From assembly GCA_945901155.1 (NCBI GenBank), contig CAMDKO010000003.1:848-64847 (forward strand): a DNA stretch of 64,000 bases, written 5' to 3'. Under the pieces are notes generated by a model. The model was not told where the DNA came from. It made no database searches and worked only from the letters and a program-made list of their open reading frames with translations. The DNA comes from Pedobacter schmidteae (lineage in GTDB: Bacteria; Bacteroidota; Bacteroidia; Sphingobacteriales; Sphingobacteriaceae). Each line of letters opens with the position of its first letter. The stretch's first letter is position 1. The translations under genes and the position numbers were made by a program. Positions 1 through 64,000 of the stretch are shown piece after piece.

Positions 1-349
1 AGAATGGAGGGTTTGAAACTATCAAATCATACTGCCCATCATAATTCAATAAATAACCTTCCATTGAAGAATGAAATAAACTAAGCCTGTTAAAGAAAGG
101 AGCTTCAGAAAAATTCTTTTTTGCAGTTCTTGCTGCGTTTTCATCAATTTCTACAGCATCAATTAAAGCCGATGGAAATCTTTGAGCAAGCATTAGTGAA
201 ATCAAGCCTGTACCTGTCCCTATATCGAGTATCTTAGTGGGTGCTACAGAATCTAATATTGCAGCTAGAAGAACCCCATCTGTGTTCACTTTCATGGCAC
301 AATCAGTTTGATCAATGCAAAACTGCTTGAAATGGAATAAACTAGCCAT
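1..349 (-). CDS. trmN6: tRNA1(Val) A37 N6-methyltransferase (3' end runs off the window)
   Basis: Manual translation from ATG at 349: MASLFHFKQFCIDQTDCAMKVNTDGVLLAA...ILDIGTGTGLISLMLAQRF...YDLIVSNPPF. It has the SAM-binding DIGTGTG and catalytic NPPF motifs. The start overlaps the upstream stop (TAATG). Confidence 0.9.
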   Translation of the reverse strand, partial: MASLFHFKQFCIDQTDCAMKVNTDGVLLAAILDSVAPTKILDIGTGTGLISLMLAQRFPSALIDAVEIDENAARTAKKNFSEAPFFNRLSLFHSSMEGYLLNYDGQYDLIVSNPPF

Positions 350-738
350 TAACTTTCGTAAAGCTCTATTGGAAGCCCGTCAGGATCATTAAAAAAAACA
401 AACCTTTTCTGGCTATACTCATCAATTCTAATTTCTTCTGTTAGTATCCCATTTTTAGTTAGTTCGGCAACTGATACAGATAAATTATCTACTTCAAAAG
501 CAATATGCCTTAAGCCTTTTCCTTCTGGATGCGATAACCTTTCTGGGGGATCAGGAAATGAAAATAATTCGATCTGATACTCTCCATTAACTGCAAGATC
601 AAGTTTATATGAATTACGTTCTTCCCTAAAAACCTCCTGCAAGATCTTTAGCCCAAGTATTTCGGTATAAAAATGCTTTGACAAAGTGTAATTAGAACAA
701 ATAATTGCAACATGATGTACGCCTTTCAAGTTGAGCAT
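349..738 (-). CDS. VOC/glyoxalase family protein (YaeR-like)
   Basis: Paired HHVAII / RHIAFEV and terminal FFNDPDGLPIELYE motifs. Confidence 0.9.
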   Translation of the reverse strand: MLNLKGVHHVAIICSNYTLSKHFYTEILGLKILQEVFREERNSYKLDLAVNGEYQIELFSFPDPPERLSHPEGKGLRHIAFEVDNLSVSVAELTKNGILTEEIRIDEYSQKRFVFFNDPDGLPIELYES

Positions 739-1137
739 ATATTATAATATTTTCTTGCTAAAATGCTTATTTCAAGATATAAAAGAATGAAATTATTTGC
801 TTTTACGTGTGCAATTTCAAAAGTAAATAAATGCATGAAAATTATACTCCTATAGAATAATTATTCTATAAGAGTAGAAATAAAACTAGAACTCAATCCA
901 GCTATTCAAAAGCATCAAAATACAAGATACTATTTTGCAAAAAAAAAATAATAGTCATTAAAAAAGGATAAATTCAGATCATTTTTGCAATTAATTGTCG
1001 CTATTTTTCTAATTCTTGATCAAAATTTAATTAATCTGAAGTTTTTTTAAATTTTTTGATTTTTTTTAGTTTTTTTTATTGATTTTTATATCAAAACGAT
1101 TATTTTTATCAAATATTAATTAAAACCCAGCCATACA

Positions 1138-3312
1138 ATGTCATCTTTAAGATTTCAAGCACTAAATGCAGTACTTTCAAGGACAATTCCTGAAGTAAAA
1201 ATGCCTTCAACCAAACTTTCTGATTTTTATGGAAGTAATGTCTTCGATCAGAAGAAAATGAAAGATAGTTTATCTAAAGAAGCCTTTAGCAGTATTATTG
1301 ATTCGATTAATTCGGGAACTCCAATTGATAGAGGTATCTCAGAACAAGTTGCATCTTCTATGAAATCATGGGCTATGTCTAGAGGAGCATCACATTATAC
1401 GCATTGGTTCCAGCCATTAACAGGAAGCACAGCAGAAAAGCATGACTCTTTCTTTGAGCCAGGTTCTGATGGTCAAGGTTTAGAGAAATTCTCTGGTGAA
1501 GCCTTATCGCAACAAGAACCAGATGCATCAAGTTTTCCAAACGGAGGCATAAGAAGCACATTTGAAGCACGTGGTTATACTGCATGGGATCCATCATCAC
1601 CAGCATTTATCATCGGATCTACCTTGTGTATTCCTACAGTATTTATTTCTTATACCGGCGAGGCCTTAGATTATAAGGCTCCTTTATTAAAGGCTATTGG
1701 TTTAATGGATAAAGCAGCTGTTGCTGTTGCACAATACTTTGATAAAAGCATTGAAAAAATTAATAGCTCATTAGGTATCGAGCAGGAATATTTTCTTGTT
1801 GATCTTGCCTTATTTAATGCTAGACCCGACCTTTATCTTACCGGAAGAGCTTTATTTGGTCACATGTCTGCTAAAAATCAGCAATTAGATGACCATTATT
1901 TTGGATCAATTCCTGAACGTGTTCTTGCCTACATGCAAGATTTTGAAACGGAAGCCATCAAATTGGGTATTCCTTTAAAAACCCGTCATAATGAGGTTGC
2001 TCCTTCTCAATTTGAGTGTGCACCTTTATATGAGGAAATGAATCTTGCCATTGACCATAACTCTTTGTTAATGGACTTAATGGATAAAGTTGCCCGCAGA
2101 CATAACTTCAAAGTTCTTTTGCATGAAAAGCCTTATGCAGGTATCAATGGTTCAGGTAAACACAATAACTGGTCATTAATTACGAATACTGGTAAAAACC
2201 TGCTTTCGCCTGGAAAAACTCCAAAAAACAATTTGATGTTCCTTACATTCTTTGTCAATACGATCAGAGCAGTTTTTGAATATTCAGATCTTTTAAGAGC
2301 ATCTATTGCATCTGTCAATAATGATCACCGTTTAGGTGCTAATGAAGCTCCACCAGCAATCATCTCTATGTTCCTTGGAAGTCAGCTGAATGACCTGCTA
2401 GATGAAATTGAATCGTCAAGGGTAACCAACAAGATGAAGCAAGAGCCATCATTATGGACTAATATTCCAAAAATACCACAGATCTTATTGGACAACACCG
2501 ATCGTAACCGTACTTCACCATTAGCTTTTACAGGTAATAAATTTGAATTACGCGCAGTTGGATCTTCGGCTAACTCTGCCAATCCAATGACAATATTGAA
2601 CACGATCATTGCAGATCAGTTAAATAAATTCAAGGCAGAAGTTGATAAACTGATCAAAAAAGGCGAGAAAAAAGATGTTGCGATCATGACAGTGATCAAA
2701 CGTTACATCAAAGAATCTAAAGCTATTCGTTTTGAAGGCAATGGTTATAGCGATGAGTGGGCCGAAGAAGCTAAAAAAAGAGGATTGTCAAATATCAAAA
2801 CTACGCCAAAAGCGCTTGATGTTTTATTGGATCCTAAAACAGATAAATTATTTCAAGATACCGGAGTATTCAGCAAACGCGAATCACATGCACGTCATGA
2901 AATACTGTTAGAAAGTTATTTCAAAAAACTTCAGATTGAAGCAAGAGTAATGGGTGACCTGGTTGATAATGTGATTATTCCAACAGCGATCAATTATCAA
3001 ACAACTCTTATTGATAACGTAAAAGGCCTTAAAGATCTTGGCTTGGGCGAAGATACCTATGCCGCTCAGCTTGATATCATCAAGATGATATCAGGGCATG
3101 TTAACTTTATCAGAACAGCAAACATTGAAATGGTTAATGAACGTAAAAAAGCGAATAATATCGAAGATATAAGAGATAAATCTATTGCCTACGATGAGAA
3201 AGTTAAATCATTCTTTGATCCAATCCGCTATCATGTTGATAAACTTGAGCAATTAGTAGACGATTCAAAATGGCCTTTGCCTAAATTCAGAGAGTTATTG
3301 TTTCTGAAGTAG
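1138..3312 (+). CDS. glnA: Glutamine synthetase type III
   Basis: 724 aa; HYTHWFQPLTG, QEPDASSFP, RHNEVAPSQFE, GSGKHNNWS and DRNRTSP motifs of GSIII. Confidence 0.96.
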   Translation: MSSLRFQALNAVLSRTIPEVKMPSTKLSDFYGSNVFDQKKMKDSLSKEAFSSIIDSINSGTPIDRGISEQVASSMKSWAMSRGASHYTHWFQPLTGSTAEKHDSFFEPGSDGQGLEKFSGEALSQQEPDASSFPNGGIRSTFEARGYTAWDPSSPAFIIGSTLCIPTVFISYTGEALDYKAPLLKAIGLMDKAAVAVAQYFDKSIEKINSSLGIEQEYFLVDLALFNARPDLYLTGRALFGHMSAKNQQLDDHYFGSIPERVLAYMQDFETEAIKLGIPLKTRHNEVAPSQFECAPLYEEMNLAIDHNSLLMDLMDKVARRHNFKVLLHEKPYAGINGSGKHNNWSLITNTGKNLLSPGKTPKNNLMFLTFFVNTIRAVFEYSDLLRASIASVNNDHRLGANEAPPAIISMFLGSQLNDLLDEIESSRVTNKMKQEPSLWTNIPKIPQILLDNTDRNRTSPLAFTGNKFELRAVGSSANSANPMTILNTIIADQLNKFKAEVDKLIKKGEKKDVAIMTVIKRYIKESKAIRFEGNGYSDEWAEEAKKRGLSNIKTTPKALDVLLDPKTDKLFQDTGVFSKRESHARHEILLESYFKKLQIEARVMGDLVDNVIIPTAINYQTTLIDNVKGLKDLGLGEDTYAAQLDIIKMISGHVNFIRTANIEMVNERKKANNIEDIRDKSIAYDEKVKSFFDPIRYHVDKLEQLVDDSKWPLPKFRELLFLK

Positions 3313-3509
3313 TACTGAGTACTGAGTATTGAGATATGTGACACAAAGTTCTGCTTCGGCAGAACTTTGTTGTTTATAGCCATATCTCACATCTCCAATC
3401 TCATATCTCCAATCTCATATCTCAAATCTCCAATCTCATATCTCCAATCTCATATCTCAAATCTCATATCTCATATCTCATATCTCATATCTCACATCTC
3501 AAATCTAAA
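3310..3509 (+). repeat. Heptamer array A: GAGTAYT/GAGATAT arm, UUCG hairpin, then 18 ATCTC-type units
   Basis: TAGTACT GAGTACT GAGTATT GAGATAT from 3310; 18 units (ATCTCAT/ATCTCCA/ATCTCAA/ATCTCAC/ATCTAAA) at 3384-3509. Confidence 0.95.
3343..3376 (+). terminator. Probable glnA terminator hairpin
   Basis: 12-bp perfect stem ACAAAGTTCTGC / GCAGAACTTTGT with C-UUCG-G loop and a T-rich tail. Confidence 0.7.
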
Positions 3510-3512
3510 TAC

Positions 3513-3520
3513 TACTTTTG
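3513..3520 (+). promoter_or_regulatory. Bacteroidota -7 promoter element of purM
   Basis: TACTTTTG matches TAnnTTTG and ends 5 nt before ATG 3526. Confidence 0.6.
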
Positions 3521-3525
3521 CATTA

Positions 3526-4719
3526 ATGTCAGACCTCAAATATAACCAGCGCGGCGTTTCAGCTGATAAAGAAGATGTGCATAATGCCATCAAAAATATA
3601 GATAAGGGAATTTTTCCAAAAGCCTTTTGCAAAATCATTCCTGATATTTTGGGATCCGATAATGCCTATTGTAATATCATGCATGCCGATGGTGCAGGAA
3701 CTAAATCTTCTTTAGCTTATATCTACTGGAAAGAAACCGGCGATATTTCAGTGTGGAAGGGAATTGCCCAAGATGCTATCATTATGAATCTTGATGATCT
3801 ACTATGTGTAGGTGCTACTGATAATATATTGCTTTCATCAACCATTGGTCGAAATAAAAATTTGGTAACAGGCAAAGTGATTGCCGAACTGATTAATGGC
3901 ACAGAAGAAATTCTATCTGAATTACGTGATCTTGGAATTGGGATCTACTCTACTGGAGGTGAAACTGCAGATGTTGGAGATATAGTCAGGACCCTAATTG
4001 TTGATTCTACGGTAACATGCCGGATGAAACGAGCAGACATCTTATCCAATGATCAAATTCGCCCCGGAGATGTTATTGTTGGACTTTCATCTTATGGAAA
4101 GGCTAATTATGAAAAAGAATACAATGGCGGAATGGGTTCAAACGGACTCACTTCAGCCAGACATGATGTATTCCATAAGTATATTGCAGAAAAATATCCG
4201 GAATGTTATGATCCTGCAGTGCCTTATGAATTATTGTTCTCTGGTTCTAAAAAGTTAACTGACCGTATTAATATTCCTGCTACTCATTACAATGAAGCGC
4301 TTGATATTACCGCAGGAAAGCTAGTTCTATCACCTACACGCACTTATGCACCTATAGTTAAGAAGATACTGGATAAATACCGTTCTAAAATACATGGAAT
4401 GGTTCATTGCAGTGGTGGTGCTCAAACAAAGGTTCTTCATTTTATTGACAAGTATCATATCATAAAAGACAATATGATGCCTATTCCTCCCCTTTTTAGC
4501 CTTATTCAGGAAGAATCTAATACTGATTGGAGAGAAATGTACAAAGTGTTCAATATGGGCCACAGAATGGAATTTTATGTTCCATCAGAGATTGCGCAAG
4601 AGATCATTGATATTTCAGAAGAATTCAATGTGAATGCGCAGATCATTGGTCGTGTAGAGGATTCCGAAACAAAGCAAGTCACTATTCGATCTCTATATGG
4701 AGAATTTATCTATCACTAA
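3526..4719 (+). CDS. purM: AIR synthase (phosphoribosylformylglycinamidine cyclo-ligase), Bacteroidota type
   Basis: MHADGAGTKS, MNLDDLLCVG, GGETADVGD, HCSGGAQTK and VFNMGHR motifs. Start moved to ATG 3526 because the upstream extension is just the heptamer repeat translated. Confidence 0.93.
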   Translation: MSDLKYNQRGVSADKEDVHNAIKNIDKGIFPKAFCKIIPDILGSDNAYCNIMHADGAGTKSSLAYIYWKETGDISVWKGIAQDAIIMNLDDLLCVGATDNILLSSTIGRNKNLVTGKVIAELINGTEEILSELRDLGIGIYSTGGETADVGDIVRTLIVDSTVTCRMKRADILSNDQIRPGDVIVGLSSYGKANYEKEYNGGMGSNGLTSARHDVFHKYIAEKYPECYDPAVPYELLFSGSKKLTDRINIPATHYNEALDITAGKLVLSPTRTYAPIVKKILDKYRSKIHGMVHCSGGAQTKVLHFIDKYHIIKDNMMPIPPLFSLIQEESNTDWREMYKVFNMGHRMEFYVPSEIAQEIIDISEEFNVNAQIIGRVEDSETKQVTIRSLYGEFIYH

Positions 4720-4734
4720 AATTCTATAAAACAC

Positions 4735-4770
4735 AAAAAAGCCTTTTTGAATTATCAAAAAGGCTTTTTT
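4735..4770. terminator. Bidirectional intrinsic terminator after purM
   Basis: 16-bp perfect inverted repeat AAAAAAGCCTTTTTGA / TCAAAAAGGCTTTTTT. Confidence 0.85.
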
Positions 4771-5104
4771 CGTTTACAAGTATCTTATAAATTATTGTTT
4801 CTTCAGGATCAGTTTATCTTTTGGAACTGTTAGCTTATTGGTTTTAATATCCAATTCATCAATTAGGTTTTTGGCACCAACAATAACATCTATACACCAA
4901 AGTACAAATCGAATATCTACTGAAATAGTACGTTTGTATTGCTTATCGAATGCAATATGGTCAATCCTGTCTTTTGCATCAATTGAGCTTTTAATAGCAT
5001 AGACGATACTAACTTTCAGAATACAATTCTAAATCATGAAATTGCTTGAATACTTATCCTTTATTAAGAAGCAAGATCAAACAATTCCAAATAAGAAATC
5101 AAAA

Positions 5105-5136
5105 AAAAGGCCCGCTTTGTACGAAGTGGGCCTTTT
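5105..5136. terminator. Intrinsic terminator of the TonB-dependent receptor gene
   Basis: AAAAGGCCC...GGGCCTTTT stem with an A-run on the left, 16 nt past the stop. Confidence 0.85.
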
Positions 5137-5152
5137 AATAATTTAAAAAATA

Positions 5153-8100
5153 TTATTGGAAATTGTAACGGAACCCGAATTGCAAGTAATAAGTAGATGC
5201 AAAAGTTTGTGAGGTTCCAAAAGTAGAATTTACCGGTTTGTTATTAAATGTATTTAACCAGAATGTAGGTTTGGTTGTTCCAACAGGTGTTAAAGCTGAA
5301 ACGTTTTGAGGAACAAGAACTGCTGCAGTTTGAACAAAATCAACTGTACCCCATTTGCTATTCAATAAGTTACCAAAATTCATGATGTCAATAGTGAATT
5401 GGAAATTATTTTTACTTTTTCCAAAATCTTTAAATAATTCCTGAGTTAATCTGACATCAACTTGGTTTCTCCATGGAAGTTTAGCACCACTACGCTCAGC
5501 ATACTTTCCTTTATTCTTTTTAAGGTAATCATCCTGCTCAATATAAGCGAAGAAAAAGTCACTTTGCTCCTGTGCAGTATAAGCAACATTACTTGTTGCT
5601 GAAGATGCAGGGCGAGCAGCAAAAGTAATCTCTGAAGGATCCTTAGGAATGTAAATCAAATCATTTGTTTGACCATCACGATTGAAATCAGATGAATACG
5701 TATAAGAGAACCTACCTTGATGTGATGCCTCAAGGAACATAGACACAGAAGTAGCTAGATTCTTGAAGTATTCTTTACGGTAATTAAGACCTGCAATTAC
5801 ACGGTGAGGAACATTGAAGTTTGAATAACTCAAACCTGGATTATTTCCAGTACGTGAGGTTTGAGTTAATGACCATGTATTAAATAATTGATCACCATTA
5901 CCATCATAAAGTATTTTTTGCTCACTTCTGGTATAAGATAAAGTAGCTGACAATCCTTTATTGAAAGATTTGTTTAATGTTGCAGTAAGGAACCATGAAT
6001 GGCCTTCATTTGAATTATCCAAAACAACCGGATTTAATGCCGCTGTACCAGTTGCACTTGCTTGTCCTGTACTGGTCAATTTATTGATAAACTTGTCTGC
6101 GACAGCATTTGGATACATCGGACGGTTATCAGGATATCCTGTGACATTCAAAGCAGTTGGATCTACTAGATTGACATTGAATCCTTTTGCAATATTCAGA
6201 TCTTTATTATAAATACCTTCTAATGTACCAACAATACCCCATGGCAATTTCGCATCTAACGCTAAGCTACTTTTCCAGGTTTGAGGGAATCTAAATTCTG
6301 GATCAATTGCACTAATAGTAGCTGGAATTGAAGTACCGGCTGCAGGAGGAGTTGCTGGCAAGTATTTTCTAACATCAACACTGAATGGCCCTGGAGTATT
6401 AGCAGTACCATTCCAGTTTTGAGTAAACTGAATAAGACCAGCATCACCAGACTGAGCTACGATCCAAACAAAAGGAACTTTAGTTGTGAAAATACCGGTA
6501 CCACCTCTTAATTGTAAAGAGCGATCACCTTTAACATCATAATTAAAACCTAATCTTGGAGAGAACATAATTCTTTCTTTAGGTAAAACACCAGTATCTA
6601 TTTTTCTTCCTTGAGAAAAACTTAATGGAGCAATTAAAGGATGTGTTTTTATTTCAGGCACATCAGGGTATGTAGGCAATTCAAAACGAAGACCTGCTGT
6701 GATGTTTAGCTTCTCACCTACGCGGAAATTATCTTGAAGATAAGCTGAATACTGTTGGAATTTAAATGTTGGGAATGCTTGCACATAGCCAGGAGATAAT
6801 GAATAGGTTATAGCATAATCATTCGGTTTAGCACCAGAAACAAAATCATTCCAAGAATTAAAACGGTAAGCACCTGTTCCAAAACGCTGAAATCCATTTT
6901 TGGTAGTACTAAAATCCATTTGAGCACCTAAAGTTAATTCATGATTCCCAAGATTCATTGTGAAATTATCTGTAAAACTATAAGTCTGAACATCTCTTAA
7001 GTTTCCATAAGTAAAAGGTTCATAACCAAAAGTGGTAAATGCTGTTCCATCTTTCATAATATCCACTAATGGAAAAATATCACTTTCAGAACCCCTTGGG
7101 TCATTCTGGTGTGTAAAACTACCTCTTAAGGTGTTTGAGAATTTAGATCCAAATGAAGAGTTTAACTCGGCAGCCAATGAATATTGATTAGCCTCTTGAG
7201 TATAATTTGAATTACTGAATTGTAAATGACCCGGATTACCACGACCCCCATTATTAGGAAAGTTAAAACCTGTTCCACTAGTTGAAGAACTGATAAAAGA
7301 AGGAGAACTACTTTCTACTTGGTTGTAACGAATGTTAAAACGGTGATCTTTATTTATATTCCAGTCAAGACGAGCTAAAAATTTATAGTTATTGCTTTTA
7401 TTTGCATACCCCTGATACACTCCAGGATTATAACCATAGGTATTTTTTAGATAATTACTAATCATATCCATTTCGCTAGCTAATGGACGAGCAACATTCG
7501 GATTTGAACCAAACGGTGCTGAACTTGTAGCTGCAACCCTATTTTGACCAGGTCTAACCTCATCAGTACGGTCAATATTTGCGAAAAAGAAAAGCTTATT
7601 TTTAATGATCGGTCCACCTAAACTAAGTGCGAATTGAGTAACGTCAAGCGGTTGTAAAACAATGGTATTATCTCCAACCTTATTTCCCTGGTTACCTTGA
7701 TTACGCATACCGAAAAAAGCATTTCCGAAAAAGTTGTTTTTTCCTGAACGAGTTACCGCGTTAATTGCACTACCTACAAATCCAGACATTCTTACATCGT
7801 ATGGTGCAACATTTACTGAAACTTCTTCAATAGCATCAATTGAGATTGGAGAGCCACCTGCAGGCAGGTTACTACCAATACCAAATTGGTTATTGAAATC
7901 TGAACCATCTACTGTAAAGTTATTCTGACGGTAGTTACCCCCACCAATTGAAGCGCCGTTTGCCTGAGGAGTAAATTTAGTTAGATCATTGACACTTCTA
8001 CTGATTGTAGGTACATTTTGAATTTGGTCACGACCAATATTGGTTGTTGCACCGGTACGATTAGCATTTAATACTGAATTAGGATTTTGTGCGGTAATTA

Positions 8101-8449
8101 CAACTTCCTGAAGCTGTCTTCCAGATTCAGTAAGTAAAATAGTTAACACAAAAGGCTCACCTAATTTTAACTTCACTTCGCTGAATGATTGTGCTTGGTA
8201 TCCAACATAAGTTACTTGAATAAGATAAGGTCCTCCAACACGCATGTTAGGGATATTGAATCTACCGTCGACACCAGATGAAGAACCGTAAATAGTTCCT
8301 GTAGGCTGATGTGTAGCCTTTATTGTAGCACCAATCAGTGATTCCTTTGAATCACGAATAGTACCCGATAAACTACTGGTTGTGACCTGTGCAGAAAGAG
8401 TAAACACAGTGGATAACACGACAAGAGTTAAGAGTAAAAAATTTTTCAT
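5153..8449 (-). CDS. TonB-dependent outer-membrane receptor with N-terminal carboxypeptidase-regulatory-like domain (Oar-like)
   Basis: Signal peptide, GTIRD...GATIKATHQPTG domain, plug (IDAIEEVSVNVAPYDVR, INAVTRSG), C-terminal beta strand QFGFRYNF. Confidence 0.92.
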   Translation of the reverse strand: MKNFLLLTLVVLSTVFTLSAQVTTSSLSGTIRDSKESLIGATIKATHQPTGTIYGSSSGVDGRFNIPNMRVGGPYLIQVTYVGYQAQSFSEVKLKLGEPFVLTILLTESGRQLQEVVITAQNPNSVLNANRTGATTNIGRDQIQNVPTISRSVNDLTKFTPQANGASIGGGNYRQNNFTVDGSDFNNQFGIGSNLPAGGSPISIDAIEEVSVNVAPYDVRMSGFVGSAINAVTRSGKNNFFGNAFFGMRNQGNQGNKVGDNTIVLQPLDVTQFALSLGGPIIKNKLFFFANIDRTDEVRPGQNRVAATSSAPFGSNPNVARPLASEMDMISNYLKNTYGYNPGVYQGYANKSNNYKFLARLDWNINKDHRFNIRYNQVESSSPSFISSSTSGTGFNFPNNGGRGNPGHLQFSNSNYTQEANQYSLAAELNSSFGSKFSNTLRGSFTHQNDPRGSESDIFPLVDIMKDGTAFTTFGYEPFTYGNLRDVQTYSFTDNFTMNLGNHELTLGAQMDFSTTKNGFQRFGTGAYRFNSWNDFVSGAKPNDYAITYSLSPGYVQAFPTFKFQQYSAYLQDNFRVGEKLNITAGLRFELPTYPDVPEIKTHPLIAPLSFSQGRKIDTGVLPKERIMFSPRLGFNYDVKGDRSLQLRGGTGIFTTKVPFVWIVAQSGDAGLIQFTQNWNGTANTPGPFSVDVRKYLPATPPAAGTSIPATISAIDPEFRFPQTWKSSLALDAKLPWGIVGTLEGIYNKDLNIAKGFNVNLVDPTALNVTGYPDNRPMYPNAVADKFINKLTSTGQASATGTAALNPVVLDNSNEGHSWFLTATLNKSFNKGLSATLSYTRSEQKILYDGNGDQLFNTWSLTQTSRTGNNPGLSYSNFNVPHRVIAGLNYRKEYFKNLATSVSMFLEASHQGRFSYTYSSDFNRDGQTNDLIYIPKDPSEITFAARPASSATSNVAYTAQEQSDFFFAYIEQDDYLKKNKGKYAERSGAKLPWRNQVDVRLTQELFKDFGKSKNNFQFTIDIMNFGNLLNSKWGTVDFVQTAAVLVPQNVSALTPVGTTKPTFWLNTFNNKPVNSTFGTSQTFASTYYLQFGFRYNFQ

Positions 8450-8485
8450 AAAATGAATTTTAATTGATTAATTGATTGAGTGCTG

Positions 8486-8493
8486 CAAATATA
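8486..8493 (-). promoter_or_regulatory. -7 promoter element of the receptor gene
   Basis: TATATTTG(CAG) on the minus strand, 36 nt upstream of the start. Confidence 0.7.
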
Positions 8494-8640
8494 CAGAGCA
8501 ATTTTGAAAATTTTCTAGTAGTTGTATTAAGTAAGTGTTAAATTTCATAGATACTTTTCTACATTTTGGTTTTATCAACAACAATTAAATAAATCTATAT
8601 TAAGTCGGGACAAATATTTTCAACCGCTTGAGTATTTTAT

Positions 8641-8648
8641 TAGATTTG
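8641..8648 (+). promoter_or_regulatory. -7 promoter element of lpdA
   Basis: TAGATTTG(C), 33 nt upstream of the ATG. Confidence 0.65.
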
Positions 8649-8681
8649 CCTTAATTCTCCATTGTACTACAAATATTATAT

Positions 8682-10070
8682 ATGAATTACGACATCATTA
8701 TTATCGGAAGTGGACCAGGCGGATACGTAGCCGCCATTCGTGCAGCACAATTAGGCTTAAAGGTTGCAATAGTTGAACGCGAATCTCTCGGTGGAATTTG
8801 TTTGAATTGGGGTTGTATTCCTACAAAAGCATTATTAAAAAGTGCTAATGTGTTTGAATATATTACTCATGCGGCAGATTATGGAATCAAAGTCCAGGGT
8901 TCGGAAGTTGATTTTGGTTCAATTATTAAAAGGAGCCGAGGAGTAGCCGATGGAATGAGCAAGGGCGTTCAGTTCCTGATGAAAAAGAATAAAATCGATG
9001 TCATCATGGGTACAGGAAAAATAAAAAAAAGTGGTAAAATTGACGTGATTGATCCTGATGGATCTTCAAAAGAATATACTGCCACGCATACCATTCTTGC
9101 TACAGGTGGACGATCAAGAGAATTACCGAATATAAAACAGGATGGCAAAAAAATTATTGGTTATCGACAGGCTATGGTATTAGCAAAACAGCCAAAATCT
9201 ATGGTTGTTGTAGGTTCAGGAGCTATAGGTGTTGAATTTGCATATTTCTACAATACCCTGGGAACTCAAGTTACCATTGTTGAATACCTTGATAATATTG
9301 TACCTGTAGAGGATGAAGATATTTCAAAACAATTACTAAGAAGCTTCAAAAAATCAGGAATAACAATTATGACCGGAACTAATGTAGAGTCTGTTGATAC
9401 CTCAGGTTCAGGTTGTAAAGTACAGGTAAAAACCGCCGTAGGAACTGAAATAATTGAATGCGATATTGTACTCTCTGCCGTCGGGTATAGTCCTAACCTT
9501 GAAAACTTAGGCCTAGAAGAAGTTGGAGTTCAGATGGATAAAGGTCGAGTTCAGGTTAATGATTTTTACAAAACAAATATAGAAGGCGTATATGCTATTG
9601 GTGATATTGTTAAAGGGCAGGCACTTGCTCATGTTGCTTCGGCAGAAGGAATTATTTGTGTTGAAAAAATAGCTGGCCATCATCCTGAACCATTAAACTA
9701 TAACAATATACCGGGTTGTACGTATTGCTCACCTGAGATTGCCTCAGTTGGTTATACCGAAAAAGCAGCAAAAGAAGCTGGATATGAGCTAAAAATTGGA
9801 AAATTTCCATTTTCAGCTTCGGGTAAAGCCAGTGCTGCCGGAGCAAAAGATGGTTTTGTTAAAGTTATCTTTGATGCTAAATACGGTGAATTACTTGGCG
9901 CTCACATGATTGGTACCAATGTTACCGAAATGATTGCCGAAGTTGTGGTTGCAAGAAAACTTGAAACTACAGGCATGGACATCGTTAAAACCGTACATCC
10001 ACACCCTACCATGAGCGAAGCAATTATGGAAGCTGCTGCTGATGCTTATGGAGAAGTGATTCACTTATAA
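8682..10070 (+). CDS. lpdA: Dihydrolipoyl dehydrogenase
   Basis: GSGPGGYVAAIRAAQLG, redox CLNWGC and HPHPTMSE motifs. Confidence 0.97.
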   Translation: MNYDIIIIGSGPGGYVAAIRAAQLGLKVAIVERESLGGICLNWGCIPTKALLKSANVFEYITHAADYGIKVQGSEVDFGSIIKRSRGVADGMSKGVQFLMKKNKIDVIMGTGKIKKSGKIDVIDPDGSSKEYTATHTILATGGRSRELPNIKQDGKKIIGYRQAMVLAKQPKSMVVVGSGAIGVEFAYFYNTLGTQVTIVEYLDNIVPVEDEDISKQLLRSFKKSGITIMTGTNVESVDTSGSGCKVQVKTAVGTEIIECDIVLSAVGYSPNLENLGLEEVGVQMDKGRVQVNDFYKTNIEGVYAIGDIVKGQALAHVASAEGIICVEKIAGHHPEPLNYNNIPGCTYCSPEIASVGYTEKAAKEAGYELKIGKFPFSASGKASAAGAKDGFVKVIFDAKYGELLGAHMIGTNVTEMIAEVVVARKLETTGMDIVKTVHPHPTMSEAIMEAAADAYGEVIHL

Positions 10071-10102
10071 ATTGAATTTTAGCATTGGCATTAGATTAAA
10101 AT

Positions 10103-10945
10103 ATGAAGTTATACACAATTGATACTGGATTTTTTAAGTTGGATGGTGGTGCTATGTTTGGTGTAGTTCCAAAATCTATCTGGCAAAAGACTAATCCGGC
10201 AGATGAATTTAATTTGTGTAGTTGGGCAATGAGATGTTTGCTAATACAAGATGGAGATCGCCTTATTCTTATCGATAACGGCATAGGTTATAAGCAGGAT
10301 GAGCGTTTTTTAAAACATTATTATTTACATGGCGATGATACTCTTGAAAAATCGCTTGAAAATCTTGAATTCTCTAAAGATGATATTACTGATGTTTTTT
10401 TAACTCATCTGCATTTTGATCATTGTGGCGGATCTATTGAAAGACAAGAAGATGGAGCTTTAGTTCCTGCCTTTAAAAATGCCACCTATTGGAGTAATAA
10501 AGAACACTGGCAATGGGCCGTTGAACCGAATGATCGTGAAAAAGCTTCATTCTTAAAGGAAAATATTTTACCTATTCAGGAAAGCGAAAAATTAAAATTT
10601 ATTGATACTTTGGATGGTGTATCCTTTACTGATAACATCCAGATTCGCTTTGCTTTTGGCCATACTGATTCAATGATGTTACCTCAGATCAGTTACAAAG
10701 GTAAAACCATTTTGTACATGGCCGATATGCTCCCATCCGTAGGGCATATTCCAATGCCTTATGTCATGTCCTATGATATGTTCCCGCTCAAAACATTGAA
10801 AGAAAAGAAGAAATTCCTTGAAGAGGCAGTTCAAAATGATTATATATTATTTTTTGAACACGATCCTGTGAATGAATGTTGCACGCTACAAGAAACTGAA
10901 AAAGGCATCCGTGTTAAGGATACCTTTAAATTAAGTGAGATCTGA
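10103..10945 (+). CDS. MBL-fold metallo-hydrolase (YtnP-like)
   Basis: FKLDGGAMFGVVPK, THLHFDHCGG, GHT and FEHD motifs. Confidence 0.92.
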   Translation: MKLYTIDTGFFKLDGGAMFGVVPKSIWQKTNPADEFNLCSWAMRCLLIQDGDRLILIDNGIGYKQDERFLKHYYLHGDDTLEKSLENLEFSKDDITDVFLTHLHFDHCGGSIERQEDGALVPAFKNATYWSNKEHWQWAVEPNDREKASFLKENILPIQESEKLKFIDTLDGVSFTDNIQIRFAFGHTDSMMLPQISYKGKTILYMADMLPSVGHIPMPYVMSYDMFPLKTLKEKKKFLEEAVQNDYILFFEHDPVNECCTLQETEKGIRVKDTFKLSEI

Positions 10946-10961
10946 ATTAGTGGAGTGTATT

Positions 10962-10991
10962 AAGAGCCATTCATTTCAATAAATGGCTTTT
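10962..10991. terminator. Terminator between convergent genes
   Basis: AAGAGCCATT...AATGGCTTTT. Confidence 0.6.
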
Positions 10992-11042
10992 AGTCTTTTA
11001 AATACTCACAATTATCTTTCATAATTATTGATAAAATCAGAT

Positions 11043-12029
11043 TTAAGGTATAATAACCTGCGGCTTAGTGCCAGTGATCTGATCTATTTCTTCCATTACT
11101 TCATTAGTAATTAATGGCACTACCTCTAAAGCAGTTAAATTTTCTTTCAATTGTGCTCCTTTAGAAGCACCCAATATCACAGTGCTGACATTAGGATTTC
11201 TTAGACACCATGCAATGGCCAATTTTGCTAATGAGGTATTTAACCTGTCAGCAAGATCTTTAAGTAATTTTACTTTACGGATATTATCTTCAATAAGGAG
11301 TCTATTTCTTAGCCATTCTATATTATCCATACTAAAACGTGCATCTTTTGGATCAGCTTCATTGTATTTACCTGAAAGTAAACCCGAAGCCAGCGGACTC
11401 CAGATGGTAGTTCCCATCCCAAAATCTCGGAATAATAATAAAAACTCCATTTCCATTTTATCACGCCAAAGCATATTATATTGTGGCTGCTCCATTACTG
11501 GATGAACTAAATGATTCTTTTCAGCAAAATAGTGAGCCTGCATAATCTCTAAAGCACTCCACTCTGAAGTACCCCAATAAAGGGCTTTCCCTGATTGAAC
11601 TAACTGATGCATAGCCCAAACGGTTTCTTCAATAGGTGTTTCTTTATCAGGACGATGACAATAGATTAGATCAACATAATCAAGTTGTAAGCGTTTCAAT
11701 GCATTGTGAGTTCCTTCAAAAAGATGCTTTTTAGATAGGCCAATCATATTCGGCTTTTTTTCTTCAGCACCAAAAAATATCTTGCTTGAAACAATATAAG
11801 AACTACGATCCCAATTTTTCTTTTTGAGGATCTTACCCATCACTATTTCTGATTTACCCCCAGCATAACCTTCAGCATTGTCAAAAAAATTAACACCACC
11901 TTCATATGCTATATCCATAAGTTCTTCAGCAACATGATCTTCGATCTGCTGACCAAAAGTTAACCAACTTCCAAGTGAGAGTGCACTAACTTTTAATCCA
12001 GATTTTCCTAAACGCCTGTATTCCATCAT
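11043..12029 (-). CDS. Aldo/keto reductase (Kv-beta-like)
   Basis: YRRLGKSGLKVS, FDNAEGY, DLIYCHRPD, YWGTSEW and WSPLASGLLSGKY motifs. Confidence 0.93.
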   Translation of the reverse strand: MMEYRRLGKSGLKVSALSLGSWLTFGQQIEDHVAEELMDIAYEGGVNFFDNAEGYAGGKSEIVMGKILKKKNWDRSSYIVSSKIFFGAEEKKPNMIGLSKKHLFEGTHNALKRLQLDYVDLIYCHRPDKETPIEETVWAMHQLVQSGKALYWGTSEWSALEIMQAHYFAEKNHLVHPVMEQPQYNMLWRDKMEMEFLLLFRDFGMGTTIWSPLASGLLSGKYNEADPKDARFSMDNIEWLRNRLLIEDNIRKVKLLKDLADRLNTSLAKLAIAWCLRNPNVSTVILGASKGAQLKENLTALEVVPLITNEVMEEIDQITGTKPQVIIP

Positions 12030-12194
12030 TTTATATTTAATTTATCAGTATTAATTTCCTATTCTAAATTAACATTTTACAAGCCAAAAAAAACATTTAT
12101 GATTTCATGAGCTAAAAAATTACATAGGTCTGTATTATTTTTTAAATTGGCACTTCAAAATGAAATTGAGATTCGCAATTGCGAAACAAAGAAA

Positions 12195-15100
12195 ATGCAG
12201 CTTACTCAACTCGAAATAAAAGGTTTTAAAAGCTTTGGCGATAAAATAACAATCAACTTCAATGAAGGTGTGACTGCTATTGTTGGACCAAATGGTTGCG
12301 GAAAGTCAAATGTTGTTGATGCAATTCGATGGGTTCTCGGAGAACAGAGCACACGTATGCTTCGTTCTGAAAAAATGGAAAATATTATTTTCAATGGAAC
12401 AAAAACACGTAAACCTTCAAACCTTGCAGAGGTATCTCTAACCTTTGACAACACAAAAAATATACTTCCAACAGATTTTACAAAGGTAACCATTACCCGA
12501 AAGCTCTATCGCTCTGGTGAAAGTGAGTACCGGTTAAATGATGTTCATTGTCGTTTGAAAGACATTACAGACCTTTTTCTGGATACTGGAATCGGATCAG
12601 ACTCCTACTCTATCATTGAACTTAAAATGATCGATGAGATTATTGCTAATAAAGACAATTCGAGACGTGCATTATTTGAAGAGGCATCTGGAATATCTAA
12701 ATACAAACTTCGAAAAAAACAAACATTTAGTAAGCTCAAGGATACAGAGGCAGATTTGAGCCGAGTTGAAGATTTACTTTTTGAAATTGACAAGAACCTT
12801 AAAACTCTTGAAAATCAAGCTAAAAAAGCTGAGCGCTATTTTAGATTAAAAGAGCAGTATAAAAGTCTTAGTATTATGTTGGCTTGCTTCCGAATAATTA
12901 GCTTTAGGGAAGCTCTTTCTAGACTTGAAGATAAGGAACAACAACAATCGCTAAGCAATACCGATATAAGCACCACAATAAGTAACCTTGAGGCAGTATT
13001 ACAGCAGCAAAAACTGGAAAATTTAAACCTAGAAAAAAATCTTTCAGTTCAACAAAAGGCAAGCAATGAATTTATTGCCAAGATTCGTAACTATGAGAGT
13101 GATAAGAAGTTAAAAAATGAACAATTAAGGTTTCTGGAAGATAAAAAAAACAGGCTCAATGATGAATTAGAAAAAGACAAAAATCAATTAAATCATGTTT
13201 TTTACAATCAGAAGCGATTGAATGAAGAACATCTTCAGGAGAGCGAAATTCTTGAAAAAATCAGAGATACAACAACTTCCCAGCATCTTGAGATTACTGA
13301 ACTTAGAACTAAACAACAAAAATCAAAGACTGATCTAGATCTATTCAGCAACGAAAATAACGTGCTACAGAATCAAGTATATAAACTTGAAAAAGATATT
13401 GCTATCCTTCATATTCAGAAAGATGCTCTTTATCAAGAAAGTAGCCGTAATATGGAGGATACCCGTTCAAAAGAAACAGAACTGAATGAGTTTAATAAAG
13501 TAATTGATGAGATTGGTGAAAAGCTGAAAAGTAAGCAAAAGGAATTCAATCAAAATAAAGAGCTGGAAGATGAGCTAAGCAGACAAATTCAGCGAAGCAC
13601 CGAACAATTAAAAGGACTTAATGAATCACTGAATCAGGAAAGCAGGAAACTCGACGCTAAGCAAAACGAATATAACCTCACTAAATCGATGGTTGATAAT
13701 CTGGAAGGTTTTCCTGAATCTATTCGTTTTCTGAAAAAAAATACAAGCTGGGCTAAGCAGGCTCCCCTATTTTCAGATATTTTATTTTGCCGAGAGGAAT
13801 ATAGGATAGCAATAGAGAACTTTCTTGAACCAGTAATGAACCATTATGTCGTTGAAACACAAACGGAAGCAATACAGGCTATTAGATTGTTAAATGATTC
13901 ATCAAGAGGACGTGCAAACTTTTTTATTTTGGATGCACTCAATAAAATATCTAAACGAAATTCAGATAAATTACCCAATCAAAACTTGATTTCAGCATTA
14001 GATATCATTGATACCGACTCCAAATACCGCCCGCTATGCGAAATACTTTTATACAATGTTTATCTCCTTCAATCAGGTGATGAACAAGAAATTAAGTCGG
14101 GATTGCCAGAAGAACAATATGTCATCCTAAGTAAATCAGGTATGTTCTCTAAAACTCGTTTTGGCATGTCAGGAGGCTCTATAGGATTATTTGAAGGTAA
14201 ACGAATAGGACGTGCCAAAAACCTTGAAAAGCTCAGCAAAGAGATTAGCAGCACAGAATCAAGCATCATAAAATTAAAAGATGCTCTTTCATTTGAAGAT
14301 GAAAAACTAAAGAATTTACAGGAATCATCTCAGAAAGAAAATTTACAAATACTACAATTAGAAATTAACAAACTAGAGAATGAGTTCACTTCGGTTAAAA
14401 CAAAGCAAGAACAATATCTAGCATTTATTGAAAACAGCCTGAACAGAAAGCAAGATATTGAGCTTAAAATTTCAAGTATCAGTAATGAATTATTAGCTTC
14501 TGAACCCCTATTGTTGGAATTGAAAAATAGTTTGGAAATTAAACAATCGCGCTTGCTTAATTATCAGCAAGAATATAATGAACTTTCTGATTCACTGAAC
14601 ACTAAATCGGGATTTTACAATCAGGAAAACATACGTTTTCATCAACAACAGAATAAAGTTTCAGGAATTGAAAAAGACCTTGAATACCGGGAAAGTCAAC
14701 AACGTTCTCTTGAAACAAGAATAGAATTAAATCAGTTAGAAATTGAAAAAACCGATTTAAGTATTAAGGAAGCCTTACTTTATGCTGATCATTCTGATGA
14801 AGACCTGATTGCGATGTATGCACAAAAAGAAGAGTTTGAAAATGCGTTAAAAGATTCAGAACAAGTCTATTATGCCTCTAGAGGAAAGATCACTGAGTTT
14901 GAAGAAAATATAAGTTTACTGCGACGTAATAAAGATCAATCAGACCTAATTAGTAATGATTTAAAAGATCAGAAAACCGCAATTAAAATGGAGTTAAATG
15001 CATTAAAAGAGCGTTTATCGATTGAATTTTCAATTGACATTTCAGATCTATTAGATGATGAAATTAGTTCAGAAAACGGATCAGAAAATGAGGCAGATCT

Positions 15101-15746
15101 GCGTGAAAAAACAGAACGGCTCAAAAGGCAACTGGATGAATTTGGAGCTATTAATCCTATGGCTATGGAAGCCTATCAAGAGATGAATGAACGTTACACT
15201 TTTATTCAAACCCAGAAAAAAGACCTTTCAGAAGCAAAAGCATCCTTATTGCAAACCATTAAAGAAATAGATGATACTGCAAAAGAGAAATTTATGGATG
15301 CTTTTATAAATGTTAGAAAACATTTCATAGAGGTTTTCCGGTCTCTATTTAATGATGAAGATAGTTGTGATCTGATATTAGCTGACCCTTCAAATCCATT
15401 AGAATCTGATATTGATATCATAGCAAAGCCAAAAGGGAAAAGACCACTTTCCATCAATCAATTATCAGGAGGTGAAAAGACTTTAACTGCTACTGCGATA
15501 CTATTCTCATTGTATTTATTGAAACCTGCCCCATTCTGTATATTTGATGAGGTAGATGCTCCTCTTGATGATACCAATATCGACAAGTTCAATAATATCA
15601 TTCGTGAGTTTTCAGACCGCTCACAATTTATTATAGTATCACATAATAAGAGAACAATTGCAAGTACAGACATTATTTATGGTGTCACAATGGCCGAACA
15701 AGGAGTATCAAGAGTTGTTGCAGTTGACATTCGCGAGGTCGCTTAA
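12195..15746 (+). CDS. smc: Chromosome segregation protein SMC
   Basis: GFKSF, Walker A GPNGCGKSN, long coiled coils with hinge, LSGGE signature, FDEVDAPLD. Start placed at ATG 12195 (MQLTQLEIKG). Confidence 0.96.
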   Translation: MQLTQLEIKGFKSFGDKITINFNEGVTAIVGPNGCGKSNVVDAIRWVLGEQSTRMLRSEKMENIIFNGTKTRKPSNLAEVSLTFDNTKNILPTDFTKVTITRKLYRSGESEYRLNDVHCRLKDITDLFLDTGIGSDSYSIIELKMIDEIIANKDNSRRALFEEASGISKYKLRKKQTFSKLKDTEADLSRVEDLLFEIDKNLKTLENQAKKAERYFRLKEQYKSLSIMLACFRIISFREALSRLEDKEQQQSLSNTDISTTISNLEAVLQQQKLENLNLEKNLSVQQKASNEFIAKIRNYESDKKLKNEQLRFLEDKKNRLNDELEKDKNQLNHVFYNQKRLNEEHLQESEILEKIRDTTTSQHLEITELRTKQQKSKTDLDLFSNENNVLQNQVYKLEKDIAILHIQKDALYQESSRNMEDTRSKETELNEFNKVIDEIGEKLKSKQKEFNQNKELEDELSRQIQRSTEQLKGLNESLNQESRKLDAKQNEYNLTKSMVDNLEGFPESIRFLKKNTSWAKQAPLFSDILFCREEYRIAIENFLEPVMNHYVVETQTEAIQAIRLLNDSSRGRANFFILDALNKISKRNSDKLPNQNLISALDIIDTDSKYRPLCEILLYNVYLLQSGDEQEIKSGLPEEQYVILSKSGMFSKTRFGMSGGSIGLFEGKRIGRAKNLEKLSKEISSTESSIIKLKDALSFEDEKLKNLQESSQKENLQILQLEINKLENEFTSVKTKQEQYLAFIENSLNRKQDIELKISSISNELLASEPLLLELKNSLEIKQSRLLNYQQEYNELSDSLNTKSGFYNQENIRFHQQQNKVSGIEKDLEYRESQQRSLETRIELNQLEIEKTDLSIKEALLYADHSDEDLIAMYAQKEEFENALKDSEQVYYASRGKITEFEENISLLRRNKDQSDLISNDLKDQKTAIKMELNALKERLSIEFSIDISDLLDDEISSENGSENEADLREKTERLKRQLDEFGAINPMAMEAYQEMNERYTFIQTQKKDLSEAKASLLQTIKEIDDTAKEKFMDAFINVRKHFIEVFRSLFNDEDSCDLILADPSNPLESDIDIIAKPKGKRPLSINQLSGGEKTLTATAILFSLYLLKPAPFCIFDEVDAPLDDTNIDKFNNIIREFSDRSQFIIVSHNKRTIASTDIIYGVTMAEQGVSRVVAVDIREVA

Positions 15747-15799
15747 TTTATAAACTGATCATCTCAAATTCATCATTAACTCTAATCTGATTAACCAAT

Positions 15800-16726
15800 T
15801 TGAAAAAACTAATACTAACCTTAGCATTACTTTCAGTTTTTTGTGCAAATGCACAGGATATAGACCGCTCTAGCTTACTGAAAGATATAGAAACTCTATC
15901 ATCAGATCTGTTTGCAGGTAGAAAAACTGGGACAGAAGGTAATAAGGCCGCTGCAGAATATGTCTCTGCAAGGTTTAAAGAGACAGGTTTAAAATCATTT
16001 CAGGATCATTACAGACATCCATTTAGTTTTAAAAACAGGAAGTCTGAGCTGATCAATGGTACCAATCTGATTGGATTTGTAAAGGGCAATACAGATGATG
16101 TTATTGTAATTTCAGCACATTATGATCATGTAGGAGTTAATAATTCTATGATATATAATGGAGCAGATGATAATGCCTCAGGAGTATCCGTTTTATTAGG
16201 AATTGCAGAATATTTCAAGGTTCACAAACCCCGTAATACCTTGTTGTTTATCGCCTTTGATGCTGAAGAAATGGGTCTTCAGGGAGCATATGCATTTTTA
16301 AAGGAACCTATAATACCCAGAAAATCTATTATAATGAATGTTAATATGGATATGGTTTCTCATAATGACAGGTCAGAGCTTTATGCTGTTGGAACTTATA
16401 AAACACCAATTTTAAAAGAGATACTTGAAGATGCAGATTATAATACGGGTATAAGTATTCTTTTGGGACATGATATTCCTGGTTCAGGCAAGGATGACTG
16501 GACCATGCAAAGCGATCAGGGTCCTTTTGCAAAAGAAAATATACCTTTTATTTATTTTGGAGTCGAAGATCATGAAGATTACCATAAGCCTACCGATAAA
16601 TTTGCAACTATCAATCAAAACTTCTTCCATTCAGCTTCTACGGCTATATTAAGGAGTATCATTAAGATTGATAAGGACTTAAATAAGATTAAGGCAAATT
16701 CCACAGATTCCTTAAAAACAAAATAG
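15800..16726 (+). CDS. M28 family metallopeptidase, secreted
   Basis: TTG start, signal peptide, SAHYDH, GADDNASG, DAEEMGLQG, SDQ and YHKPTD motifs. Confidence 0.92.
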   Translation: MKKLILTLALLSVFCANAQDIDRSSLLKDIETLSSDLFAGRKTGTEGNKAAAEYVSARFKETGLKSFQDHYRHPFSFKNRKSELINGTNLIGFVKGNTDDVIVISAHYDHVGVNNSMIYNGADDNASGVSVLLGIAEYFKVHKPRNTLLFIAFDAEEMGLQGAYAFLKEPIIPRKSIIMNVNMDMVSHNDRSELYAVGTYKTPILKEILEDADYNTGISILLGHDIPGSGKDDWTMQSDQGPFAKENIPFIYFGVEDHEDYHKPTDKFATINQNFFHSASTAILRSIIKIDKDLNKIKANSTDSLKTK

Positions 16727-16727
16727 C

Positions 16728-16735
16728 TATCTTTG
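16728..16735 (+). promoter_or_regulatory. -7 promoter element of rnpB
   Basis: TATCTTTG immediately before the RNase P RNA 5' stem. Confidence 0.75.
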
Positions 16736-16737
16736 AA

Positions 16738-17115
16738 AAGCAAGCTGTTCTATCGCCGTGATGCAAATCAAGGAGGAAAGTCCGGGCAACACAGAGCATT
16801 CTGCTTCCTAACAGGAAGGCTTCATGAAAATGGAGACGGAAAGTGCCACAGAAAATAAACTTCCCGCTTAGGTGGGTAAAGGTGAAAATGTGAGGTAAGA
16901 GCTCACAGTATTTTATGGCGACATAAGGTACGGTAAACCCCAGGAGTTGAAAGACCAAATAGGTTCCGGAAGCGAAGCTGCTCGTTTCCTTATGTCGCAG
17001 ATGCGACATTATCCGGAATGGGTAGGTCGTTAGACCATACAAGCAATTGTATGGCTAGATAAATGATAGAATTTCCGATTTATCGGGAAACAGAACCCGG
17101 CTTACAGGCTTGCTT
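16738..17115 (+). ncRNA. rnpB: RNase P RNA (bacterial type A)
   Basis: GAGGAAAGTCCGGG and ACAGAACCCGGCTTAC (P4 strands), GGAAAGTGCCACAGAAA, GGTAAACCCC, closing AAGCAAGC/GCTTGCTT stem and T-run. Confidence 0.97.
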
Positions 17116-17222
17116 TTTTATGAACTTAATCCCTTGAAAAGGAACCCGAAAATTTTACAGAACTTGAAAAATAAAACTAAACTGTAAAATAAGTATAGTT
17201 ATGTTTCAAAAACAAACATTTT

Positions 17223-17278
17223 AGCTTTCCGCTTTAAGCTTTATCCTTTCAGCTTTATCCTTTCAGCTTTAAGCTTTC
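17223..17278 (+). repeat. Heptamer array B: 8 units AGCTTTA/AGCTTTC/TCCTTTC/CGCTTTA
   Basis: Read directly; lies 7 nt beyond the pntB stop. Confidence 0.93.
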
Positions 17279-17285
17279 CCCTTAA

Positions 17286-18692
17286 TTAGAGTGTTTTAAT
17301 TTCTGCTACTAATTTTTGAAGTACTGATTTTGCATCTCCAAATAACATGGAAGATTTAGGTTGAAAAAAGAGCTCATTTTCAATACCAGCATAACCGGGA
17401 TTCATACTCCTTTTATTTATAATAACCAATTTAGAAAGCTCAACATCAAGAACCGGCATTCCATAAATTGGAGATCCCGGGTCTGTTTTGGCTGCAGGAT
17501 TAACAACATCGTTGGCTCCAAGAACCAAAACCACATCTGTTTGAGGAAATTCTTCATTAGCATGTTCCATTTCCAACAATCTGGCATAATCTACATCTGC
17601 TTCGGCAAGAAGTACATTCATATGACCAGGCATACGACCTGCAACCGGATGGATCGCATAATTTACTTCAACACCTTTGTCGGATAATAATTTTTCAAGT
17701 TCATGGCATACGTGCTGAGCCTGAGCAACTGCCAAACCATATCCCGGAACAATCATAACCTTTTTTGCATAGCTCATTACAACTGCTGAATCACTGATAC
17801 TTATCTCTTTATAGGCACCCTGATCTTTACTTACAGAACCTGCTGAAGAACCTCCAAATGAGCCAATTAAAACATTACTCAATGGTCGGTTCATTGCTTT
17901 ACACATCAGTATGGTTAAAATTGTACCAGCCGAACCTACTAAAATACCACCGGTAAGCATTACAGGATTATCATATAAAAATCCGCCAAAGGCTGCTGCA
18001 ACCCCTGTAAATGAATTTAATAATGAAATAACAACCGGCATGTCTGCACCACCTATAGGCAATACAAAGAACAATCCATAAATAATTGACAATGCAAAAA
18101 CTAAATAGAATAAGGACCCTGCTGCAGGATCACCTGATATGATTAGGTATGCTGAAAGACAGATAATCACAGCAAAAATAACAAGGTTCATAATATGCTG
18201 ACCATTGAATGCAAAATCCTTAATTCTTCCATTCAGTTTTGCCCAGGCCACCATACTACCAGCAAATGAAATTGTTCCAATAATCAAACCAGCAAAAATG
18301 ATTAAGAGTGTTCCACTGTTAACTGCTCCACCCAACTGAATTTGATGATTAAGATGATCGAATTCTACAATTGAAATTAACGCAGCGCAGGCACCACCCA
18401 TTCCGTTAAATAAACTAACCATTTCTGGCATAGCGGTCATCTTAACCTTTTTTGCTGCACGGGTACCCAAAACAGTACCAATAATCAATGCTGCGAAGAT
18501 CCAGATATAATTTCCGAGTTTTATACCTTCTTCTTGATATAGAAAAATAGTCCCCAAAATAGATATGGCCATTCCAGCTGCTGCGATAAGGTTTCCTTTT
18601 CTGGCACTTTCAGGATGACTCAACATCTTTAATCCGATAATAAAGGTTACAGATCCGATCAGGTAACAAATGATTAGTATATTTAATTCCAT
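17286..18692 (-). CDS. pntB: NAD(P)+ transhydrogenase beta subunit
   Basis: TAMPEMVSLFNGMGG, GGADMPVVISLLNS, HPVAGRMPGHMNVLLAEA and GANDVVNPAA motifs. Confidence 0.97.
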   Translation of the reverse strand: MELNILIICYLIGSVTFIIGLKMLSHPESARKGNLIAAAGMAISILGTIFLYQEEGIKLGNYIWIFAALIIGTVLGTRAAKKVKMTAMPEMVSLFNGMGGACAALISIVEFDHLNHQIQLGGAVNSGTLLIIFAGLIIGTISFAGSMVAWAKLNGRIKDFAFNGQHIMNLVIFAVIICLSAYLIISGDPAAGSLFYLVFALSIIYGLFFVLPIGGADMPVVISLLNSFTGVAAAFGGFLYDNPVMLTGGILVGSAGTILTILMCKAMNRPLSNVLIGSFGGSSAGSVSKDQGAYKEISISDSAVVMSYAKKVMIVPGYGLAVAQAQHVCHELEKLLSDKGVEVNYAIHPVAGRMPGHMNVLLAEADVDYARLLEMEHANEEFPQTDVVLVLGANDVVNPAAKTDPGSPIYGMPVLDVELSKLVIINKRSMNPGYAGIENELFFQPKSSMLFGDAKSVLQKLVAEIKTL

Positions 18693-18752
18693 TCTATTCT
18701 AAATTTCTAATTATAATATTATATATAGTAAATAGCTAAAAGCGCTAAATTT

Positions 18753-19061
18753 CTATTTCTTCTTTTTAAACATTTCTAGCATACGGTCTGTAACCACAAA
18801 TCCTCCAACCACATTCAAGGTACCTAAGATTACTGCTAGAAATCCAAGAGTAAGCGCTAGCAAATTATTGCTTTCAGCTTTTCCCATTACTATGATAGCC
18901 CCAATTATAACTACGCCATGAATAGCATTTGCACCACTCATCAAAGGAGTGTGCAGTACACTTGGCACGCGTCCTATAACTTCAATTCCAAGAAATACAC
19001 TCAGAATTACGATGTAAATCATTCCCTGATGCAGCGATAGCCAGCTAAACATTGTTTCCAT
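18753..19061 (-). CDS. pntA: NAD(P)+ transhydrogenase alpha subunit, membrane part (alpha2)
   Basis: VPSVLHTPLMSGANAIHG and GGFVVTDRML motifs. Confidence 0.95.
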   Translation of the reverse strand: METMFSWLSLHQGMIYIVILSVFLGIEVIGRVPSVLHTPLMSGANAIHGVVIIGAIIVMGKAESNNLLALTLGFLAVILGTLNVVGGFVVTDRMLEMFKKKK

Positions 19062-19066
19062 ATATA

Positions 19067-19303
19067 TGTTGATTGTTGATTAAACTTTGATCTATTAGAT
19101 TACCTGAAACTAATTACTAAAATTAATTACGAATTACTAAAACGAATTACGAATTACGAATTACCAAAACTAATTACGAATTACGAATTACCAATTACCA
19201 ATTACGAAAACTAATTACGAATTACGAATTACCTAAAACTTATTACTTATAACTTATTACTTATAACTTATTACTTATTACTTATTACTTATTACTTATT
19301 ACT
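19067..19303 (+). repeat. Heptamer array C: TGTTGAT x2, AATTAC(G/C/T) units with AAAACT spacers, then 9 TATTACT/TATAACT units
   Basis: Read directly at 19067-19080, 19098-19240 and 19241-19303; the last units lie inside the pntA1 3' end. Confidence 0.95.
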
Positions 19304-20415
19304 TCCTTCACCCTTTCATTACAAACCTCACCATTATAGGTAATACAAGTACCCTTCACCAAATCATCCTCAAAATTAAGATTGATCTGTCCTTCAGGTC
19401 CAAAGATTAACTGAAGAAAATTCAAAATATTCTTTCCATAGAGCTTACTTGCATCTGAGGGCATTGTTCCTTGAAGATTTGAATTACCTATAATGGTTAC
19501 ATTTTTATAAACCACAGTTTCACTGTCTTTAGTTTGCGTAGTGTTTCCACCAGTAGCTGATGCCAGATCAATAATAAATGACCCACTTTTCATTGAATCC
19601 AGAATACTGTCAGGTAAAAGTATTGGAGCTTTCTTGCCAGGTATTTGAGCAGTAGTGATGATCACATCTGCTTTTGAAGCAACTTCAGCAATTCGCTGCT
19701 GTTGTTTTTGCTTGTACTCTTCAGTTTGATCAACAGCATATCCACCTGCTTTTGAGGCATCAAGAGCTCCTTCAACTTCAATAAATTTAGCACCCAGACT
19801 CATGACTTCTTCCTTTACAGCGGGTCTAGTATCAAATACCTCCACTACAGCTCCTAATCTCTTAGCAGTTGCAATAGCCTGAAGACCTGCTACACCTGCT
19901 CCTAATATCATTACTTTTGCTGGTGCAATACTTCCAGCAGCGGTCATGAACATTGGGAAATATTTAGGCAACTGCATAGCAGCAAGTAATACTGCCTTAT
20001 AACCTGCAATATTTGCTTGGGAGCTAAGTATATCCATACTCTGAGCCCTGGTTGTACGGGGAAGCATATCCATACTAAAGGTTGTTAAACCTTTTGCTGC
20101 CCAATCATTAATTAATACAAAATTTGAGAGCGGACTATAAACTCCTAAAACAACAGCATTCTTTTTTATTTTTTTTAAATCATCTGTTGTAAGCAGATTT
20201 ATACTGAGCAGAATATCAGAGTTCTTCAAAACATTTTCTCTAGAGCTAAGCTCAGCACCCTGCTCTGTATATAATGAGTCGGATGCATAAGCATGGCTAC
20301 CGCAATTATGCTCTGCCAATACATGAATATTTTGTTTTTTGAGTGCCGCGATGTGCTCGGGAATTAAAGAAACCCTAGATTCTGTAGTCGGTTCGCGTAA
20401 GATGCCAATAGTCAT
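19285..20415 (-). CDS. pntA: NAD(P)+ transhydrogenase alpha subunit, NAD-binding part (alpha1)
   Basis: ESRVSLIPE, PRTTRAQSMDILSSQANIAGYKAV, FMTAAG, GAGVAGLQAIATA and TTAQIPGKKAP motifs. Confidence 0.96.
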   Translation of the reverse strand: MTIGILREPTTESRVSLIPEHIAALKKQNIHVLAEHNCGSHAYASDSLYTEQGAELSSRENVLKNSDILLSINLLTTDDLKKIKKNAVVLGVYSPLSNFVLINDWAAKGLTTFSMDMLPRTTRAQSMDILSSQANIAGYKAVLLAAMQLPKYFPMFMTAAGSIAPAKVMILGAGVAGLQAIATAKRLGAVVEVFDTRPAVKEEVMSLGAKFIEVEGALDASKAGGYAVDQTEEYKQKQQQRIAEVASKADVIITTAQIPGKKAPILLPDSILDSMKSGSFIIDLASATGGNTTQTKDSETVVYKNVTIIGNSNLQGTMPSDASKLYGKNILNFLQLIFGPEGQINLNFEDDLVKGTCITYNGEVCNERVKEVISNK

Positions 20416-20585
20416 TGAATTCGCTATATATTAGTTTTTAGCGAAAATAGCAAAAAAATGTAGTAGTCAGAAACTCTATTTAAAAATAATATAAAATCTT
20501 GTTTATTTAAAAAATAGGTGCAAATCAGCTGTCATAACAAATCTCATAATTAGAAGAACTAATCCATAATTTGCGCTTAAAAAAC

Positions 20586-20593
20586 TATATTTG
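20586..20593 (+). promoter_or_regulatory. -7 promoter element of lepA
   Basis: TATATTTG(CG), ending 8 nt before the ATG. Confidence 0.7.
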
Positions 20594-20601
20594 CGCTTCA
20601 G

Positions 20602-22389
20602 ATGAAGTACATACGTAATTTTTGCATAATTGCCCATATAGACCACGGTAAAAGCACATTAGCTGACCGTCTTCTAGAGTATACCAATACAATCACACAG
20701 CGTGAATCACAAGCTCAGTTACTTGATGATATGGATTTGGAACGCGAGCGCGGGATAACAATTAAGAGTCATGCTATTCAAATGGATTATATTCAGGATG
20801 GGCAACCTTATATTCTAAACCTGATTGATACGCCTGGCCATGTCGATTTTTCATATGAAGTATCCCGTTCAATTGCTGCCTGCGAAGGTGCATTACTAAT
20901 TGTAGATGCTTCACAGGGTATACAGGCACAAACAATTTCAAATTTATATTTAGCCTTGGAACATGATCTTGATATCATTCCAATCTTAAATAAGATGGAC
21001 CTTCCAGGTGCTATGCCCGAAGAAGTTAAAGACCAGATCATTGAACTGATCGGTTGCAAACGTGAAGAAATCATTCCAGCTTCAGGTAAAACGGGACTCG
21101 GAGTCGATCATATACTTCGGGCTATTGTGGAGCGAATACCTTCTCCAAAAGGAAATCCTGATGGTGAATTACAGGCCCTGATATTTGACTCGGTATTTAA
21201 TTCTTTCAGAGGAATTATTGCCTATTTTAAAGTTCTGAACGGCGAAATACGTAAAGGTGACCGGGTAAAATTCGTGGCCACAAATAAAGATTACATTGCT
21301 GAAGAAGTTGGGACATTAAAACTTACACAAAAGCCTAAAGATGTTATTAAAACAGGCGATGTTGGTTATATTATATCCGGAATAAAAGAAGCACGTGAAG
21401 TAAAGGTTGGTGATACAATCACTCATAGAGACAACCCAAGTAAAGAGCCAATTAAAGGTTTTGAAGAGGTTAAGCCAATGGTTTTTGCAGGTATTTATCC
21501 AGTTGACACCGATGAGTACGAAGAGCTTCGAGAAAGTATGCACAAGTTGCAGCTTAATGATGCTTCAATTGTGTTTGAGCCCGAATCATCGGCTGCCTTA
21601 GGATTTGGTTTCCGTTGCGGTTTCTTGGGCATGCTTCATATGGAAATTATTCAGGAACGTCTGGAACGTGAATTTGATATGACCGTTATCACAACCGTTC
21701 CAAACGTATCTTATAAAGCTTTTACATCAAAGGGAATTGAAATTGATGTTCATAATCCATCTGACCTTCCTGACCCAAGTAAACTCGATTATGTTCAAGA
21801 GCCTTATATTAAGGCTAATATTATTACAAAATCTGAATTTGTAGGACCGATCATGTCGCTCTGTATTCAGAAGAGAGGCACAATTGTAAATCAATCTTAC
21901 CTGACTTCAGACCGTGTTGAACTGATATTTGAAATGCCTATGGGAGAAATTGTATTCGATTTTTACGATCGATTAAAAACAATTTCAAAAGGTTATGCTT
22001 CATTTGATTATCATCAGATCGGTTATCGACAATCAGATTTAGTTCGATTAGATATTCTTTTAAATGCCGAACCAGTTGATGCCCTATCTTCACTTATTCA
22101 CCGTACAAACTCCTATAATTTTGGAAAGAAAATCTGTGAAAAATTAAGAGAATTGATTCCTCGCCAGCAATTTGAAATTATTATTCAGGCTTCAATCGGT
22201 GCAAAAATAATTGCTCGTGAAACAGTAAAAGCCTTACGTAAAGATGTAACTGCAAAATGCTACGGTGGAGATATTTCTAGAAAGAGAAAGCTTTTAGAAA
22301 AACAAAAGAAAGGTAAAAAACGAATGAGGCAAGTAGGAAACGTAGAAATACCGCAAACGGCATTTATGGCTGTCCTAAAACTAGATTAA
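20602..22389 (+). CDS. lepA: Elongation factor 4
   Basis: [39 protein letters not shown] and [14 protein letters not shown] motifs. Confidence 0.98.
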
Positions 22390-22472
22390 TACCCTGTTTT
22401 CATATTTTGTGAAAGCCAATAAAATAGGTTGAAAAGCTGTTAAATGTAAATAAATACCCAATTAATACATCA

Positions 22473-23351
22473 ATGCAATTACTTGACGGAAAATTTGTAT
22501 CTGAAAAATTAAAACAACAGATAGCTATTGAGGCCGCTGAAATCCTTGATAAAACAGGCAGAAAACCACATCTGGTTGCCATACTTGTTGGTCATGATGG
22601 TGGTTCTGAAACTTATGTAGCCAGCAAGATCAAGAACTGTGAAAAGGTTGGTTTTAATTCAACTTTATACCGTTATGAAAGTTCAATCACTGAAGATGAA
22701 CTCCTGAAAAAAATCAATGAAATTAATCAGGATCCAGATACAGACGGTATATTAGTACAACTCCCCTTACCTAAACATATATCAGCTGATAAAGTCACTG
22801 AAAAAATTTCACCCGAAAAAGACGTAGATGGCTTCCATCCTGTTAATCTTGGACGGATGCAACGTAACCTTCCCTCCTTCTTGCCCGCAACACCTTATGG
22901 AATTTTGCTGATGTTGCAGGAATATGGTATAGATACCAGCGGTAAGCATTGCGTTGTTATTGGAAGAAGTAATATTGTTGGCTCACCGATGAGCATTTTA
23001 ATGGCTAGAAATACCAATCCAGGTAATTGTACAGTAACTATTTGCCACAGTAAAACTCCGGATATTAAAAAATTCAGTCTTGATGCCGACATACTAATTG
23101 TAGCGATAGGAAAGAAAAACTTTGTTACCGCAGATATGGTAAAAGATGGCGCCATTGTTATCGATGTTGGCATGAACCGTGAAACTTCAACAGAAACAAA
23201 ATCAGGATATAAATTATTTGGCGATGTTGACTTTGACAATGTTGCTCCAAAAGCATCCTGGATCACTCCTGTACCTGGTGGAGTTGGATTAATGACCATT
23301 GTTGGATTACTTAAAAATACCCTAGCTTCAGCTAAAAAAGAGATTTACTAA
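22473..23351 (+). CDS. folD: Bifunctional methylenetetrahydrofolate dehydrogenase/cyclohydrolase
   Basis: [24 protein letters not shown] and TPVPGGVG motifs. Confidence 0.97.
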
Positions 23352-23397
23352 CTTATACAGTGATTCTAATTTTTCTTGCCTCTAGGGTTACAATCCA

Positions 23398-23727
23398 TTA
23401 CCAAAACTTCCACCATGATTTTTTAATCCCTATATAAACACCATCTTCTTGAATCTCAATAGGGTAAGTATCCACGTAATTATTTTGCCCGTCTGCTCCT
23501 CTACCTGTTTCCAAATCAAATTCTTGTCTATGATATGGACAAATAATCTTTCCTTTTGAACACCAACCATTACTTAGTTGAGCACCTGCATGAGGACATT
23601 TATTTTGTATAGCAAAGAGTTTACCTGCAGTTTTAACTATGCATAGCTTCTTACCTGAAACAGTTACTTTCTCTAGAAAGTCTTCAGAGGATAGAATTGT
23701 TAATGGGAATAGCTTAATCCAGTTCAT
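23398..23727 (-). CDS. Rieske [2Fe-2S] ferredoxin
   Basis: CPH-x16-CPYH Rieske ligands. Confidence 0.92.
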   Translation of the reverse strand: MNWIKLFPLTILSSEDFLEKVTVSGKKLCIVKTAGKLFAIQNKCPHAGAQLSNGWCSKGKIICPYHRQEFDLETGRGADGQNNYVDTYPIEIQEDGVYIGIKKSWWKFW

Positions 23728-23795
23728 CAGGTATCAAAAATTGTCAATTTTATGTCTCAATCCTCTTAAAACAAGGTTCAGAATTTAAACTTAAG

Positions 23796-23803
23796 TATAT
23801 TTG
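23796..23803 (+). promoter_or_regulatory. -7 promoter element of queE
   Basis: TATATTTG, 16 nt before the ATG. Confidence 0.65.
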
Positions 23804-23819
23804 TAATCTAAGTTACAAA

Positions 23820-24443
23820 ATGGCACATCAAATTCCGACCGACGGCACATTATTACCTTTAATGGAAGAGTTTTATACCATTCAAGGAGAAGGATTTCAT
23901 TCAGGGAAAGCGGCCTATTTTATTCGCTTGGGAGGTTGCGACGTAGGTTGTCATTGGTGTGATGTAAAAGAAAGCTGGGATGCAGAATTACATCCCCTTA
24001 CTTCAGCAGATCAAATTGTTCAGAATGCAGAAAAATTTCCAGGAAAGGCGGTAGTTGTTACTGGTGGTGAACCGCTTATTTATAATCTTGACTATTTAAC
24101 GTTTGAATTACAAAAACGAGGCATCAAAACATTTATAGAGACATCCGGAGCTTACCCTCTTTCAGGAAGTTGGGACTGGATCTGTTTATCACCCAAAAAA
24201 TTCAAGTCGCCAAGACCAGATATTTTACCTTTTGCTGGCGAGTTGAAAGTGATCGTATTTAATAAAAGTGATTTTCTTTGGGCTGAAGAGCATGCAGCTC
24301 ATGCTTCTCAGACCTGCAAATTATATTTACAACCAGAGTGGTCTAAAAGTTCGGAAATTACTCCCTTGATCATTGATTACGTAATGCAGAATCCTAAATG
24401 GGAAATTTCATTACAAACTCATAAATACCTGAACATTCCTTAG
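23820..24443 (+). CDS. queE: 7-carboxy-7-deazaguanine synthase (radical SAM)
   Basis: FYTIQGEG, CDVGCHWCD (CxxxCxxC), TGGEP and SLQTHK motifs. Confidence 0.95.
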   Translation: MAHQIPTDGTLLPLMEEFYTIQGEGFHSGKAAYFIRLGGCDVGCHWCDVKESWDAELHPLTSADQIVQNAEKFPGKAVVVTGGEPLIYNLDYLTFELQKRGIKTFIETSGAYPLSGSWDWICLSPKKFKSPRPDILPFAGELKVIVFNKSDFLWAEEHAAHASQTCKLYLQPEWSKSSEITPLIIDYVMQNPKWEISLQTHKYLNIP

Positions 24444-24556
24444 GCTATTTTTATTTTTTTTTCAAATCAGCCAATACAAATAAACTTTGCTTGGCAACAA
24501 TAGGCTAAGAACATTTTATTTTTTACCTTCATCCATAGAGATTTTATGCAATAGGT

Positions 24557-26467
24557 ATGATTAAGCGTTTATTACTTGTTTTTTGCCTTCTACCCCTGAT
24601 TGTGTTTGCTCAAAAGCAAACAAGCTCGACAAATAAGCAGGCACAAAAGGCGTATGAACAAGCTAATTATTTTATTTCTGAGAACTTGTATGATAAAGCC
24701 ATCTCTGAACTTAATCAGGCCGTATCATTAGATTCAAAATTTCTAGCCGCTTATCAGCAATTGGGTGATCTTTACCGAAAATTTGGGAAATATTCCAATG
24801 CACTGGATAACTATAGTAGAATTCTTTCAATTGATCCTGAATTCCATCCACTCACCTATTTTGGGATTGCTGACTCTGAACTAAATACTGGTAATTATCG
24901 CCAGGCAATTGAACATTTCAATAAATATTTAACTTATCCTGGTTTAAATAGTGCAAGCATAGAAAAGATCAATAAATTTATTAGAGATTGTAAATTTAGT
25001 CTAGAAGCCCTGAAATCACCTGTTCCTTTTAAACCTATTAATATGGGTCCTGCTATCAACACAAAAGAAGATGAATATTTACCTGTGATTACTGCAGATG
25101 AATCAATGATCATATTCACTCGCCAGCAAAATCGTAATGAAGACTTTTATAAAAGTGAGAAACGAAATGGTAACTGGGCAGTTGCTGAATTTTTAAGTGA
25201 GGAAATTAATACCCCCAATTTTAATGAAGGTGCTCAAAACATTTCGCCAGATGGCAACTATTTATTTTTTACAGGATGTAATCGCCCTGATGGTTTAGGA
25301 AGATGTGATATTTATATTTCGAAAAGGGAAGGGAATGATTGGAGTCAACCTTTTAACATTGGCGGACCTGTAAATACAGCCGGATGGGAATCTCAACCAT
25401 CAATCAGTGCTAACGGTCGCACTTTATATTTTGTCAGCACCCGACAGGGCGGTTATGGAGGCTATGATATCTGGAGTTCTGAATTAAACACAGATGGCAC
25501 ATGGTCAAATCCTGTTAATCTGGGTAAAGAAATTAATACTTCATATGATGAACAATCACCATATATACATCCAGATAATGAAAGTCTTTATTTTTCGTCA
25601 AACGGATGGCCAGGCATGGGTAATAAAGATGTGTTCATAAGTAGGAAAGCTTATGTAGGCGAGAAACAAACAGGTTGGCAAAAACCTGAAAATTTAGGAT
25701 TCCCAATCAATACATTCGCAGAAGAAAGTGGTTTATGCATAAGTACAGATGGTAAAGTGGCCTTCTTTTCAAGTAATCAAAAAGAAGGATATGGAAAGCT
25801 AGATATCTACTCATTTGAATTACCCGAAAAAATGAAACCCAAAGCAGTTACCTATGTTAAAGGTAAAGTTTTCGACAATCTTAGTAAGGAGGCCTTGGAT
25901 GCACATATTCAAATCACTAATTTGATCAATGGACAAACTATTTATGATGAGATTATGGATCCTGAAAATGGAGAATTTCTTGCCGCATTGCCTGCCGGCA
26001 AATCTTATGGACTTACCGTATCAAAAGAAGGATATTTATTTTATTCGCAGAACTTTACACTTATAGGAAATCTGGAAAAACAACCATTTAATATAGATGT
26101 TTCTTTGCAGAAAATTGAGATCGGGAAAATGGTTATATTGAATAACGTATTTTTCGAGACCAATCAATATGATCTCTTACCTGAATCTATGGCAGAATTA
26201 CAACAGCTTATTCTTTTTTTAAGAGAAAATCCAACAATATCAATTGAAATTGGCGGACATACCGATAAAATAGGAGAAGATCAATCAAACCTGATTCTTT
26301 CCACCAATAGAGCTAAAATAGTTTATGAATATTTGATAAAAAATAAAATACCTTTAACAAAATTAAGTTTTAAAGGATTTGGTGAAGGTCAGCCAATTTC
26401 TGATAATGACACTGAACAAGGTCGTAAAAATAATAGACGAACAGAATTTAAAATCACACAGAAATAA
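24557..26467 (+). CDS. TPR + PD40 (WD40-like) + OmpA-domain periplasmic protein
   Basis: Signal peptide, TPR helices, repeated P-x-I-S-x-DG-x-x-L-Y-F motifs, IGGHTD...NRRTEF OmpA domain. Confidence 0.92.
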   Translation: MIKRLLLVFCLLPLIVFAQKQTSSTNKQAQKAYEQANYFISENLYDKAISELNQAVSLDSKFLAAYQQLGDLYRKFGKYSNALDNYSRILSIDPEFHPLTYFGIADSELNTGNYRQAIEHFNKYLTYPGLNSASIEKINKFIRDCKFSLEALKSPVPFKPINMGPAINTKEDEYLPVITADESMIIFTRQQNRNEDFYKSEKRNGNWAVAEFLSEEINTPNFNEGAQNISPDGNYLFFTGCNRPDGLGRCDIYISKREGNDWSQPFNIGGPVNTAGWESQPSISANGRTLYFVSTRQGGYGGYDIWSSELNTDGTWSNPVNLGKEINTSYDEQSPYIHPDNESLYFSSNGWPGMGNKDVFISRKAYVGEKQTGWQKPENLGFPINTFAEESGLCISTDGKVAFFSSNQKEGYGKLDIYSFELPEKMKPKAVTYVKGKVFDNLSKEALDAHIQITNLINGQTIYDEIMDPENGEFLAALPAGKSYGLTVSKEGYLFYSQNFTLIGNLEKQPFNIDVSLQKIEIGKMVILNNVFFETNQYDLLPESMAELQQLILFLRENPTISIEIGGHTDKIGEDQSNLILSTNRAKIVYEYLIKNKIPLTKLSFKGFGEGQPISDNDTEQGRKNNRRTEFKITQK

Positions 26468-26469
26468 TT

Positions 26470-26898
26470 ATGGAACAAAACTACAAAAACCACACTCGAC
26501 TGGTTAAAGGTTATCATGGAATACTAGCGCTATTGATACTGACAGGATTTATTGGCTCCCTTTTCAATCTATGTGGATCATGGAATAATGAAAGCTTATA
26601 TTCTGCCAGTTTAATTACCCTACTCTTTGTATGCTGCATTATGCTTTTTTGGTTTACACGATCTTTCCCTCTCAGAGCCCAAGACAGAGCCATTCGTTCT
26701 GAAGAAAACTTTAGGCACTTTATTTTAACAGGAAAACCCTTACCATCTGAGCTAAAAATTGGTCAAATTATTGCATTGCGATTTGCATCGGATGATGAAT
26801 ATCAAAAACTAATACAAAGAGCTATTACAGATAAAATGGATTCAAAGTCAATAAAATTAGCTATCCAGAACTGGAAACCTGATTATTATAGAGTTTAA
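26470..26898 (+). CDS. Small membrane protein (DUF6526-like)
   Basis: QNYKNH start, two TM helices, QDRAIRSEENFRH and ALRFASDDE motifs. Confidence 0.75.
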   Translation: MEQNYKNHTRLVKGYHGILALLILTGFIGSLFNLCGSWNNESLYSASLITLLFVCCIMLFWFTRSFPLRAQDRAIRSEENFRHFILTGKPLPSELKIGQIIALRFASDDEYQKLIQRAITDKMDSKSIKLAIQNWKPDYYRV

Positions 26899-27210
26899 AC
26901 AAGTTCACTAAAACTTAGATATTTACTAGAATAAATAGTTAAAATAAAATTCGGCAACAATTTTTGAAAGAAAAAGAGAAATTAAATTAAATAACTGAAG
27001 GTTTAGAGCGAAATAATTATAGAAAATCAATTCAACAAAATGGATACATGTTTGTGAATGAAATTCCTAGACTTGGGGCAGATAACAATGAGAAGGAAGC
27101 AGCAAAATATCCTAATGGAACTAAATCCTATTGGCAAATTCGAAAAGCTGTCGGAACCTTGATTATTCCTTAATTACTAAATAAATTGATCAATTTTAAA
27201 ATTTGATACT

Positions 27211-28173
27211 ATGAGAAAGATTCTTTTCGGGATTCTGATTTTTTCGGCCTCCAGCATTTTTGCACAATACCCTAAAACAAGTATTTCTAATGGGTTAATC
27301 GAGGCAAATTTATACTTGCCAGATGCTAAAAATGGATTTTACAGAGGGACCAGATTTGATTGGTCAGGTGTAATAAATAGTTTAAAATTTAAAGACCATG
27401 AATATTTCGGTGAATGGTACCAGCAACATGATCCTTATAGACATGATGCTATTACAGGTCCGGTTGAAGCATTTGATCCGATAGATTATGTAACTGCGTC
27501 TCCTGGAGAAAAATTCATGAAAATTGGTATTGGTATTCTAAAAAAGGTAAAAAATGAACCTTATGGATTCAGTAAACCCTTTGAAATTCTAAATTATGGA
27601 AATTGGAAAGTAAAGACAAAAAAAGACCGAGTTGAATTTATTCATACCCTAAAAGATGATACCGGATATTCATATATCTATAAAAAAACAGTTCGCTTGG
27701 TAGAGGGAAAAGCCCAATTGATTTTAGAACATAGTTTAAAAAATACAGGTCAAAAATCTATAAATACTAGTGTTTTTAATCATAACTTTTTCGTGATCGA
27801 CAATCAAAACACAGGACCGAATTTTTTAGTCAGTATGCCCTTTAAAATTAATTCAGAACCTGCAATAAAGAGTCTTATGAGTTTCGTAGATAATAAAATG
27901 ATCTATAACAGAGATTTAAAAAAAGGCGAAAGTACCATGGAATATCCTAAAGGTTTTACTGGCACCAATGTTGAAGATTATGATTTCAGGATAGAAAATC
28001 AAAAAACAGGAGCTGCAGTGAGAATCACATCAAATCGCCCTTTATCACATTTCATGTATTGGTCAGTTCCAACAACATTAAGTCCTGAACCCTTTATAAA
28101 GATTGATGCATTGCCTGGCAATGAATTTACCTGGGCAATCACCTATGATTTTTATACAATTGACAAAAAATAG
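27211..28173 (+). CDS. Secreted hypothetical protein, probable galactose-mutarotase-like beta-sandwich
   Basis: Signal peptide; RGTRFDWSG, YNH-like FNHNFF and SPEPF motifs resemble the aldose epimerase fold (inference). Confidence 0.6.
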   Translation: MRKILFGILIFSASSIFAQYPKTSISNGLIEANLYLPDAKNGFYRGTRFDWSGVINSLKFKDHEYFGEWYQQHDPYRHDAITGPVEAFDPIDYVTASPGEKFMKIGIGILKKVKNEPYGFSKPFEILNYGNWKVKTKKDRVEFIHTLKDDTGYSYIYKKTVRLVEGKAQLILEHSLKNTGQKSINTSVFNHNFFVIDNQNTGPNFLVSMPFKINSEPAIKSLMSFVDNKMIYNRDLKKGESTMEYPKGFTGTNVEDYDFRIENQKTGAAVRITSNRPLSHFMYWSVPTTLSPEPFIKIDALPGNEFTWAITYDFYTIDKK

Positions 28174-28198
28174 ATTTTTAACAGCTAAATAAAATTTT

Positions 28199-29092
28199 AT
28201 GATTGATAGAAGATCCTTTCTAAAAAACTCGGCTTTATTTACAATTGGATGTGCATTACCTTCATGGTCTAATGCAGGAATAATAGGTAAATTAAAACTC
28301 AACTATCCGAACATGGGCCTACAGGTCTATACTCTTAATACTCTGATTAACTTGCCTGGAGCAGATACTAAAACCATTCTTAAACAGGTCGCTGATATTG
28401 GCATCAAAGAACTGGAGACGGCTACAGGTTCTGGTGGTTTATATTACAGACATTCAGCAAAGGAATTTGCAACAATTGTAAACGATCTGGGACTAAAATG
28501 GATTGGGAATCATGTTGGTGGTTTACCAAGGTCGACACAAGTTCCTGTAGGCTCAAGGAATCTTAGGGATAACCTTCAGCAGATTGTAGATGAATCAGGA
28601 GAAGGAGGTTGCAATTGGGTAATTTGTTCCAGTTCATCAATCAATACAATGGATGATATTAAACGAACCACAGAAATTTTCATAAAAGCAGGTGATTCAG
28701 CTGCAAAAAACAAAATGAAATTTGCATACCATAATCATCAATCTGAATTTACACCCATAGAAGGGGTATCAGCATTTGATTATGTTTTAAGCAATACGGA
28801 TAAAAACAAGGTATTTATGGAGTTAGATCTTGCCTGGGCTACAGCTGCAGGAATGGATCCAGTTGCCTTATTCAAAAAATACCCAGGACGTTTCCCATTA
28901 TGGCATGTAAAAGATCTTGATAAAATAAGCGGAAAACCATGCCCAGTAGGTAAAGGGAAAGTTGATTTTAAACATATCTACGAAAACTCAAAACTCTCAG
29001 GAGTAAAACACACCTTTATTGAGCAAGATGGATCTAAAACTATTGATGATCCTTCATTTAGTGTTCAATGGCTAAAAGAAAATATTTATTAA
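28199..29092 (+). CDS. Sugar-phosphate isomerase/epimerase (xylose-isomerase-like TIM barrel) with Tat signal
   Basis: DRRSFLK twin-arginine motif; YHNH, ELD, HVKD and EQD metal ligands. Confidence 0.88.
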   Translation: MIDRRSFLKNSALFTIGCALPSWSNAGIIGKLKLNYPNMGLQVYTLNTLINLPGADTKTILKQVADIGIKELETATGSGGLYYRHSAKEFATIVNDLGLKWIGNHVGGLPRSTQVPVGSRNLRDNLQQIVDESGEGGCNWVICSSSSINTMDDIKRTTEIFIKAGDSAAKNKMKFAYHNHQSEFTPIEGVSAFDYVLSNTDKNKVFMELDLAWATAAGMDPVALFKKYPGRFPLWHVKDLDKISGKPCPVGKGKVDFKHIYENSKLSGVKHTFIEQDGSKTIDDPSFSVQWLKENIY

Positions 29093-29120
29093 GAATATTT
29101 AGCAGAGAATACTAGATAAG

Positions 29121-29164
29121 AATTGATTAGGATCAGGAAATTGCATTTCTGATCCTAATCAATT
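29121..29164. terminator. 16-bp perfect inverted repeat spanning the kdsA stop
   Basis: AATTGATTAGGATCAG (29121-29136) / CTGATCCTAATCAATT (29149-29164). Confidence 0.55.
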
Positions 29165-29945
29165 TTACCAGTAAGTCTTCAAGCAGATCTAAATGAAGCA
29201 TGTTTGCTCCATCAGACTTTGCGTTTGCCGGATCAGGATGAGTTTCAATAAACAAGCCATCACTACCTACTGCAATGGCTGCTTTGGCAATTGTTTCAAT
29301 TAGGGTAGGCTTCCCTCCTGTTACACCGCTAGCCTGGTTAGGCTGCTGCAATGAGTGTGTGCAATCCATCACTACGGGAACTCCAAAGCTTCTCATTTCT
29401 GGTATTCCTCTGTAATCAACAATGATATCTTGATAGCCAAAAGTATTACCGCGATCGGTAAGTATCACATTAGGGTTACCTGATTCTTGGATTTTTTCAA
29501 CTGCAAATTTCATAGAGCCTGCCGATAGGAACTGTCCCTTTTTTACATTCACAGCTTTGCCTGTAAGTGCAGCAGCTACAAGAAGATCAGTTTGACGACA
29601 TAAAAAAGCTGGAATTTGTAGAACATCTACAAATTCTGCTGCTATAGCGGCTTCATGACTTTCATGAATATCGGTAACCGTTGGAACACCAAATTCCATA
29701 CTTACCTTATTTAAAATCCTGAGTGCTTTTTCATCACCTATTCCTGTAAATGAATCGAGCCTGGAGCGATTTGCTTTTCTATAAGATCCTTTAAAAATTA
29801 AAGGAATTTTAAGTTTATCTGTAATATTGACTATTCTTTCTGCAATTCTGAGAGCAATTTCTTCACTTTCAATAACACAGGGTCCAGCCATCAGGAAAAA
29901 ATTACCTGATTCTGTGTGCTTTATTTGGGGAATCCTATTAATCAT
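29133..29945 (-). CDS. kdsA: KDO-8-phosphate synthase
   Basis: AGPCVIES, KANRS, QIPAFLCRQTDL, KKGQF, DCTHSLQ and ETHPDP motifs. Confidence 0.97.
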   Translation of the reverse strand: MINRIPQIKHTESGNFFLMAGPCVIESEEIALRIAERIVNITDKLKIPLIFKGSYRKANRSRLDSFTGIGDEKALRILNKVSMEFGVPTVTDIHESHEAAIAAEFVDVLQIPAFLCRQTDLLVAAALTGKAVNVKKGQFLSAGSMKFAVEKIQESGNPNVILTDRGNTFGYQDIIVDYRGIPEMRSFGVPVVMDCTHSLQQPNQASGVTGGKPTLIETIAKAAIAVGSDGLFIETHPDPANAKSDGANMLHLDLLEDLLVKLIRIRNAIS

Positions 29946-32131
29946 TAATTTCCTAGCTCCGATAAAAATTTAATACGCATTAATTGCAACTCTTCGCGAG
30001 TGTAATCATCAGTTCCAAGCTCCAAAAGTGCATCCTCAATTGAGTCGGTTTCTGTTGACCTAAAATAATCAAAAACCTCATCCTGCCTGTCCTCTTCAAT
30101 CAACTCATCAATATAATAATTGAGATTAAGTTTTGTGCCAGAGTTTACGATGGTTTCAAGTTCCTTTAATATTTCATCGTATGAGATTCCTTTGGCAGAT
30201 GCAATATCCTCCAGAGAAATCTGACGATCTATATTTTGAATAATGGATACTTTAAGAGCTGATTTATTTGCTGCACTTTTGATAACCAGATCTACCGGTC
30301 GGTCAATATCATTTTCATCAACATATTTTTTTATAAGTTCGATAAAGGGAAGGCCGAATTTCGACGCCTTTCCAGATCCTACTCCCTGTATCTGTTTGAG
30401 TTCATCAATAGAAATAGGATAATGAGTACACATTTCATCTAACGAAGGATCCTGAAATATTACAAATGGTGGCAGATTCTTTTGTTTGGCAATCTTTTTC
30501 CTTAGATCTTTCAGCATTTGAAGCAAGAGTGTATCCAAAGCTCCGCTTTGTTGCTGGGCCTCTTCTACCTCATCTTCAGCCACATCCATCAGATAATTAA
30601 GTATAAACTTAATTGAGTATGGATTTTCTATAAATGAATTTCCAGATTTAGTCAGTTTTAAAAGACCATAATTATCAATGTCTTTTTGAACAAAATTATG
30701 CAGAACTATCTGTCGCATTAAAGATTTCCAAAGTATCTCACCATCTTCTTTGCCAGATCCAAAAACATCTAATTTGCTATGCTCATACGATGCAACCAGG
30801 GAATTTTCAATACCCAACATGATATTTATGACATATTGATCATCAAACTTTTCACCCAGATCCCGTATCAAGGTTAAAGCCTTTAGCAAAGGAGCCTCTG
30901 CATCAAAATATTTTTTAGGATGACGGCAATTATCACACATACTATTGCATCCAGTTTCATTAAAATTCTCACCAAAATAATGGAGTATCTGTTTACGCCT
31001 ACAAACAGATGATTCAGCATAGTCGATAACTTCTTTTAGAATTTGAGTGCCTATTTCTCTTTCTGAAACAGGTTTGTCTTTCATAAACTTGGTTAACTTG
31101 TCAATATCTTTTTGTGAATAGAAGGCCAGGCAGATACCCTCACCACCATCACGACCAGATCGTCCTGTTTCTTGATAATATCCCTCCATACTTTTTGGGA
31201 TATCATGATGGATAACATAACGAACATCAGGCTTATCAATACCCATTCCAAAAGCAATAGTTGCAACGATTACATCAACGTCTTCCATCAAGAAGTTATC
31301 CTGTGTTTCAGCGCGGGTTTTAGGATCCAGACCTGCATGATATGGCAGCGCTTTTATTCCATTAAGCTTCAATGCTTCAGCAACTTCTTCGACCTTTTTA
31401 CGGCTCAGGCAGTAAACGATTCCTGATTTTCCTGAATTCAACTTAGCATATCTAACAATTTCTTTAATTACATCACGCTTTGCCCTTACTTCATAAAATA
31501 AATTAGGTCTGTTAAATGAGGATTTAAAAAGAGAGGCCTTATTCATTTGCAGGTTTTTTTGAATATCCTGCTGTACTTTAGGTGTGGCTGTAGCCGTTAA
31601 TGCAATAATTGGAATATTTTCGCCAATATTATCGATTACCTGACGTATTCTACGATATTCCGGCCTGAAATCATGCCCCCATTCTGAAATACAATGAGCT
31701 TCATCAACAGCTACAAAAGATATTGAAATACCTCTCAAAAAATCTACATTTTCTGACTTTGTTAATGACTCAGGTGCTACATAAAGTAATTTGGTTAGTC
31801 CATTTTTTACATCTTCTTTTACATTGGTAATTTCAGACTTATTGAGTGATGAATTGAGAAAATGGGCAATACTATCTGTTCCGCCAAAAGCTCTTAATTG
31901 GTCTACCTGATTTTTCATTAAGGCAATCAGTGGCGAAATAACAATTGCTGTACCTTCGCTCATTAAGGCTGGAAGTTGATAACAAATTGATTTCCCGCCA
32001 CCTGTTGGCATGATAACAAATGTATCTTTCTTTTGAAGTATGCTGGTTATAATAGCTTCCTGATCACCTTTAAAGTTATCGAAGCCGAAAAAATTCTGTA
32101 AATTATCGAATAAAGATTTGTTTATTTCCAT
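29945..32131 (-). CDS. recQ: ATP-dependent DNA helicase RecQ
   Basis: MPTGGGKS, DEAHCISEWGHDFRP, YYQETGRSGRDG, Zn-binding CRR...CDNC and HRDC domain; stop overlaps the kdsA start (TAATG). Confidence 0.97.
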   Translation of the reverse strand: MEINKSLFDNLQNFFGFDNFKGDQEAIITSILQKKDTFVIMPTGGGKSICYQLPALMSEGTAIVISPLIALMKNQVDQLRAFGGTDSIAHFLNSSLNKSEITNVKEDVKNGLTKLLYVAPESLTKSENVDFLRGISISFVAVDEAHCISEWGHDFRPEYRRIRQVIDNIGENIPIIALTATATPKVQQDIQKNLQMNKASLFKSSFNRPNLFYEVRAKRDVIKEIVRYAKLNSGKSGIVYCLSRKKVEEVAEALKLNGIKALPYHAGLDPKTRAETQDNFLMEDVDVIVATIAFGMGIDKPDVRYVIHHDIPKSMEGYYQETGRSGRDGGEGICLAFYSQKDIDKLTKFMKDKPVSEREIGTQILKEVIDYAESSVCRRKQILHYFGENFNETGCNSMCDNCRHPKKYFDAEAPLLKALTLIRDLGEKFDDQYVINIMLGIENSLVASYEHSKLDVFGSGKEDGEILWKSLMRQIVLHNFVQKDIDNYGLLKLTKSGNSFIENPYSIKFILNYLMDVAEDEVEEAQQQSGALDTLLLQMLKDLRKKIAKQKNLPPFVIFQDPSLDEMCTHYPISIDELKQIQGVGSGKASKFGLPFIELIKKYVDENDIDRPVDLVIKSAANKSALKVSIIQNIDRQISLEDIASAKGISYDEILKELETIVNSGTKLNLNYYIDELIEEDRQDEVFDYFRSTETDSIEDALLELGTDDYTREELQLMRIKFLSELGN

Positions 32132-32223
32132 TATATAACTGGAAAAAATTGAAAATTGGTCATAATAATATTCAAAATAACATATTTTTGCGATTAATAT
32201 TTATTTATTTTAAAAAAACTAAA

Positions 32224-33189
32224 TTGAAAAATAACGTTGAAATATTAGAAATAGCACGACAAACTCTTCAAACTGAAGCAGAAGGTATAAGAAGTATTTC
32301 AAGAAATTTAAACGCTGATTTTTCAGAAATAGTATATCAAATTTTGTACCTAAAAACCCGTGTTATAATAACCGGGATTGGAAAAAGTGGAATAATTGCT
32401 CAAAAGATCGTTGCTACTTTTAATTCTACAGGAACTCCAGCAATATTCATGCATGCGGCAGATGCCATTCACGGCGATCTGGGCATGATTCAGCAAAATG
32501 ATCTGGTCATTTGTATTTCAAAAAGTGGAAATACCCCCGAGATCAAGGTACTTGTGCCATTATTAAAACAAGGTGGAAATAAACTTGTCGCAATGGCAGG
32601 TGATAAGGATTCCTTTCTGGCAAAACAAGCTGATTGGTTACTCGATACAACGATTGATCATGAAGCATGTCCACATAATCTTGCTCCAACTACCAGTACC
32701 ACAGCTCAATTGGCTATGGGTGACGCTTTGGCAGTATGTTTACTTGAGTGTCGTGAATTTAGTAGTGCTGATTTTGCCAAATATCATCCGGGAGGTTCTT
32801 TAGGGAAACGTTTATATTTAACTGTTGGCGACCTGGCTGCACAAAATGAAAAATCCTTTGTGTCTTCACATGCAACAGTAAAAGAAGTGATCATTGAAAT
32901 CACCAGAAACAGACTTGGTGCGGTAGCAGTTGTAGATGAAGGAAAACTAAACGGAATAATTACAGACGGTGATATTCGTAGAATGCTGAATAATAATAGC
33001 ACAATTGATGGGCTAATAGCCGCTAACATTATGACTAAATCGCCCAAATACATCGATAAAAACGAACTTGCCGTTAACGCACTTGAAATATTACGCGTTA
33101 ATAATATTACCCAGATACTTGTAGGCACAGAAAGCAAGTTTGAAGGTTTTATCCATCTTCATGATCTTTTGAAAGAAGGAATTATTTAA
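32224..33189 (+). CDS. kdsD: KpsF/GutQ arabinose-5-phosphate isomerase (SIS + CBS)
   Basis: TGIGKSG, DAIHGDLG, SKSGNT, EACPHNLAPTTST and HPGGSLG motifs. Start moved to TTG 32224, downstream of TATTTTTG (32183-32190). Confidence 0.92.
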   Translation: MKNNVEILEIARQTLQTEAEGIRSISRNLNADFSEIVYQILYLKTRVIITGIGKSGIIAQKIVATFNSTGTPAIFMHAADAIHGDLGMIQQNDLVICISKSGNTPEIKVLVPLLKQGGNKLVAMAGDKDSFLAKQADWLLDTTIDHEACPHNLAPTTSTTAQLAMGDALAVCLLECREFSSADFAKYHPGGSLGKRLYLTVGDLAAQNEKSFVSSHATVKEVIIEITRNRLGAVAVVDEGKLNGIITDGDIRRMLNNNSTIDGLIAANIMTKSPKYIDKNELAVNALEILRVNNITQILVGTESKFEGFIHLHDLLKEGII

Positions 33190-33200
33190 GTTTAAAAAGC

Positions 33201-34283
33201 ATGAAAAATTATTACGTCCTGATAATGGCGGGTGGTATTGGCAGCAGATTTTGGCCATTAAGCCGTATAGCATATCCAAAACAGTTTCTTGATATATTAG
33301 GAACTGGAAAAACTCTGATCCAGCAAACTTATGATCGTTTTTTAAAGATCGTACCTCAAGAAAATATTTTCATTTTAACAAATGAAAACTATAAAGATCT
33401 AGTTAAAGAGCAATTAACCGGAATTAATGAAGAACAAATTCTGGCTGAACCTATTATGCGTAATACGGCACCATGCATAGCATATGGAAGTCATAAAATA
33501 TTGAAAATAAATCCAAATGCATCAATTGTTGTAGCTCCATCTGATCATTTGATCATGGACTCAGATGAGTTCACACGTTGCATTAAAAAATCTCTTGATG
33601 CTGCACTTGAAAATGATTGCTTAATCACTCTTGGAATTAAACCATCGAGACCTGATACCGGATATGGATACATCCAATACAATACAAAAAAGATTGGAGA
33701 AGATTTTTTCAAAGTTAAGACCTTCACAGAAAAACCAAATGTTGAATTAGCAAAAACATTTGTGCAAAGTGGCGATTTTCTCTGGAATGCTGGAATTTTT
33801 GTCTGGTCTGCAAAAAATATACTGAAATCTTTTGAAAAATACCTCCCCGAAATGAATGACATATTCAAAGAAGGAGAAATGTCTTATAATACTCCTCAAG
33901 AACAGGAATTCATACAATCTGCATTCTCACAATGCACGAATATTTCAATTGATTACGGAATTATGGAGAAAGCAGACAATGTCTATGTTTTACCAACTGA
34001 ATTTGGATGGTCAGACTTAGGCACCTGGGCTTCAATCTACGACCTATCTGAAAAGGATTATGTAGGAAATGTAGTAATACCTTCAGAAAGAGTAATCATG
34101 TATGATTCTTCTAATTGCATGGTCAATGTTCCAAAAGAGAAACTAGTAGTACTTCAAGGCTTACATGATTTCATAGTAATTGAAGATAACAATTCTCTAT
34201 TGGTCTGTCCAAGAGAACGGGAACAGGAAATCAAGCAAATTGTAGCTGATGTAAAACAGCGATTCGGCAGCGAATTTATTTAG
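33201..34283 (+). CDS. manC: Mannose-1-phosphate guanylyltransferase
   Basis: MAGGIGSRFWPLSR, PKQF, RNTAP, PSDH, FTEKP, WNAG, SIDYGIME and WSDLG motifs. Confidence 0.94.
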   Translation: MKNYYVLIMAGGIGSRFWPLSRIAYPKQFLDILGTGKTLIQQTYDRFLKIVPQENIFILTNENYKDLVKEQLTGINEEQILAEPIMRNTAPCIAYGSHKILKINPNASIVVAPSDHLIMDSDEFTRCIKKSLDAALENDCLITLGIKPSRPDTGYGYIQYNTKKIGEDFFKVKTFTEKPNVELAKTFVQSGDFLWNAGIFVWSAKNILKSFEKYLPEMNDIFKEGEMSYNTPQEQEFIQSAFSQCTNISIDYGIMEKADNVYVLPTEFGWSDLGTWASIYDLSEKDYVGNVVIPSERVIMYDSSNCMVNVPKEKLVVLQGLHDFIVIEDNNSLLVCPREREQEIKQIVADVKQRFGSEFI

Positions 34284-35061
34284 CAGACATTTTTTGTCTT
34301 ACGGCTTCATATAACAATATACCTGCTGAAACCGAAACATTTAACGACTCGATTTCACCATACATTGGAATTTTAGCTAAATGGTCTGCAACACGGATCA
34401 GATCCATTGAAATCCCTGTTTCTTCAGAACCCATTATAATAGCAGTAGGAACAGTATAATCTGGCTGATAGAGGTAATCATTTGTTTTTTCTGTACATGC
34501 TACTAATTGTAAGCCTGATTCCTGTAGAAATTTTGCAGTTTTTAAGAGACTATCATGCCTACAAACCGGGATTTTATAAAGGGCTCCAGCAGATGTTTTA
34601 ATTGCATCAGGATTTATTTGTGCAGAACCTTTTGCCGGAACTATAATCGCATGTACTCCTGCACATTCTGCGGTCCTAGCAATAGCCCCAAAATTACGTA
34701 CATCAGTGATACCATCTAATATCAAAATCAAAGGAACCTCTCCTTTTTCATAAATCAATGGTATAATATCTTCTATCTTATCATAACTAATTGGTGAAAT
34801 AAAAGCAACAGCACCTTGATGATTCTTTGTAGTTAGCCGGTTAAGTTTTTCTATCGGAACCAGTTGAAAACCAATCTCCTGATCTTTTAACAAACCACGT
34901 AATTCAAGAATTATTCCTCCCGTTAGTCCTCTTTGTAAAAAAAGATTTTCAATCTCTTTACCACTTTTAATTGCCTCAATGATTGCACGAATTCCAAATA
35001 CCATCTGATTTGATTCATGTGTTTCAAACTCACGTTTTCGTTTAAAAGGGCTACCGTTCAT
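34276..35061 (-). CDS. rlmB: 23S rRNA (guanosine-2'-O)-methyltransferase RlmB
   Basis: NHQG, LDGITDVRNFGAIART, MGSEETG and SLNVSVSAG SPOUT motifs. Confidence 0.94.
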   Translation of the reverse strand: MNGSPFKRKREFETHESNQMVFGIRAIIEAIKSGKEIENLFLQRGLTGGIILELRGLLKDQEIGFQLVPIEKLNRLTTKNHQGAVAFISPISYDKIEDIIPLIYEKGEVPLILILDGITDVRNFGAIARTAECAGVHAIIVPAKGSAQINPDAIKTSAGALYKIPVCRHDSLLKTAKFLQESGLQLVACTEKTNDYLYQPDYTVPTAIIMGSEETGISMDLIRVADHLAKIPMYGEIESLNVSVSAGILLYEAVRQKMSAK

Positions 35062-35332
35062 CTATACTTATTGTTTATTTGGCAAGTTAGATATAATTTC
35101 CCTTTTCATGGAAATAAGTAGGTTTATTAGATTAAAAACTTAGTTTATCAACATCAAAAAAATTTATTAACACTATGTTAAAACCTATTTAAAACAAGAT
35201 TTTATTGGATATGCACAATAAATAAAAAATTTATGTTAATAAAACATGTGATTTAATGAGGTCTATACAATATTGCATTATAAACTAAATTAAATTGTGA
35301 AAAACTTAAACATTTCTGCTCCGTTTTTTGTA

Positions 35333-35340
35333 TACTTTTG
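35333..35340 (+). promoter_or_regulatory. -7 promoter element of dnaB
   Basis: TACTTTTG, ending 5 nt before ATG 35346. Confidence 0.6.
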
Positions 35341-35345
35341 TTATT

Positions 35346-36911
35346 ATGAGTTTAGAAAAAGATCAAGAATACAATAAAAGCAATAAAAATACTTTTTCTG
35401 CTGAGCGAAGGAACAAACTAAGCAACATGGCAAGTGGGCTAGGTAAACTTCCCCCTCAGGCATTAGATCTTGAAGAAGCTGTACTTGGTGCACTAATGCT
35501 TGAAAAAGATGCACTCTCTGCTGTTATTGACATCTTAAAACCTGATGTGTTTTACAAAGATAGTCATCAAAAAATTTTCGAAGCCATTCAGATTCTTTTC
35601 CAAAAGTCATCTCCTATTGATATACTAACAGTAACTGCCCAATTACGTCAACAGGGCGAACTAGAAATGATTGGTGGAGCATATTATATCACTGAGCTAA
35701 CAAACCGTGTTGCCTCTGCGGCAAATATTGAATACCATGCCCGAATTATTTCTCAAAAATTCATTCAGCGTGAACTAATTCGTATCTCTACCGAAATAAT
35801 TACCAATGCCTATGAGGATACAACTGACATTTTCGATCTTCTCGATCATGCAGAAAAGAACCTTTTTGAAATTGCTCAAAATAATCTTCGTAGAGATTCT
35901 CGAAAAATGGATGAGATTATTCGTGAATCATTAGAGAATCTGGAAAAAATTAAAGATAAAGTAGATGGATTGACAGGTGTAGCATCCGGATTTACTGCTC
36001 TTGACAGAATTACCTCAGGATGGCAGCCATCAGATCTTGTTATTATTGCGGCAAGACCTGCCATGGGTAAAACTGCATTTGTACTGAGTTGTGCAAGAAA
36101 TGCAGCAGTACAATTTAATAAACCTGTGGTCTTTTTTTCTTTAGAGATGTCATCTGTACAGCTTGTAAATCGTTTGATTTCAGGTGAAACAGAAATAGAA
36201 CAAGAAAAAATTAGAAAAGGTCATCTGGCAGAATGGGAATGGCAGCAGCTTCATTCTAAGATAGGCAAACTAACTGAGGCTCCCTTATTTATTGACGATA
36301 CACCAGCTTTAAATATATTTGAATTCAGAGCTAAGTGCAGGCGTTTAAAAGCACAATACGATATTCAAATGATCATTATCGATTACCTACAGCTCATGCA
36401 CGGCAAAAGTGATGGTAAAAGTGGTAATCGTGAACAAGAAATAGGTAGTATATCCAGAGCATTAAAGTCAGTTGCTAAAGAACTAAATGTACCCGTAATA
36501 GCTCTTTCCCAGTTAAGCCGGGCAGTAGAAAACCGCCCTGGTGGAAGTAAAAAGCCAATGCTTTCTGATCTAAGGGAATCTGGTTCTATTGAACAAGATG
36601 CAGATATGGTTTTATTCCTATATCGCCCTGAATATTATGGTCTTACAGAAGATGAAAATGGACGCTCTACCATTGGAATAGGTGAAGTAATTATTGCCAA
36701 GCACAGAAACGGTGAAACTGGCACGGTTCCACTTCGATTTATTGGAAAATTTGTGAAATTCGTAGATCTTGAAGAAGATTTCAGCAGCCCTTCAGGAAAT
36801 AACCCTAATCCATTTGCTGGAATTTCACCTTCACAAGACTTTGAGAAACCCAACAACTTCATTATTCGTCCATCCAGAATGGACGACATAGATGAAGAAC
36901 CACTCTTTTAA
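35346..36911 (+). CDS. dnaB: Replicative DNA helicase
   Basis: LPPQALDLE, AARPAMGKT, SLEM, IDYLQL, LSQLSR and DLRESGSIEQDAD motifs; start at ATG 35346. Confidence 0.97.
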   Translation: MSLEKDQEYNKSNKNTFSAERRNKLSNMASGLGKLPPQALDLEEAVLGALMLEKDALSAVIDILKPDVFYKDSHQKIFEAIQILFQKSSPIDILTVTAQLRQQGELEMIGGAYYITELTNRVASAANIEYHARIISQKFIQRELIRISTEIITNAYEDTTDIFDLLDHAEKNLFEIAQNNLRRDSRKMDEIIRESLENLEKIKDKVDGLTGVASGFTALDRITSGWQPSDLVIIAARPAMGKTAFVLSCARNAAVQFNKPVVFFSLEMSSVQLVNRLISGETEIEQEKIRKGHLAEWEWQQLHSKIGKLTEAPLFIDDTPALNIFEFRAKCRRLKAQYDIQMIIIDYLQLMHGKSDGKSGNREQEIGSISRALKSVAKELNVPVIALSQLSRAVENRPGGSKKPMLSDLRESGSIEQDADMVLFLYRPEYYGLTEDENGRSTIGIGEVIIAKHRNGETGTVPLRFIGKFVKFVDLEEDFSSPSGNNPNPFAGISPSQDFEKPNNFIIRPSRMDDIDEEPLF

Positions 36912-36939
36912 TCACTGATACTCTGAGTAATTATTTTTA

Positions 36940-38142
36940 TTAAATAAACAGCCCCAGTAAAACTCCTGCTAGAATTAATATTGGTGTTTTGATCCTGGTA
37001 AAAACCAATAGTAGAAAAGTCATTATAATCAAACCGATTGATAAGAAGTTTATTCCCACAGGCTGTAATAAAAAAAGAAATGCAGCACCCATAAAGCCAA
37101 CAGAAACTGCATTAATACCTATAAGAGAATTTTTAATCCGGGTTATCTTTTTCAGATCATTCCAGAAAGGAACAATAAAAAGAATGAGGATTAACCCCGG
37201 CAAATTGATTCCCAAAACTGCAATAATACTACCCATTATTTGCCCATAAATGTTAAATCCTGCATTTTTCAGAGTCATGCCACCAACAAATGAGGTAAAT
37301 GAAAAGGTTGGACCCGGTAAAGCCTGTTGAAAGGCGTATCCTGATAAAAACTGATCTGAATTAAGATATCCCTTCATCTCTACAAATTCGGTATACATAA
37401 AAGGGACAAGTACCTGTCCGCCACCAAATATCATAATGCCGTTGCGATAAAAATTTTCGAATAAACGAATCGGCAAACTAAATGGAGATGTACGATTTAT
37501 AAGTGCGCCTAATCCTGCAAAAAGTAATAATACACCTAAAAAATAGGCTATTTTGCGAGGGTTAATATTGGAAAAAAGCTTAAATCTGAGGTTATTTTCT
37601 TCAATTGCTGTTTCAACAGTTGATGAAACAATCCCTCCTATAAGAATCAATATTGGGAAAGCATATGCATTTCTAATAAGCAAAGTAGCGAATAGAGATC
37701 CAGCAGCAAGCCAAATTGATGTAGTTGATTTTAAAATTGTGCGACCAAATGAGAATGCAGCATAAGCTACAATTCCAACTGCAATAGGTTGAATAAACTC
37801 CAAAATAGCAACAAATTTCTGTTTCTGACCTAATAAAGTGTAGCTCAGTACTGCCAAAGTCATCAGTGCCGCTGATGGCAATATCCAAATAAAAAATGCA
37901 CTTATTGCCATCGTTAAACCGCCCACTTTATATGCAATACCAACAAGAGTTTGGGTTGAAGATGGACCCGGAAGAATCTGAGTTAAAGCATTCAACTCTA
38001 GTAGTTCAGTTTCAGAAATATATTTACGTTTATTAACGAAATTTTTGAGCATCATGCCAACATGAGCTTGTGCTCCTCCGAATGCAGTAAGGGTAAACCA
38101 AATTACATCATATAAAAAAATAAGTTGGCGCTTACTCCACAT
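36940..38142 (-). CDS. chrA: Chromate efflux (CHR) family transporter
   Basis: Duplicated AFGG / FGGG and LPGP motifs, multiple TM helices. Confidence 0.88.
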   Translation of the reverse strand: MWSKRQLIFLYDVIWFTLTAFGGAQAHVGMMLKNFVNKRKYISETELLELNALTQILPGPSSTQTLVGIAYKVGGLTMAISAFFIWILPSAALMTLAVLSYTLLGQKQKFVAILEFIQPIAVGIVAYAAFSFGRTILKSTTSIWLAAGSLFATLLIRNAYAFPILILIGGIVSSTVETAIEENNLRFKLFSNINPRKIAYFLGVLLLFAGLGALINRTSPFSLPIRLFENFYRNGIMIFGGGQVLVPFMYTEFVEMKGYLNSDQFLSGYAFQQALPGPTFSFTSFVGGMTLKNAGFNIYGQIMGSIIAVLGINLPGLILILFIVPFWNDLKKITRIKNSLIGINAVSVGFMGAAFLFLLQPVGINFLSIGLIIMTFLLLVFTRIKTPILILAGVLLGLFI

Positions 38143-38147
38143 CGTAT

Positions 38148-38483
38148 TTAATCGTCTTCATAATCTAAACCAGAGGCTGAATTGAAAACTGTCTGTAATT
38201 CAGAGTAAGCATGATTATCACCAGCCTTTCTTGCTATTTCCATTCCCCTTTGATAAACAAAAATAGCTTCCGATTTCCTGTCAAGCCGCTCAAATAATTT
38301 ACCTGCGTGGTAGTAAGTTCCAACATAATCAGGATGTTTTTTTAAGAGATCTTCAAAATAAAAAAGAGCCTTTTGCACATCATTCTGACTCAAATATTCT
38401 GTTGCCAGTGCATATTTTAAAAAAGGATCATCAGGCTCATTTTTTAGAAAATCCAGAAGCTTTTGTAAACGTATATGATACAT
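38148..38483 (-). CDS. Small tetratricopeptide repeat protein
   Basis: PDDPFLKYALATEY and YVGTYYHAGKL TPR pattern. Confidence 0.85.
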   Translation of the reverse strand: MYHIRLQKLLDFLKNEPDDPFLKYALATEYLSQNDVQKALFYFEDLLKKHPDYVGTYYHAGKLFERLDRKSEAIFVYQRGMEIARKAGDNHAYSELQTVFNSASGLDYEDD

Positions 38484-38503
38484 TATATTTTATCTTTTTT
38501 AAG

Positions 38504-38511
38504 TAGATTTG
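38504..38511 (+). promoter_or_regulatory. -7 promoter element of etfBA
   Basis: TAGATTTG, 17 nt before ATG 38529. Confidence 0.6.
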
Positions 38512-38528
38512 TAAAAAGAGAAATCTAT

Positions 38529-39266
38529 ATGAAAATATTAGTTTGTGTCAGTAATGTCCCCGATACAACAGCAAAAATAATGTTTAACAGCGATAATACA
38601 CAATTCAATACTGCAGGTGTTCAATTTATATTAAACCCCTATGATGAAATTGCTTTAGCAAGAGCTATTGAATTAACTGAAGGAGGTAAAGGCACAGTAA
38701 CTATTATTCATGTTGGAGAAATAAATTCTGAGCCAACAATTAGAAAAGCCCTTGCACTTGGTGCAGATGATGCTGTTCGAATCAACGCTTCAGCCAGAGA
38801 TTCTTATTTTGTATCCGCTCAAATTGCACATTATGCAAAAGATAATGGCTTTGATATCATTCTTACAGGTCGTGAATCAAGTGATTATAATGGCTCGCAG
38901 ATTGCTGCCATGCTGGGTGAATTTCTAGATATACCTTCAATTTCAATCATCAAAAAACTTGAGATTGAAGCTGACCGGGCAACTATTGTTCGTGAAATAG
39001 AAGGTGGCAAAGAACATTTAACTGTAAGTTTTCCTTTTGTAGCTAGTTGCGCAGAAGGTGTAGCTGAACCTAAAATACCAAATATGCGTGGAATAATGTC
39101 TGCTAGGACTAAACCGCTTGAAGTTGTAGATGCAATTGATATTGCTCAATTGATTACTTTCAAAGCGTATAGTGTACCGGCTTCAAGAGGTTCAGTAACG
39201 CTGCTTTCACAGGATGAACCCGAAAAACTGATTGGGCTCCTGCATACAGAAGCACAAGTAATTTAA
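38529..39266 (+). CDS. etfB: Electron transfer flavoprotein beta subunit
   Basis: MKILVCVSNVPD, NPYDE, RKALALGAD and TGRESSD motifs; start moved to ATG 38529. Confidence 0.95.
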   Translation: MKILVCVSNVPDTTAKIMFNSDNTQFNTAGVQFILNPYDEIALARAIELTEGGKGTVTIIHVGEINSEPTIRKALALGADDAVRINASARDSYFVSAQIAHYAKDNGFDIILTGRESSDYNGSQIAAMLGEFLDIPSISIIKKLEIEADRATIVREIEGGKEHLTVSFPFVASCAEGVAEPKIPNMRGIMSARTKPLEVVDAIDIAQLITFKAYSVPASRGSVTLLSQDEPEKLIGLLHTEAQVI

Positions 39267-39314
39267 TATTCAGATCAAAAATTCATAACCCTATTTAGGG
39301 CTTAACTCATAAAT

Positions 39315-40292
39315 ATGTCAGTTTTAGTATATGTTGAAAATGCAGATGGCAAATTTAAGAAATCTACTTTTGAAGTAGTTTCATACGCCGCAGCTATTGC
39401 TGAACTTTTAAAAACAGAGTTAATTGCTATTTCTATTGGCAATGTAAATCAGGATGACTTAAGCAATCTTGGTAAATATGGAGCAAAAAAGGTTCTCAAT
39501 GCAAGCACAGATAATCTAAAAACCTTTGTAAACCAGGCATATGCGTCTGTAATTGCAGAAGCAACGAAAAAAGAAGAAGCAACGGTTGTTGTTTTAGCCA
39601 ACTCCTTTACAGGCAAAGGACTTTCTCCACGTGTTGCGGTTAAACTTAAAGCAGGCCTTGTAGACGCTGCAGTTGAACTTCCAAAAACTGACAATAATAC
39701 GTTTACAGTAAAAAGGACTGCATTTTCTGGAAAAGCATTTGCTACAGTTGAATTGAATTCTGAAATAAAAGTGATTGCTTTAAATCCAAACTCTTATCAG
39801 CTTAAAGAAAGTGGATCATCAGCTAAAGTTGAAGATTTTAAACCTGATTTCAAGGAATCAGATTTTAGAACGATGGTTTCTGAAATAGTCAGGTCAAGTG
39901 ACAAAATCGCTTTACCTGATGCAGAACTAGTTGTTTCTGCTGGTCGAGGCATGAAAGGGCCTGAAAACTGGGCCATGATTGAGGAACTAGCTAAGGTACT
40001 CGGAGCAGCCACCGCTTGCTCTAAACCAGTTTCTGATGCAGGATGGCGACCACATGAAGAACATGTTGGACAGACCGGCATTGCTGTAAGTCCTAACCTT
40101 TATATTGCAATTGGCATTTCAGGTGCAATTCAGCATCTTGCAGGAGTAAGTTCTTCAAAAACAATTGTTGTTATCAATAAAGACCCGGAAGCTCCATTTT
40201 TTAAAGTTGCTGATTATGGAATTGTAGGTGATGCTTTTGAAGTTTTACCTAAACTTATCGACGCTATTAAGGCATATAAAGCTCATTCTTGA
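39315..40292 (+). CDS. etfA: Electron transfer flavoprotein alpha subunit
   Basis: VSAGRG, VGQTG and YIAIGISGAIQHLAG motifs. Confidence 0.96.
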   Translation: MSVLVYVENADGKFKKSTFEVVSYAAAIAELLKTELIAISIGNVNQDDLSNLGKYGAKKVLNASTDNLKTFVNQAYASVIAEATKKEEATVVVLANSFTGKGLSPRVAVKLKAGLVDAAVELPKTDNNTFTVKRTAFSGKAFATVELNSEIKVIALNPNSYQLKESGSSAKVEDFKPDFKESDFRTMVSEIVRSSDKIALPDAELVVSAGRGMKGPENWAMIEELAKVLGAATACSKPVSDAGWRPHEEHVGQTGIAVSPNLYIAIGISGAIQHLAGVSSSKTIVVINKDPEAPFFKVADYGIVGDAFEVLPKLIDAIKAYKAHS

Positions 40293-40335
40293 TTTTTATG
40301 AATTTATTGATTTGATAACCCAGTAGGCTTATTTT

Positions 40336-40932
40336 ATGAAAAAGATTAAACTAGATATTGTAGGCTTATCCTATAGTCAAACTCAATCGGGTGCGTATGC
40401 ACTAGTTCTGGGTGAGCTAAATGGGCGCAGAAGATTGCCAATTATAATAGGAAGTTTTGAAGCACAGGCAATTGCTATTGAAATTGAAAAAATGACTCCT
40501 AGCAGGCCTCTTACTCATGATCTATTCAAATCATTAGCTGGAAATTACAACATAAATATTCAAGAAATAATCATTTATAATCTAGTAGAAGGCATATTTT
40601 ATGCCAAATTAATTTGTTCGGATGGTAAAAAAACAAGTGAAATAGATGCAAGAACTTCTGATGCAATTGCTTTAGCAGTACGTTTTGAATGTCCTATTTA
40701 TACGTATGAATTTATCTTAGCATCTGCTGGAATTGTAATAGAAGGTAATGAATTTGTTTTCCTTGAAAATATTGAGCCACAAACTGAAGAAAAAGCAGCA
40801 AGTACCACATTAAATTATAGTTCTCTTTCTGAAGAGGAACTGAAAATCAAATTAAAAGATGCACTTGCAGACGAGGCTTATGAGAAAGCTGCAAATATTC
40901 GCGATGAACTTTCAAGGCGAAAATCTTCATGA
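40336..40932 (+). CDS. Bifunctional nuclease family protein (DUF151) with C-terminal UVR domain
   Basis: LPIIIGSFEA, RPLTHDL, DARTSDAIALA and EAYEKAANIRD motifs. Confidence 0.9.
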   Translation: MKKIKLDIVGLSYSQTQSGAYALVLGELNGRRRLPIIIGSFEAQAIAIEIEKMTPSRPLTHDLFKSLAGNYNINIQEIIIYNLVEGIFYAKLICSDGKKTSEIDARTSDAIALAVRFECPIYTYEFILASAGIVIEGNEFVFLENIEPQTEEKAASTTLNYSSLSEEELKIKLKDALADEAYEKAANIRDELSRRKSS

Positions 40933-40995
40933 AGATCCATCTAAAAGTTCTAATTCTTATTCCTAAATTTCACTATTAATTTAGCATTAATCTGT

Positions 40996-42270
40996 ATGGA
41001 GAGATTCACTGGCCTTATTGGCATTGTATTAATTTTTGGAATCGCATTTTTAATGTCTAATAACAGAAAAGCGATTAACTATAGGCTGGTACTATCAGGC
41101 ATAGCAATTCAATTATCTCTTGCTGTCTTTATTCTAAAAGTTCCATTGGGTAAAACAATTTTTTCATGGATAGGAGATGCGGTTACTAAAATCTTAAACT
41201 TTTCTCAAAAAGGAGCTGAATTTGTTTTTGGCCCATTAGTAAATTCGGAGAATATGGGTAAAGCGTTCGGTAGCGGAAACGAATTTATTTTTTTCTTTAA
41301 CATTATTCCAACAATAATTTTTGTTGCAGTTTTGGTAAGTGTTGCCTATTACCTGGGAATCATGCAGCGCATTGTAAAATTTATCGCAATGATTGTTTAC
41401 AAATTAATGGGCGTTTCAGGTTCTGAAGCCTTATCAAACGTTGCCAGTGCTTTTGTAGGACAGGTAGAAGCTCAGATAATGATCAAACCATATTTAAAAG
41501 GAATGACCATGTCTGAACTATTAGCTTCTATGACTGGCAGCATGGCCTGTATTGCCGGAGGTGTAATGGCGGTATATATTGCTATGGGTGTTCAAGCAGA
41601 ATATCTGATCGCTGCAAGTTTGATGGCTGCTCCAGCTGCACTGGTGATATCCAAAATAGTTTGGCCAGAAACAGAAATATCAGAAACAAAAGAAACGGTA
41701 TCATTAGAGATTAAAAAAACCAATGCTAATCTGGTTGATGCTATTTCGCATGGTGCAAGTGATGGATTGAAGGTTGGATTAAATGTAGTAGCTATGCTGA
41801 TTGGCTTTATTGCTATTATTGCATTGGTAGATTTTGTATTAGGCAAGATTGGATTTGGGTTGAGCAACCTTGGAATGTCACTTTCATTTATTGGAATTAA
41901 CCTTCAAACGCTTAGTTTAAATCAAATACTTGGGACTGTTTTTTCAGTATTTGCATATGCCATGGGGGTTCCGGGAAAGGATATTCAGGTAGCAGGATCT
42001 TTAATGGGAACAAAAATGGTAATCAATGAGTTTGTAGCCTATCTTGACCTGGCAAAAATCAAAGAAACATTAGATCCAAAAACAATTCTGATAACCAGTT
42101 TCGCACTATGCGGATTCGCAAATTTTAGTTCTATAGCAATACAAGTTGGCGGAATAGGTGAATTATCCCCGGAAAGAAGAACTGATCTTGCCAAACTAGG
42201 AATGAGAGCATTAATTTGCGGTACACTTGCCTCCTACTTGTCTGCAACGATAGCAGGAATTTTGATGTAA
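40996..42270 (+). CDS. nupC: Concentrative nucleoside transporter (NupC/CNT family)
   Basis: FVGQVE, INEFVAY and FALCGFANFSS motifs. Confidence 0.92.
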   Translation: MERFTGLIGIVLIFGIAFLMSNNRKAINYRLVLSGIAIQLSLAVFILKVPLGKTIFSWIGDAVTKILNFSQKGAEFVFGPLVNSENMGKAFGSGNEFIFFFNIIPTIIFVAVLVSVAYYLGIMQRIVKFIAMIVYKLMGVSGSEALSNVASAFVGQVEAQIMIKPYLKGMTMSELLASMTGSMACIAGGVMAVYIAMGVQAEYLIAASLMAAPAALVISKIVWPETEISETKETVSLEIKKTNANLVDAISHGASDGLKVGLNVVAMLIGFIAIIALVDFVLGKIGFGLSNLGMSLSFIGINLQTLSLNQILGTVFSVFAYAMGVPGKDIQVAGSLMGTKMVINEFVAYLDLAKIKETLDPKTILITSFALCGFANFSSIAIQVGGIGELSPERRTDLAKLGMRALICGTLASYLSATIAGILM

Positions 42271-42315
42271 AATCAAATTAAGATCCTAGCAATTACATTT
42301 TAATGCATGAAAAAT

Positions 42316-42340
42316 TCCGGTAGAATATACCGGACTTTTT
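42316..42340. terminator. Terminator between nupC and gltA
   Basis: TCCGGTA-N5-TACCGGA followed by CTTTTT, with an A-run on the left. Confidence 0.7.
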
Positions 42341-42361
42341 ATTTAAAAAAAATATTTATTT

Positions 42362-43648
42362 CTAACGCACAGATAGATCAACATATTTGCGTATAACTTC
42401 GCCTGTATATATCTGTCTTGGTCTTCCAATTGGTTCTTTGTTTTCACGCATTTCTTTCCATTGAGCAATCCACCCTGGTAATCGACCAAGGGCAAATAAT
42501 ACGGTAAACATATCTGTTGGAAATCCCAAAGCACGATAAATAATACCTGAATAGAAATCAACATTTGGATAAAGCTTACGTTCTACAAAGTATGGGTCAT
42601 TAAGTGCTGCCTCCTCAAGTTTCTTAGCAATTTCTAAAACAGGGTCATTAATACCTAATTTTTCAAGGATATCATCACAAGCCTTTTTTATGATTTTGGC
42701 TCGCGGATCAAAATTCTTATAAACACGATGACCAAATCCCATCAATCGGAAACCATCATTTTTATCTTTTGCTTTATTAATCCATTTATCAGTATCCCCA
42801 CCATCATTCTTAATTTGCTCTAGCATCTCTATAACTGCTTGATTAGCACCACCATGTAATGGACCCCACAAAGCTGAAATACCTGCTGAAATGGAAGCGT
42901 ATAAATTACAGTCTGATGATCCTACAATACGAACCGTTGAGGTTGAGCAATTCTGTTCATGATCTGCATGAAGTATAAATAATACATTCATAGCTTTAAC
43001 AATAACAGGGTCAATCTCTATAAGTTCAGTTCGCTGACCAAAAGTCATGTTTAAGAAATTACTTACGTAATCAAGATTATTCTGAGGATAAATTATTGGA
43101 TGACCCAAAGATTTCTTGTATATCCAAGAAACAACGGTAGTCATTTTGGCAAGAAGTTTTATAATTGTTAAATTTTGTTCTTCTGGAGTTTGCTTAGACG
43201 TTAAAGATTCAGGGTAGAATGATGATAATGAGCAAATCAGTGAAGATAATTGCCCCATTGGGTGCGATTTTGATGGAAAACCATCAAAAAATTTCTTCAT
43301 GTCTTCATGAATCAGCGTATGCCTAGAAATATCAGACTGAAACGCATTTAACTGAGTTTGATTAGGAAGATTTCCATAAATCAATAGATAAGCAACCTCA
43401 AGAAAAGTTGATTTCTCAGCCAATTCCTCGATACCGTAACCTCTATATTTTAAAATCCCTTCTTCGCCATCTAAATAAGTGATTGCACTTTTAGTTGCTC
43501 CTGTATTTTTATAACCAGAATCAAGAGTTATATATCCGCTTGCATCCCGTAATTTTGAAATATCAATGGCTTTTTCGCCTTCAGTACCTGTAATTATTGG
43601 TAGTTCGTAAGTTTTTTCTCCTATTATTAAGGATGCTGATTCTGACAT
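42362..43648 (-). CDS. gltA: Citrate synthase (type II)
   Basis: ILHADHEQNCST, GPLHGGAN, GFGHRVYK and PNVDFYSG motifs. Confidence 0.97.
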   Translation of the reverse strand: MSESASLIIGEKTYELPIITGTEGEKAIDISKLRDASGYITLDSGYKNTGATKSAITYLDGEEGILKYRGYGIEELAEKSTFLEVAYLLIYGNLPNQTQLNAFQSDISRHTLIHEDMKKFFDGFPSKSHPMGQLSSLICSLSSFYPESLTSKQTPEEQNLTIIKLLAKMTTVVSWIYKKSLGHPIIYPQNNLDYVSNFLNMTFGQRTELIEIDPVIVKAMNVLFILHADHEQNCSTSTVRIVGSSDCNLYASISAGISALWGPLHGGANQAVIEMLEQIKNDGGDTDKWINKAKDKNDGFRLMGFGHRVYKNFDPRAKIIKKACDDILEKLGINDPVLEIAKKLEEAALNDPYFVERKLYPNVDFYSGIIYRALGFPTDMFTVLFALGRLPGWIAQWKEMRENKEPIGRPRQIYTGEVIRKYVDLSVR

Positions 43649-43670
43649 AATAATTTGAAATAGTAATACA

Positions 43671-43678
43671 CAAAACTA
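43671..43678 (-). promoter_or_regulatory. -7 promoter element of gltA
   Basis: TAGTTTTG on the minus strand, 22 nt before the start. Confidence 0.55.
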
Positions 43679-43839
43679 ATAAATAAGCTCAATTTCGGCT
43701 AATTTTTTAACAAGGAATTGCAATATTTTTGTTAAAAAATTTAAATCAAATCATTTTATATACAAATTGATTAGATGTATCAGTAAGTACAATCCTCAAT
43801 TATATCTATCTATTGATTAATAGTTTGATAAAAGGCAAT

Positions 43840-44376
43840 TTATTTTTTCGTAATAGTCTCTTTTACTTCCCCACAATTAAGCATTTCATCGCCATAATAA
43901 GGATTCCTTATTTCAGTTTCTGATGCCAACCAGTAGCCCCCATCACCATCATTAGCCATCGGGCAATATTGAACAATCATACTTCCAGAAGAAATTTCAG
44001 CTTTTTTAAACATCGCAATCAATTCACTACTAATTGTAGTAAATATGATTCTTTGTTTAGATAAAGAAGTAACTGAGGCCATATCAGAAGCCATTTTAGC
44101 ACTATTTTCAGAACCCTTAATTTTACCTAGTGTACCAGCAAGATCTTTTGCAGTACTTTGAGCCTGAGATGAATCAGATAAAACAAGAACATCTTTCAAC
44201 TGCAAATATTGGTCGTAGGCAAGATCAGAGTTTGCATCTTTTAGTTCGATAGCCATAGGTACTGATACAGAAACTGAATCTGTTGCTATAACTTCTGTGG
44301 TTTCTTGAGTTTGGTTGCAAGAAGTATAGATAGCTATCAATAAGAAAGTTGATGTAAGTAGTTTAATTTTATTCAT
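43840..44376 (-). CDS. DUF3347-domain lipoprotein (metal-binding)
   Basis: Lipobox YTSC; YLQLKDVLV, YCPMA, WLAS and RNPYYGDEMLNCG motifs. Confidence 0.85.
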   Translation of the reverse strand: MNKIKLLTSTFLLIAIYTSCNQTQETTEVIATDSVSVSVPMAIELKDANSDLAYDQYLQLKDVLVLSDSSQAQSTAKDLAGTLGKIKGSENSAKMASDMASVTSLSKQRIIFTTISSELIAMFKKAEISSGSMIVQYCPMANDGDGGYWLASETEIRNPYYGDEMLNCGEVKETITKK

Positions 44377-44441
44377 GGTAAATTTTTTAGATTCTCAAAT
44401 ATCATCAATTTCAGGTGATGAATTGAACAAAAAGATCAATA

Positions 44442-44648
44442 CTAATTATTAGTTTTCAAATACAAATCTTCTACTTTTTTCCTGGCCCAATCTGTTTTCC
44501 TTAAAAACTTTAAACTAGAACTGATACTTGGACTATCGGTGAAACAGTTTATCCTTATTAGTGTGCCTAATCTTTCCCATCCATAAAATTCAACCAGATT
44601 AACAAGTATCATTTCTAAAGTTTTACCATGGAGAGGATCATTACTCAT
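44442..44648 (-). CDS. VF530/DUF2132 family small DNA-binding protein
   Basis: [15 protein letters not shown] and [21 protein letters not shown] motifs. Confidence 0.9.
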
Positions 44649-44776
44649 AATGTGTCAATTAAAATTAGTATAAATGTAGAAACCTCTCTTGGTTTTTATC
44701 GCTAAATGTAAATTTTAAAAGATTTAAGGTAGCTAATTTTAATAGATTTGTGATCTATCCGTACAAACCAATGATT

Positions 44777-45721
44777 ATGAACTATAAATTAGGTGAATTT
44801 GTTCGTTTTGTCAATGAACGAAGAGAAGGTTTTATTACACGGATAATTGATGAAAGCACTATTGCTGTTACGGATGATGACGGATTTGAGATTCCAGTTC
44901 TGGCAAGTCAGGTTACGCGGGTACATGGAAAAAGTGATTTTACAGCTATTCAGGTAAATGAAGAATCTACTTTAAAACAGCCTGATCAATTCATCTCAAA
45001 TGGGATATTTATAGGTATTACTGATGACAAGCGGCTTGGTTCTGTAGTACATTTCAATCTCATCAATGCAAGCTCTTACCAAATATTATTCACTTTTAAC
45101 ACAGAAAAAAATCAAGAATTTAATGGTGAATGCTCAGGGCAACTCAATCCTGGAACTATGGTACAACTATATTCAGCGTCACTAAATGAACTTGACCTAT
45201 GGCCCAAATTTCATTTGCAGGTTTTATTGTATGCTTCCGGTAAACATGAAATAAAAAAGCCTATCCTATTTTCAGATAAATTCAAAGCAAAAGATTTCTC
45301 AAGAACCAAAAAGCATGATGCAATACTAGGTAAGGAAGCCTGGATGATACAAATTGATTCTGAAGTTCCGCTTATTGATCCACAAAAATTAAAAGAGAGT
45401 TTTTTTAGACCATCTTCAGAAAAAATTGAAATTCCCGATCCGGGAAAAGAGGTAGACCTGCACATAGAAAAAATACGTGATGACCATCAATGTTTAAAAA
45501 ATTCTGAAATCCTGGATATTCAATTAAACCAATTCAAAAAGAATCTTGATGCAGCGATAGTTCATAAACTTCAGTCCATAATTTTTATCCATGGCAGTGG
45601 TAATGGAATACTTAGAAACGAACTACATAAGATCATTTCTAAACACCCGCAGGTAAAAACATTTATGGATGCACGTAAAGAAAAATTTGGTTACGGCGCC
45701 ACTGAGATTGTACTGAAATAG
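44777..45721 (+). CDS. DUF2027 protein with C-terminal Smr domain
   Basis: N-terminal SH3-like GEFVRFV...DDGFEIPV; VDLHIE, IHGSGNGILR and YGAT Smr motifs. GTG 44750 lies in the promoter TAGATTTG, so the start is ATG 44771 or 44777. Confidence 0.85.
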   Translation: MNYKLGEFVRFVNERREGFITRIIDESTIAVTDDDGFEIPVLASQVTRVHGKSDFTAIQVNEESTLKQPDQFISNGIFIGITDDKRLGSVVHFNLINASSYQILFTFNTEKNQEFNGECSGQLNPGTMVQLYSASLNELDLWPKFHLQVLLYASGKHEIKKPILFSDKFKAKDFSRTKKHDAILGKEAWMIQIDSEVPLIDPQKLKESFFRPSSEKIEIPDPGKEVDLHIEKIRDDHQCLKNSEILDIQLNQFKKNLDAAIVHKLQSIIFIHGSGNGILRNELHKIISKHPQVKTFMDARKEKFGYGATEIVLK

Positions 45722-45780
45722 TATAAAAAAACATTTCTATAGCACCTTATAGAGCTTTTTAGCGTTTAAGTCAATTTTAT

Positions 45781-45788
45781 TACCTTTG
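45781..45788 (+). promoter_or_regulatory. -7 promoter element of prfC
   Basis: TACCTTTG, 82 nt upstream of the ATG. Confidence 0.65.
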
Positions 45789-45870
45789 TAACATGTTAAG
45801 GAAACTGAGATATTTCAGAATTACCTAAAACTTTCCTGCTAATTCAAAAACGATCCGACGTTCCGATACT

Positions 45871-47490
45871 ATGATGCTCCATCCTGAAATTGAAAAAAGA
45901 AAAACATTTGCTATTATAAGTCATCCAGATGCGGGAAAGACAACACTAACTGAAAAATTTCTTCTGTTTGGTGGTGCAATTAATACCGCTGGTACTGTCA
46001 AGAGAAATAAGGCAAATCAAAGCAGCACTTCAGATTTTATGGAAATTGAGAAACAGAGAGGAATTTCTGTTGCTACCTCAGTAATGGGTTTTGAGTATAA
46101 TGGAAAAAGAATTAATATACTGGATACTCCCGGACACAAGGACTTTGCCGAAGACACGTACAGAACATTATCAGCTGTTGACAGTGTTATTCTGGTAGTT
46201 GATAGCGTAAAAGGCGTAGAGGAGCAAACACAAAAACTGATGGATGTATGCCGCATGAGGAATACACCGGTAATTATTTTTGTAAATAAACTTGATCGTG
46301 AAGGTAAAGACACGTTTGACCTGCTTGATGAGCTTGAAAATAATTTAAATATCAGCGTTTGTCCGCTATCATGGCCAATTGGGCAAGGCCATAACTTTAA
46401 AGGTGTTTATAACATATTCGATAAACAGTTGAACCTGTTTAAACTAGATAAATCAAAGATCTCTGAACCTGTTATTCAGGTTAATGACCTTGATGATCCA
46501 CTTTTAACAAAATTTCTACAAGAAAAAGAGCTAAAAACCCTGCAAGATGACCTTGAATTAGTGGATGGTGTTTATGGAAGGCTTGACAATGATCTTTACC
46601 TTGAAGGCCTTCTTGCCCCTGTGTTTTTTGGAAGTGCCATCAACAACTTTGGTATAAGAGAATTGCTTGATACGTTTGTTTCTATTGCTCCTAGTCCAAA
46701 AAGTAGGGAAGCTAATGAGCGCATGGTTTTGGCAAATGAGAAAAATTTCACAGGTTTTGTATTTAAAATACATGCCAATCTGGATCCAAACCACCGCGAT
46801 AGAATTGCATTTCTTAGAATATGCTCAGGAAAATTTGAACGTAATAAATTTTATTATCATACTCGTTCGGATAAAAAGCTTAAGTTTTCTAACCCTGTTG
46901 ACTTCATGGCCAATGAAAAAAGTTTGGTTGAAGAGGCATGGCCTGGTGATGTAGTAGGACTATATGATAGCGGAAACTTCAAAATAGGTGATACCTTGAC
47001 TGAAGGAGAAGAATTACAATTTAAAGGAATTCCAAGCTTCTCTCCTGAGATATTCAAAGAAGTTGAAAATAGAGACCCTTTAAAATCAAAACAATTAGAG
47101 AAAGGCCTCCAGCAGCTAACTGAAGAAGGTGTAGCACAGCTTTTTGTACAACAGCCAGGTAATAGAAAAATAATTGGTACTGTTGGTGAACTTCAGTATG
47201 AGGTGATCGTATTCCGTCTTCAACATGAATACGGAGCGAAATGTGCTTTCAGACCATTAACATTCAGAAAATCAAGTTGGCTAACCTCTAAAGACAAGAA
47301 AAATATAAATGAGATAATGCAACGCAGGCATCATCATATAGCAACTGATAAAGATGGCAATCCTGTATTTCTTGCCGACAATGATTGGACGCTAAACCTT
47401 GCTAAACGTGATTTTCCCGAGGTTGAATTCCATGGCACATCCGAGTTTAACAGGCATAAGGATAAAACCATAAATAATTCTATTGATTAA
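45871..47490 (+). CDS. prfC: Peptide chain release factor 3
   Basis: [34 protein letters not shown] and HRDRIAF motifs. Confidence 0.97.
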
Positions 47491-47701
47491 AGGAATGCTA
47501 TGTGATCGTTTTAGTATTTCTACCAATATCATCCCAGTACTTTATTTTTACATGCTTACTAATAAAGTCTGAATAAAATAAGCAACTCATTTAATAATTA
47601 TCGATTCTGCCATAAACGTAAAAAATAAGCCTAAGTATATTATTTACCGACAGTTAACTTGGTTTAACACCTTTGAATTCAGTCATAAGATTCATTTAGG
47701 G

Positions 47702-47740
47702 TGTCAAATTGACATAATTTTCTTTTGGAATAAGTATTGA
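47702..47740 (+). promoter_or_regulatory. TGTCAA-A-TTGACA palindrome plus sigma54-like -24/-12 sequence before htpG
   Basis: Palindrome at 47702-47714; TGGAATAAGTATTGA at 47726-47740 has the GG/TTG spacing of TGGCAC-N5-TTGC. Confidence 0.4.
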
Positions 47741-47774
47741 GATAACAGCTCAGATAACCTAATAAATTAATAAG

Positions 47775-49658
47775 ATGCAAGAAAAAGGAACCATTTCGAT
47801 TCACACCGAGAACATTTTTCCAATCATTAAGAAATTTTTATACTCAGATAACGAGATCTTCCTCAGAGAGCTAGTTGCAAATGCAGTGGATGCTACTCAA
47901 AAAATCAAACGCCTATCCTCACTTGGCGAATACAAAGGAGACCTCGGCGAGTTAAAAGTTTCTGTTTCGTTCGACGAAAAGAAAAAAACGATCACCATTT
48001 CTGACAATGGTTTAGGAATGACTGCTGAAGAAATTAAAAAATACATTAACCAAATCGCCTTTTCTGGTGCCACTGAATTCGTGGAGAAGTTTAAGGATGC
48101 AAAAGACGCAAATGAGATCATAGGAAAGTTCGGCCTTGGCTTTTATTCTGCCTTTATGGTTGCAGACCAGGTTGAAATACAAACATTATCTTTCCAGGGT
48201 GGTGCTGAGCCGGCACGTTGGATATGTGATGGAAGTACAGAATTTGAAATAAGCACTGGAACCCGTAGCACAAGAGGATCTGATATCATCCTTCATGTAA
48301 ATAAAGAATCAAAAGAGTTCCTTAATAAAGCTAAGCTTGGAGATATTCTTGATAAATATTGCAAATTCTTACCTGTTCCGGTTCAATTTGGAACAAAATC
48401 TGAGCAACAAGAAGATGGTACAGATAAAGAAGGAAAAACTAAATACAAATCAATAGAAGTTGATAATGTCATCAATAATACAAGTCCTATTTGGACAAAA
48501 TCACCTTCTGAGTTAAAAGACGAGGATTATCTTGCCTTTTACAAAGAATTATATCCTTTCTCTGAAGATCCTCTATTCTGGATACATTTGAATGTTGACT
48601 ACCCTTTCAACCTGACGGGTGTTTTGTATTTTCCTAAGGTTAAAAATGAGTTTGAAATCCAAAGAAATAAGATCAAATTATTTTCCAGACAAGTATTTAT
48701 TACCGATGAGGTAAAAGATGTTGTTCCTGAATTCTTAATGCTTCTGCATGGCGTGATTGATTCACCTGATATTCCATTAAACGTATCCAGAAGCTTCTTA
48801 CAGGCCGATAGTTCGGTAAAAAAAATCAATAGCTATATCACCAAAAAAGTTGCAGATAAACTTGCATCTCTTTTTAAAAATGATCGTAAAGCTTATGAAG
48901 AAAAGTGGAGTGACATTGGTTTATTCGTAAAATACGGAATGATCAGCGAAGAGAAATTCTATGATAAGGGTAAAGATTTCGTTTTACTCAACAATACAAA
49001 AAATGAGTATTTCACTCTTGATGAGTATAAAGAAAAAGTGAAATCTATTCAAACTGATAAAGATGATGCATTGGTTTACCTGTATGCCACTGATGCTGAT
49101 AAACAAGATACATTCATACAATCAGCCAATAAAAAGGGATATGATGTATTATTAATGAACTCTCCTATTGATACTCATTTTATTAGCCAACTGGAGCAAA
49201 AGCTTGAAAAAACATCTTTAAAACGTGTTGATGCTGATGTTGCCGATAAAATAATCAGTAAAGAAGATACAACTGTCCATGTTTTGAATGATGATGAAAA
49301 AGTCAAAGTGAAATCGATCTTTGAGAAAGCTATTATTAAGCCGAACATGCGTATTGAGGTTGAAAGTTTGAATCCTGATGAACTTCCTGTGATCGTAACC
49401 ATGGATGAATTCATGCGCAGAATGAAGGACATGTCAAAAATGGGTGGCGGAATGGGCTTCTATGGGAATCTTCCAGATAACTATAACGTAGCAATTAACG
49501 GTAACCATAAATTAATAGGAAAGATTTTGCAAAGCAGTGATGAAACTGAACAATTACAACTTGCAAAACAAGCATTTGATCTGGCACTTCTTTCGCAAGG
49601 AATGCTTACGGGTGCTGAATTAACAGAATTTGTTAATAGAAGCGTTAGCCTGATCTAA
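47775..49658 (+). CDS. htpG: Chaperone HtpG (Hsp90)
   Basis: FLRELVANAVDA, DNGLGM, IGKFGLGFYSAF, GVIDSPDIPLNVSR motifs. Confidence 0.97.
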   Translation: MQEKGTISIHTENIFPIIKKFLYSDNEIFLRELVANAVDATQKIKRLSSLGEYKGDLGELKVSVSFDEKKKTITISDNGLGMTAEEIKKYINQIAFSGATEFVEKFKDAKDANEIIGKFGLGFYSAFMVADQVEIQTLSFQGGAEPARWICDGSTEFEISTGTRSTRGSDIILHVNKESKEFLNKAKLGDILDKYCKFLPVPVQFGTKSEQQEDGTDKEGKTKYKSIEVDNVINNTSPIWTKSPSELKDEDYLAFYKELYPFSEDPLFWIHLNVDYPFNLTGVLYFPKVKNEFEIQRNKIKLFSRQVFITDEVKDVVPEFLMLLHGVIDSPDIPLNVSRSFLQADSSVKKINSYITKKVADKLASLFKNDRKAYEEKWSDIGLFVKYGMISEEKFYDKGKDFVLLNNTKNEYFTLDEYKEKVKSIQTDKDDALVYLYATDADKQDTFIQSANKKGYDVLLMNSPIDTHFISQLEQKLEKTSLKRVDADVADKIISKEDTTVHVLNDDEKVKVKSIFEKAIIKPNMRIEVESLNPDELPVIVTMDEFMRRMKDMSKMGGGMGFYGNLPDNYNVAINGNHKLIGKILQSSDETEQLQLAKQAFDLALLSQGMLTGAELTEFVNRSVSLI

Positions 49659-49680
49659 TCAAACTATTTTCAATAAAGAC

Positions 49681-49714
49681 AAATACCCTTCCAGTTTTGG
49701 GAGGGTATTTTTTT
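49681..49714 (+). terminator. htpG terminator
   Basis: AAATACCCTTCCA-GTTT-TGGGAGGGTATTT followed by a T-run. Confidence 0.85.
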
Positions 49715-49776
49715 TAATGCCAAAATGAAATTCACATAAAAACTAATATTCAAACTCTAAATATTAATTTAGAGCC

Positions 49777-50970
49777 ATGAATCTGCTTGATAAACTCCTT
49801 GAAAATTATCAGTCGTTTGAAGAAATTCAGATAAAAGACCGATTTTTCAAACATAACCTGATATGTGAATTATTAGATTCAATCAAAAACAATAAGGTTT
49901 TCGGTATTGAAGAGGTTGGACTGTCAACTATGGGTCGTTCAATCCATTTAGTTAAATGGGGAAATGGACCTTGCAAAGTGTTTTTGTGGAGTCAGATGCA
50001 TGGTAATGAAGCTACAGCCACGATGGCATTAATTGATCTTCTAAAATTTTTATCGCAAAATGGACTTTATAATGAAATCATAGATTCCATAGATAAAAAC
50101 TGTACCCTGTATATTTTACCAATGCTTAATCCTGACGGTGCTGAAGTTTTTACCAGGAGAAACGCGATGGAAATTGATATTAACCGCGACTTCCATAGTC
50201 AGCAAAGTCCTGAAGCTAGATTATTGCGCAAATTAAGAGATGTTATTCATCCTCATTTTGGTTTTAATTTACACGATCAGAGTACTTTATGGTCGGCAGG
50301 AAAATCTGGTAAGCCCGCAACAATATCCTTACTGGCACCTGCATATGATGAAGAGCTAAGCATCAATTCTGTACGTCAAAAAGCAATGCAGGTAATTGCA
50401 TTAATGAATGTAGAGTTACAAAAGAATATACCCGGATGTGTTGGACGATTTAACGATGAATATGAACCACGAGCTTTTGGTGATAATTTTCAGGCAGCCG
50501 GAACAAGCACCATCCTGATTGAAGCTGGAGGTTTTTACAATGATCCTGAGAAACAGTATATCCGCAAAATCTATTTTAAAGCAATTCTTGTAGGCTTAAT
50601 AAGTATTGCGAAAAAATCATACCTCAATATTGAGGATAAGGAATATTTTTCAATACCAGAGAATAAAAAATTACATTTTGATCTATTATTAAGAAATTGT
50701 AAGCTTCAAAGAAATGGAATTTCTTACCTAACTGATATAGGTTTAGTTGCTGTTGAAAAGATTAATGACGACTTGCATTCAGTAAGTCAAACCTATACAG
50801 TGGGTGAATTGGGCGATTTATCTCAATACTTTAGCTATGAAGAATTCAATTGTGAATTACATAGTATCACTGAAATAAGTAATTTAAAGATTGACGAACC
50901 AGCAGATTTAATTGTACATGATGGAAAGCATTTAGTGCTTTCAATTAAGAATGGGGTTTTAACTAATTAG
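49777..50970 (+). CDS. M14 zinc carboxypeptidase family protein
   Basis: QMHGNE, NPDG, DINRD and NLHDQ motifs. Confidence 0.9.
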   Translation: MNLLDKLLENYQSFEEIQIKDRFFKHNLICELLDSIKNNKVFGIEEVGLSTMGRSIHLVKWGNGPCKVFLWSQMHGNEATATMALIDLLKFLSQNGLYNEIIDSIDKNCTLYILPMLNPDGAEVFTRRNAMEIDINRDFHSQQSPEARLLRKLRDVIHPHFGFNLHDQSTLWSAGKSGKPATISLLAPAYDEELSINSVRQKAMQVIALMNVELQKNIPGCVGRFNDEYEPRAFGDNFQAAGTSTILIEAGGFYNDPEKQYIRKIYFKAILVGLISIAKKSYLNIEDKEYFSIPENKKLHFDLLLRNCKLQRNGISYLTDIGLVAVEKINDDLHSVSQTYTVGELGDLSQYFSYEEFNCELHSITEISNLKIDEPADLIVHDGKHLVLSIKNGVLTN

Positions 50971-51118
50971 ATATGAGTAGTGAGTATAGAGTATAGAGTA
51001 TAGAGTATTGAGATAGATTCTGCTTCATCTCAGATCTCAGACCTCATACTTCAGACTTCAGACCTCATACCTCAGACTTCATACCTCAGACAACCGATAA
51101 CCGATAACAACTAAAACA
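50968..51118 (+). repeat. Heptamer array D filling the whole spacer
   Basis: GAGTATA x3, GAGTATT, GAGATAG, core, CAGACCT/CATACTT/CAGACTT/CATACCT units, CCGATAA x2. Confidence 0.95.
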
Positions 51119-52363
51119 ATGGCATTAAACTACATCTGGATTGGCTTCTTTGTAATTGCATTTGTTGTAGCAATTGTAAAGCTTATCGTATTTGGAGATA
51201 CCAGCATTTTCAATAATGTGGTCAATGGAATGTTTGACAGTGCAAAAACAGGTGCTGAGATCTCTATTGGGCTGATTGGAATCATGACCTTCTGGTTAGG
51301 CATAATGAAAATCGGAGAACGGGCAGGAATGATCACACTTTTTGCCCGCGGTGTAAATCCGTTTTTCAGCAGATTGTTTCCTGAAGTACCAAAAAACCAT
51401 CCTGCAAATGGTTCTATTATCATGAACTTTTCGGCAAATATGCTGGGCTTAGATAATGCTGCAACACCGGTTGGCTTAAAGGCCATGCAGGAATTACAGG
51501 AATTAAACCCCCAGAAAGATACAGCCAGTAATGCGCAGATCATGTTCCTTGTTCTTAATACCGCTGGAATTACATTAATCCCTACGGGAGTAATTGCTTT
51601 AAGAATGGCTAATGGTGCGGCTAACCCTGCAGATGTATTCATTCCCTGCCTGATTGGCACTTTCATTTCATTCCTAGCGGGAATGATCGCGGTAGCTATC
51701 TACCAAAAGATCAATCTCTTTCAGCTACCAATACTCATTTTCTTTGGTAGTTTCATTGCATTAATGTCTGGGCTGTATTTTTGGCTTGGCTCACTTCCGT
51801 CAGAACAGATTCAAATATATGCGGGTCTTTTAGGTGGTATAATTATTTTTTCAATCATTACTCTGTTTATTGCTTATGGTGCATCAAAAAAAGTGAATGT
51901 GTATGAAGCCTTTATCGATGGAGCAAAAGAAGGTTTCAGTACCTCAATTATGATCATACCATTTCTTATTGCAATACTTGTTGCCATAAGTACTTTTCGC
52001 ACAACCGGTTGCATGGATTATGTAGTGAATGCTATTGGTTCATTGGTAGCTTTATCCGGACTTGACACATCGTTTGTTCCAGCTTTACCAGTAGGATTAA
52101 TGAAAACATTAAGCGGTGGAGGTGCCAGAGGATTAATGGTTGATGTAATGAAAACCTATGGTGCAGATTCATTTCAGGGCAGACTTGCAAGTATCATTCA
52201 GGGATCTTCAGAAACTACTTTTTATGTTCTTGCGGTATATTTTGGCTCAGTAGGGATCAAAAAACCAAGATATGCCATTATTTGCGGATTGATAGCCGAT
52301 CTTGTTGGTCTGATCGCTGCGATATTCCTGGCCTATTTATTCTTTGGACATACGATAAAATAA
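51119..52363 (+). CDS. SpmA/SpmB-like fused membrane protein (nucleoside-recognition gate domains)
   Basis: NFSANMLGLDNAATP, KAMQELQ, SSETTFYVLAVYFG motifs. Confidence 0.9.
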   Translation: MALNYIWIGFFVIAFVVAIVKLIVFGDTSIFNNVVNGMFDSAKTGAEISIGLIGIMTFWLGIMKIGERAGMITLFARGVNPFFSRLFPEVPKNHPANGSIIMNFSANMLGLDNAATPVGLKAMQELQELNPQKDTASNAQIMFLVLNTAGITLIPTGVIALRMANGAANPADVFIPCLIGTFISFLAGMIAVAIYQKINLFQLPILIFFGSFIALMSGLYFWLGSLPSEQIQIYAGLLGGIIIFSIITLFIAYGASKKVNVYEAFIDGAKEGFSTSIMIIPFLIAILVAISTFRTTGCMDYVVNAIGSLVALSGLDTSFVPALPVGLMKTLSGGGARGLMVDVMKTYGADSFQGRLASIIQGSSETTFYVLAVYFGSVGIKKPRYAIICGLIADLVGLIAAIFLAYLFFGHTIK

Positions 52364-52494
52364 TATTCATTTAAGATTTCCCTATCTTGATCATAGTTGA
52401 ATAACCTCTTGCAATTAATATTTTCTTAAGAGTAAGCGTCTTTCAGGTTTCAAAATATTATGCCGGAATGCTAAAATATTACTCATGTAGTTTA

Positions 52495-53751
52495 CTATCC
52501 AAACAATAAAATAGCAATAATTAAAGTTACGATGACATTAAACCCCTGTGCTATCAGAAACGCAAAAAATGGCTTTTTACTCTGTTTAGAAAACAAATCG
52601 GCAAAATTGGTTTCCAGTCCAATACTGGTAAATGCCAAGGCAAACCATAAACCCTGCAAGTTTTTAAGACTCCCTTTTATGGTACTTATCGAATCTTGAC
52701 TCAACAAAAATGAAAAAACAAGTGATGCTGCAATAAATCCTAAAACAAATTTTGGAAATCTATCCCAAATAACTTTCAATGTTGGCTTAGAAGCTATTTC
52801 GCCTGCTACAAGATTCTTCCTATAAGACCAATAAATAGATATCGCAAAAGCAGCCAGACCCAAAAGTACATTTTGAGAAAATTTAATAATGGTACTTATC
52901 TTCAGGGCTGTTTCACCAACCAATGAACCCGATGCAACTACTGCTCCTGTTGTATCAATACTACCTCCCAGCCATGCACCTGTAACTTCTTCAGATAAAC
53001 CATAATACTTAGCTATAATAGGCATAAAAATCATCATCGGTATGGCAGTAATCAAAACCATTGAAATCACATATGATAATTTTTTAGAATCACCTTTAAT
53101 GGCACCTGAGGTTGCAATTGCCGCTGATACTCCACAAATAGACACCGCACTAGAAATCATCATAGTCAGTTCATCATCTATCTTAAGTTTTTTACATAAC
53201 CAAAATGCGAAATACCATACTGATAAAACAACAATAAGGGCCTGAATTAAACCTAATGAGCCCGCTTTTAAAATATCTGAAAATATTACACTGGTTCCAA
53301 GTAAAACAAGGCCAATTTTAACAAACAATTCGGTTGAAAGTGATGATCGTAACCAGTCAGGAAGTTTAAAAAAATTGCCAATTATAAGTCCTAAAGTCAG
53401 GCTAAAGATGACTGCTTCAAGATTGACAGATTTTACAGCCGCATTTCCAGCCAGTACCAAAGCAAAAATGGTAATCAAATAAACTACAGGAAAACCTAAA
53501 GCAAAATTTTTCACAGATTTACCTGAAAGAATTGCACCAAGAATTGCTACAAGAAGCACAAATATCAATTGATAAGCAATCAGACTTAAGTTTCCAGGTT
53601 CTAAAACATTTTGAAAAAGTTCAGTAGCATTCGCCCAGTTAAATACCGGAACTTTTAAAACGACACCAAATAATGAAATAATGATGATCAGAGCGCCGAG
53701 GATAACTACTGTCCAGTCCTCTTGAATTTCAAACCTTTTTTGTTCAGACAT
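52495..53751 (-). CDS. YeiH / putative sulfate exporter family membrane protein
   Basis: VKIGLVLLG, SICGVSAAIA, GAWLGGSIDTTGAVVA motifs; start placed at ATG 53751 (MSEQK). Confidence 0.85.
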   Translation of the reverse strand: MSEQKRFEIQEDWTVVILGALIIIISLFGVVLKVPVFNWANATELFQNVLEPGNLSLIAYQLIFVLLVAILGAILSGKSVKNFALGFPVVYLITIFALVLAGNAAVKSVNLEAVIFSLTLGLIIGNFFKLPDWLRSSLSTELFVKIGLVLLGTSVIFSDILKAGSLGLIQALIVVLSVWYFAFWLCKKLKIDDELTMMISSAVSICGVSAAIATSGAIKGDSKKLSYVISMVLITAIPMMIFMPIIAKYYGLSEEVTGAWLGGSIDTTGAVVASGSLVGETALKISTIIKFSQNVLLGLAAFAISIYWSYRKNLVAGEIASKPTLKVIWDRFPKFVLGFIAASLVFSFLLSQDSISTIKGSLKNLQGLWFALAFTSIGLETNFADLFSKQSKKPFFAFLIAQGFNVIVTLIIAILLFG

Positions 53752-54001
53752 AATTTTTTTTTGAAATATTCTATTAAATATATCATTTAGTACTTGTATT
53801 GAAGTATAATAACCGCACATACCATGATCATACTCTCCCAAAAATATAATGAATTGAGTTTAAGTACCATGATCAAAACTAAAATCATCAAAAAATATTA
53901 ACCAAATGATAGATTTACACATGCAGGATCAAAATACTCAGCAAAAGAAATTGATTATTTAGGAATATTTACTCCTACAGAATATAGAATTCCAAAAAAT
54001 T

Positions 54002-54871
54002 CTATTTCTTATATTTTAATTGCACAGGAAGTGAATCTAAAGCAAAATACGTATGATCTACTATCTTTCCTTTCACGTTTATAATTCTAAATCCTGAACT
54101 ATCTGCACCTAAGGGCCTACCTACGGGGCCGGTTGTGATCATTTCCATTTCGCCAAATTTGCCATAGGCATTACGATGGTAGTGTCCGGCAAACACCTGT
54201 TTAATACCATATGTTTTGAAAAGCTCAAGATAAATTTTACGTCGCTCAGCGTTAATATTAAAATACTCATCCGCTTCATTAGAATCTTTGAGAAACAAGG
54301 AATGATGCATGAAAACCATTATATTCCTAGCATTTGACTTTTTCGCATCCTTAAGTACTTGAATCAACCATTCCAATTGGTTTGCAGCTTCAATAGGTGC
54401 AAGTGAAGGATCTTTGATCAGAGAAGAATTTAGGATGATACCCAATATATTTCCGGAACGAAAAGTGTAGCGATCATCTCCAAAATGTTTTTTATAAAGA
54501 GCTAAACTTGCAAGGGTGGGTACATTTTCAACATCGTGATTACCCGAAACACTGTATAATTTAATTGAGGGATCCAGTTTAGCGGCAATCCGCTTATATT
54601 CTGCTATCTGTGCAAGATCGCCGGGCTTATTAACCAAATCACCACAGATTACAACAAAGGCAGGTTTTAAACGGTTCGACTCAGCAATTGCCTTTTCCAT
54701 ATTGACAGTTTCTCGGCTAAACTCTTTATTAGCATTAAAAAAACCAAACTGGGTATCTGCCATTTGGAAAAATGTTAATTTGCTAGCAGGTCCAATTGAT
54801 GAACATGCACTAATAAACATTAAAAATAGAATAAGCAAGGATTTACTAAGAGTGGCTAAGGTTCTAATCAT
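54002..54871 (-). CDS. Calcineurin-like metallophosphoesterase lipoprotein (CPPED1-like)
   Basis: Lipobox ISAC; ADTQFG, GDLVN, GNHD, HH and GHYH motifs. Confidence 0.88.
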   Translation of the reverse strand: MIRTLATLSKSLLILFLMFISACSSIGPASKLTFFQMADTQFGFFNANKEFSRETVNMEKAIAESNRLKPAFVVICGDLVNKPGDLAQIAEYKRIAAKLDPSIKLYSVSGNHDVENVPTLASLALYKKHFGDDRYTFRSGNILGIILNSSLIKDPSLAPIEAANQLEWLIQVLKDAKKSNARNIMVFMHHSLFLKDSNEADEYFNINAERRKIYLELFKTYGIKQVFAGHYHRNAYGKFGEMEMITTGPVGRPLGADSSGFRIINVKGKIVDHTYFALDSLPVQLKYKK

Positions 54872-55062
54872 TTTTAAATATCATTATCTAGGATGAGTAA
54901 AACAATAAATTTTGATTTTATTGATATATATTCTACCTGAAATCTATTCCTATTCTTCAAAAAATACAATAATTTTTCAGCAACAACTATATTATTGTAA
55001 CGTTAATAGAACAGCCCTTGCCTACAATTTTATAAATTGCAGCAAAAATAATTAAAACCATT

Positions 55063-56241
55063 ATGAAAGAAGTTTATATCCTATCTGCGGTAAGAACTCC
55101 TATTGGAAGTTTCGGTGGACTACTATCTTCTTTAACAGCCAGTCAGCTAGGTGCTATAGCCATTAAAGCTGCCGTTAAACGTGCAGGAATTAATTCGGAA
55201 CAAGTACAGGAAGTGATCATGGGCAATGTATTATCTGCAAATATTGGACAAGCTCCAGCAACTCAGGCTTCAAAGTTCGCCGGACTACCGGATATTCCCT
55301 CAACTACCATAAATAAGGTTTGTGCATCAGGCACAAAAGCAATCATGTTAGCTGCTCAAAGTATCGCTTTAGGTCAGAATGATATTGTTATTGCAGGTGG
55401 CATGGAAAGCATGAGCAATGTTCCCTACTACCTAGATAAAGCCAGAAATGGTTATCGGCTTGGCGATGGGAAGATCATCGATGGCCTTGTGAAAGACGGA
55501 TTATGGGATGTTTATAATGACTACCATATGGGAACTGCTGCTGAATTATGTGCTGCAGATTGCAATATAAGCCGGGAAGACCAGGATGCCTATGCAATAG
55601 AATCCTATAAACGATCACAGTCTGCCCAATTAGAAGGCAAATTCAAAAATGAGATCGCAGCAGTTGAAATTAATGACAGAAAAGGCGAAATAAGTGTGGT
55701 TGAGACTGATGAGGAGGTCAATAACGTAAAATTTGATAAAATCCCATCATTGAAAACTGTTTTCAAAAAAGATGGGACTGTAACTGCGGCCAACGCTTCG
55801 ACGCTAAATGATGGTGCAGCGGCACTGGTATTAATGAGTAAAGAAAAAGCAGAAGAACTTGGTTTAAAGCCTTTGGCAAGAATTATTTCGTATGCAGATG
55901 CACAGCAGGCACCGGAATGGTTTACTACAACCCCATCTAAAGCTATTCCAATTGCTTTAGAACGTGCAGGAATTCAGACAAGTGATGTAGATTATTTCGA
56001 AATCAATGAAGCTTTTTCTGTAGTTTCATTGGCAAATAACAGAATTATGAAGCTTGATTCGGCAAGAGTAAATGTGAATGGTGGTGCTGTTTCAATGGGA
56101 CACCCTCTTGGAGCATCTGGTGCAAGAATAGTAGTTACTCTAATCCATGTACTTCAGCAAAATATGGGTAAAATTGGGGTTGCAGCTATTTGCAACGGTG
56201 GTGGTGGCGCAAGTGCACTAGTTATTGAAAATCTACACTAA
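55063..56241 (+). CDS. Acetyl-CoA C-acyltransferase (thiolase)
   Basis: NKVCASG, NASTLNDGAA, EINEAF, GHPLGASG and CNGGGG motifs. Confidence 0.96.
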   Translation: MKEVYILSAVRTPIGSFGGLLSSLTASQLGAIAIKAAVKRAGINSEQVQEVIMGNVLSANIGQAPATQASKFAGLPDIPSTTINKVCASGTKAIMLAAQSIALGQNDIVIAGGMESMSNVPYYLDKARNGYRLGDGKIIDGLVKDGLWDVYNDYHMGTAAELCAADCNISREDQDAYAIESYKRSQSAQLEGKFKNEIAAVEINDRKGEISVVETDEEVNNVKFDKIPSLKTVFKKDGTVTAANASTLNDGAAALVLMSKEKAEELGLKPLARIISYADAQQAPEWFTTTPSKAIPIALERAGIQTSDVDYFEINEAFSVVSLANNRIMKLDSARVNVNGGAVSMGHPLGASGARIVVTLIHVLQQNMGKIGVAAICNGGGGASALVIENLH

Positions 56242-56247
56242 GAATAC

Positions 56248-57138
56248 ATGAAGCAAGTATTACTGATCTGTTGCCTTTTCTTTTTTTTATTTACTAAAGC
56301 TTTAGGCCAGCCTTCAGGCAATAATAACCAACAGCAATTAATTGCATTTCAGGATAGTCTGAAACAGATTAGCTATAAAATGGTTAATGACAGCATAGAA
56401 CCTGAACGGTATAATGCAAGTTACAAATTGATAAAAACTCTATTAACGGCCTTAAAAACACCTTATTCTTTCGATTTTACTTTTGATTCTGTAAAATCAA
56501 TTTCAATTCAGTCGTCGTCAGATAAACGATTTAGGATTTTTAGCTGGCATGTGATGAATAATGATGGAAGCTACAGATATTATGGAACTATCCAAATGAA
56601 TAAGCCTGATGGTAAGCTAGAATTGCTTCCATTGATTGATTATACCTCCGTTTTTAAGAACCCATCTGATAGTATTACAACTAATGATAAGTGGTTTGGT
56701 GCTCAATATTATAAAATAATTCCAGTATTAAACAATGTTCCAATTCCTTATTATGTATTGCTTGGATGGAAGGGAAACACGATTAAATCAACAAAGAAAA
56801 TCATAGAAATTCTTTATTTTAAAGATGGAAAGGCACATTTTGGGATGCCTGTATTTGATGGAGATCCAGATAATTTAGGAAAAAAGCGAATCATCTTTGA
56901 GTATGATAGAAGAGCTTCTATGTTTTTGAATGATGAGCCTACGATAAATACAATCGTTTTTGACCATCTGGCTCCACCCGATCCGAAACTAAAAGGAAAG
57001 TTTGAACTGTATGGCCCTGATTTCTCTTATGATGGATTTAAACTGGTTAATGGCCGATGGAAATTTGTACAAGACCTTGAACTAAAAAACAATCCAACAG
57101 ATCAGGATGATAACTTCAATGACCCTAAAAAGTTGTAG
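56248..57138 (+). CDS. Secreted hypothetical protein
   Basis: Long ORF with signal peptide; FRIFSW, IVFDHLAP and GPDFSYDGF; no function recognised. Confidence 0.8.
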   Translation: MKQVLLICCLFFFLFTKALGQPSGNNNQQQLIAFQDSLKQISYKMVNDSIEPERYNASYKLIKTLLTALKTPYSFDFTFDSVKSISIQSSSDKRFRIFSWHVMNNDGSYRYYGTIQMNKPDGKLELLPLIDYTSVFKNPSDSITTNDKWFGAQYYKIIPVLNNVPIPYYVLLGWKGNTIKSTKKIIEILYFKDGKAHFGMPVFDGDPDNLGKKRIIFEYDRRASMFLNDEPTINTIVFDHLAPPDPKLKGKFELYGPDFSYDGFKLVNGRWKFVQDLELKNNPTDQDDNFNDPKKL

Positions 57139-57450
57139 GTTATAGGTTGTAGGTTATAAGTTTTAAGGATAAAGCTGAAAGCTAAAAGGTGAAAGCTGAA
57201 AGCCTAATTTAGCTTCATTTCATAGTAGCACTTCAGACCTCATACTTCATACTTCAGACCTCAGACAACTGAATCAAGAGCCAAGAGCCAAGACAAAGGA
57301 TCAAAGACAAAGGACAATTCAGCGCAATTTTAAAATTTCTTGATTTTTGCCATGTTCAGACCTCAGACCTCAGACTTCAGACCTCATACCTCCGACAACA
57401 GACAACTGACAACTGACAACTGATAACAGACAACTGATAACAGATAACTA
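57131..57450 (+). repeat. Composite heptamer array E (five repeat families)
   Basis: GGTTRTA (57131-57165), AGCTGAA (to 57207), CTTCAGA/CCTCATA (about 57230-57270), CCAAGAG/CAAAGGA (57274-57316), CTCAGAC then AACTGAC/AACAGAT (57355-57450). Confidence 0.95.
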
Positions 57451-58698
57451 AGGCGATACCGCCTGCATCATCAATCCAGATATATAAGCACCATAAGTTC
57501 CTATAACATAGCCAAAAACAGCTAATAGCACTCCAATGGGAGCTAAAGAAGGGTGAAAGGCACTTGCAATTACAGGCGCAGAGGCAGGACCACCGATATT
57601 AGCCATACTACCAACCGCAAGGAAAAAGAAGGGTGTTTTAGTAAGCTTTGCAACAATAAAGATCACAATAGCATGAATCAGGATCCAAACTAAACCAACA
57701 ATAAGTATACCCGGCTTATTAAAAATAGCCATGATATTCATCTGCATACCAATTGTTGCAATCAAAACATACAGCAATACGCTTCCAATTCTTGAAGCTC
57801 CTGCTCCTTCCAGATTCCTGAGCTTGGTAAAAGAAAGTATCATACCTAAAGTTGTAGCTATTATTACTATCCAAAAAAACCCTGAAGTAAGACTAAATGC
57901 GCTTAAATAAGGTGCATTAATAGTGATCCATGGAGCAATATAATCTGCTCCGAAATGAGCAATACCTGTTATACCAAACCCAATGCCCAAAATCAAAAGA
58001 ATATCTTCCATTTTAGGAATTCTCATAATACTTTGCTGATAAGCTTCAATTTTATCTTTTATTTCAGTGACCGATTGATCATTAGCTTTTAAAAAGCTGT
58101 TGATCAGCATATTTTTACCTGCGCCAAATAGTAATAAAGCCATCCAGAGGTATGAAATGAATACATCAAGAGCCACCATGGCAGAAAATAGATCAGGGCT
58201 TGGCTTAAATATCTCATACATTGCTGCCTGGTTAGCACCCCCACCAATCCAAGTACCTGCAACGGTACTTAATCCTCTCCAAACCTCTTCAGCACCCTCA
58301 CCACCTACAATTTCAGGCGCAAACAATGAAATCAAAAAAACAGCTGCTGGACCACCTAGCATAATACTGATCGAAGCAGTTATAAACATTAAGCCTGCCT
58401 TTTTTCTTAACTTCCATATTTCACTCAAATCAAGGCTTAAAGTAAATAATACCAGACTAGCAGGTAAAAGATACCTGGATGCCATGGTATAAAGAGCGGA
58501 TGTTGTACCTGAAATAATACCCATTGAATTTAACAGGCCAGGTAGAAAATAGCAAAGCAGAATAGGTGGAATAAATGTATACAGTCTTTTAAAAAATGGA
58601 ATATTGCTTTCAGATGTCCAGAAGACCAATCCGAGAATACCCATAAGGATTCCTAATACAACTGCATCGTTCGTAATCAGGGCAGAATGATCTATCAT
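57448..58698 (-). CDS. DUF819 family membrane protein
   Basis: GTWIGGGANQAAM, GSMANIGGPASAP and GYVIGTY motifs. Confidence 0.88.
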   Translation of the reverse strand: MIDHSALITNDAVVLGILMGILGLVFWTSESNIPFFKRLYTFIPPILLCYFLPGLLNSMGIISGTTSALYTMASRYLLPASLVLFTLSLDLSEIWKLRKKAGLMFITASISIMLGGPAAVFLISLFAPEIVGGEGAEEVWRGLSTVAGTWIGGGANQAAMYEIFKPSPDLFSAMVALDVFISYLWMALLLFGAGKNMLINSFLKANDQSVTEIKDKIEAYQQSIMRIPKMEDILLILGIGFGITGIAHFGADYIAPWITINAPYLSAFSLTSGFFWIVIIATTLGMILSFTKLRNLEGAGASRIGSVLLYVLIATIGMQMNIMAIFNKPGILIVGLVWILIHAIVIFIVAKLTKTPFFFLAVGSMANIGGPASAPVIASAFHPSLAPIGVLLAVFGYVIGTYGAYISGLMMQAVSP

Positions 58699-58823
58699 TT
58701 ATGTAGATTTTTATTTAAAGAATATATAAAGCATCAATTTTAGTAAAATTTAATTATAATTGAGCTTTTTACTTCCTTAATCAATTACAAGATCTCAATA
58801 AACTAACCCATCAATTAAATTAT

Positions 58824-60185
58824 ATGGAATTACAACAAAAACAACTTTTTGGACATCCCAGGGGTTTATATATCCTGTTCCTTACAGAAATGTGGGAAAG
58901 ATTCAGTTTTTATGGAATGCGGGCACTTTTGGTGCTTTTCCTAGTTTCATCGGTTAATGGAGAAAATCCAGGATTTGGATGGACAAGTAGCGAGGCCTTA
59001 AAGTTGTATGGTATTTATACATTTCTTGTTTATTTATCGTCGATACCTGGCGGAATCCTTGCAGATAAATTAATCGGCCAAAAAAAGGCCGTAATTTTAG
59101 GTGGCATTCTTTTGGTTGCAGGGCATAGTATTCTTGCATTCCAGTCATTGATTACATTTTATGTAGGACTAGGATTAATAATTGCTGGAGTAGGCTGTTT
59201 AAAGCCAAACATTTCAACAATGGTTGGTGGTTTATATCCAAAAGGCGATGACCGTCGTGACAAAGGATTTACTATTTTTTATATTGGAATCAATGTTGGA
59301 GCATTCCTGGCAGGTATAATTATTGGATATGTAGGCGAAACCATGGGCTGGCATTATGGCTTTGGACTTGCGGGTATTGGAATGGCCATAGGTTTAATTA
59401 TTTTCATATTGGGTCATAAGTATCTTCAGGGAGTTGGAGAAGCAACTAAAACCCTATCTCTTGAAGATCAAGCAATAAAAAATAAGCCTCTTACAGCAAT
59501 AGAAAAAGATCGTGTTAAAGTGATGTTATTATCTTTCCTGATGATCATTGTATTCTGGGGAGCATTTGAGCAAGCCGGAGGTTTAATGAATCTATATGCT
59601 GCTGAAAAAACAAACAGAGTGATCGATTTTCTGAACTGGACTGTTCCTGCAACCTGGTTCCAGTCTGTCAATTCATTCTTTATTATAACATTGGGAATAC
59701 CAGTAGCGGCATTCTGGTTTAATAGAAAAAGAAATGGAAAAGAAGCATCATCTATATTCAAAATAGCCATTGGAGTAATTATCATGAGTTGGGGGTTCCT
59801 TTTCATGACAGCGGCTTCAGCTCAATATCAAAATGAAGGTTCTTCAGCAATGTACTGGCTTGTATTGGCGTACCTTTTCCACACCATTGGAGAACTCAGT
59901 GCATCACCTGTTGCTTTATCTTATATTACAAAACTAGCACCCATGAAATATGCTTCAATCATGATGGGTGTATTTTTCGCAGCTACTGGCTTGGGCAATT
60001 ATGTTGCTGGCTGGGTTGGTGTTTGGTCACAAACTGCAGGAGAATTTGAGATATTTATGGGAATAGCTATTTTCTGTACACTCATTGGAGGTATCGTTAT
60101 TTCTATCCTTAAACCATTAAAAAGGCTTGCGCATGGTGCTGAAGATTTCTCAGCAGAGACTATGGCATCCCTTAAAGCTGAATAA
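58824..60185 (+). CDS. Proton-dependent oligopeptide (POT) MFS transporter
   Basis: EMWERFSFYGMR, LKPNISTMVG, FYIGINVG and GELSASP motifs. Confidence 0.95.
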   Translation: MELQQKQLFGHPRGLYILFLTEMWERFSFYGMRALLVLFLVSSVNGENPGFGWTSSEALKLYGIYTFLVYLSSIPGGILADKLIGQKKAVILGGILLVAGHSILAFQSLITFYVGLGLIIAGVGCLKPNISTMVGGLYPKGDDRRDKGFTIFYIGINVGAFLAGIIIGYVGETMGWHYGFGLAGIGMAIGLIIFILGHKYLQGVGEATKTLSLEDQAIKNKPLTAIEKDRVKVMLLSFLMIIVFWGAFEQAGGLMNLYAAEKTNRVIDFLNWTVPATWFQSVNSFFIITLGIPVAAFWFNRKRNGKEASSIFKIAIGVIIMSWGFLFMTAASAQYQNEGSSAMYWLVLAYLFHTIGELSASPVALSYITKLAPMKYASIMMGVFFAATGLGNYVAGWVGVWSQTAGEFEIFMGIAIFCTLIGGIVISILKPLKRLAHGAEDFSAETMASLKAE

Positions 60186-60197
60186 TTAAAAAAGATA

Positions 60198-60230
60198 GAA
60201 TAGAGAGATGTTAAATGCATCTCTCTATTC
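60198..60230 (+). terminator. Terminator hairpin after the POT transporter
   Basis: 13-bp stem GAATAGAGAGATG / CATCTCTCTATTC. Confidence 0.75.
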
Positions 60231-60241
60231 GTTTAAAGCAG

Positions 60242-60249
60242 TATATTTG
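60242..60249 (+). promoter_or_regulatory. -7 promoter element of the GT2 gene
   Basis: TATATTTG, 19 nt before GTG 60269. Confidence 0.65.
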
Positions 60250-60268
60250 TAATCACAAATTTTAGTCC

Positions 60269-61018
60269 GTGTTATCAGACAGCCTTGTCATCATTCCAAC
60301 CTACAACGAGAAGGAAAATATCGAAAATATTATTCGAAAAGTGTTTTCCCTTCCTGATGTGTTCCATATTCTGATAGTTGATGACGGTTCGCCGGATGGG
60401 ACAGCAACCATTGTTAAGAGCCTTCAAAAAGAATTTGAGGGAATACTTCATATAGAAGAACGTAAAGGAAAACTAGGACTCGGAACAGCCTATATTCATG
60501 GTTTTAAATGGGCTCTTAAACAACAATATGAATATATTTTCGAAATGGATGCAGATTTTTCACATAATCCGAAAGATCTGATCAAATTAAAATCGGCCTG
60601 CATTGAGGGTTCTGATCTTGCCATTGGTTCAAGATATATAAAAGGAGTAAATGTGGTAAACTGGCCAATGAGCAGGGTTTTAATGTCTTATTTTGCTTCT
60701 GTTTATGTACGTTTAATTACCAGAATAACTATTCAAGATGCTACAGCTGGATTTAAATGCTACCGTCGTATTGTTCTTGAAACTATTCCTTTAGATAAAA
60801 TAAAGTTCATTGGATATGCATTTCAAATCGAAATGAAATTTACGGCAATCAAATTTGGTTTTAAGGTGAGCGAAGTCCCTATTATCTTCACTGATCGTAC
60901 AGAAGGGACTTCAAAAATGAGTACCCGTATTTTCAGAGAAGCCTTTTTAGGTGTGATACAGATTAAATTGACTAGTTTTTTCAGAGATTATTCTAGGAAT
61001 TTAGATTCGAAAAAATAA
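60269..61018 (+). CDS. Polyprenol-monophosphomannose synthase (GT2)
   Basis: IIPTYNE, VDDGSPDGT, GLGTAY, MDADFSH and FTDRTEGTSKM motifs. Confidence 0.92.
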   Translation: MLSDSLVIIPTYNEKENIENIIRKVFSLPDVFHILIVDDGSPDGTATIVKSLQKEFEGILHIEERKGKLGLGTAYIHGFKWALKQQYEYIFEMDADFSHNPKDLIKLKSACIEGSDLAIGSRYIKGVNVVNWPMSRVLMSYFASVYVRLITRITIQDATAGFKCYRRIVLETIPLDKIKFIGYAFQIEMKFTAIKFGFKVSEVPIIFTDRTEGTSKMSTRIFREAFLGVIQIKLTSFFRDYSRNLDSKK

Positions 61019-61068
61019 GAATTGAATTTTATATTTATATAACTAATTAACATTGACCTCCTGAACCT

Positions 61069-62088
61069 ATGAACGAAAACTTGGACCCCGCCGAAGAAAA
61101 TCTTTCACCTGTAGAGCGGGAGATAGAAAAAGTTCTTCGTCCGCAGGTTTTTGAAGATTTTACAGGACAACATAAAATTCTCGCTAATCTTCGAATATTT
61201 GTTCAGGCGGCAAAACTGAGAGGTGAAGCACTCGATCATGTGCTTTTGCATGGTCCTCCAGGATTGGGAAAAACTACCCTATCGCATATTATTGCGAATG
61301 AAATGGGAGTAAATATTCGTATTACATCCGGACCAGTATTAGATAAACCAGGTGACCTAGCAGGTTTACTTACTAACCTAGAAGAAGGAGATATTCTTTT
61401 TATTGACGAAATTCATCGTTTAAGTCCACTGGTTGAAGAATACCTGTACTCTGCAATGGAAGATTTCAAGATCGATATCATGCTTGAAACTGGCCCTAAT
61501 GCCCGCTCCGTACAAATTTCTTTAAATCCTTTCACACTTGTTGGAGCCACCACCCGCTCCGGACTTCTAACAGCTCCTCTAAGAGCGCGATTCGGAATAA
61601 ACAGCCGTTTGGAATACTATGACGCCAAATTGCTTACAACCATTGTATTGCGTTCGGCAGAAATTCTGAAAACTGAAATCTCAGATGAAGGCGCCTATGA
61701 AATAGCTCGAAGAAGCCGTGGTACACCCCGTATTGCAAATGCCTTGTTACGACGCACCCGTGATTTTGCTCAAATAAAGGGCAATGGGAATATTGATACA
61801 GAGATTGCTAAATATGCTCTAAATGCACTGAACGTAGATGAGCATGGATTGGATGAAATGGATAATAAGATTCTGATCACCATTATTGATAAATTCAAGG
61901 GCGGCCCAGTTGGTTTAAAAACAATAGCCACCTCCGTTGGAGAAGAAGAAGGAACTATTGAAGAAGTTTATGAGCCATTCCTGATTCAAGAAGGATACAT
62001 TATGCGCACCTCAAGGGGAAGAGAATGTACTGAAATTGCCTACAAACATCTTGGCCGTATAAAATCAGGTGGAAATACCTTATTTTAA
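61069..62088 (+). CDS. ruvB: Holliday junction branch-migration helicase RuvB
   Basis: [28 protein letters not shown] and YEPFLIQ motifs. Confidence 0.98.
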
Positions 62089-62232
62089 TCTCCCTTTTTG
62101 ATTGATAAGGATATAATCAATTTAACAAGAGTTATTCTAGGCTCTGACCTTTTTTCTGTTAGAATGGATGATTATCCATGCTCATCGCGAATCAAATATT
62201 CATATACTGGTTTTCTTAAAAGGCATATTTTC

Positions 62233-62240
62233 TATATTTG
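62233..62240 (+). promoter_or_regulatory. -7 promoter element of queG
   Basis: TATATTTG, ending 9 nt before ATG 62250; the TTG start in the ORF track lies inside it. Confidence 0.65.
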
Positions 62241-62249
62241 AACTACATA

Positions 62250-63179
62250 ATGGTCAATAAAAGTCAATATTCACAGTTTATAAAAGCAGAAGCCCTAAAA
62301 CTGGGTTTTATGTTCTGTGGTATATCAAAAGCGGGATTCCTTGAGGAAGAAGCTCCACGACTTGAAAACTGGCTTAAAAATGGTTATAACGCAGAAATGA
62401 GCTATATGGAGAATCATTTCGATAAACGTCTTGACCCCCGTAAATTGGTTGATGGAGCTAAATCAGTCATATCATTAGCCTTAAATTATTATACTGATCA
62501 GAAACAAAAAGATCCCTTTGCGCCTAAAATAAGTCAGTATGCTTTTGGTGATGACTACCATGCCGTAATTAAAGAAAAACTGAACCTATTAATGGCTGTT
62601 ATTAAGGATGAGATTGGTGAGGTTAGTGGCCGTTCCTTTGTTGATTCTGCACCTGTACTTGATAAAGTATGGGCAAAAAAAGCAGGATTAGGTTGGATTG
62701 GCAAGCATACGAACCTAATCAATAAAAATTCAGGTTCTTTTTTCTTTCTTGCAGAATTGATCCTTGATCTTGATCTGGAATACGATAGTGCACCAACAAA
62801 AGACCATTGTGGAACCTGTACAAAATGTATAGATGCCTGCCCTACTGATGCAATTGTTGATCCTTATGTTGTGGATGCAAGCAGATGTATTTCATACCTA
62901 ACAATTGAATTGAAAAATGAACTTCCCGTAGAGTTTAAGGGCAAAATGGATAATTGGATGTTTGGCTGCGATATTTGCCAGGATGTTTGCCCCTGGAATA
63001 AATTTTCTGTACTCAATACTGAACCTTTATTCAATCTAGGAGATGAACTTTTAGAATTAACACAGCGAGATTGGCAGGAAATTACTGAGGACACCTTCAA
63101 AAAGGTATTCAAAAACTCAGCTGTTAAAAGAACAAAATTTAATGGATTAAAGCGGAATATTGATTTTTTAAGGTCTTAA
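62250..63179 (+). CDS. queG: tRNA epoxyqueuosine(34) reductase
   Basis: [28 protein letters not shown] and [13 protein letters not shown] motifs. Confidence 0.95.
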
Positions 63180-63186
63180 TTTTATT

Positions 63187-63318
63187 GTCTGAAGTATGAG
63201 GTCTGAGGTCTGAAGTGCTGGAATGAAATAAGGCAGTATCTATCTCAATACTAAAACTAACTATCCAATAGCTGACAACAGATAACTGTTAACCTACAAC
63301 TGATAACCGATAACTCAA
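63187..63318 (+). repeat. Heptamer array F
   Basis: GTCTGAA GTATGAG GTCTGAG GTCTGAA arm, core, then GACAACA/GATAACT/TACAACT/GATAACC arm. Confidence 0.9.
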
Positions 63319-63319
63319 T

Positions 63320-64000
63320 TTACTTTCCAAATTTCATCTTCAGCTGCTCCAGCATATCCGTATTTATTGGCTTAGTATCTTCTTTAGGTTTTTGTTGATT
63401 TACTGGCTCTGGTTTGGAAGCGGCACTTGCAGCTTGTTTTTCATTACGCAATTGCTCTTTTTTGGAATTCATGCGGTTCCAGATCTTTTCCAAACATTTT
63501 TTTGTATACAATGGGAAATCACCATTCTGCATCCAGTTATAATAACTTGGTTCTGATTGAAAAACATCTTCAACAGCCCTTCCTTTATGTTTACCAAAAT
63601 TAATCACCTCTACACCTTCTTCATTATAAACCATTCTGGAGGCAAAATCTACTGGATTATTAAGGTTTGTGAATTTATGAAGTGCTTCTATATTGTTCTG
63701 AACAGGCTTGGTGATTATACCTTTTTTATCTTCCCAGTCTTGATTTTGATACTTCTCGATCTGCGCTTTCAAAACCTCATAGGTAGCCTTAATATCAGCT
63801 TCAGCAGAGTGAGCATTTTCAATATTCTTACCACAATAGAACTGATAAGCTGCTTTTAAGGTACGCTGTTCCATTTGGTGAAATATATTCTGTACATCCA
63901 CAAAATGTCTGTTATCGATATCAAAATTGATTTCGGCACGAAGAAATTCTTCCATTAATACAGGAATATCAAAGCGGTTTGAATTATAACCCGCAAGGTC
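63320..64000 (-). CDS. DEDDh 3'-5' exonuclease (DNA Pol III epsilon-like); 5' end outside the window
   Basis: DLAGYNSNRFDIPVL (ExoII), HSAEADI (ExoIII) and FGKHKG motifs. Confidence 0.92.
   Translation of the reverse strand, partial: DLAGYNSNRFDIPVLMEEFLRAEINFDIDNRHFVDVQNIFHQMEQRTLKAAYQFYCGKNIENAHSAEADIKATYEVLKAQIEKYQNQDWEDKKGIITKPVQNNIEALHKFTNLNNPVDFASRMVYNEEGVEVINFGKHKGRAVEDVFQSEPSYYNWMQNGDFPLYTKKCLEKIWNRMNSKKEQLRNEKQAASAASKPEPVNQQKPKEDTKPINTDMLEQLKMKFGK

Follow-up and report, generated by a model that had tools for sequence, protein, structure and literature searches.

The window (the whole 64,000-nt stretch of Pedobacter schmidteae DNA analysed here) contains six intergenic spacers, A to F, that are built of period-7 tandem arrays. 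The original prediction had described these spacers as tandem heptamers, and Tandem Repeats Finder reports period 7 or its multiples (14, 21 or 35) in all six; every unit family it had named (GAGTATA, ATCTCAT, AAAGCTG, AATTACG/AAGTAAT, CAGACCT, GATAACT and CCAAGAG) is also found in the window (Table 1). All of these elements lie between protein-coding genes, outside 23S rRNA helix 25 or 45, and RNase P RNA is the sole structured RNA in the window. In spacer A, TACTTTTG, which is kept in orthologous spacers of other genera, stands between the array and purM, so the right arm of this spacer is upstream of a promoter element. A CRISPR array was considered and ruled out: the units are 7 nt long and run head to tail without spacers, whereas CRISPR repeats measure 24-48 nt and alternate with unique spacers of similar length.

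Table 1. Heptamer arrays and associated features in the six spacers of the window (G>C, more G than C; C>G, the reverse)
Spacer	Feature	Position	Strand	Units or sequence	Flanking context
A	left arm	3311..3339	+	TACTGAG x2, TATTGAG, ATATGTG (G>C)	begins within stop codon of ORF 1138..3312
A	centre	3343..3370	+	perfect 12-bp hairpin acaaagttctgc-ttcg-gcagaactttgt, terminator-like	
A	right arm	3381..3506	+	18 units ATCTCAT/ATCTCCA/ATCTCAA (C>G), 35-nt higher-order period	
A	TACTTTTG	3513..3520	+	matches Bacteroidota -7 promoter box TAnnTTTG	5 nt ahead of purM ATG (3526)
B	single arm	17219..17277	-	AAAGCTG/AAAGGAT units (- strand)	directly 3' of stop of ORF 17286..18692 (-); RNase P RNA on opposite side
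C	array	19228..19304	-	AAGTAAT/AAGTTAT x about 10 (- strand, G>C)	provides final codons and stop of ORF 19285..20415 (pntA1)
C	array	19094..19233	-	CGTAATT x about 16 (- strand), 27/34/41-nt higher-order periods	
C	array	19067..19081	-	AATCAAC x2 (- strand, C>G)	6 nt before pntA2 start at 19061
D	left arm	50968..51017	+	GAGTAGT/GAGTATA/GAGTATT (G>C)	begins at stop of ORF 49777..50970
D	centre	51018..51028		attctgcttca, part of recurrent centre GAGATAGATTCTGCTTCA	
D	right arm	51029..51108	+	CTCAGAC/CTCATAC x9, then AACCGAT x2.4 (C>G)	stops 10 nt short of ATG at 51119
E	left arms	57130..57203	+	AAGTTGT/AGGTTAT x5, then AAAGCTG x4.7 (G>C)	begin within stop of ORF 56248..57138
E	inner arrays	57230..57315	+	CTTCAGA/CCTCATA x5, CAAGAGC x2.7, CAAAGGA-like units	
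E	non-repeat core	57316..57353	-	~75% like core of ~40-copy composite module (AAGACTGTTTAGTGCTAATTGAAATTTTCTGCTTTTTT)	
E	right arms	57355..57449	+	TCAGACC x6, then GACAACT/GATAACA x8 (G>C on - strand)	abut stop of ORF 57448..58698 (-)
F	left arm	63187..63213	+	GTCTGAG/GTATGAG x3.9 (G>C)	8 nt after stop of ORF 62238..63179
F	right arm	63268..63315	+	GATAACT/GACAACA family x about 6	abuts stop of ORF 63320..63955 (-); AGTTATC on that ORF's sense strand

Arrays of this period are found throughout the genome. Under a single scoring scheme applied to the whole 2.74-Mb assembly, 220 period-7 arrays were counted versus 1, 5, 13, 5, 1 and 8 arrays for periods 5, 6, 8, 9, 10 and 11, respectively, which puts period 7 far above the other periods and well beyond chance, as the original prediction would have it. 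Most of them (207 out of 220) lie outside ORFs (the ORF calls are crude and cover 89% of the genome), and their copy number has a median of 4.6 and a maximum of 17.6. The units fall into at least 55 consensus classes; the largest family is TAACTGA/CAACTGA/TAACAGA (GAYAACW), with 61 arrays, and the AACTGAT consensus (a rotation of TAACTGA) is seen in 15 arrays. Array-bearing spacers amount to 24 out of 281 convergent, 66 out of 1487 co-directional and 13 out of 283 divergent spacers, i.e. the frequency in convergent spacers is twice that in either other class.

Non-repeat cores are homologous between different spacers, and the arrays recur as composite modules. For example, the module [GAACCAA]n-core-[CAGACCT]n-[GACAACT]n occurs in about 40 copies, up to five of them in tandem. 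In another example, the recurrent centre GAGATAGATTCTGCTTCA is common to spacers D, E and F, to other contigs and to the congener G004. This homology of cores and recurrence of modules supports the proposal that the spacers share one family or mechanism and are not independent accidents.

The original prediction also stated that cassettes with genes for four-helix-bundle proteins in Bacteroidota have similar heptamer bookends, and we found such bookends in this genome as well as across the class and the phylum. Five out of the six PF05635/TIGR02436 genes of this genome lie in spacers with arrays, which in the background make up 116 out of ~2051 spacers (binomial p = 3e-6), and the arms of the cassettes in this genome use the unit families of the gene-less arrays (GAGATGT/ATCTCAA, AATTACG/CGTAATT and TCTGTTA). 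A complete cassette is about 420-500 bp long and is fitted exactly between two genes, with the layout stop codon, G/T-rich arm (~five 7-nt units), PF05635/TIGR02436 gene, A/C-rich arm and next start codon. We collected 53 cassettes from Bacteroidota (a class sample plus a phylum sample), and most of the 53 genes have a G/T-rich heptamer arm on one side and, on the other, an A/C-rich arm complementary to it: lag 7 gives the top autocorrelation in 39 out of 50 flanks of the class sample and in 30 out of 56 flanks of the phylum sample, and the arms are alignable in 44 out of 53 cassettes, with a median of 34 nt, or about five units. Arm sequences vary from one cassette to another, but within a single cassette they correspond: an arm scores better with its true partner than with mismatched arms (mean -65 versus -47 kcal/mol, permutation p <= 5e-5, 53 cassettes), and the true partner ranks among the top four in 30 out of 53 cassettes. 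Among the mismatches between arms, 53 would be G.U in the sense RNA and 67 would be G.U in the antisense RNA; sense G.U mismatches being no commoner, pairing at the RNA level gains no specific support. The sole PDB sequence match of the protein family is 2GSC (Xanthomonas protein XCC0516).

None of the six window spacers contains a PF05635/TIGR02436 ORF, and the six PF05635 matches of the genome are all on other contigs. Among 55 genomes of the genus, GAYAACW arrays are missing in six out of seven gene-less genomes versus 14 out of 48 gene-bearing ones (Fisher p = 0.007; Spearman rho = 0.34), a correlation that concerns this one repeat family and is uncorrected for phylogeny.

Several allelic states of a single cassette are preserved between nuoF and nuoG. 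The spacer measures 14 nt in six genomes of the genus (absent allele), holds a full cassette of 422-423 nt in G000 and G027 and a half-deleted one of 276 nt in G002, and is reduced in seven genomes to emptied stubs of 59-68 nt, which consist of the arms and the first ~11 codons (a second stub, MAESK, is found inside a tandem duplication at C65:12308-12613). At this locus the cassette was gained at a precise site and its gene was later lost by internal deletion. We also considered that cassette arms may be pre-existing host hairpins that received a gene, but the 14-nt empty nuoF-nuoG site speaks against this.

Emptied cassettes, which the original prediction had suggested, thus exist within the genus at nuoF-nuoG. 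The picture is weaker for the window itself: at sites C, D, E and F we found no gene-filled allele in 29 congeners, just gene-less or absent ones. Arrays are present at these four orthologous sites in many congeners and in neither G006 nor G009, and the orthologous genes in the close relatives G006, G009 and G028 are entirely without arrays. Array lengths vary between genomes that share 93-100% identity in the flanking proteins. At the spacer C site, TAAGTTG/TAAGTAA arrays are common to many congeners and the CGTAATT array is limited to the G000/G004/G008 clade. The core of spacer E reads ATG GCA AAA ATC AAG AAA TTT TAA (MAKIKKF*) on the - strand, seven codons that resemble the N-termini of some four-helix-bundle (IVP) proteins; no intact parent gene of this reading was found among the 55 genomes of the genus, and no four-helix-bundle gene is located beside the composite-module core at any of 23 loci from related MAGs.

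The arrays follow an orientation rule, which had been noticed in the window: the coding strand shows the G-rich version at gene 3' ends (eight out of eight) and the C-rich version before start codons (three out of three). The tendency is strong genome-wide, but it does not hold as an absolute rule. Of the arrays no more than 30 nt from a stop codon, 45 have more G than C on the sense strand and 10 have more C than G; of those no more than 60 nt from a start codon (ATG), 53 have more C than G and seven have more G than C. When arrays are classified by the nearest gene end, there are 65 G-type and 32 C-type arrays at 3' ends, and 65 C-type and 14 G-type arrays at 5' ends (Fisher p = 5e-11). Where a spacer has both types, the + strand shows the G-type first and the C-type second in 35 out of 38 cases. 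Since the G-then-C order is invariant under reverse complementation, polarity relative to transcription and a 'handed bipartite element' are one and the same fact.

In 62 out of 96 array-start pairs the distance to the ATG is at most 60 nt, and in a quarter it is at most 10 nt. A -7 box between array and ATG is missing in 55 of these 62 start-proximal cases, so the arrays are probably part of operon mRNAs. Even the leaders without an array are poor in G and rich in A in this genome (G 11.7%, C 13.6%, A 39.8%), and initiation in Bacteroidota is tuned by mRNA structure, not by Shine-Dalgarno pairing (PMC6847099). In our reading, the rule (G>C entering the spacer, C>G leaving it) is intrinsic to the cassette arms. 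Selection probably strengthens it, with the neighbourhoods of stop and start codons filtering what orientations stay, because a G-poor, unstructured leader is tolerated before the start codon by ribosomes that do not depend on Shine-Dalgarno pairing.

Pairing between the arms, which the original prediction expected to occur in read-through RNA, is confined to spacer A. There the complementary segments TGAGATATG and CATATCTCA are paired in the minimum-free-energy fold, and the spacer folds significantly when compared with its dinucleotide shuffles (z = -5.0); the same comparison gives z-scores between -0.5 and +1.2 for spacers B-F, and the 12-bp centre hairpin of spacer A accounts for the sole significant fold among the six. 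Complementarity is not a general feature of the genome: the complementarity of partner arms does not exceed that of random pairs (p = 0.62), and a consensus-level test of partner arms in gene-less spacers gave four observed versus 8.4 expected.

Taken on balance, it is likely that the six spacers contain gene-less descendants of the arms of IVS-like cassettes, expanded by slippage and shuffled as modules. Arrays A-F would be old cassette arms that expanded and contracted through slipped-strand mispairing in 7-nt steps and were also copied and reshuffled in the form of higher-order modules 110-125 bp long, with strong amplification in one small clade of Sphingobacteriaceae MAGs from lakes, some of which bear the label Daejeonella. 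The host could probably do without most arrays. For arms that still pair (spacer A and intact cassettes), the likeliest role, by analogy with rRNA intervening sequences, would be that of an RNase III-type stem.

Alternatively, the arrays may be ordinary long SSRs that arose by independent slippage in each spacer, 7 nt being the length favoured by the polymerase, and that are unrelated to the cassettes with which they share permissive spacers. Among long SSRs, heptamers are the most frequent class in many prokaryotes (Mrazek 2007, as related in PMC4679880), and the rapid change of copy number between close genomes and the four window sites without filled alleles fit this explanation as well. 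The genome contains 220 arrays but merely six cassette genes, a ratio that favours SSRs and counts against a cassette origin. We nevertheless consider independent slippage unlikely, as homology between spacers extends to non-repeat cores and to entire multi-array modules, slippage does not predict the strict G-then-C order, cassette arms share both unit families and handedness with the arrays, the nuoF-nuoG arrays arrive together with the cassette at a formerly 14-nt site, and gene-less genomes are mostly without arrays.

The arrays could also serve as cis-regulatory platforms in mRNA leaders or trailers for a post-transcriptional regulator (S1, cold-shock or CsrA-like proteins), which would agree with their proximity to start codons, where C-type arrays prevail, with the largest family here being TAACTGA/CAACTGA, and with an earlier report (MacGregor 2015, PMC4679880) of this forward orientation ahead of start codons and of other heptamers in the same spacers of Gramella, Aequorivita and Elizabethkingia. 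We consider this function unlikely: at least 55 consensus classes are too diverse for one sequence-specific factor, the orthologous genes in G006, G009 and G028 do without any arrays, the downstream genes are functionally unrelated (purM, pntA2, nuoG and the ORF at 51119, originally taken for spmAB), and the same arrays are found after stop codons at convergent gene ends.

It is very improbable that the arrays are bidirectional transcription insulators, in which an unstructured tract, rich in C and low in G, would act as a Rho loading site just ahead of the next gene, terminating antisense or read-through RNA and sparing translated sense operon RNA. The handedness would agree with this, the C>G part of the RNA always being the last in either direction, and so would the higher frequency in convergent spacers, but the reasoning is purely compositional, many arrays are just 20-35 nt long (below the typical length of a Rho loading site), the elements are dispensable in close relatives, and cassettes within essential operons, which need no insulation, are equally handed. 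Assembly artefacts of a fragmented metagenome-assembled genome (a 191-contig draft, with congener contigs often breaking at arrays) are excluded for practical purposes, since the six arrays are internal to a 65.8-kb contig, many independently assembled genomes have arrays at the same orthologous sites, and just four out of 220 arrays are at most 80 nt away from a contig end.

Other dispersed modular intergenic elements are known in bacteria. Pneumococcal BOX, enterobacterial BIME/REP and Neisseria Correia elements have variable copy numbers and no transposase of their own, and are co-transcribed with genes, sometimes affecting mRNA stability; their module sequences are conserved and form stable hairpins. 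In the elements described here, in contrast, the 7-nt period and the strand composition are conserved instead of the sequence, and most of the copies in the genome do not fold. The cyanobacterial STRR heptamers are related intergenic direct repeats.

The cassettes share the PF05635/TIGR02436 four-helix bundle with 23S rRNA IVSs that carry an S23p/IVP ORF (Leptospira, Coxiella burnetii, Xanthomonas and Brucella), in which the gene is likewise placed between terminal inverted arms. The 5' stem arm of the Coxiella 23S IVS with S23p contains two to three tandem GACAGAT heptamers (G>C); their copy number varies by strain, RNase III cuts at the first repeat, and the ORF decays while the RNA stem persists (PMC4990558). 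The arms in our window have in common with IVS cassettes the tandem ~7-nt units with G>C on the 5' side. Unlike 23S IVSs, however, the elements here are intergenic, also inside operons (nuoF-nuoG and pntA1-pntA2), not in helices 25/45; the six in the window have no gene and mostly no complementarity between arms; and they are amplified to 220 arrays and built into higher-order modules.

TAACTGA repeats have been proposed as binding platforms for a regulator in Beggiatoaceae, cyanobacteria and a few Bacteroidetes, for which examples are given (MacGregor 2015, PMC4679880). These repeats, like ours, are intergenic tandem 7-nt units, often 'forward' and few nt before start codons, with several unit types per spacer and with close relatives whose orthologous spacers have no arrays (PMC4679880). 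The literature on TAACTGA, STRR and long SSRs, however, treats the repeats as stand-alone and does not give their origin: it has no link to cassettes, no G-then-C handedness, no filled, emptied and absent alleles and no composite modules.

A more specific and rather speculative idea, which we think improbable, is that the heptamer arms are putative binding arrays of a pentameric four-helix-bundle protein that drives insertion, and that gene-less arms can be mobilised or amplified in trans. A ring-shaped pentamer would contact about five units per arm with one protomer per 7-nt unit, binding the G/T-rich strand and reading inward from each end; recognition of the arms by the protein would drive the precise insertion of cassettes between genes, and the few resident genes would act in trans on gene-less arms. 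The period of 7 nt, the universal handedness and the presence of 220 arrays with six genes would all be accounted for, and cyanobacterial and Beggiatoaceae heptamers and rRNA intervening sequences would be products of one widespread class of transposase-free mobile elements.

The arrays matter for annotation and comparative genomics of Bacteroidota, as they break short-read assemblies, can provide the stop codons and last codons of genes, and form the translation-initiation region of many genes. The small clade of lake bacteria is an example of the proliferation of gene-less arms, and the nuoF-nuoG locus presents a whole life cycle at one site (empty, full, half-deleted and emptied). Descent of the arrays from cassette arms would join two puzzles that are ~30 years old, the role of the S23p/IVP family and the source of intergenic heptamers (STRR and TAACTGA), through the period, unit families and handedness that the repeats share with the arms of IVP cassettes.

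The heptamer arrays in the six spacers of the window (spacers A to F, see table) are as originally described: Tandem Repeats Finder gives a period of 7, or a multiple of 7, in all six. All the arrays are intergenic by ORF position, and they usually touch a stop or a start codon. An Rfam scan of the window found no RNA family besides RNase P RNA, which ends about 100 nt upstream of array B. The window corresponds to C3:848-64847 of a draft assembly of 2.74 Mb in 191 contigs (37% G+C). By purM, the nearest relatives are MAGs that carry the labels Pedobacter sp. (89% identity) and Daejeonella sp. (87%), which places the organism in the Sphingobacteriaceae. When all periods were scored by one scheme, the genome gave 220 period-7 arrays, occupying 116 spacers, against 1, 5, 13, 5, 1 and 8 arrays for periods 5, 6, 8, 9, 10 and 11, respectively. 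Crude ORF calls take up 89% of the genome, and 207 of the 220 arrays fall outside them; the rest are mostly in over-extended ORF starts. The arrays have a median of 4.6 units (the longest has 17.6) and fall into 55 unit consensus classes with the two strands collapsed, the largest family being GAYAACW (61 arrays; it includes TAACTGA). An apparent ORF of 717 codons on contig C29 (7346..9499) has two long arrays (AGTTATC x5 and ACAACAG x11) in its middle; either two genes are joined there by a stop-free array, or the ORF call is spurious.

Features of the window, of the genome (contigs C2 to C122) and of the nuoF|nuoG junction in the genus (G000, genome under study; other G numbers, congeners)
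Feature	Location	Strand	Details
Spacer A	window 3310-3509		before purM
-7 box of purM	window 3513-3528		TACTTTTG
RNase P RNA, bacterial class A	window 16737-17120	+	263 bits
Spacer B	window 17223-17278		
Spacer C	window 19067-19303		pntA1|pntA2
Spacer D	window 50968-51118		
Spacer E	window 57131-57450		
Spacer F	window 63187-63318		
Cassette	C55:2160		upstream GAGATGT/GAGATAT; downstream ATCTCAA/ATCTCAC
Cassette	C21:1980		upstream AATTACG; downstream CGTAATT
Cassette	C14:34616		within nuoF-nuoG; upstream AAAATTA; downstream TTTTGGA/TTTTTGA
Cassette	C122:5824 (region C122:5700-6200)		8-mers; upstream TTAATTAG; downstream TAATTTGC
Cassette	C65:12637		TCTGTTA arms; 167-bp tandem duplication keeping the first five gene codons (MAESK)
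Duplication	C65:12308-12640		left arm, upstream region and first five codons
Long arrays in ORF	C29:8256-8456		AGTTATC x5, ACAACAG x11
Palindrome	C2:13015, C63:1703, C91:481		CCCGATAGCTATCGGG; examples
nuoF|nuoG, absent	spacer 14 nt		atgattctttaaca; G004, G037, G008, G009, G006, G021
nuoF|nuoG, full cassette	spacer 422-423 nt		G000, G027
nuoF|nuoG, half-deleted	spacer 276 nt		G002
nuoF|nuoG, emptied	spacer 59-68 nt		arms and first ~11 codons of the gene; G028, G026, G035, G024, G033, G032, G036

The suggestion that four-helix-bundle genes of Bacteroidota have heptamer bookends is borne out in this genome. Five out of its six PF05635 matches are found between periodic arms, as compared with 116 array spacers among ~2051 (p = 3e-6). 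Such a cassette, lying between two genes, consists of a G/T-rich arm, a gene of the S23p/IVP family of 23S rRNA intervening sequences (IVS) and a complementary A/C-rich arm. The protein belongs to TIGR02436, is a distant relative of Avd of diversity-generating retroelements, and has a sole PDB sequence match (2GSC, Xanthomonas protein XCC0516). Heptamer (sometimes octamer) arrays directly flank the gene at 30 loci from 20 relatives and at 28 loci of a phylum-wide sample. Lag 7 gives the strongest autocorrelation in 39 out of 50 flanks of the class sample and in 30 out of 56 of the phylum sample, where lag 8 is second; likewise 8 is the second commonest arm period in cassettes (e.g. C122, ACTAACAA and AACCAACT; loci L081, L086 and L256), and 6 and 9 are nearly absent. 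We oriented 53 cassettes by their gene; the arms can be aligned in 44 of them (median 34 nt, about five units). The upstream arm pairs far more strongly with its true downstream arm than with the arms of other cassettes (mean -65 versus -47 kcal/mol, permutation p <= 5e-5), and the true arm comes first in 13 cassettes and among the top four in 30. At one orthologous site (…KGKPLRN* / cassette / MEQAYIIA…), the genes of six species are orthologous but have different arm sequences, and within each species the two arms still match.

Our literature search found no paper linking four-helix-bundle genes with heptamer arms outside rRNA. The Coxiella 23S IVS is reported to have two to three tandem GACAGAT heptamers, in a strain-dependent copy number, within its 5' stem arm, ahead of S23p; the first repeat is where RNase III cleaves, and the ORF is in decay (PMC4990558). 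One cassette (L089; G018:C18, ~111.6 kb; arms GGAGACAGGGAACAGGAGACAGGG / CCCTGTATCCTGTCTTCTGTCC) apparently lies right after a tRNA-like 3' end (…ggttcgaatccgcttctgacctcta). In the cassette on contig C65, the first copy of the duplication is cut off at 'gtcacccgata', which is half of the palindrome CCCGATAGCTATCGGG.

Emptied cassettes, also proposed originally, exist within the genus at the nuoF|nuoG junction, which is found in four states (see table). The closest relatives of the genome under study have NuoG proteins 99-100% identical to its own and carry no cassette. The last 18 nt of its nuoF (…EEVTSQN*) resemble cassette-bearing lineages, while the remaining gene matches the cassette-free G004 and nearest relatives (…EEAIQN*) (C14:34560-34600; loci L171-L193). 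This makes nuoF a mosaic produced by recombination over a very short tract, and the cassette therefore came with hardly any flanking DNA; the gene owes its final codons and its stop codon to the heptamer arm.

The orthologs of sites C, D, E and F in 29 congeners include no allele with a four-helix-bundle gene. In many species, sites D and E hold a short bipartite element whose arms are complementary (e.g. GTTATCT… / …CGATAAC), often around the palindrome CCCGATAGCTATCGGG; in many, site C has TAAGTTG/TAAGTAA units straight after the pntA1 stop codon. G006 and G009 have short spacers without arrays. The spacers of the clade G000/G004/G008/G037 are much longer, with shuffled modules, and differ in length despite flanking proteins that are 93-100% identical. 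Contigs of these relatives often break at arrays (e.g. G004 C107, G037 C166 and G008 C138, from the three closest relatives, end inside arrays at most ~200 nt upstream of the ortholog of ORF 51119..52363; loci L201-L203); short-read assemblies thus break at these repeats, and array counts from draft genomes are underestimates. At site A, other heptamers occupy the position in MAGs of other lineages; in one of these MAGs the arms are complementary (TATTGAG / CTCAATA), and a Daejeonella MAG has no heptamers. The arrays are thus inherited, long-lived and fast-evolving, and probably dispensable.

Once arrays are masked, the spacer cores are extensively homologous to each other. A composite unit, [GAACCAA/GAGCCAA]n - AAGACTGTTTAGTGCTAATTGAAATTTTCTGCTTTTTT - [CAGACCT/CATACCT]n - [GACAACT/GATAACA]n, is present in about 40 copies (up to five in tandem), with a diverged copy of its core in spacer E. 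An exact 21-mer of this core is found only in five lake MAGs among ~186,000 species genomes. We considered the core as a putative cassette remnant, and found no four-helix-bundle gene beside it in 23 loci from these five related MAGs. The spacer E core resembles the N-termini of IVPs of other families (MAKIERFEE/MATIKRFED), but a search of the genus (55 genomes) with a degenerate pattern for such a start gave no intact gene that could be the parent of an IVP 5' stub. Array load peaks in one clade, with 590, 519, 428 and 308 matches to the GAYAACW pattern in G037, G008, G114 and G000, respectively, and zero in 20 out of the 55 genomes. Per 100 kb, there are 8.0 period-7 arrays in G000, 3.2 in G006 and 0.5 in G003; the two sampled genomes without the cassette gene have 0.5 and 0. 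GAYAACW arrays are missing in six out of seven genomes without the cassette gene versus 14 out of 48 with it (p = 0.007 by Fisher's test, without phylogenetic correction).

The palindrome CCCGATAGCTATCGGG (16 bp) has 34 copies in the genome under study and is also found at congener sites D and E (L203, L290 and L293-L295). It is always at the tip of a larger inverted repeat (e.g. between heptamer arms), and has the look of an independent small element targeting hairpin loops. A separate ~100 bp repeat is centred on it in about 20 copies (…gcgagggctaggac.gtaattgccgcacact-PALINDROME-acaaggcgga…ggttattaaaggtctgtgtccgtaggact).

The arrays have a handedness that is statistical rather than strict. 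In spacers with both array types, the G-type (G>C on the strand read) comes before the C-type (C>G) on the + strand in 35 out of 38 (p = 7e-8), an order that reverse complementation leaves unchanged and that therefore equals G-type after stop codons and C-type before start codons. Where a gene 3' end is nearest, 65 arrays are G-type and 32 C-type; where a 5' end is nearest, the numbers are 14 and 65. Among arrays no more than 30 nt from a stop codon they are 45 and 10, and among those no more than 60 nt from an ATG, 7 and 53. It is plausible that a filter acts against G-rich arrays ahead of start codons, as leaders free of arrays are in this genome already poor in G and rich in A, and translation initiation in Bacteroidota works without Shine-Dalgarno pairing and is sensitive to leader structure (PMC6847099). 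Such a filter, however, cannot account for the same handedness around the cassette gene or in convergent spacers, which lack a start codon that might impose it (and in which arrays are about twice as frequent as in other spacer types); for this reason we take the handedness to be a property of the element itself. An 'all-frame stop array', in which a 7-nt unit with a stop triplet closes all three reading frames, might explain both handedness and a period that is not a multiple of 3, but it is weakly supported: stop triplets are in 63% of G-strand units versus 55% expected from composition, a stop is missing altogether from 72 out of 196 G-strand arrays, and the GACAACT family has its stops on the C-type strand.

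The distance from array end to ATG has a median of 34 nt, and is at most 10 nt for a quarter of the arrays. At purM, a conserved TAnnTTTG-type -7 box (loci L001-L006, several genera) lies between array and ATG, 5 nt before the latter, a position that implies a putative leaderless or nearly leaderless mRNA. As a general rule a promoter between array and gene fails, because there is room for such a box at just seven out of 62 start-proximal arrays; most arrays are thus probably co-transcribed with the upstream gene, and most start-proximal ones probably serve as the leader of the gene that follows.

As for function, a candidate role of the arrays as Rho insulators would fit their composition. 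RNase III-type processing stays an analogy, which may apply at most to spacer A and intact cassettes, because this genome gives no general support for stems and the cassettes have no mismatch bias towards the sense RNA. The idea that the arms fold together in read-through RNA does not hold generally in this genome: fold z-scores of spacers B to F are around 0, duplex energies of true partner arms equal those of random partners, and consensus arm complementarity is observed in 4 cases versus 8.4 expected. The composite module forms no stable structure in either orientation (z = +1.0 and +1.2). The G.U versus A.C mismatch counts in intact cassettes (53 versus 67) show no bias that would point to RNA-level selection on cassette stems.

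The first interpretation is supported in part, for the cassette link and for the existence of emptied cassettes, both shown in this genome and genus. Descent of the six window arrays from cassettes is our inference; it rests on the period, handedness and unit families that they have in common with cassette arms and on the homology of modules, rather than on filled alleles. That they are gene-less, slippage-expanded and module-shuffled descendants of cassette arms is the main explanation, one we hold to be somewhat probable. We rate the finding as one of IVS-like cassettes outside rRNA together with amplified gene-less arms, and the latter overlap with the published TAACTGA/heptamer-repeat phenomenon.

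Follow-up and report, generated by a model that had tools for sequence, protein, structure and literature searches.

The window analysed here is a stretch of 64,000 nucleotides from the 2.74-Mb genome (G000; 89% coding) of a freshwater Sphingobacteriaceae bacterium. Several of its gene spacers contain arrays of tandem heptamers, labelled A, D, E and F, and smaller related features. In window coordinates, these are:

3311–3336, plus strand: left arm of array A, (AGTACTG)x3 and AGTATTGAGATA; G-type strand of the CWMTACT family, with terminal unit GAGATAT.
3344–3369, plus strand: centre of array A, a terminator-like 11-bp hairpin, CAAAGTTCTGC-TTCG-GCAGAACTTTG, with GAAGCAGAA on the minus strand.
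3381–3506, plus strand: right arm of array A, 18 units of CATATCT/CAAATCT/CCAATCT; C-type strand of the GAGATNT family, reading toward the start of the next gene.
17223–17278, plus strand: eight AGCTTTY units directly following the RNase P RNA gene.
19125–19304, no strand assigned: a further island of the heptamer system, containing the AATTACG and ACTTATT families.
47733–47759, plus strand: relic mini-module AGTATTG-AGATAAC-AGCTC-AGATAAC shortly before the start of htpG, without variation in 10 other metagenome contigs.
50819–50830, minus strand: copy of the 12-mer AGTATTGAGATA in the coding sequence of an M14 peptidase.
50976–51010, minus strand: C-type arm of array D, five CWMTACT units.
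51004–51026, minus strand: core A of array D, GAAGCAGAATCTATCTCAATACT.
51032–51087, minus strand: G-type arm of array D, eight GARGTMT units.
51088–51108, minus strand: three GTTRTCW units of array D, ending 10 nt before the ATG at 51119; the mRNA strand reads GATAACC, a TAACTGA-type unit.
57135–57197, minus strand: distal arms of array E, AACYTAY x4 and AGCTTTY x4, both C-type, adjoining the 3' end of a 296-aa gene.
57212–57262, minus strand: module 2 of array E, four GARGTMT units, then core A2 (GTGCTACTATGAAATGAAGC), as read on the minus strand.
57272–57355, minus strand: core of module 1 of array E, a diverged core B (...AAAATTGCGCTGAATTGTC), then CTTKGYT units on the minus strand.
57358–57448, minus strand: G-type arms of module 1 of array E, GTTRTCW x8, then GARGTMT x5, outward from the DUF819 stop codon.
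63191–63211, plus strand: three GARGTMT units of array F, outward from the queG stop codon.
63215–63252, plus strand: cores A2 and A of array F (GTGCTGGAATGAAATAAGGCAGTATCTATCTCAATACT), with one CAATACT unit.
63268–63315, minus strand: inverted arm of array F, degenerate GTTRTCW, outward from the minus-strand gene's stop codon.

An Rfam search of the window at the gathering score returned the RNase P RNA (16737–17120) as its sole match; the arrays match no family.

Array D reads ...TCTGAAGTATGAGGTCTGAGATCTGAGATGAAGCAGAATCTATCTCAATACT on the minus strand, and array F reads TCTGAAGTATGAGGTCTGAGGTCTGAAGTGCTGGAATGAAATAAGGCAGTATCTATCTCAATACT on the plus strand. An earlier, sequence-only reading had claimed that the two share a left block of 20/20 and a right block of 19/20 nucleotides, and re-reading the sequences gave the same figures; the stretch it described as common to E and F is likewise present (TCTGAAGTGCTACTATGAAATGAAGC on the minus strand of E, TCTGAAGTGCTGGAATGAAATAAGGC in F). 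Array A, which had been likened to D, does carry GAAGCAGAA, 12 nt, then TATCTCAATACTC on its minus strand, but is only a loose relative, and its GAAGCAGAA is one arm of the 11-bp hairpin. The 12-mer AGTATTGAGATA occurs five times in the window (0.58 expected), a count reached in none of 100 shuffles. All four sites previously listed for it as always intergenic were found, but the fifth copy lies in the M14 peptidase coding sequence, where it resembles a chance match outside the element. Genome-wide the 12-mer has 21 copies, 18 of them intergenic by a crude ORF call, and the 20-mer GCAGAATCTATCTCAATACT has eight exact copies. Non-periodic cores of 16–36 nt are found again exactly at many loci; for those of up to 23 nt, exact copies lie at 8–10 loci. 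Chance recurrence from shuffled heptamer arrays is excluded by 500 unit shuffles within 198 islands, in which the observed counts were unreached for every core. The reversed, non-complemented core pattern gave 0 matches in all genomes searched.

These islands, heptamer-periodic and intergenic in 176 of 198 cases, reflect a pronounced excess of period 7 in the genome (498 TRF rows, far above neighbouring periods). Modular elements occupy about 7% of gene spacers (109/1540) and have the layout 5'-(GTTRTCW)n-(GARGTMT)n-core-(CWMTACT)n or (CTTKGYT)n-3'. Modules are found singly, in tandem and in both DNA orientations. The heptamer families differ from one another by one or two substitutions. There are 227 GTTRTCW x3 windows in the genome, and the GATAACT, GACAACT and GATAACC arrays present are TAACTGA or a near variant of it. 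The repeat family is non-coding, and its components are 7-base tandem repeats and short fixed cores.

The order of these components is strictly directional, running from GTTRTCW through GARGTMT and the core to CWMTACT or CTTKGYT and on to the next module, with zero reverse transitions. In G000, the counts are 27:0 for GTTRTCW to GARGTMT, 10:0 for core A to CWMTACT, 19:0 for core B to CTTKGYT, 8:0 for CWMTACT to GTTRTCW and 16:0 for CTTKGYT to GTTRTCW; GARGTMT leads to core B 14 times and to core A or A2 nine times. The same order of families and cores is kept in five sister species (304 kb).

The arrays also obey a polarity rule relative to genes: the G-type strand is the one read outward from the nearest gene (GTTRTCW outward 47:6, GAGATNT outward 17:0, AACYTAY inward 23:1). 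Inverted pairs always have the form 5'-GTTRTCW..WGAYAAC-3' (12:0 in G000, 7:0 in sister species). Of 20 arrays lying no more than 40 nt from a start codon, 18 show GAYAACW on the mRNA strand; the families facing 5' gene ends are GAYAACW, ANATCTC, AACYTAY or CGTAATT only, and CWMTACT and CTTKGYT ends adjoin 3' gene ends 12:1. In island spacers, the inward-reading strand has a C-G skew of +0.31, versus 0.00 in other spacers. At 3' gene ends the polarity is peculiar to the repeats, and passive recombination alone leaves it unexplained. Both orientations proposed for the copies by the sequence-only reading do occur, but orientation is not free, being bound by the gene-relative polarity rule.

Among 185,579 species searched, the exact core is confined to six closely related freshwater Sphingobacteriaceae MAGs, and it is present in one of the 37 genera of the family. 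Evolution of the modules proceeds on two time scales, 7-nt slippage within populations and module turnover between species. Population contigs differ by 7-nt steps or unit swaps only, with invariant cores. Across 10 metagenome contigs, the array D region between fixed anchors measures 186, 193 or 200 nt and array E shows a 7-nt difference; among samples, array D has 4, 5 or 6 CWMTACT copies, and the G-type arms of module 1 in array E have a one-unit polymorphism. Between species that are ~92% identical, whole modules are gained, lost or swapped at orthologous spacers. In nine orthologous spacer pairs, modules have been replaced rather than precisely inserted, and no clean filled/empty sites between relatives were seen among them. 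Given that exact cores recur, that array order is fixed, that the family is confined to one young clade and that modules turn over at orthologous spacers, the arrays are homologous, as had been proposed, and not products of independent slippage. We conclude that D, E, F and, as a looser member, A belong to one clade-specific modular intergenic repeat family, which probably spreads via host recombination.

The sequence-only reading had offered mobility or gene conversion as the mode of copying. These are indeed the two alternatives to weigh, and the evidence points more to recombination, there being no consistent target-site duplication (TSD) or terminal inverted repeat (TIR) and no Y1 transposase, reverse transcriptase or integron integrase that goes with the modules. 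The TSDs that were to be looked for did not appear consistently: at the outer flanks of 90 composite regions, a small excess of direct matches consists of array remnants that share neither length nor sequence, and the inverted match is 3.90 versus 3.98 in controls. The search for a co-occurring RAYT/TnpA or reverse transcriptase was also negative. We reject a RAYT/Y1 transposase as mobiliser: the Y1 gene of G000 (C20:7094–7447) is flanked by its own GCTNAAGC hairpins, and Y1 (PF01797) is missing from the carrier G008 (100% complete), though present in non-carriers. A retroelement origin (retron, DGR, telomerase-like) is rejected because the four carriers tested (G000, G004, G008, G249) gave no RVT_1 match. 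Integron gene cassettes (attC) are rejected because no IntI was found, the integrase model TIGR02249 matching generic tyrosine recombinases only, below cut-off, and because the modules are scattered over 109 spacers and do not form a single array. Y1, RVT_1 and integron integrase were the enzyme classes screened. Because the genomes are draft MAGs, with 24 islands at contig ends, they may lack some copies of the element or a gene for an enzyme.

Host recombination through shared arrays is the most likely copying mechanism. We infer this from absences, since no conversion tract or recombination intermediate was directly observed. Modules would spread by host replication and recombination, with the long heptamer arrays common to many spacers serving as homology arms; ectopic gene conversion, unequal crossing-over or template switching could therefore carry the unique core from spacer to spacer. 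Array lengths would then be changed by replication slippage. The polarity may come from hairpin cassettes with a leading G-arm by inheritance, or may be under the same selection as theirs. Filtering of the RNA may add to it, as the strand present in leaders is always the G-poor one that lacks ATG.

A less likely but sizeable possibility is that the modules are selected functional cis-elements whose copy number tunes expression. They could act as arrays of sites at which a protein (cold-shock protein, ribosomal protein S1 or Rho) recognises heptamers in RNA or single-stranded DNA, or as unstructured translation leaders and bidirectional boundary elements. Such a role would fit the strict strand polarity relative to genes, the restriction of 5' ends to four families and the 12:1 placement of CWMTACT/CTTKGYT at 3' ends, as well as the repeat-specific 3'-end skew. 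NAACTNA-type heptamers directly upstream of the same gene's ATG are conserved across the genus, and comparable proposals have been published for TAACTGA repeats (PMC4679880) and Nostoc heptamer repeats (bioRxiv 10.1101/2022.06.06.494920). However, orthologous spacers of the ~92% identical species carry different modules or none alike, which disfavours a locus-specific function, and no binding protein is known. RNA folding of D and F revealed no significant structure (z between -0.95 and +1.2), nor do they match an Rfam family; array A alone holds a real hairpin (fold z = -6.4). Inspection by eye of cores B and C for promoter-like boxes (-33 TTG, -7 TAnnTTTG) found none convincing. In four freshwater metatranscriptomes, similar arrays turned up only on short contigs that derive from other loci.

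A rather doubtful alternative treats the modules as non-autonomous mobile elements, or as hairpin-cassette derivatives without a gene, whose movement would depend in trans on a dedicated or element-encoded factor. The 23S_rRNA_IVP (PF05635) four-helix-bundle protein, whose gene lies between inverted heptamer arms, would be an example of such a factor. G000 contains six IVP genes, four or five of them flanked by inverted arrays, G-arm first, and the arm families (GAGATNT, AATTACG, GTTRTCW, AACAAGG) coincide with those of the spacer arrays; AATTACG/CGTAATT, which forms the arms of the cassette at contig C21, also occurs in the island at 19125–19304. The arm family varies between species at one orthologous cassette (GAGATNT in G000 and G006, GAGTAKT/CWMTACT in G008 and G004), and the presence of modules in both orientations at many loci is consistent with movement in trans. 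IVP is present in 12/14 genus genomes, and the two without it also lack GTTRTCW arrays, a co-absence confounded by phylogeny because both genomes are also the most distant. Against this explanation, IVP genes are absent from the window and from 45 core-A loci in sister species, IVP proteins have no known mobilising activity, neither TSD nor TIR was found, and the arms of the D and F modules are non-complementary and do not fold. A literature search on IVP and four-helix-bundle returned nothing. The heptamer-family link to IVP cassettes nevertheless leaves room for an element-encoded factor. We consider it unlikely that the modules are the arms and loop remnant of a widespread IVP-carrying hairpin cassette that seeds heptamer arrays into spacers; if they were, this origin would explain the universal G-arm-first polarity and the STRR/TAACTGA-type repeats of Cyanobacteria, Beggiatoaceae and Bacteroidota.

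That each array arose separately by slippage, its likeness being due to a few favoured heptamers, is highly improbable: 7-nt-step alleles show that slippage occurs, and the families are only one or two substitutions apart, but this explanation is already refuted by the exact non-periodic cores and by the fixed order of array types.

This repeat family can be compared with several known systems. Mosaic modular intergenic repeats are known as BIMEs/REPs from enterobacteria and as BOX elements from Streptococcus pneumoniae; they are dispersed, copy-variable and non-coding, and their ordered sub-motifs are palindromic units or boxes. REPs accompany RAYT Y1 transposases. The modules described here are likewise mosaic, ordered, dispersed, non-coding and copy-variable, but their sub-motifs are microsatellite arrays. 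We reject assignment to REP/BIME with RAYT, as D and F contain no palindromic hairpin and the carrier G008 lacks PF01797. Like MITEs, the modules are short, non-coding, dispersed, multi-copy and present in both orientations, but they lack TIRs, consistent TSDs, fixed ends and clean filled/empty sites; the negative TIR and TSD test and the module replacement in orthologous spacers reject this class. With the 23S_rRNA_IVP hairpin cassettes (as in 23S rRNA intervening sequences) they share heptamer families and G-arm-first polarity, but the window modules are gene-less and their two arms are of different families and unpaired. They are not intact IVP cassettes, which occur elsewhere in the genome: no PF05635 ORF lies in them, and the D and F arms lack complementarity.

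Intergenic heptamer repeats of the TAACTGA and STRR types, known since 1990 without an assigned mechanism or function, come closest to the family described here. The STRR sequences of cyanobacteria were reportedly described by Mazel et al. in 1990. Contiguous heptamer repeats of Nostoc PCC 7120 are intergenic, with unresolved function (bioRxiv 10.1101/2022.06.06.494920). Like STRR and Nostoc repeats, the arrays here are tandem heptamers of few families, contiguous and intergenic near promoters and start codons; unlike them, they belong to another phylum and have other units, and for STRR/Nostoc repeats we found no reports of conserved cores or directional order. TAACTGA direct repeats occur in marine Beggiatoaceae, some Cyanobacteria and five Bacteroidetes (MacGregor 2015, PMC4679880). 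These repeats lie between genes, forward-oriented and immediately ahead of start codons, and are mixed with other heptamers; they show 7-nt indels between strains and a patchy distribution, with no known mechanism (PMC4679880). The arrays described here share all of these features; GATAACT/GACAACT can be derived from TAACTGA by rotation or a one-base change, and GTTRTCW is the complement of a TAACTGA-type heptamer. What sets the arrays here apart is their membership in modules with fixed non-periodic cores, a strictly directional family order and a polarity that extends to 3' gene ends, none of which is described in PMC4679880. The D/E/F/A family is a detailed example within a known, mechanistically unexplained repeat class: this genome and five sister MAGs show that heptamer arrays can form modules with fixed order, cores and gene-relative polarity. 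A vague class of repeats thereby acquires testable rules, on which strand faces the gene, which families lie at starts versus stops, and whether IVP cassettes may be the source, in a clade that is tractable because cultured Daejeonella and Pedobacter relatives exist for experiments.

All the sequences given for arrays A, D, E and F (four intergenic heptamer-repeat arrays) in the sequence-only reading are correct, and the sharing of short non-periodic blocks (cores) among D, F and E was re-read as stated. TCTGAAGTATGAGGTCTGAG is present exactly in both D (minus strand) and F (plus strand), GCAG[A/T]ATCTATCTCAATACT is common to the same two arrays at 19/20, and TCTGAAGTGCT-N3-ATGAAAT is common to E (minus strand) and F. 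Array A contains the 12-mer AGTATTGAGATA and GAAGCAGAA, separated by 12 extra bases; the latter is one arm of an 11-bp hairpin at 3344-3369 (fold z = -6.4). D and F fold no better than shuffles, and the arrays match no Rfam family. The window holds five copies of the 12-mer where 0.58 would be expected; none of 100 shuffles gave as many. The four sites reported for it were confirmed; a fifth copy, at 50819-50830 (minus strand), had been missed, lies within an M14-peptidase CDS and is a chance match. Genome-wide there are 21 copies, of which a crude ORF call places 18 between genes, and the 20-mer GCAGAATCTATCTCAATACT has eight exact copies. The shuffled-heptamer control proposed earlier was run by permuting heptamer units inside repeat islands 500 times; the observed count was never reached for any core.

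Alignment of all 12-mer copies, together with a list of the longest islands, revealed that the arrays belong to larger modules of the form (GTTRTCW)n-(GARGTMT)n-core-(CWMTACT)n or (CTTKGYT)n. The window arrays resolve as follows.

Array D, minus strand: one module
Array E, minus strand: two modules, then AGCTTTY and AACYTAY arms
Array F: a short module on the plus strand, then an inverted GTTRTCW arm
Array A: a GAGATNT-family unit consisting of G-arm, hairpin and C-arm

We then broke the genome down into tokens (array families and cores) and scored their order, which is strictly directional.

CTTKGYT to GTTRTCW, 16:0
GTTRTCW to GARGTMT, 27:0
GARGTMT to core B, 14; to core A2/A, 9
core A to CWMTACT, 10:0
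CWMTACT to GTTRTCW, 8:0
core B to CTTKGYT, 19:0
GAGATNT to core C, 7

Core A (GCWRAAT(N)TATCTC) has 16 copies and core B (GCAGAAAATTTCAATTAGCAC and variants) 26. On contig C40, two copies consist of core A, a CWMTACT array, CAAATTAGCRC-N-GTC and CTTKGYT, in that order, an arrangement from which core B may be read as core A after collapse of its CWMTACT array to one unit. An ATG-AAA-stop 'minigene' in core A2 (63215-63234 and 57212-57231 in the window) varies among copies, reading TTTGAAATGAAGC in contig C138 and sister-species locus L070 and GGAATGAAGCTAAAT in contig C91; it is not conserved and probably does not represent a selected reading frame.

The assembly that contains the window (C3:848-64847) is a 2.74-Mb draft (191 contigs, 37% G+C) whose tandem repeats are dominated by period 7 (498 TRF rows; periods 14 and 21 give 166 and 103). 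A periodicity scan found 198 islands totalling 14.2 kb, of which 176 are intergenic in a genome that is 89% coding; they occupy 109 of 1540 spacers. Their vocabulary is small: GTTRTCW, GARGTMT, CWMTACT, CTTKGYT, GAGATNT, AGCTTTY, AACYTAY / ACTTATT and CGTAATT. Because repeats break short-read assemblies, with 24/198 islands lying no more than 300 nt from a contig end and several contigs of sister species terminating within modules, these copy numbers are lower bounds. An RNase P RNA lies at window 16737-17120 (263 bits), followed by an AGCTTTY array at 17223-17278.

Copying in either orientation had been proposed, but orientation on the DNA is not free: the G-type strand of the heptamer families is the one read outward from the nearest gene, at 5' or 3' end alike. 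GTTRTCW (47:6) and GAGATNT (17:0) read outward; AACYTAY (23:1), CTTKGYT (8:0) and CWMTACT (5:0) read inward. Where a spacer has GTTRTCW in both orientations, the arrangement is always 5'-GTTRTCW...WGAYAAC-3' (12:0). Preference also differs by gene end: the mRNA strand at gene starts carries GAYAACW, ANATCTC, AACYTAY or CGTAATT, and stop codons are adjoined by CWMTACT and CTTKGYT ends (12:1). The inward-strand C-over-G skew of island spacers is +0.37 at 5' ends and +0.31 at 3' ends, compared with +0.09 and 0.00 in island-free spacers. Therefore, G-poor leaders are a mild general property of this genome, and the 3'-end polarity is a property of the repeats themselves. Order and polarity replicate in five sister species (45 loci, 304 kb), with ratios of 28:1 for GTTRTCW to GARGTMT, 40:0 for core A to CWMTACT, 21:2 for outward-reading GTTRTCW and 7:0 for the inverted pairs.

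Compared with ten further metagenome contigs from its own population, the window shows no differences other than whole 7-nt units and G/T unit swaps. Between fixed anchors, the array D region measures 186, 193 or 200 nt, and array E shows a 7-nt difference; there is no variation among these contigs in the cores or in the relic at 47733. Between sister species, module number and kind differ at the same spacer. Upstream of the Gate-domain gene there is one module in the window genome, three in G004, and in G008 other modules plus a CCCGATAGCTATCGGG palindrome within a GAYAACW array; distant relatives have short inverted GTTRTCW/GAYAACW hairpins there, or just NAACTNA heptamers before the ATG. 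Two type II toxin-antitoxin cassettes of the window genome lie between direct repeat modules (Zeta_toxin, C16:33910-34633; ParE_toxin, C65:7356-7900), and the corresponding spacers of Daejeonella ME2015 and the P. schmidteae MAG hold modules only, without the cassettes. At array F (63180-63320; compared with locus L080) the left-hand neighbour in Daejeonella ME2015 is the orthologue of a contig C127 gene, not queG, so that the synteny break falls exactly at the array.

We scanned one genome per species (185,579 species, possibly omitting the window's own genome) for the exact core A pattern. Besides the window genome, only five records matched, all freshwater Sphingobacteriaceae MAGs (Loclat bin-18560, RH-26jul17-262, two Lake Mendota Daejeonella sp. 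and a 'Pedobacter schmidteae' MAG); two further single matches were chance. Within the family, core A is found in 1/37 genera (301 genomes), and the carriers' flanking genes are 91-94% identical in nucleotide sequence to those of the window genome. GTTRTCW arrays have a wider range: 15 of the 25 sampled genomes of the genus carry them, as does one genome from another family. Three more distant genus members have the GTTRTCW to GARGTMT junction with other cores; thus, the array order predates core A.

How did the modules spread? Among mobilising enzymes, a Y1 transposase was rejected, since carrier G008 (100% complete) lacks it and non-carriers have it; none of the four carriers tested has RVT_1, and no integron integrase was found. 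The Y1 (IS200/RAYT-like) gene of the window genome (C20:7094-7447) has short GCTNAAGC-loop hairpins on both sides (GGTGCTTCAGCGCC, GGGCTGAAGCCC, CCAGCTAAAGCTGG) and belongs to a separate REP-like family. At the outer flanks of 90 composite regions there are no terminal inverted repeats, and the target-site duplications looked for did not emerge: a slight excess of direct matches has no common length or sequence and represents array remnants. The results support homology by copying, whether through mobility or gene conversion, with the balance towards recombination. The arrays give 50-100 nt of near-identity among many spacers. They would act as homology arms, cores would be carried along by ectopic gene conversion, unequal exchange or template switching, and array length would later be adjusted by slippage. 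This account of the spread is the most economical; like any function of the modules, it is inferred rather than observed.

A palindrome, CCGATAGCTATCGG, has 34 copies in the window genome (including C2:13015, C63:1703 and C91:481) and also occurs at loci L027 (G008), L095 (G020) and L099 (G016). It lies within heptamer arrays or at their apex, and is also central in a dispersed repeat of ~150 nt (...TATGAAAGGTTCTGCGAGGGC...GGTTATTAAAGGTCTGTGTCCGTAGGACTCC...); short direct duplications (GTGAC) adjoin some copies. It resembles the very small dispersed repeats of cyanobacteria.

The boldest reading, which we judge unlikely, makes the heptamer arrays the arms of hairpin cassettes, G-rich arm first, that house a 23S_rRNA_IVP (PF05635) gene. 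The window genome has six IVP genes, four or five of them flanked by inverted arrays with the families and polarity of the intergenic arrays.

C55:2160, arms GAGATNT/ANATCTC
C21, arms AATTACG/CGTAATT
C65, arm GTTRTCW (in Daejeonella ME2015 the opposite side has WGAYAAC)
C55:3939, arms AACAAGG/CCTTGTT-like

At C14:34616-34930, an IVP gene with 8-mer inverted arms lies inside an operon, between nuoF-like and nuoG-like genes.

An orthologous site between a fadB-like and a thiolase gene has GAGTAKT/CWMTACT arms in G008 and G004, and GAGATNT in the window genome and non-carrier G006. IVP genes occur in 12/14 genus genomes; the two without are those without GTTRTCW arrays, and are also the most distant. 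The lack of any IVP gene in the window or in 45 core A loci counts against a direct link.

The comparison with known systems also takes in STRR sequences and the mosaics BIME and BOX. The closest published description to the present arrays is that of the TAACTGA direct repeats, which are intergenic, forward and just 5' of start codons (MacGregor 2015, PMC4679880); GAYAACW, the complement of GTTRTCW, is a rotation or one-base variant of this repeat. TAACTGA repeats are mixed with other heptamers in some Bacteroidetes and show 7-nt indels between strains, with no known mechanism; Csp, S1 and CsrA have been proposed as binders (PMC4679880). In Nostoc, contiguous heptamer repeats are reported to affect expression (preprint, bioRxiv 10.1101/2022.06.06.494920). 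To these descriptions the present analysis adds non-periodic cores, a directional order, a two-sided polarity rule, change on two time scales and a vocabulary common to modules and IVP cassettes.

Follow-up and report, generated by a model that had tools for sequence, protein, structure and literature searches.

The spacer at 57131–57450 of the window (the whole 64,000-nucleotide stretch of DNA that was analysed) is the entire interval separating two converging genes, and it consists of 7-nt repeats, here called array E, in which a very short ORF reading MAKIKKF* (asterisk, stop codon) follows a G-rich repeat run. The question raised by this locus is whether that ORF is what remains of a gene. 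A sequence-only reading had taken array E for two tandem cassettes emptied of a TIGR02436-type four-helix-bundle (4HB) gene, one of them retaining a gene stub. We posit, with a probability of roughly 0.8, that array E carries no gene and is a mosaic of two heptamer modules, part of a dispersed repeat system that is specific to a lineage and present in some Daejeonella genomes. Its mini-ORFs arise by accident from degenerate repeat units and a linker and include no coding remnant, and we found no evidence that the locus was ever filled with cargo.

Array E comprises eight 7-nt repeat runs and two short cores, with period-7 TRF calls spanning the entire spacer, and is organised together with its neighbours as follows.

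56248–57138, plus strand: 296-aa gene of unknown family
57132–57173: arm A6, plus-strand units GTTGTAG/GTTATAG/GTTATAA, minus-strand units AACCTAC/AACCTAT (AACCTAY and related, six copies)
57174–57204: arm A5, plus-strand units GCTGAAA/GCTAAAA/GGTGAAA, minus-strand unit GCTTTCA (four to five copies)
57205–57229, minus strand: core 2, the apex motif, GCTACTATGAAATGAAGCTAAATTA
57223–57215, minus strand: two-codon M-K-stop ORF within core 2, ATGAAATGA
57230–57271: arm A4, on the minus strand one GTTGTCT unit and then five GARGTMT units
57272–57315: arm A3, minus-strand units GTCCTTT/GTCTTTG/ATCCTTT/GTCTTGG/CTCTTGG/CTCTTGA (GTCYTTG/CTCTTGG, six copies)
57316–57355, minus strand: core 1, the linker, ACATGGCAAAAATCAAGAAATTTTAAAATTGCGCTGAATT, which holds the MAKIKKF* ORF
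57353–57330, minus strand: MAKIKKF* mini-ORF, ATGGCAAAAATCAAGAAATTTTAA
57356–57392: arm A2, minus-strand units GAGGTCT/GAAGTCT/GAGGTAT (GARGTMT, five to six copies)
57393–57449: arm A1, minus-strand units GTTATCN/GTTGTCN (GTTRTCN, eight copies), on the plus strand YAACWGA of the TAACTGA family
57448–58698, minus strand: DUF819 gene (PF05684, E 6e-86)

The TAG stop codon of the 296-aa gene (57136–57138) falls within the first unit of arm A6, and the DUF819 stop codon (57450–57448) adjoins the first unit of arm A1; the best DUF819 relatives, 94–97% identical, are found in Daejeonella and Sphingobacteriaceae assemblies. On re-reading, the two mini-ORFs, the heptamer arms and their coordinates as first described all proved exact, and the division of array E into two tandem modules is borne out. 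The order from G arm to pyrimidine arm is identical on both strands and thus defines neither an orientation nor a cargo direction. The longest ORF in array E is 23 aa, and a six-frame search of the genome gave no TIGR02436 match on the contig of the window (C3). Rfam returned nothing at gathering score in array E, the only weak match being SorX (18 bits, E 0.08), and a scan of array E for consensus terminators and promoters found nothing above shuffles. The assembly is a 191-contig draft, in which unit numbers inside array E could be mis-assembled.

Across the genome, TRF returned 498 period-7 rows versus 177 of period 8 and 229 of period 9, a heptamer periodicity that is far beyond chance, and the period-7 rows merge into 461 arms at ~250–280 sites with a total length of 20.8 kb. 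The family table shows that array E draws on the heptamer families most frequent in this genome. GTTRTCN is the commonest of all (~100 arrays; 260 matches to three consecutive units), and one of its rotations is the published TAACTGA unit; the CTTGGTT family has 28 arrays, the CTGAGGT, ATGAGGT and CAGACTT families, represented by arm A2, 48 together, and the CAGCTTT family, represented by arm A5, 12. Matches of ~160–225 nt to array E were obtained with blastn on contigs C40, C19, C11, C4, C88, C65, C51 and C16, and its module order recurs on C51, on C40 and at other loci. Arrays of at least 40 nt occur in 33 of 284 convergent, 61 of 1468 co-directional and 13 of 287 divergent spacers, a ~2.7-fold enrichment in the convergent class. 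Array E therefore has, by its tandem 7-nt units, intergenic position and copy number varying among close relatives, the attributes of an intergenic heptamer array, and those of a dispersed mosaic by virtue of the same composite at eight or more loci and a bias towards 3' ends.

Core 1 is one copy of a dispersed linker with the consensus GAAAAAAGCAGAAAATYTCAAATTAGCACTGAATT followed by a GTCYTTG arm. BLAST with core 1 recovered at least ten further copies in this genome (C127, three on C39, two on C51, C91, C12 and two on C40) and others in the genomes G198, G201 and G232; the copy count is that of BLAST, a substitution-only fuzzy search having recovered just one paralogue. Every copy is followed by a GTCYTTG/YTCTTGG arm, and GARGTMT or GTTRTCN units precede most of them. 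In an alignment of 12 copies (consensus GAAAAAAGCAGnAAATTTCAAATTAGCACTGAATT) an ATG is present in four, the ATGGCA of the window standing opposite CTGAAA or CAGAAA, and the TAA of the window is CAA in most copies, a stop being limited to a few. The copies with an ATG read MGKIGKLQISTKLSLIFDPLS*, MAKSNKFQNITELSFVFDPWSW... and MGKSRKLQISAELSF..., running into the arm, and the longer paralogous versions of the MAKIKKF frame gave no Pfam match and no similarity to PF05635. The linker is also present, without an ATG, in the multi-module orthologous spacer L009. Within core 1, AAATCAAGAAA is complementary to TCTTGAT of arm A3, forming the sole local hairpin kept in the centroid fold, and resembles the last purine-arm units of the cassette at the thiolase site (CAAAAATCAAGACAAA), a pairing and a likeness that suggest that the 'codons' of core 1 would best be read as degenerate arm units.

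These observations bear directly on the proposal that two cassettes here each lost a TIGR02436 gene and that MAKIKKF* is what remains of the 5' end of one such gene. In favour of the proposal, heptamer arms flank every 4HB gene of this genome, and a real duplicated 5' stub occurs on contig C65 and a truncated gene (L150) in the genus. The supposed stub, however, aligns column for column with a non-coding linker that has ten or more paralogous copies and that is without an ATG in 8 of the 12 aligned. The likeness of MAKIKKF to 4HB N-termini, as earlier proposed, did not survive a comparison with sampled starts, MAESEKRYKDLNVWQ, MHNLKELKIWKK, MQNYKDLKVW, MHKYKELKLWQK and others being dissimilar. 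When the 201 genomes of the family were searched with the back-translated MAKIKKF pattern it was found at this site only, and thus in none of the 200 others, and the 4HB ORFs that lie between GTTRTCN arms elsewhere start MAESEK..., which is unrelated to MAKIKKF. Both outcomes that the sequence-only reading had named as refuting it, orthologous spacers lacking a longer ORF of this type and unrelated ORFs between such arms, were thus observed. With the cassettes and orthologous spacers described below added to this evidence, we consider the proposal of two emptied cassettes with a surviving gene start highly unlikely. A 4HB gene with the 5' end ATGGCAAAAATCAAGAAATTT... would count against our reading of array E as a gene-less mosaic.

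Core 2 is a repeated element as well, its motif (CTATGAAATGAAGCTAAAT, up to three changes allowed) occurring ~10 times in the genome, every time between a GARGTMT run and a C-type run, and being kept in the orthologous spacers L008–L011 and L028. Copies without the ATG or stop are those of C117 (TTTGAACTGA) and L010 (TTTGAAATGA), and in the copies of array D and C16 the frame continues without a stop. The 4HB cassette C55:2172 carries the motif TATGAAGGCAGATAGATATCTC, ~83% identical to the related D/F/C16-type core (TATGAAGCAGAATCTATCTC), between the stop codon of its gene and the C-arm. The ATG of core 2, which had been supposed to mark the place of a cargo start codon, belongs to the apex motif, and the similar motif of C55:2172 lies 3' of a 4HB stop. 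Nor is an ATG right after each G arm special, as had been suggested: array E has six minus-strand ATGs where its composition predicts 6.1. GARGTAT arm units, in which an ATG is inherent, account for three of the six, and a fourth (57218, MKLN) belongs to core 2, where it overlaps the M-K-stop ORF. That M-K-stop and MAKIKKF could be translated minigenes or regulatory leader peptides is hardly credible on these data. ATG-AAA/AAG-stop is retained in most of the ~10 core 2 copies and in array F, but these copies are recent paralogues whose conservation is therefore uninformative, the ATG is missing in C117 and L010 and the stop in array D and C16, the ATG frequency matches composition, and the site is downstream of both converging genes.

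Cassettes that do hold a gene allow array E to be compared with the real structure. The six-frame TIGR02436 search of this genome found six loci, two of them broken, and all six are preceded by a G-type heptamer run and followed by its reverse complement. The cassette model put forward from the sequence, consisting of a G-type arm, a TIGR02436 gene and a complementary C-type arm, is thus upheld at 6/6 loci here and at 24/25 scored in the genus, the exception having direct instead of inverted arms. Among these 25 cassettes the mean score of a left arm against its own right arm is 46.6, versus 25.5 against the arms of other cassettes. Copies of the 4HB gene number 0–12 in 48 of the 55 genomes of the genus. 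Two sites flanking the thiolase gene, and a metH/metF-like site, have retained the gene throughout the genus; at these same sites the flavour of the arms varies and the left and right arms remain complementary. The dN/dS of the 4HB genes, ~0.10–0.12 versus 0.03 for the thiolase, shows that they are under purifying selection.

Emptied cassettes and true gene stubs, both assumed by the sequence-only reading, are indeed found in the genus. In G198 the region downstream of the thiolase comprises a purine arm, a leader, a 4HB ORF, a second copy of the purine arm and a pyrimidine arm, and G232, whose thiolase is 97% identical to that of G198, is without a 468-nt block that spans one purine arm together with leader and ORF. 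Both ends of this loss fall in direct AGAACCAAG heptamers and the remainder aligns base for base, indicating that cassette emptying occurs, that it is clean and that no gene fragment is left. Other gene-less alleles that retain their arms are L143 and L162. A true stub is found at L150, where the last 51 codons remain and are recognised as PF05635 (E 7.7e-7), and contig C65 of this genome carries a duplicated arm, leader and first five codons (MAESK...) ahead of an intact gene. That the single documented clean loss leaves no stub and that real stubs score as PF05635 both argue against MAKIKKF* as a surviving gene start. The core 1 and core 2 motifs were found in none of the flanks of 26 cassettes and 27 thiolase loci.

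Approximately 30 orthologous DUF819 spacers were read, and a 4HB/TIGR02436 ORF is present in 0 of ~30, compared with 19/26 sites filled upstream of the thiolase and most of those downstream of it. In the nearest relatives (DUF819 96–97% identical) there is one module, in which GTTRTCN and GARGTMT runs are followed by core 2 and by GCTTTCA and AACCTAY runs; this form is found in L008, L010 and L011, with three modules in L009 and two in the window. More distant Daejeonella spacers have other heptamer flavours or measure just 8–40 nt, while L018, L022 and L034 contain an unrelated ~350-nt insert with inverted ends and L039 a DUF559-like ORF. The extra block of the window (core 1, arm A3 and the GTTGTCT/GARGTMT restart) sits within the GARGTMT run. 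The idea of two emptied cassettes therefore holds in so far as array E consists of two modules of the repeat system that frames 4HB genes, and fails for the stub, the cargo start and a filled orthologue. Cargo may have been lost before the sampled relatives diverged, or the modules may come from cassettes emptied elsewhere.

As a gene-less mosaic, array E would have the following structure and history. In each module a purine/G-type 7-nt run leads through a short conserved apex or linker into a pyrimidine/C-type run, and the basic form at the locus, the one retained by the closest relatives, is one imperfect palindrome whose outer and inner arms pair at ~5/7 positions. In the lineage of the window, a second dispersed unit (the linker, a GTCYTTG/CTCTTGG arm and a GTTGTCT/GARGTMT restart) would then have been added inside the GARGTMT run. 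Copy number probably shifts through slippage, and whole blocks may come and go when runs that share a heptamer, whether within one locus or at different loci, recombine or serve as templates for repair, a process that would also remove a 4HB gene cleanly from its cassette, as between G198 and G232. The two-module layout might alternatively be an artefact of assembling a short-read metagenome bin, in keeping with an assembly of 191 contigs whose ends often fall in an array (25 'edge' sites; C12, C39, C127 and C91 among them); we consider this very unlikely, given that an independent genome is multi-module at the same locus (L009) and that the same module order is found on C51 and C40.

The count of three consecutive GTTRTCN units ranges from 0 to 500 per genome in the genus, with none in 23/55. 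TRF was run on samples of 180–400 kb from five 4HB-less Daejeonella genomes (G132, G102, G209, G118 and G233), which have 0–24 arrays/Mb (at least 3.5 copies) and in which period 7 is no commoner than 8 or 9; the two 4HB-bearing genomes have 114 (this genome) and 160 arrays/Mb (G063). As a comparison of five genomes with two, made with no phylogenetic correction, this co-occurrence of arrays and 4HB genes is suggestive only. It nevertheless bears on whether gene-less modules such as those of array E descend from emptied 4HB cassettes and then spread non-autonomously, or are vacant landing pads for the gene, array E being a derivative. The emptied alleles L139, L143 and L162 share the anatomy of a purine arm, a short AT-rich core and a pyrimidine arm, in the emptied G232 allele the end of the purine arm and the right arm (CAAAAATCAAGA..., ...GGCTCTTGGCTCTTGAATCA) are similar to core 1 with arm A3, a motif like the D/F/C16-type apex lies between stop codon and C-arm in C55:2172, and in the sampled set arrays are abundant only in 4HB-bearing genomes. 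Against this, no sampled cassette has core 1 or core 2 in its flanks, arms of the same flavour are similar by definition, and ~250 array sites contrast with six genes in data that give no direction of descent. We regard such an origin as possible, if somewhat improbable.

A broader and more speculative view, which we think rather unlikely, is that gene-less mosaics and 4HB (23S-rRNA-IVS-protein) cassettes are two states of one system, in which a 4HB pentamer would recognise or maintain the arrays, and genes as well as gene-less blocks would move by same-heptamer homology without a transposase. It draws on the arms that stay complementary despite changes of flavour, on the purifying selection, on the filled and empty pair bounded by direct heptamers and on the co-occurrence of arrays and 4HB genes. 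If it were true, array E would be a non-autonomous or unoccupied member. The cultured strains D. lutea DSM 22385 and D. rubra DSM 24536 would allow questions about arrays and 4HB genes to be tested.

Several known repeat systems share features with array E, which we posit to be a gene-less mosaic. REP/BIME mosaics of Proteobacteria are dispersed intergenic imperfect palindromes, and their associated RAYT genes are small genes flanked by inverted copies. The arrays described here are likewise dispersed imperfect palindromes that are intergenic, enriched at 3' ends and combined into mosaics, and their small associated gene is likewise flanked by inverted copies; they differ in having many-flavoured tandem heptamers as units and in that the associated protein is a four-helix bundle without known catalytic activity, no transposase being associated. 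The STRR of Cyanobacteria are intergenic simple repeats of heptamers. Heptamer repeats of the GGGAATC/GGGGAYT type have been described from Xanthomonas and Nostoc (Rehm et al. 2015, PMC4692102). Both resemble the present arrays in being abundant intergenic heptamers with variable copy number and strand-biased composition, and for neither has a modular grammar of arm, apex and arm been described; in addition, the arrays here have no G-tracts and thus, unlike GGGAATC/GGGGAYT, no quadruplex potential.

A close match is provided by the intergenic direct repeats of TAACTGA and mixed heptamers reported from Beggiatoaceae, Cyanobacteria and five Bacteroidetes (MacGregor 2015, PMC4679880). Array E shares with these its intergenic tandem 7-nt units, including YAACWGA (AACTGAT family), the several flavours per spacer, the close relatives with short repeat-free spacers and the contig breaks in arrays. 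The present arrays are set apart by an order in which a conserved apex or linker separates a G-type arm from the C-type arm after it, and by being multi-module mosaics at ~250 sites that co-occur with PF05635 genes, which go unmentioned in that paper. In Coxiella burnetii the 23S IVS contains an S23p/PF05635 ORF and has inverted termini cut by RNase III and, at the RNase III site, GACAGAT heptamers whose copy number varies (Warrier et al. 2016, PMC4990558). Heptamers beside inverted termini are common to both systems, and in Daejeonella arms of the array E type flank real 4HB genes; array E itself differs from the Coxiella IVS and from 4HB cassettes in having no ORF and lying outside rRNA, and from the cassettes also in that its inner arms appear not to be complementary and the locus is never filled in sampled relatives. 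PF05635 genes have been noted inside cas operons, with repeats unmentioned (PMC3936711). Our literature search found no paper tying heptamer arms to PF05635 genes outside rRNA, and none on heptamer-armed 4HB cassettes in operon spacers or on gene-less derivatives.

With the claim of a fossil gene start failing, array E is by itself an ordinary member of a repeat family, and its value is that of a well-resolved example of how these little-studied heptamer arrays are built and change between close relatives. The filled and empty allele pair, the truncated genes and the co-occurrence of arrays with 4HB genes bear on the role of the 23S-rRNA IVS protein and on the origin of heptamer repeats.

As to what array E does, we infer, weakly, that it has no essential function, as relatives manage with spacers of 8–40 nt without repeats, and that the two converging transcripts may each end in an imperfect hairpin that it forms. 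The arms of module 1 score 19 for pairing versus 16 ± 3 in shuffles, those of module 2 a marginal 28 versus 18.7 ± 3.7 and the outer arms (A1/A6) 38 versus 18.3 ± 3.4, with GTTRT/AYAAC and CTGAR/YTCAG pairing at ~5/7 positions. An RNA hairpin that terminates, stabilises or exposes to RNase III the 3' ends of the converging mRNAs would be compatible with a gene-less mosaic, and would accord with the enrichment of arrays in convergent spacers, with the folding of the one-module orthologue as one long imperfect hairpin, with a terminator-like hairpin in array A and with the analogy of the RNase III-cut, heptamer-flanked IVS stems of Coxiella (PMC4990558). We judge it unlikely nonetheless. Neither array E, folded on either strand, nor the one-module orthologue reaches an energy better than that of dinucleotide shuffles (z 0.08, −0.44, −1.1 and −1.6), so that a hairpin function has no thermodynamic support; array E has no terminator-like site, repeat-free spacers suffice in relatives, and the arms of 4HB cassettes show no sense-strand excess of G-U wobble pairs, with sense and antisense counts of 12 versus 13. 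Elsewhere in the set of arrays, the terminator-like hairpin contained in array A is a strong one (z −6.6).

The stop codons of the 296-aa gene (plus strand) and the converging DUF819 gene (minus strand), at 57136–57138 and 57448–57450, lie inside or abut the first heptamer units of the gene-less mosaic between them (array E), and the whole spacer therefore consists of repeats.

The conserved spacers on either side of the thiolase gene in other genomes, which often hold a four-helix-bundle (4HB; TIGR02436/PF05635) gene between complementary heptamer arms, provide both emptied and truncated cassettes for comparison. Downstream of the thiolase gene, a filled allele in genome G198 (L140:2671–3420) is paired with an empty one in G232 (L139:2671–2920). 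The latter lacks 468 nt, namely the leader and ORF together with a single purine arm of heptamers, and this block is delimited by direct AGAACCAAG heptamers; compared with G198, no gene fragment remains in the G232 allele. Genuine stubs are exemplified by two further loci in which the 4HB gene is 5'-truncated and still flanked by its arms, namely L150 (G212, upstream spacer), where 51 C-terminal codons remain (PF05635, E = 7.7e-7), and L164 in the downstream spacer.

Damaged genes were also observed outside the window in its own draft genome (G000), where two of six 4HB genes are broken (C55:3951–4271 and C122:5836–6137), one by an in-frame TAA and the other by a frameshift, both with retained heptamer arms. 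At C65:12290–12640, likewise outside the window, an arm, a leader of ~100 nt and the first five codons (MAESK...) are tandemly duplicated immediately upstream of an intact 4HB gene, just past which the contig ends.

Other sequences occupy some of the spacers in relatives. In three spacers downstream of the thiolase gene (L145, L148 and L157) a different repeat carrying GTCATCCTGAGTGTAACGAAGGAAC and GGTCCCTCCTGCGTCGG motifs stands in place of the 4HB gene, beside persisting remnants of the heptamer arms. Three orthologous DUF819 spacers (L018, L022 and L034) hold an unrelated non-coding insert of ~350 nt between short heptamer arms; its ends are inverted (TTGTCAACT...CCGGT / ACCGGAC...GTCAAC), and it resembles a miniature inverted-repeat element inserted into the array. 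The orthologous spacer of one relative (L039) is taken up by a 131-aa ORF similar to DUF559/very-short-patch-repair-like endonucleases, with direct repeats of ~300 nt on both sides.

Further heptamer arrays in the window, with a neighbouring RNA gene, are as follows.

3311–3506: array A, a hairpin flanked by G-type units (AGTACTG/GAGATAT) and by 18 CATATCT/CAAATCT units
16737–17120: RNase P RNA (Rfam RF00010, 263 bits)
17219–17277: CTTTCAG/CTTTATC array, ~100 nt downstream of the RNase P RNA
19067–19304: AATTACG and ACTTATT heptamers (~240 nt) with a higher-order period of 27–41 nt, filling the spacer of two minus-strand small membrane-protein genes

The array A hairpin is a perfect 12-bp stem with a TTCG loop, and because its fold z-score is -6.6, the array is likely to act as a terminator between two co-directional genes. 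Many G000 contigs start or end in heptamer mosaics, including the following.

C12:1–260: contig-end mosaic
C39:240–480: contig-end mosaic
C127:1–130: contig-end mosaic
C91:280–440: contig-end mosaic

Heptamer arrays are thus a main cause of assembly breaks in this draft, and their real number is probably underestimated.
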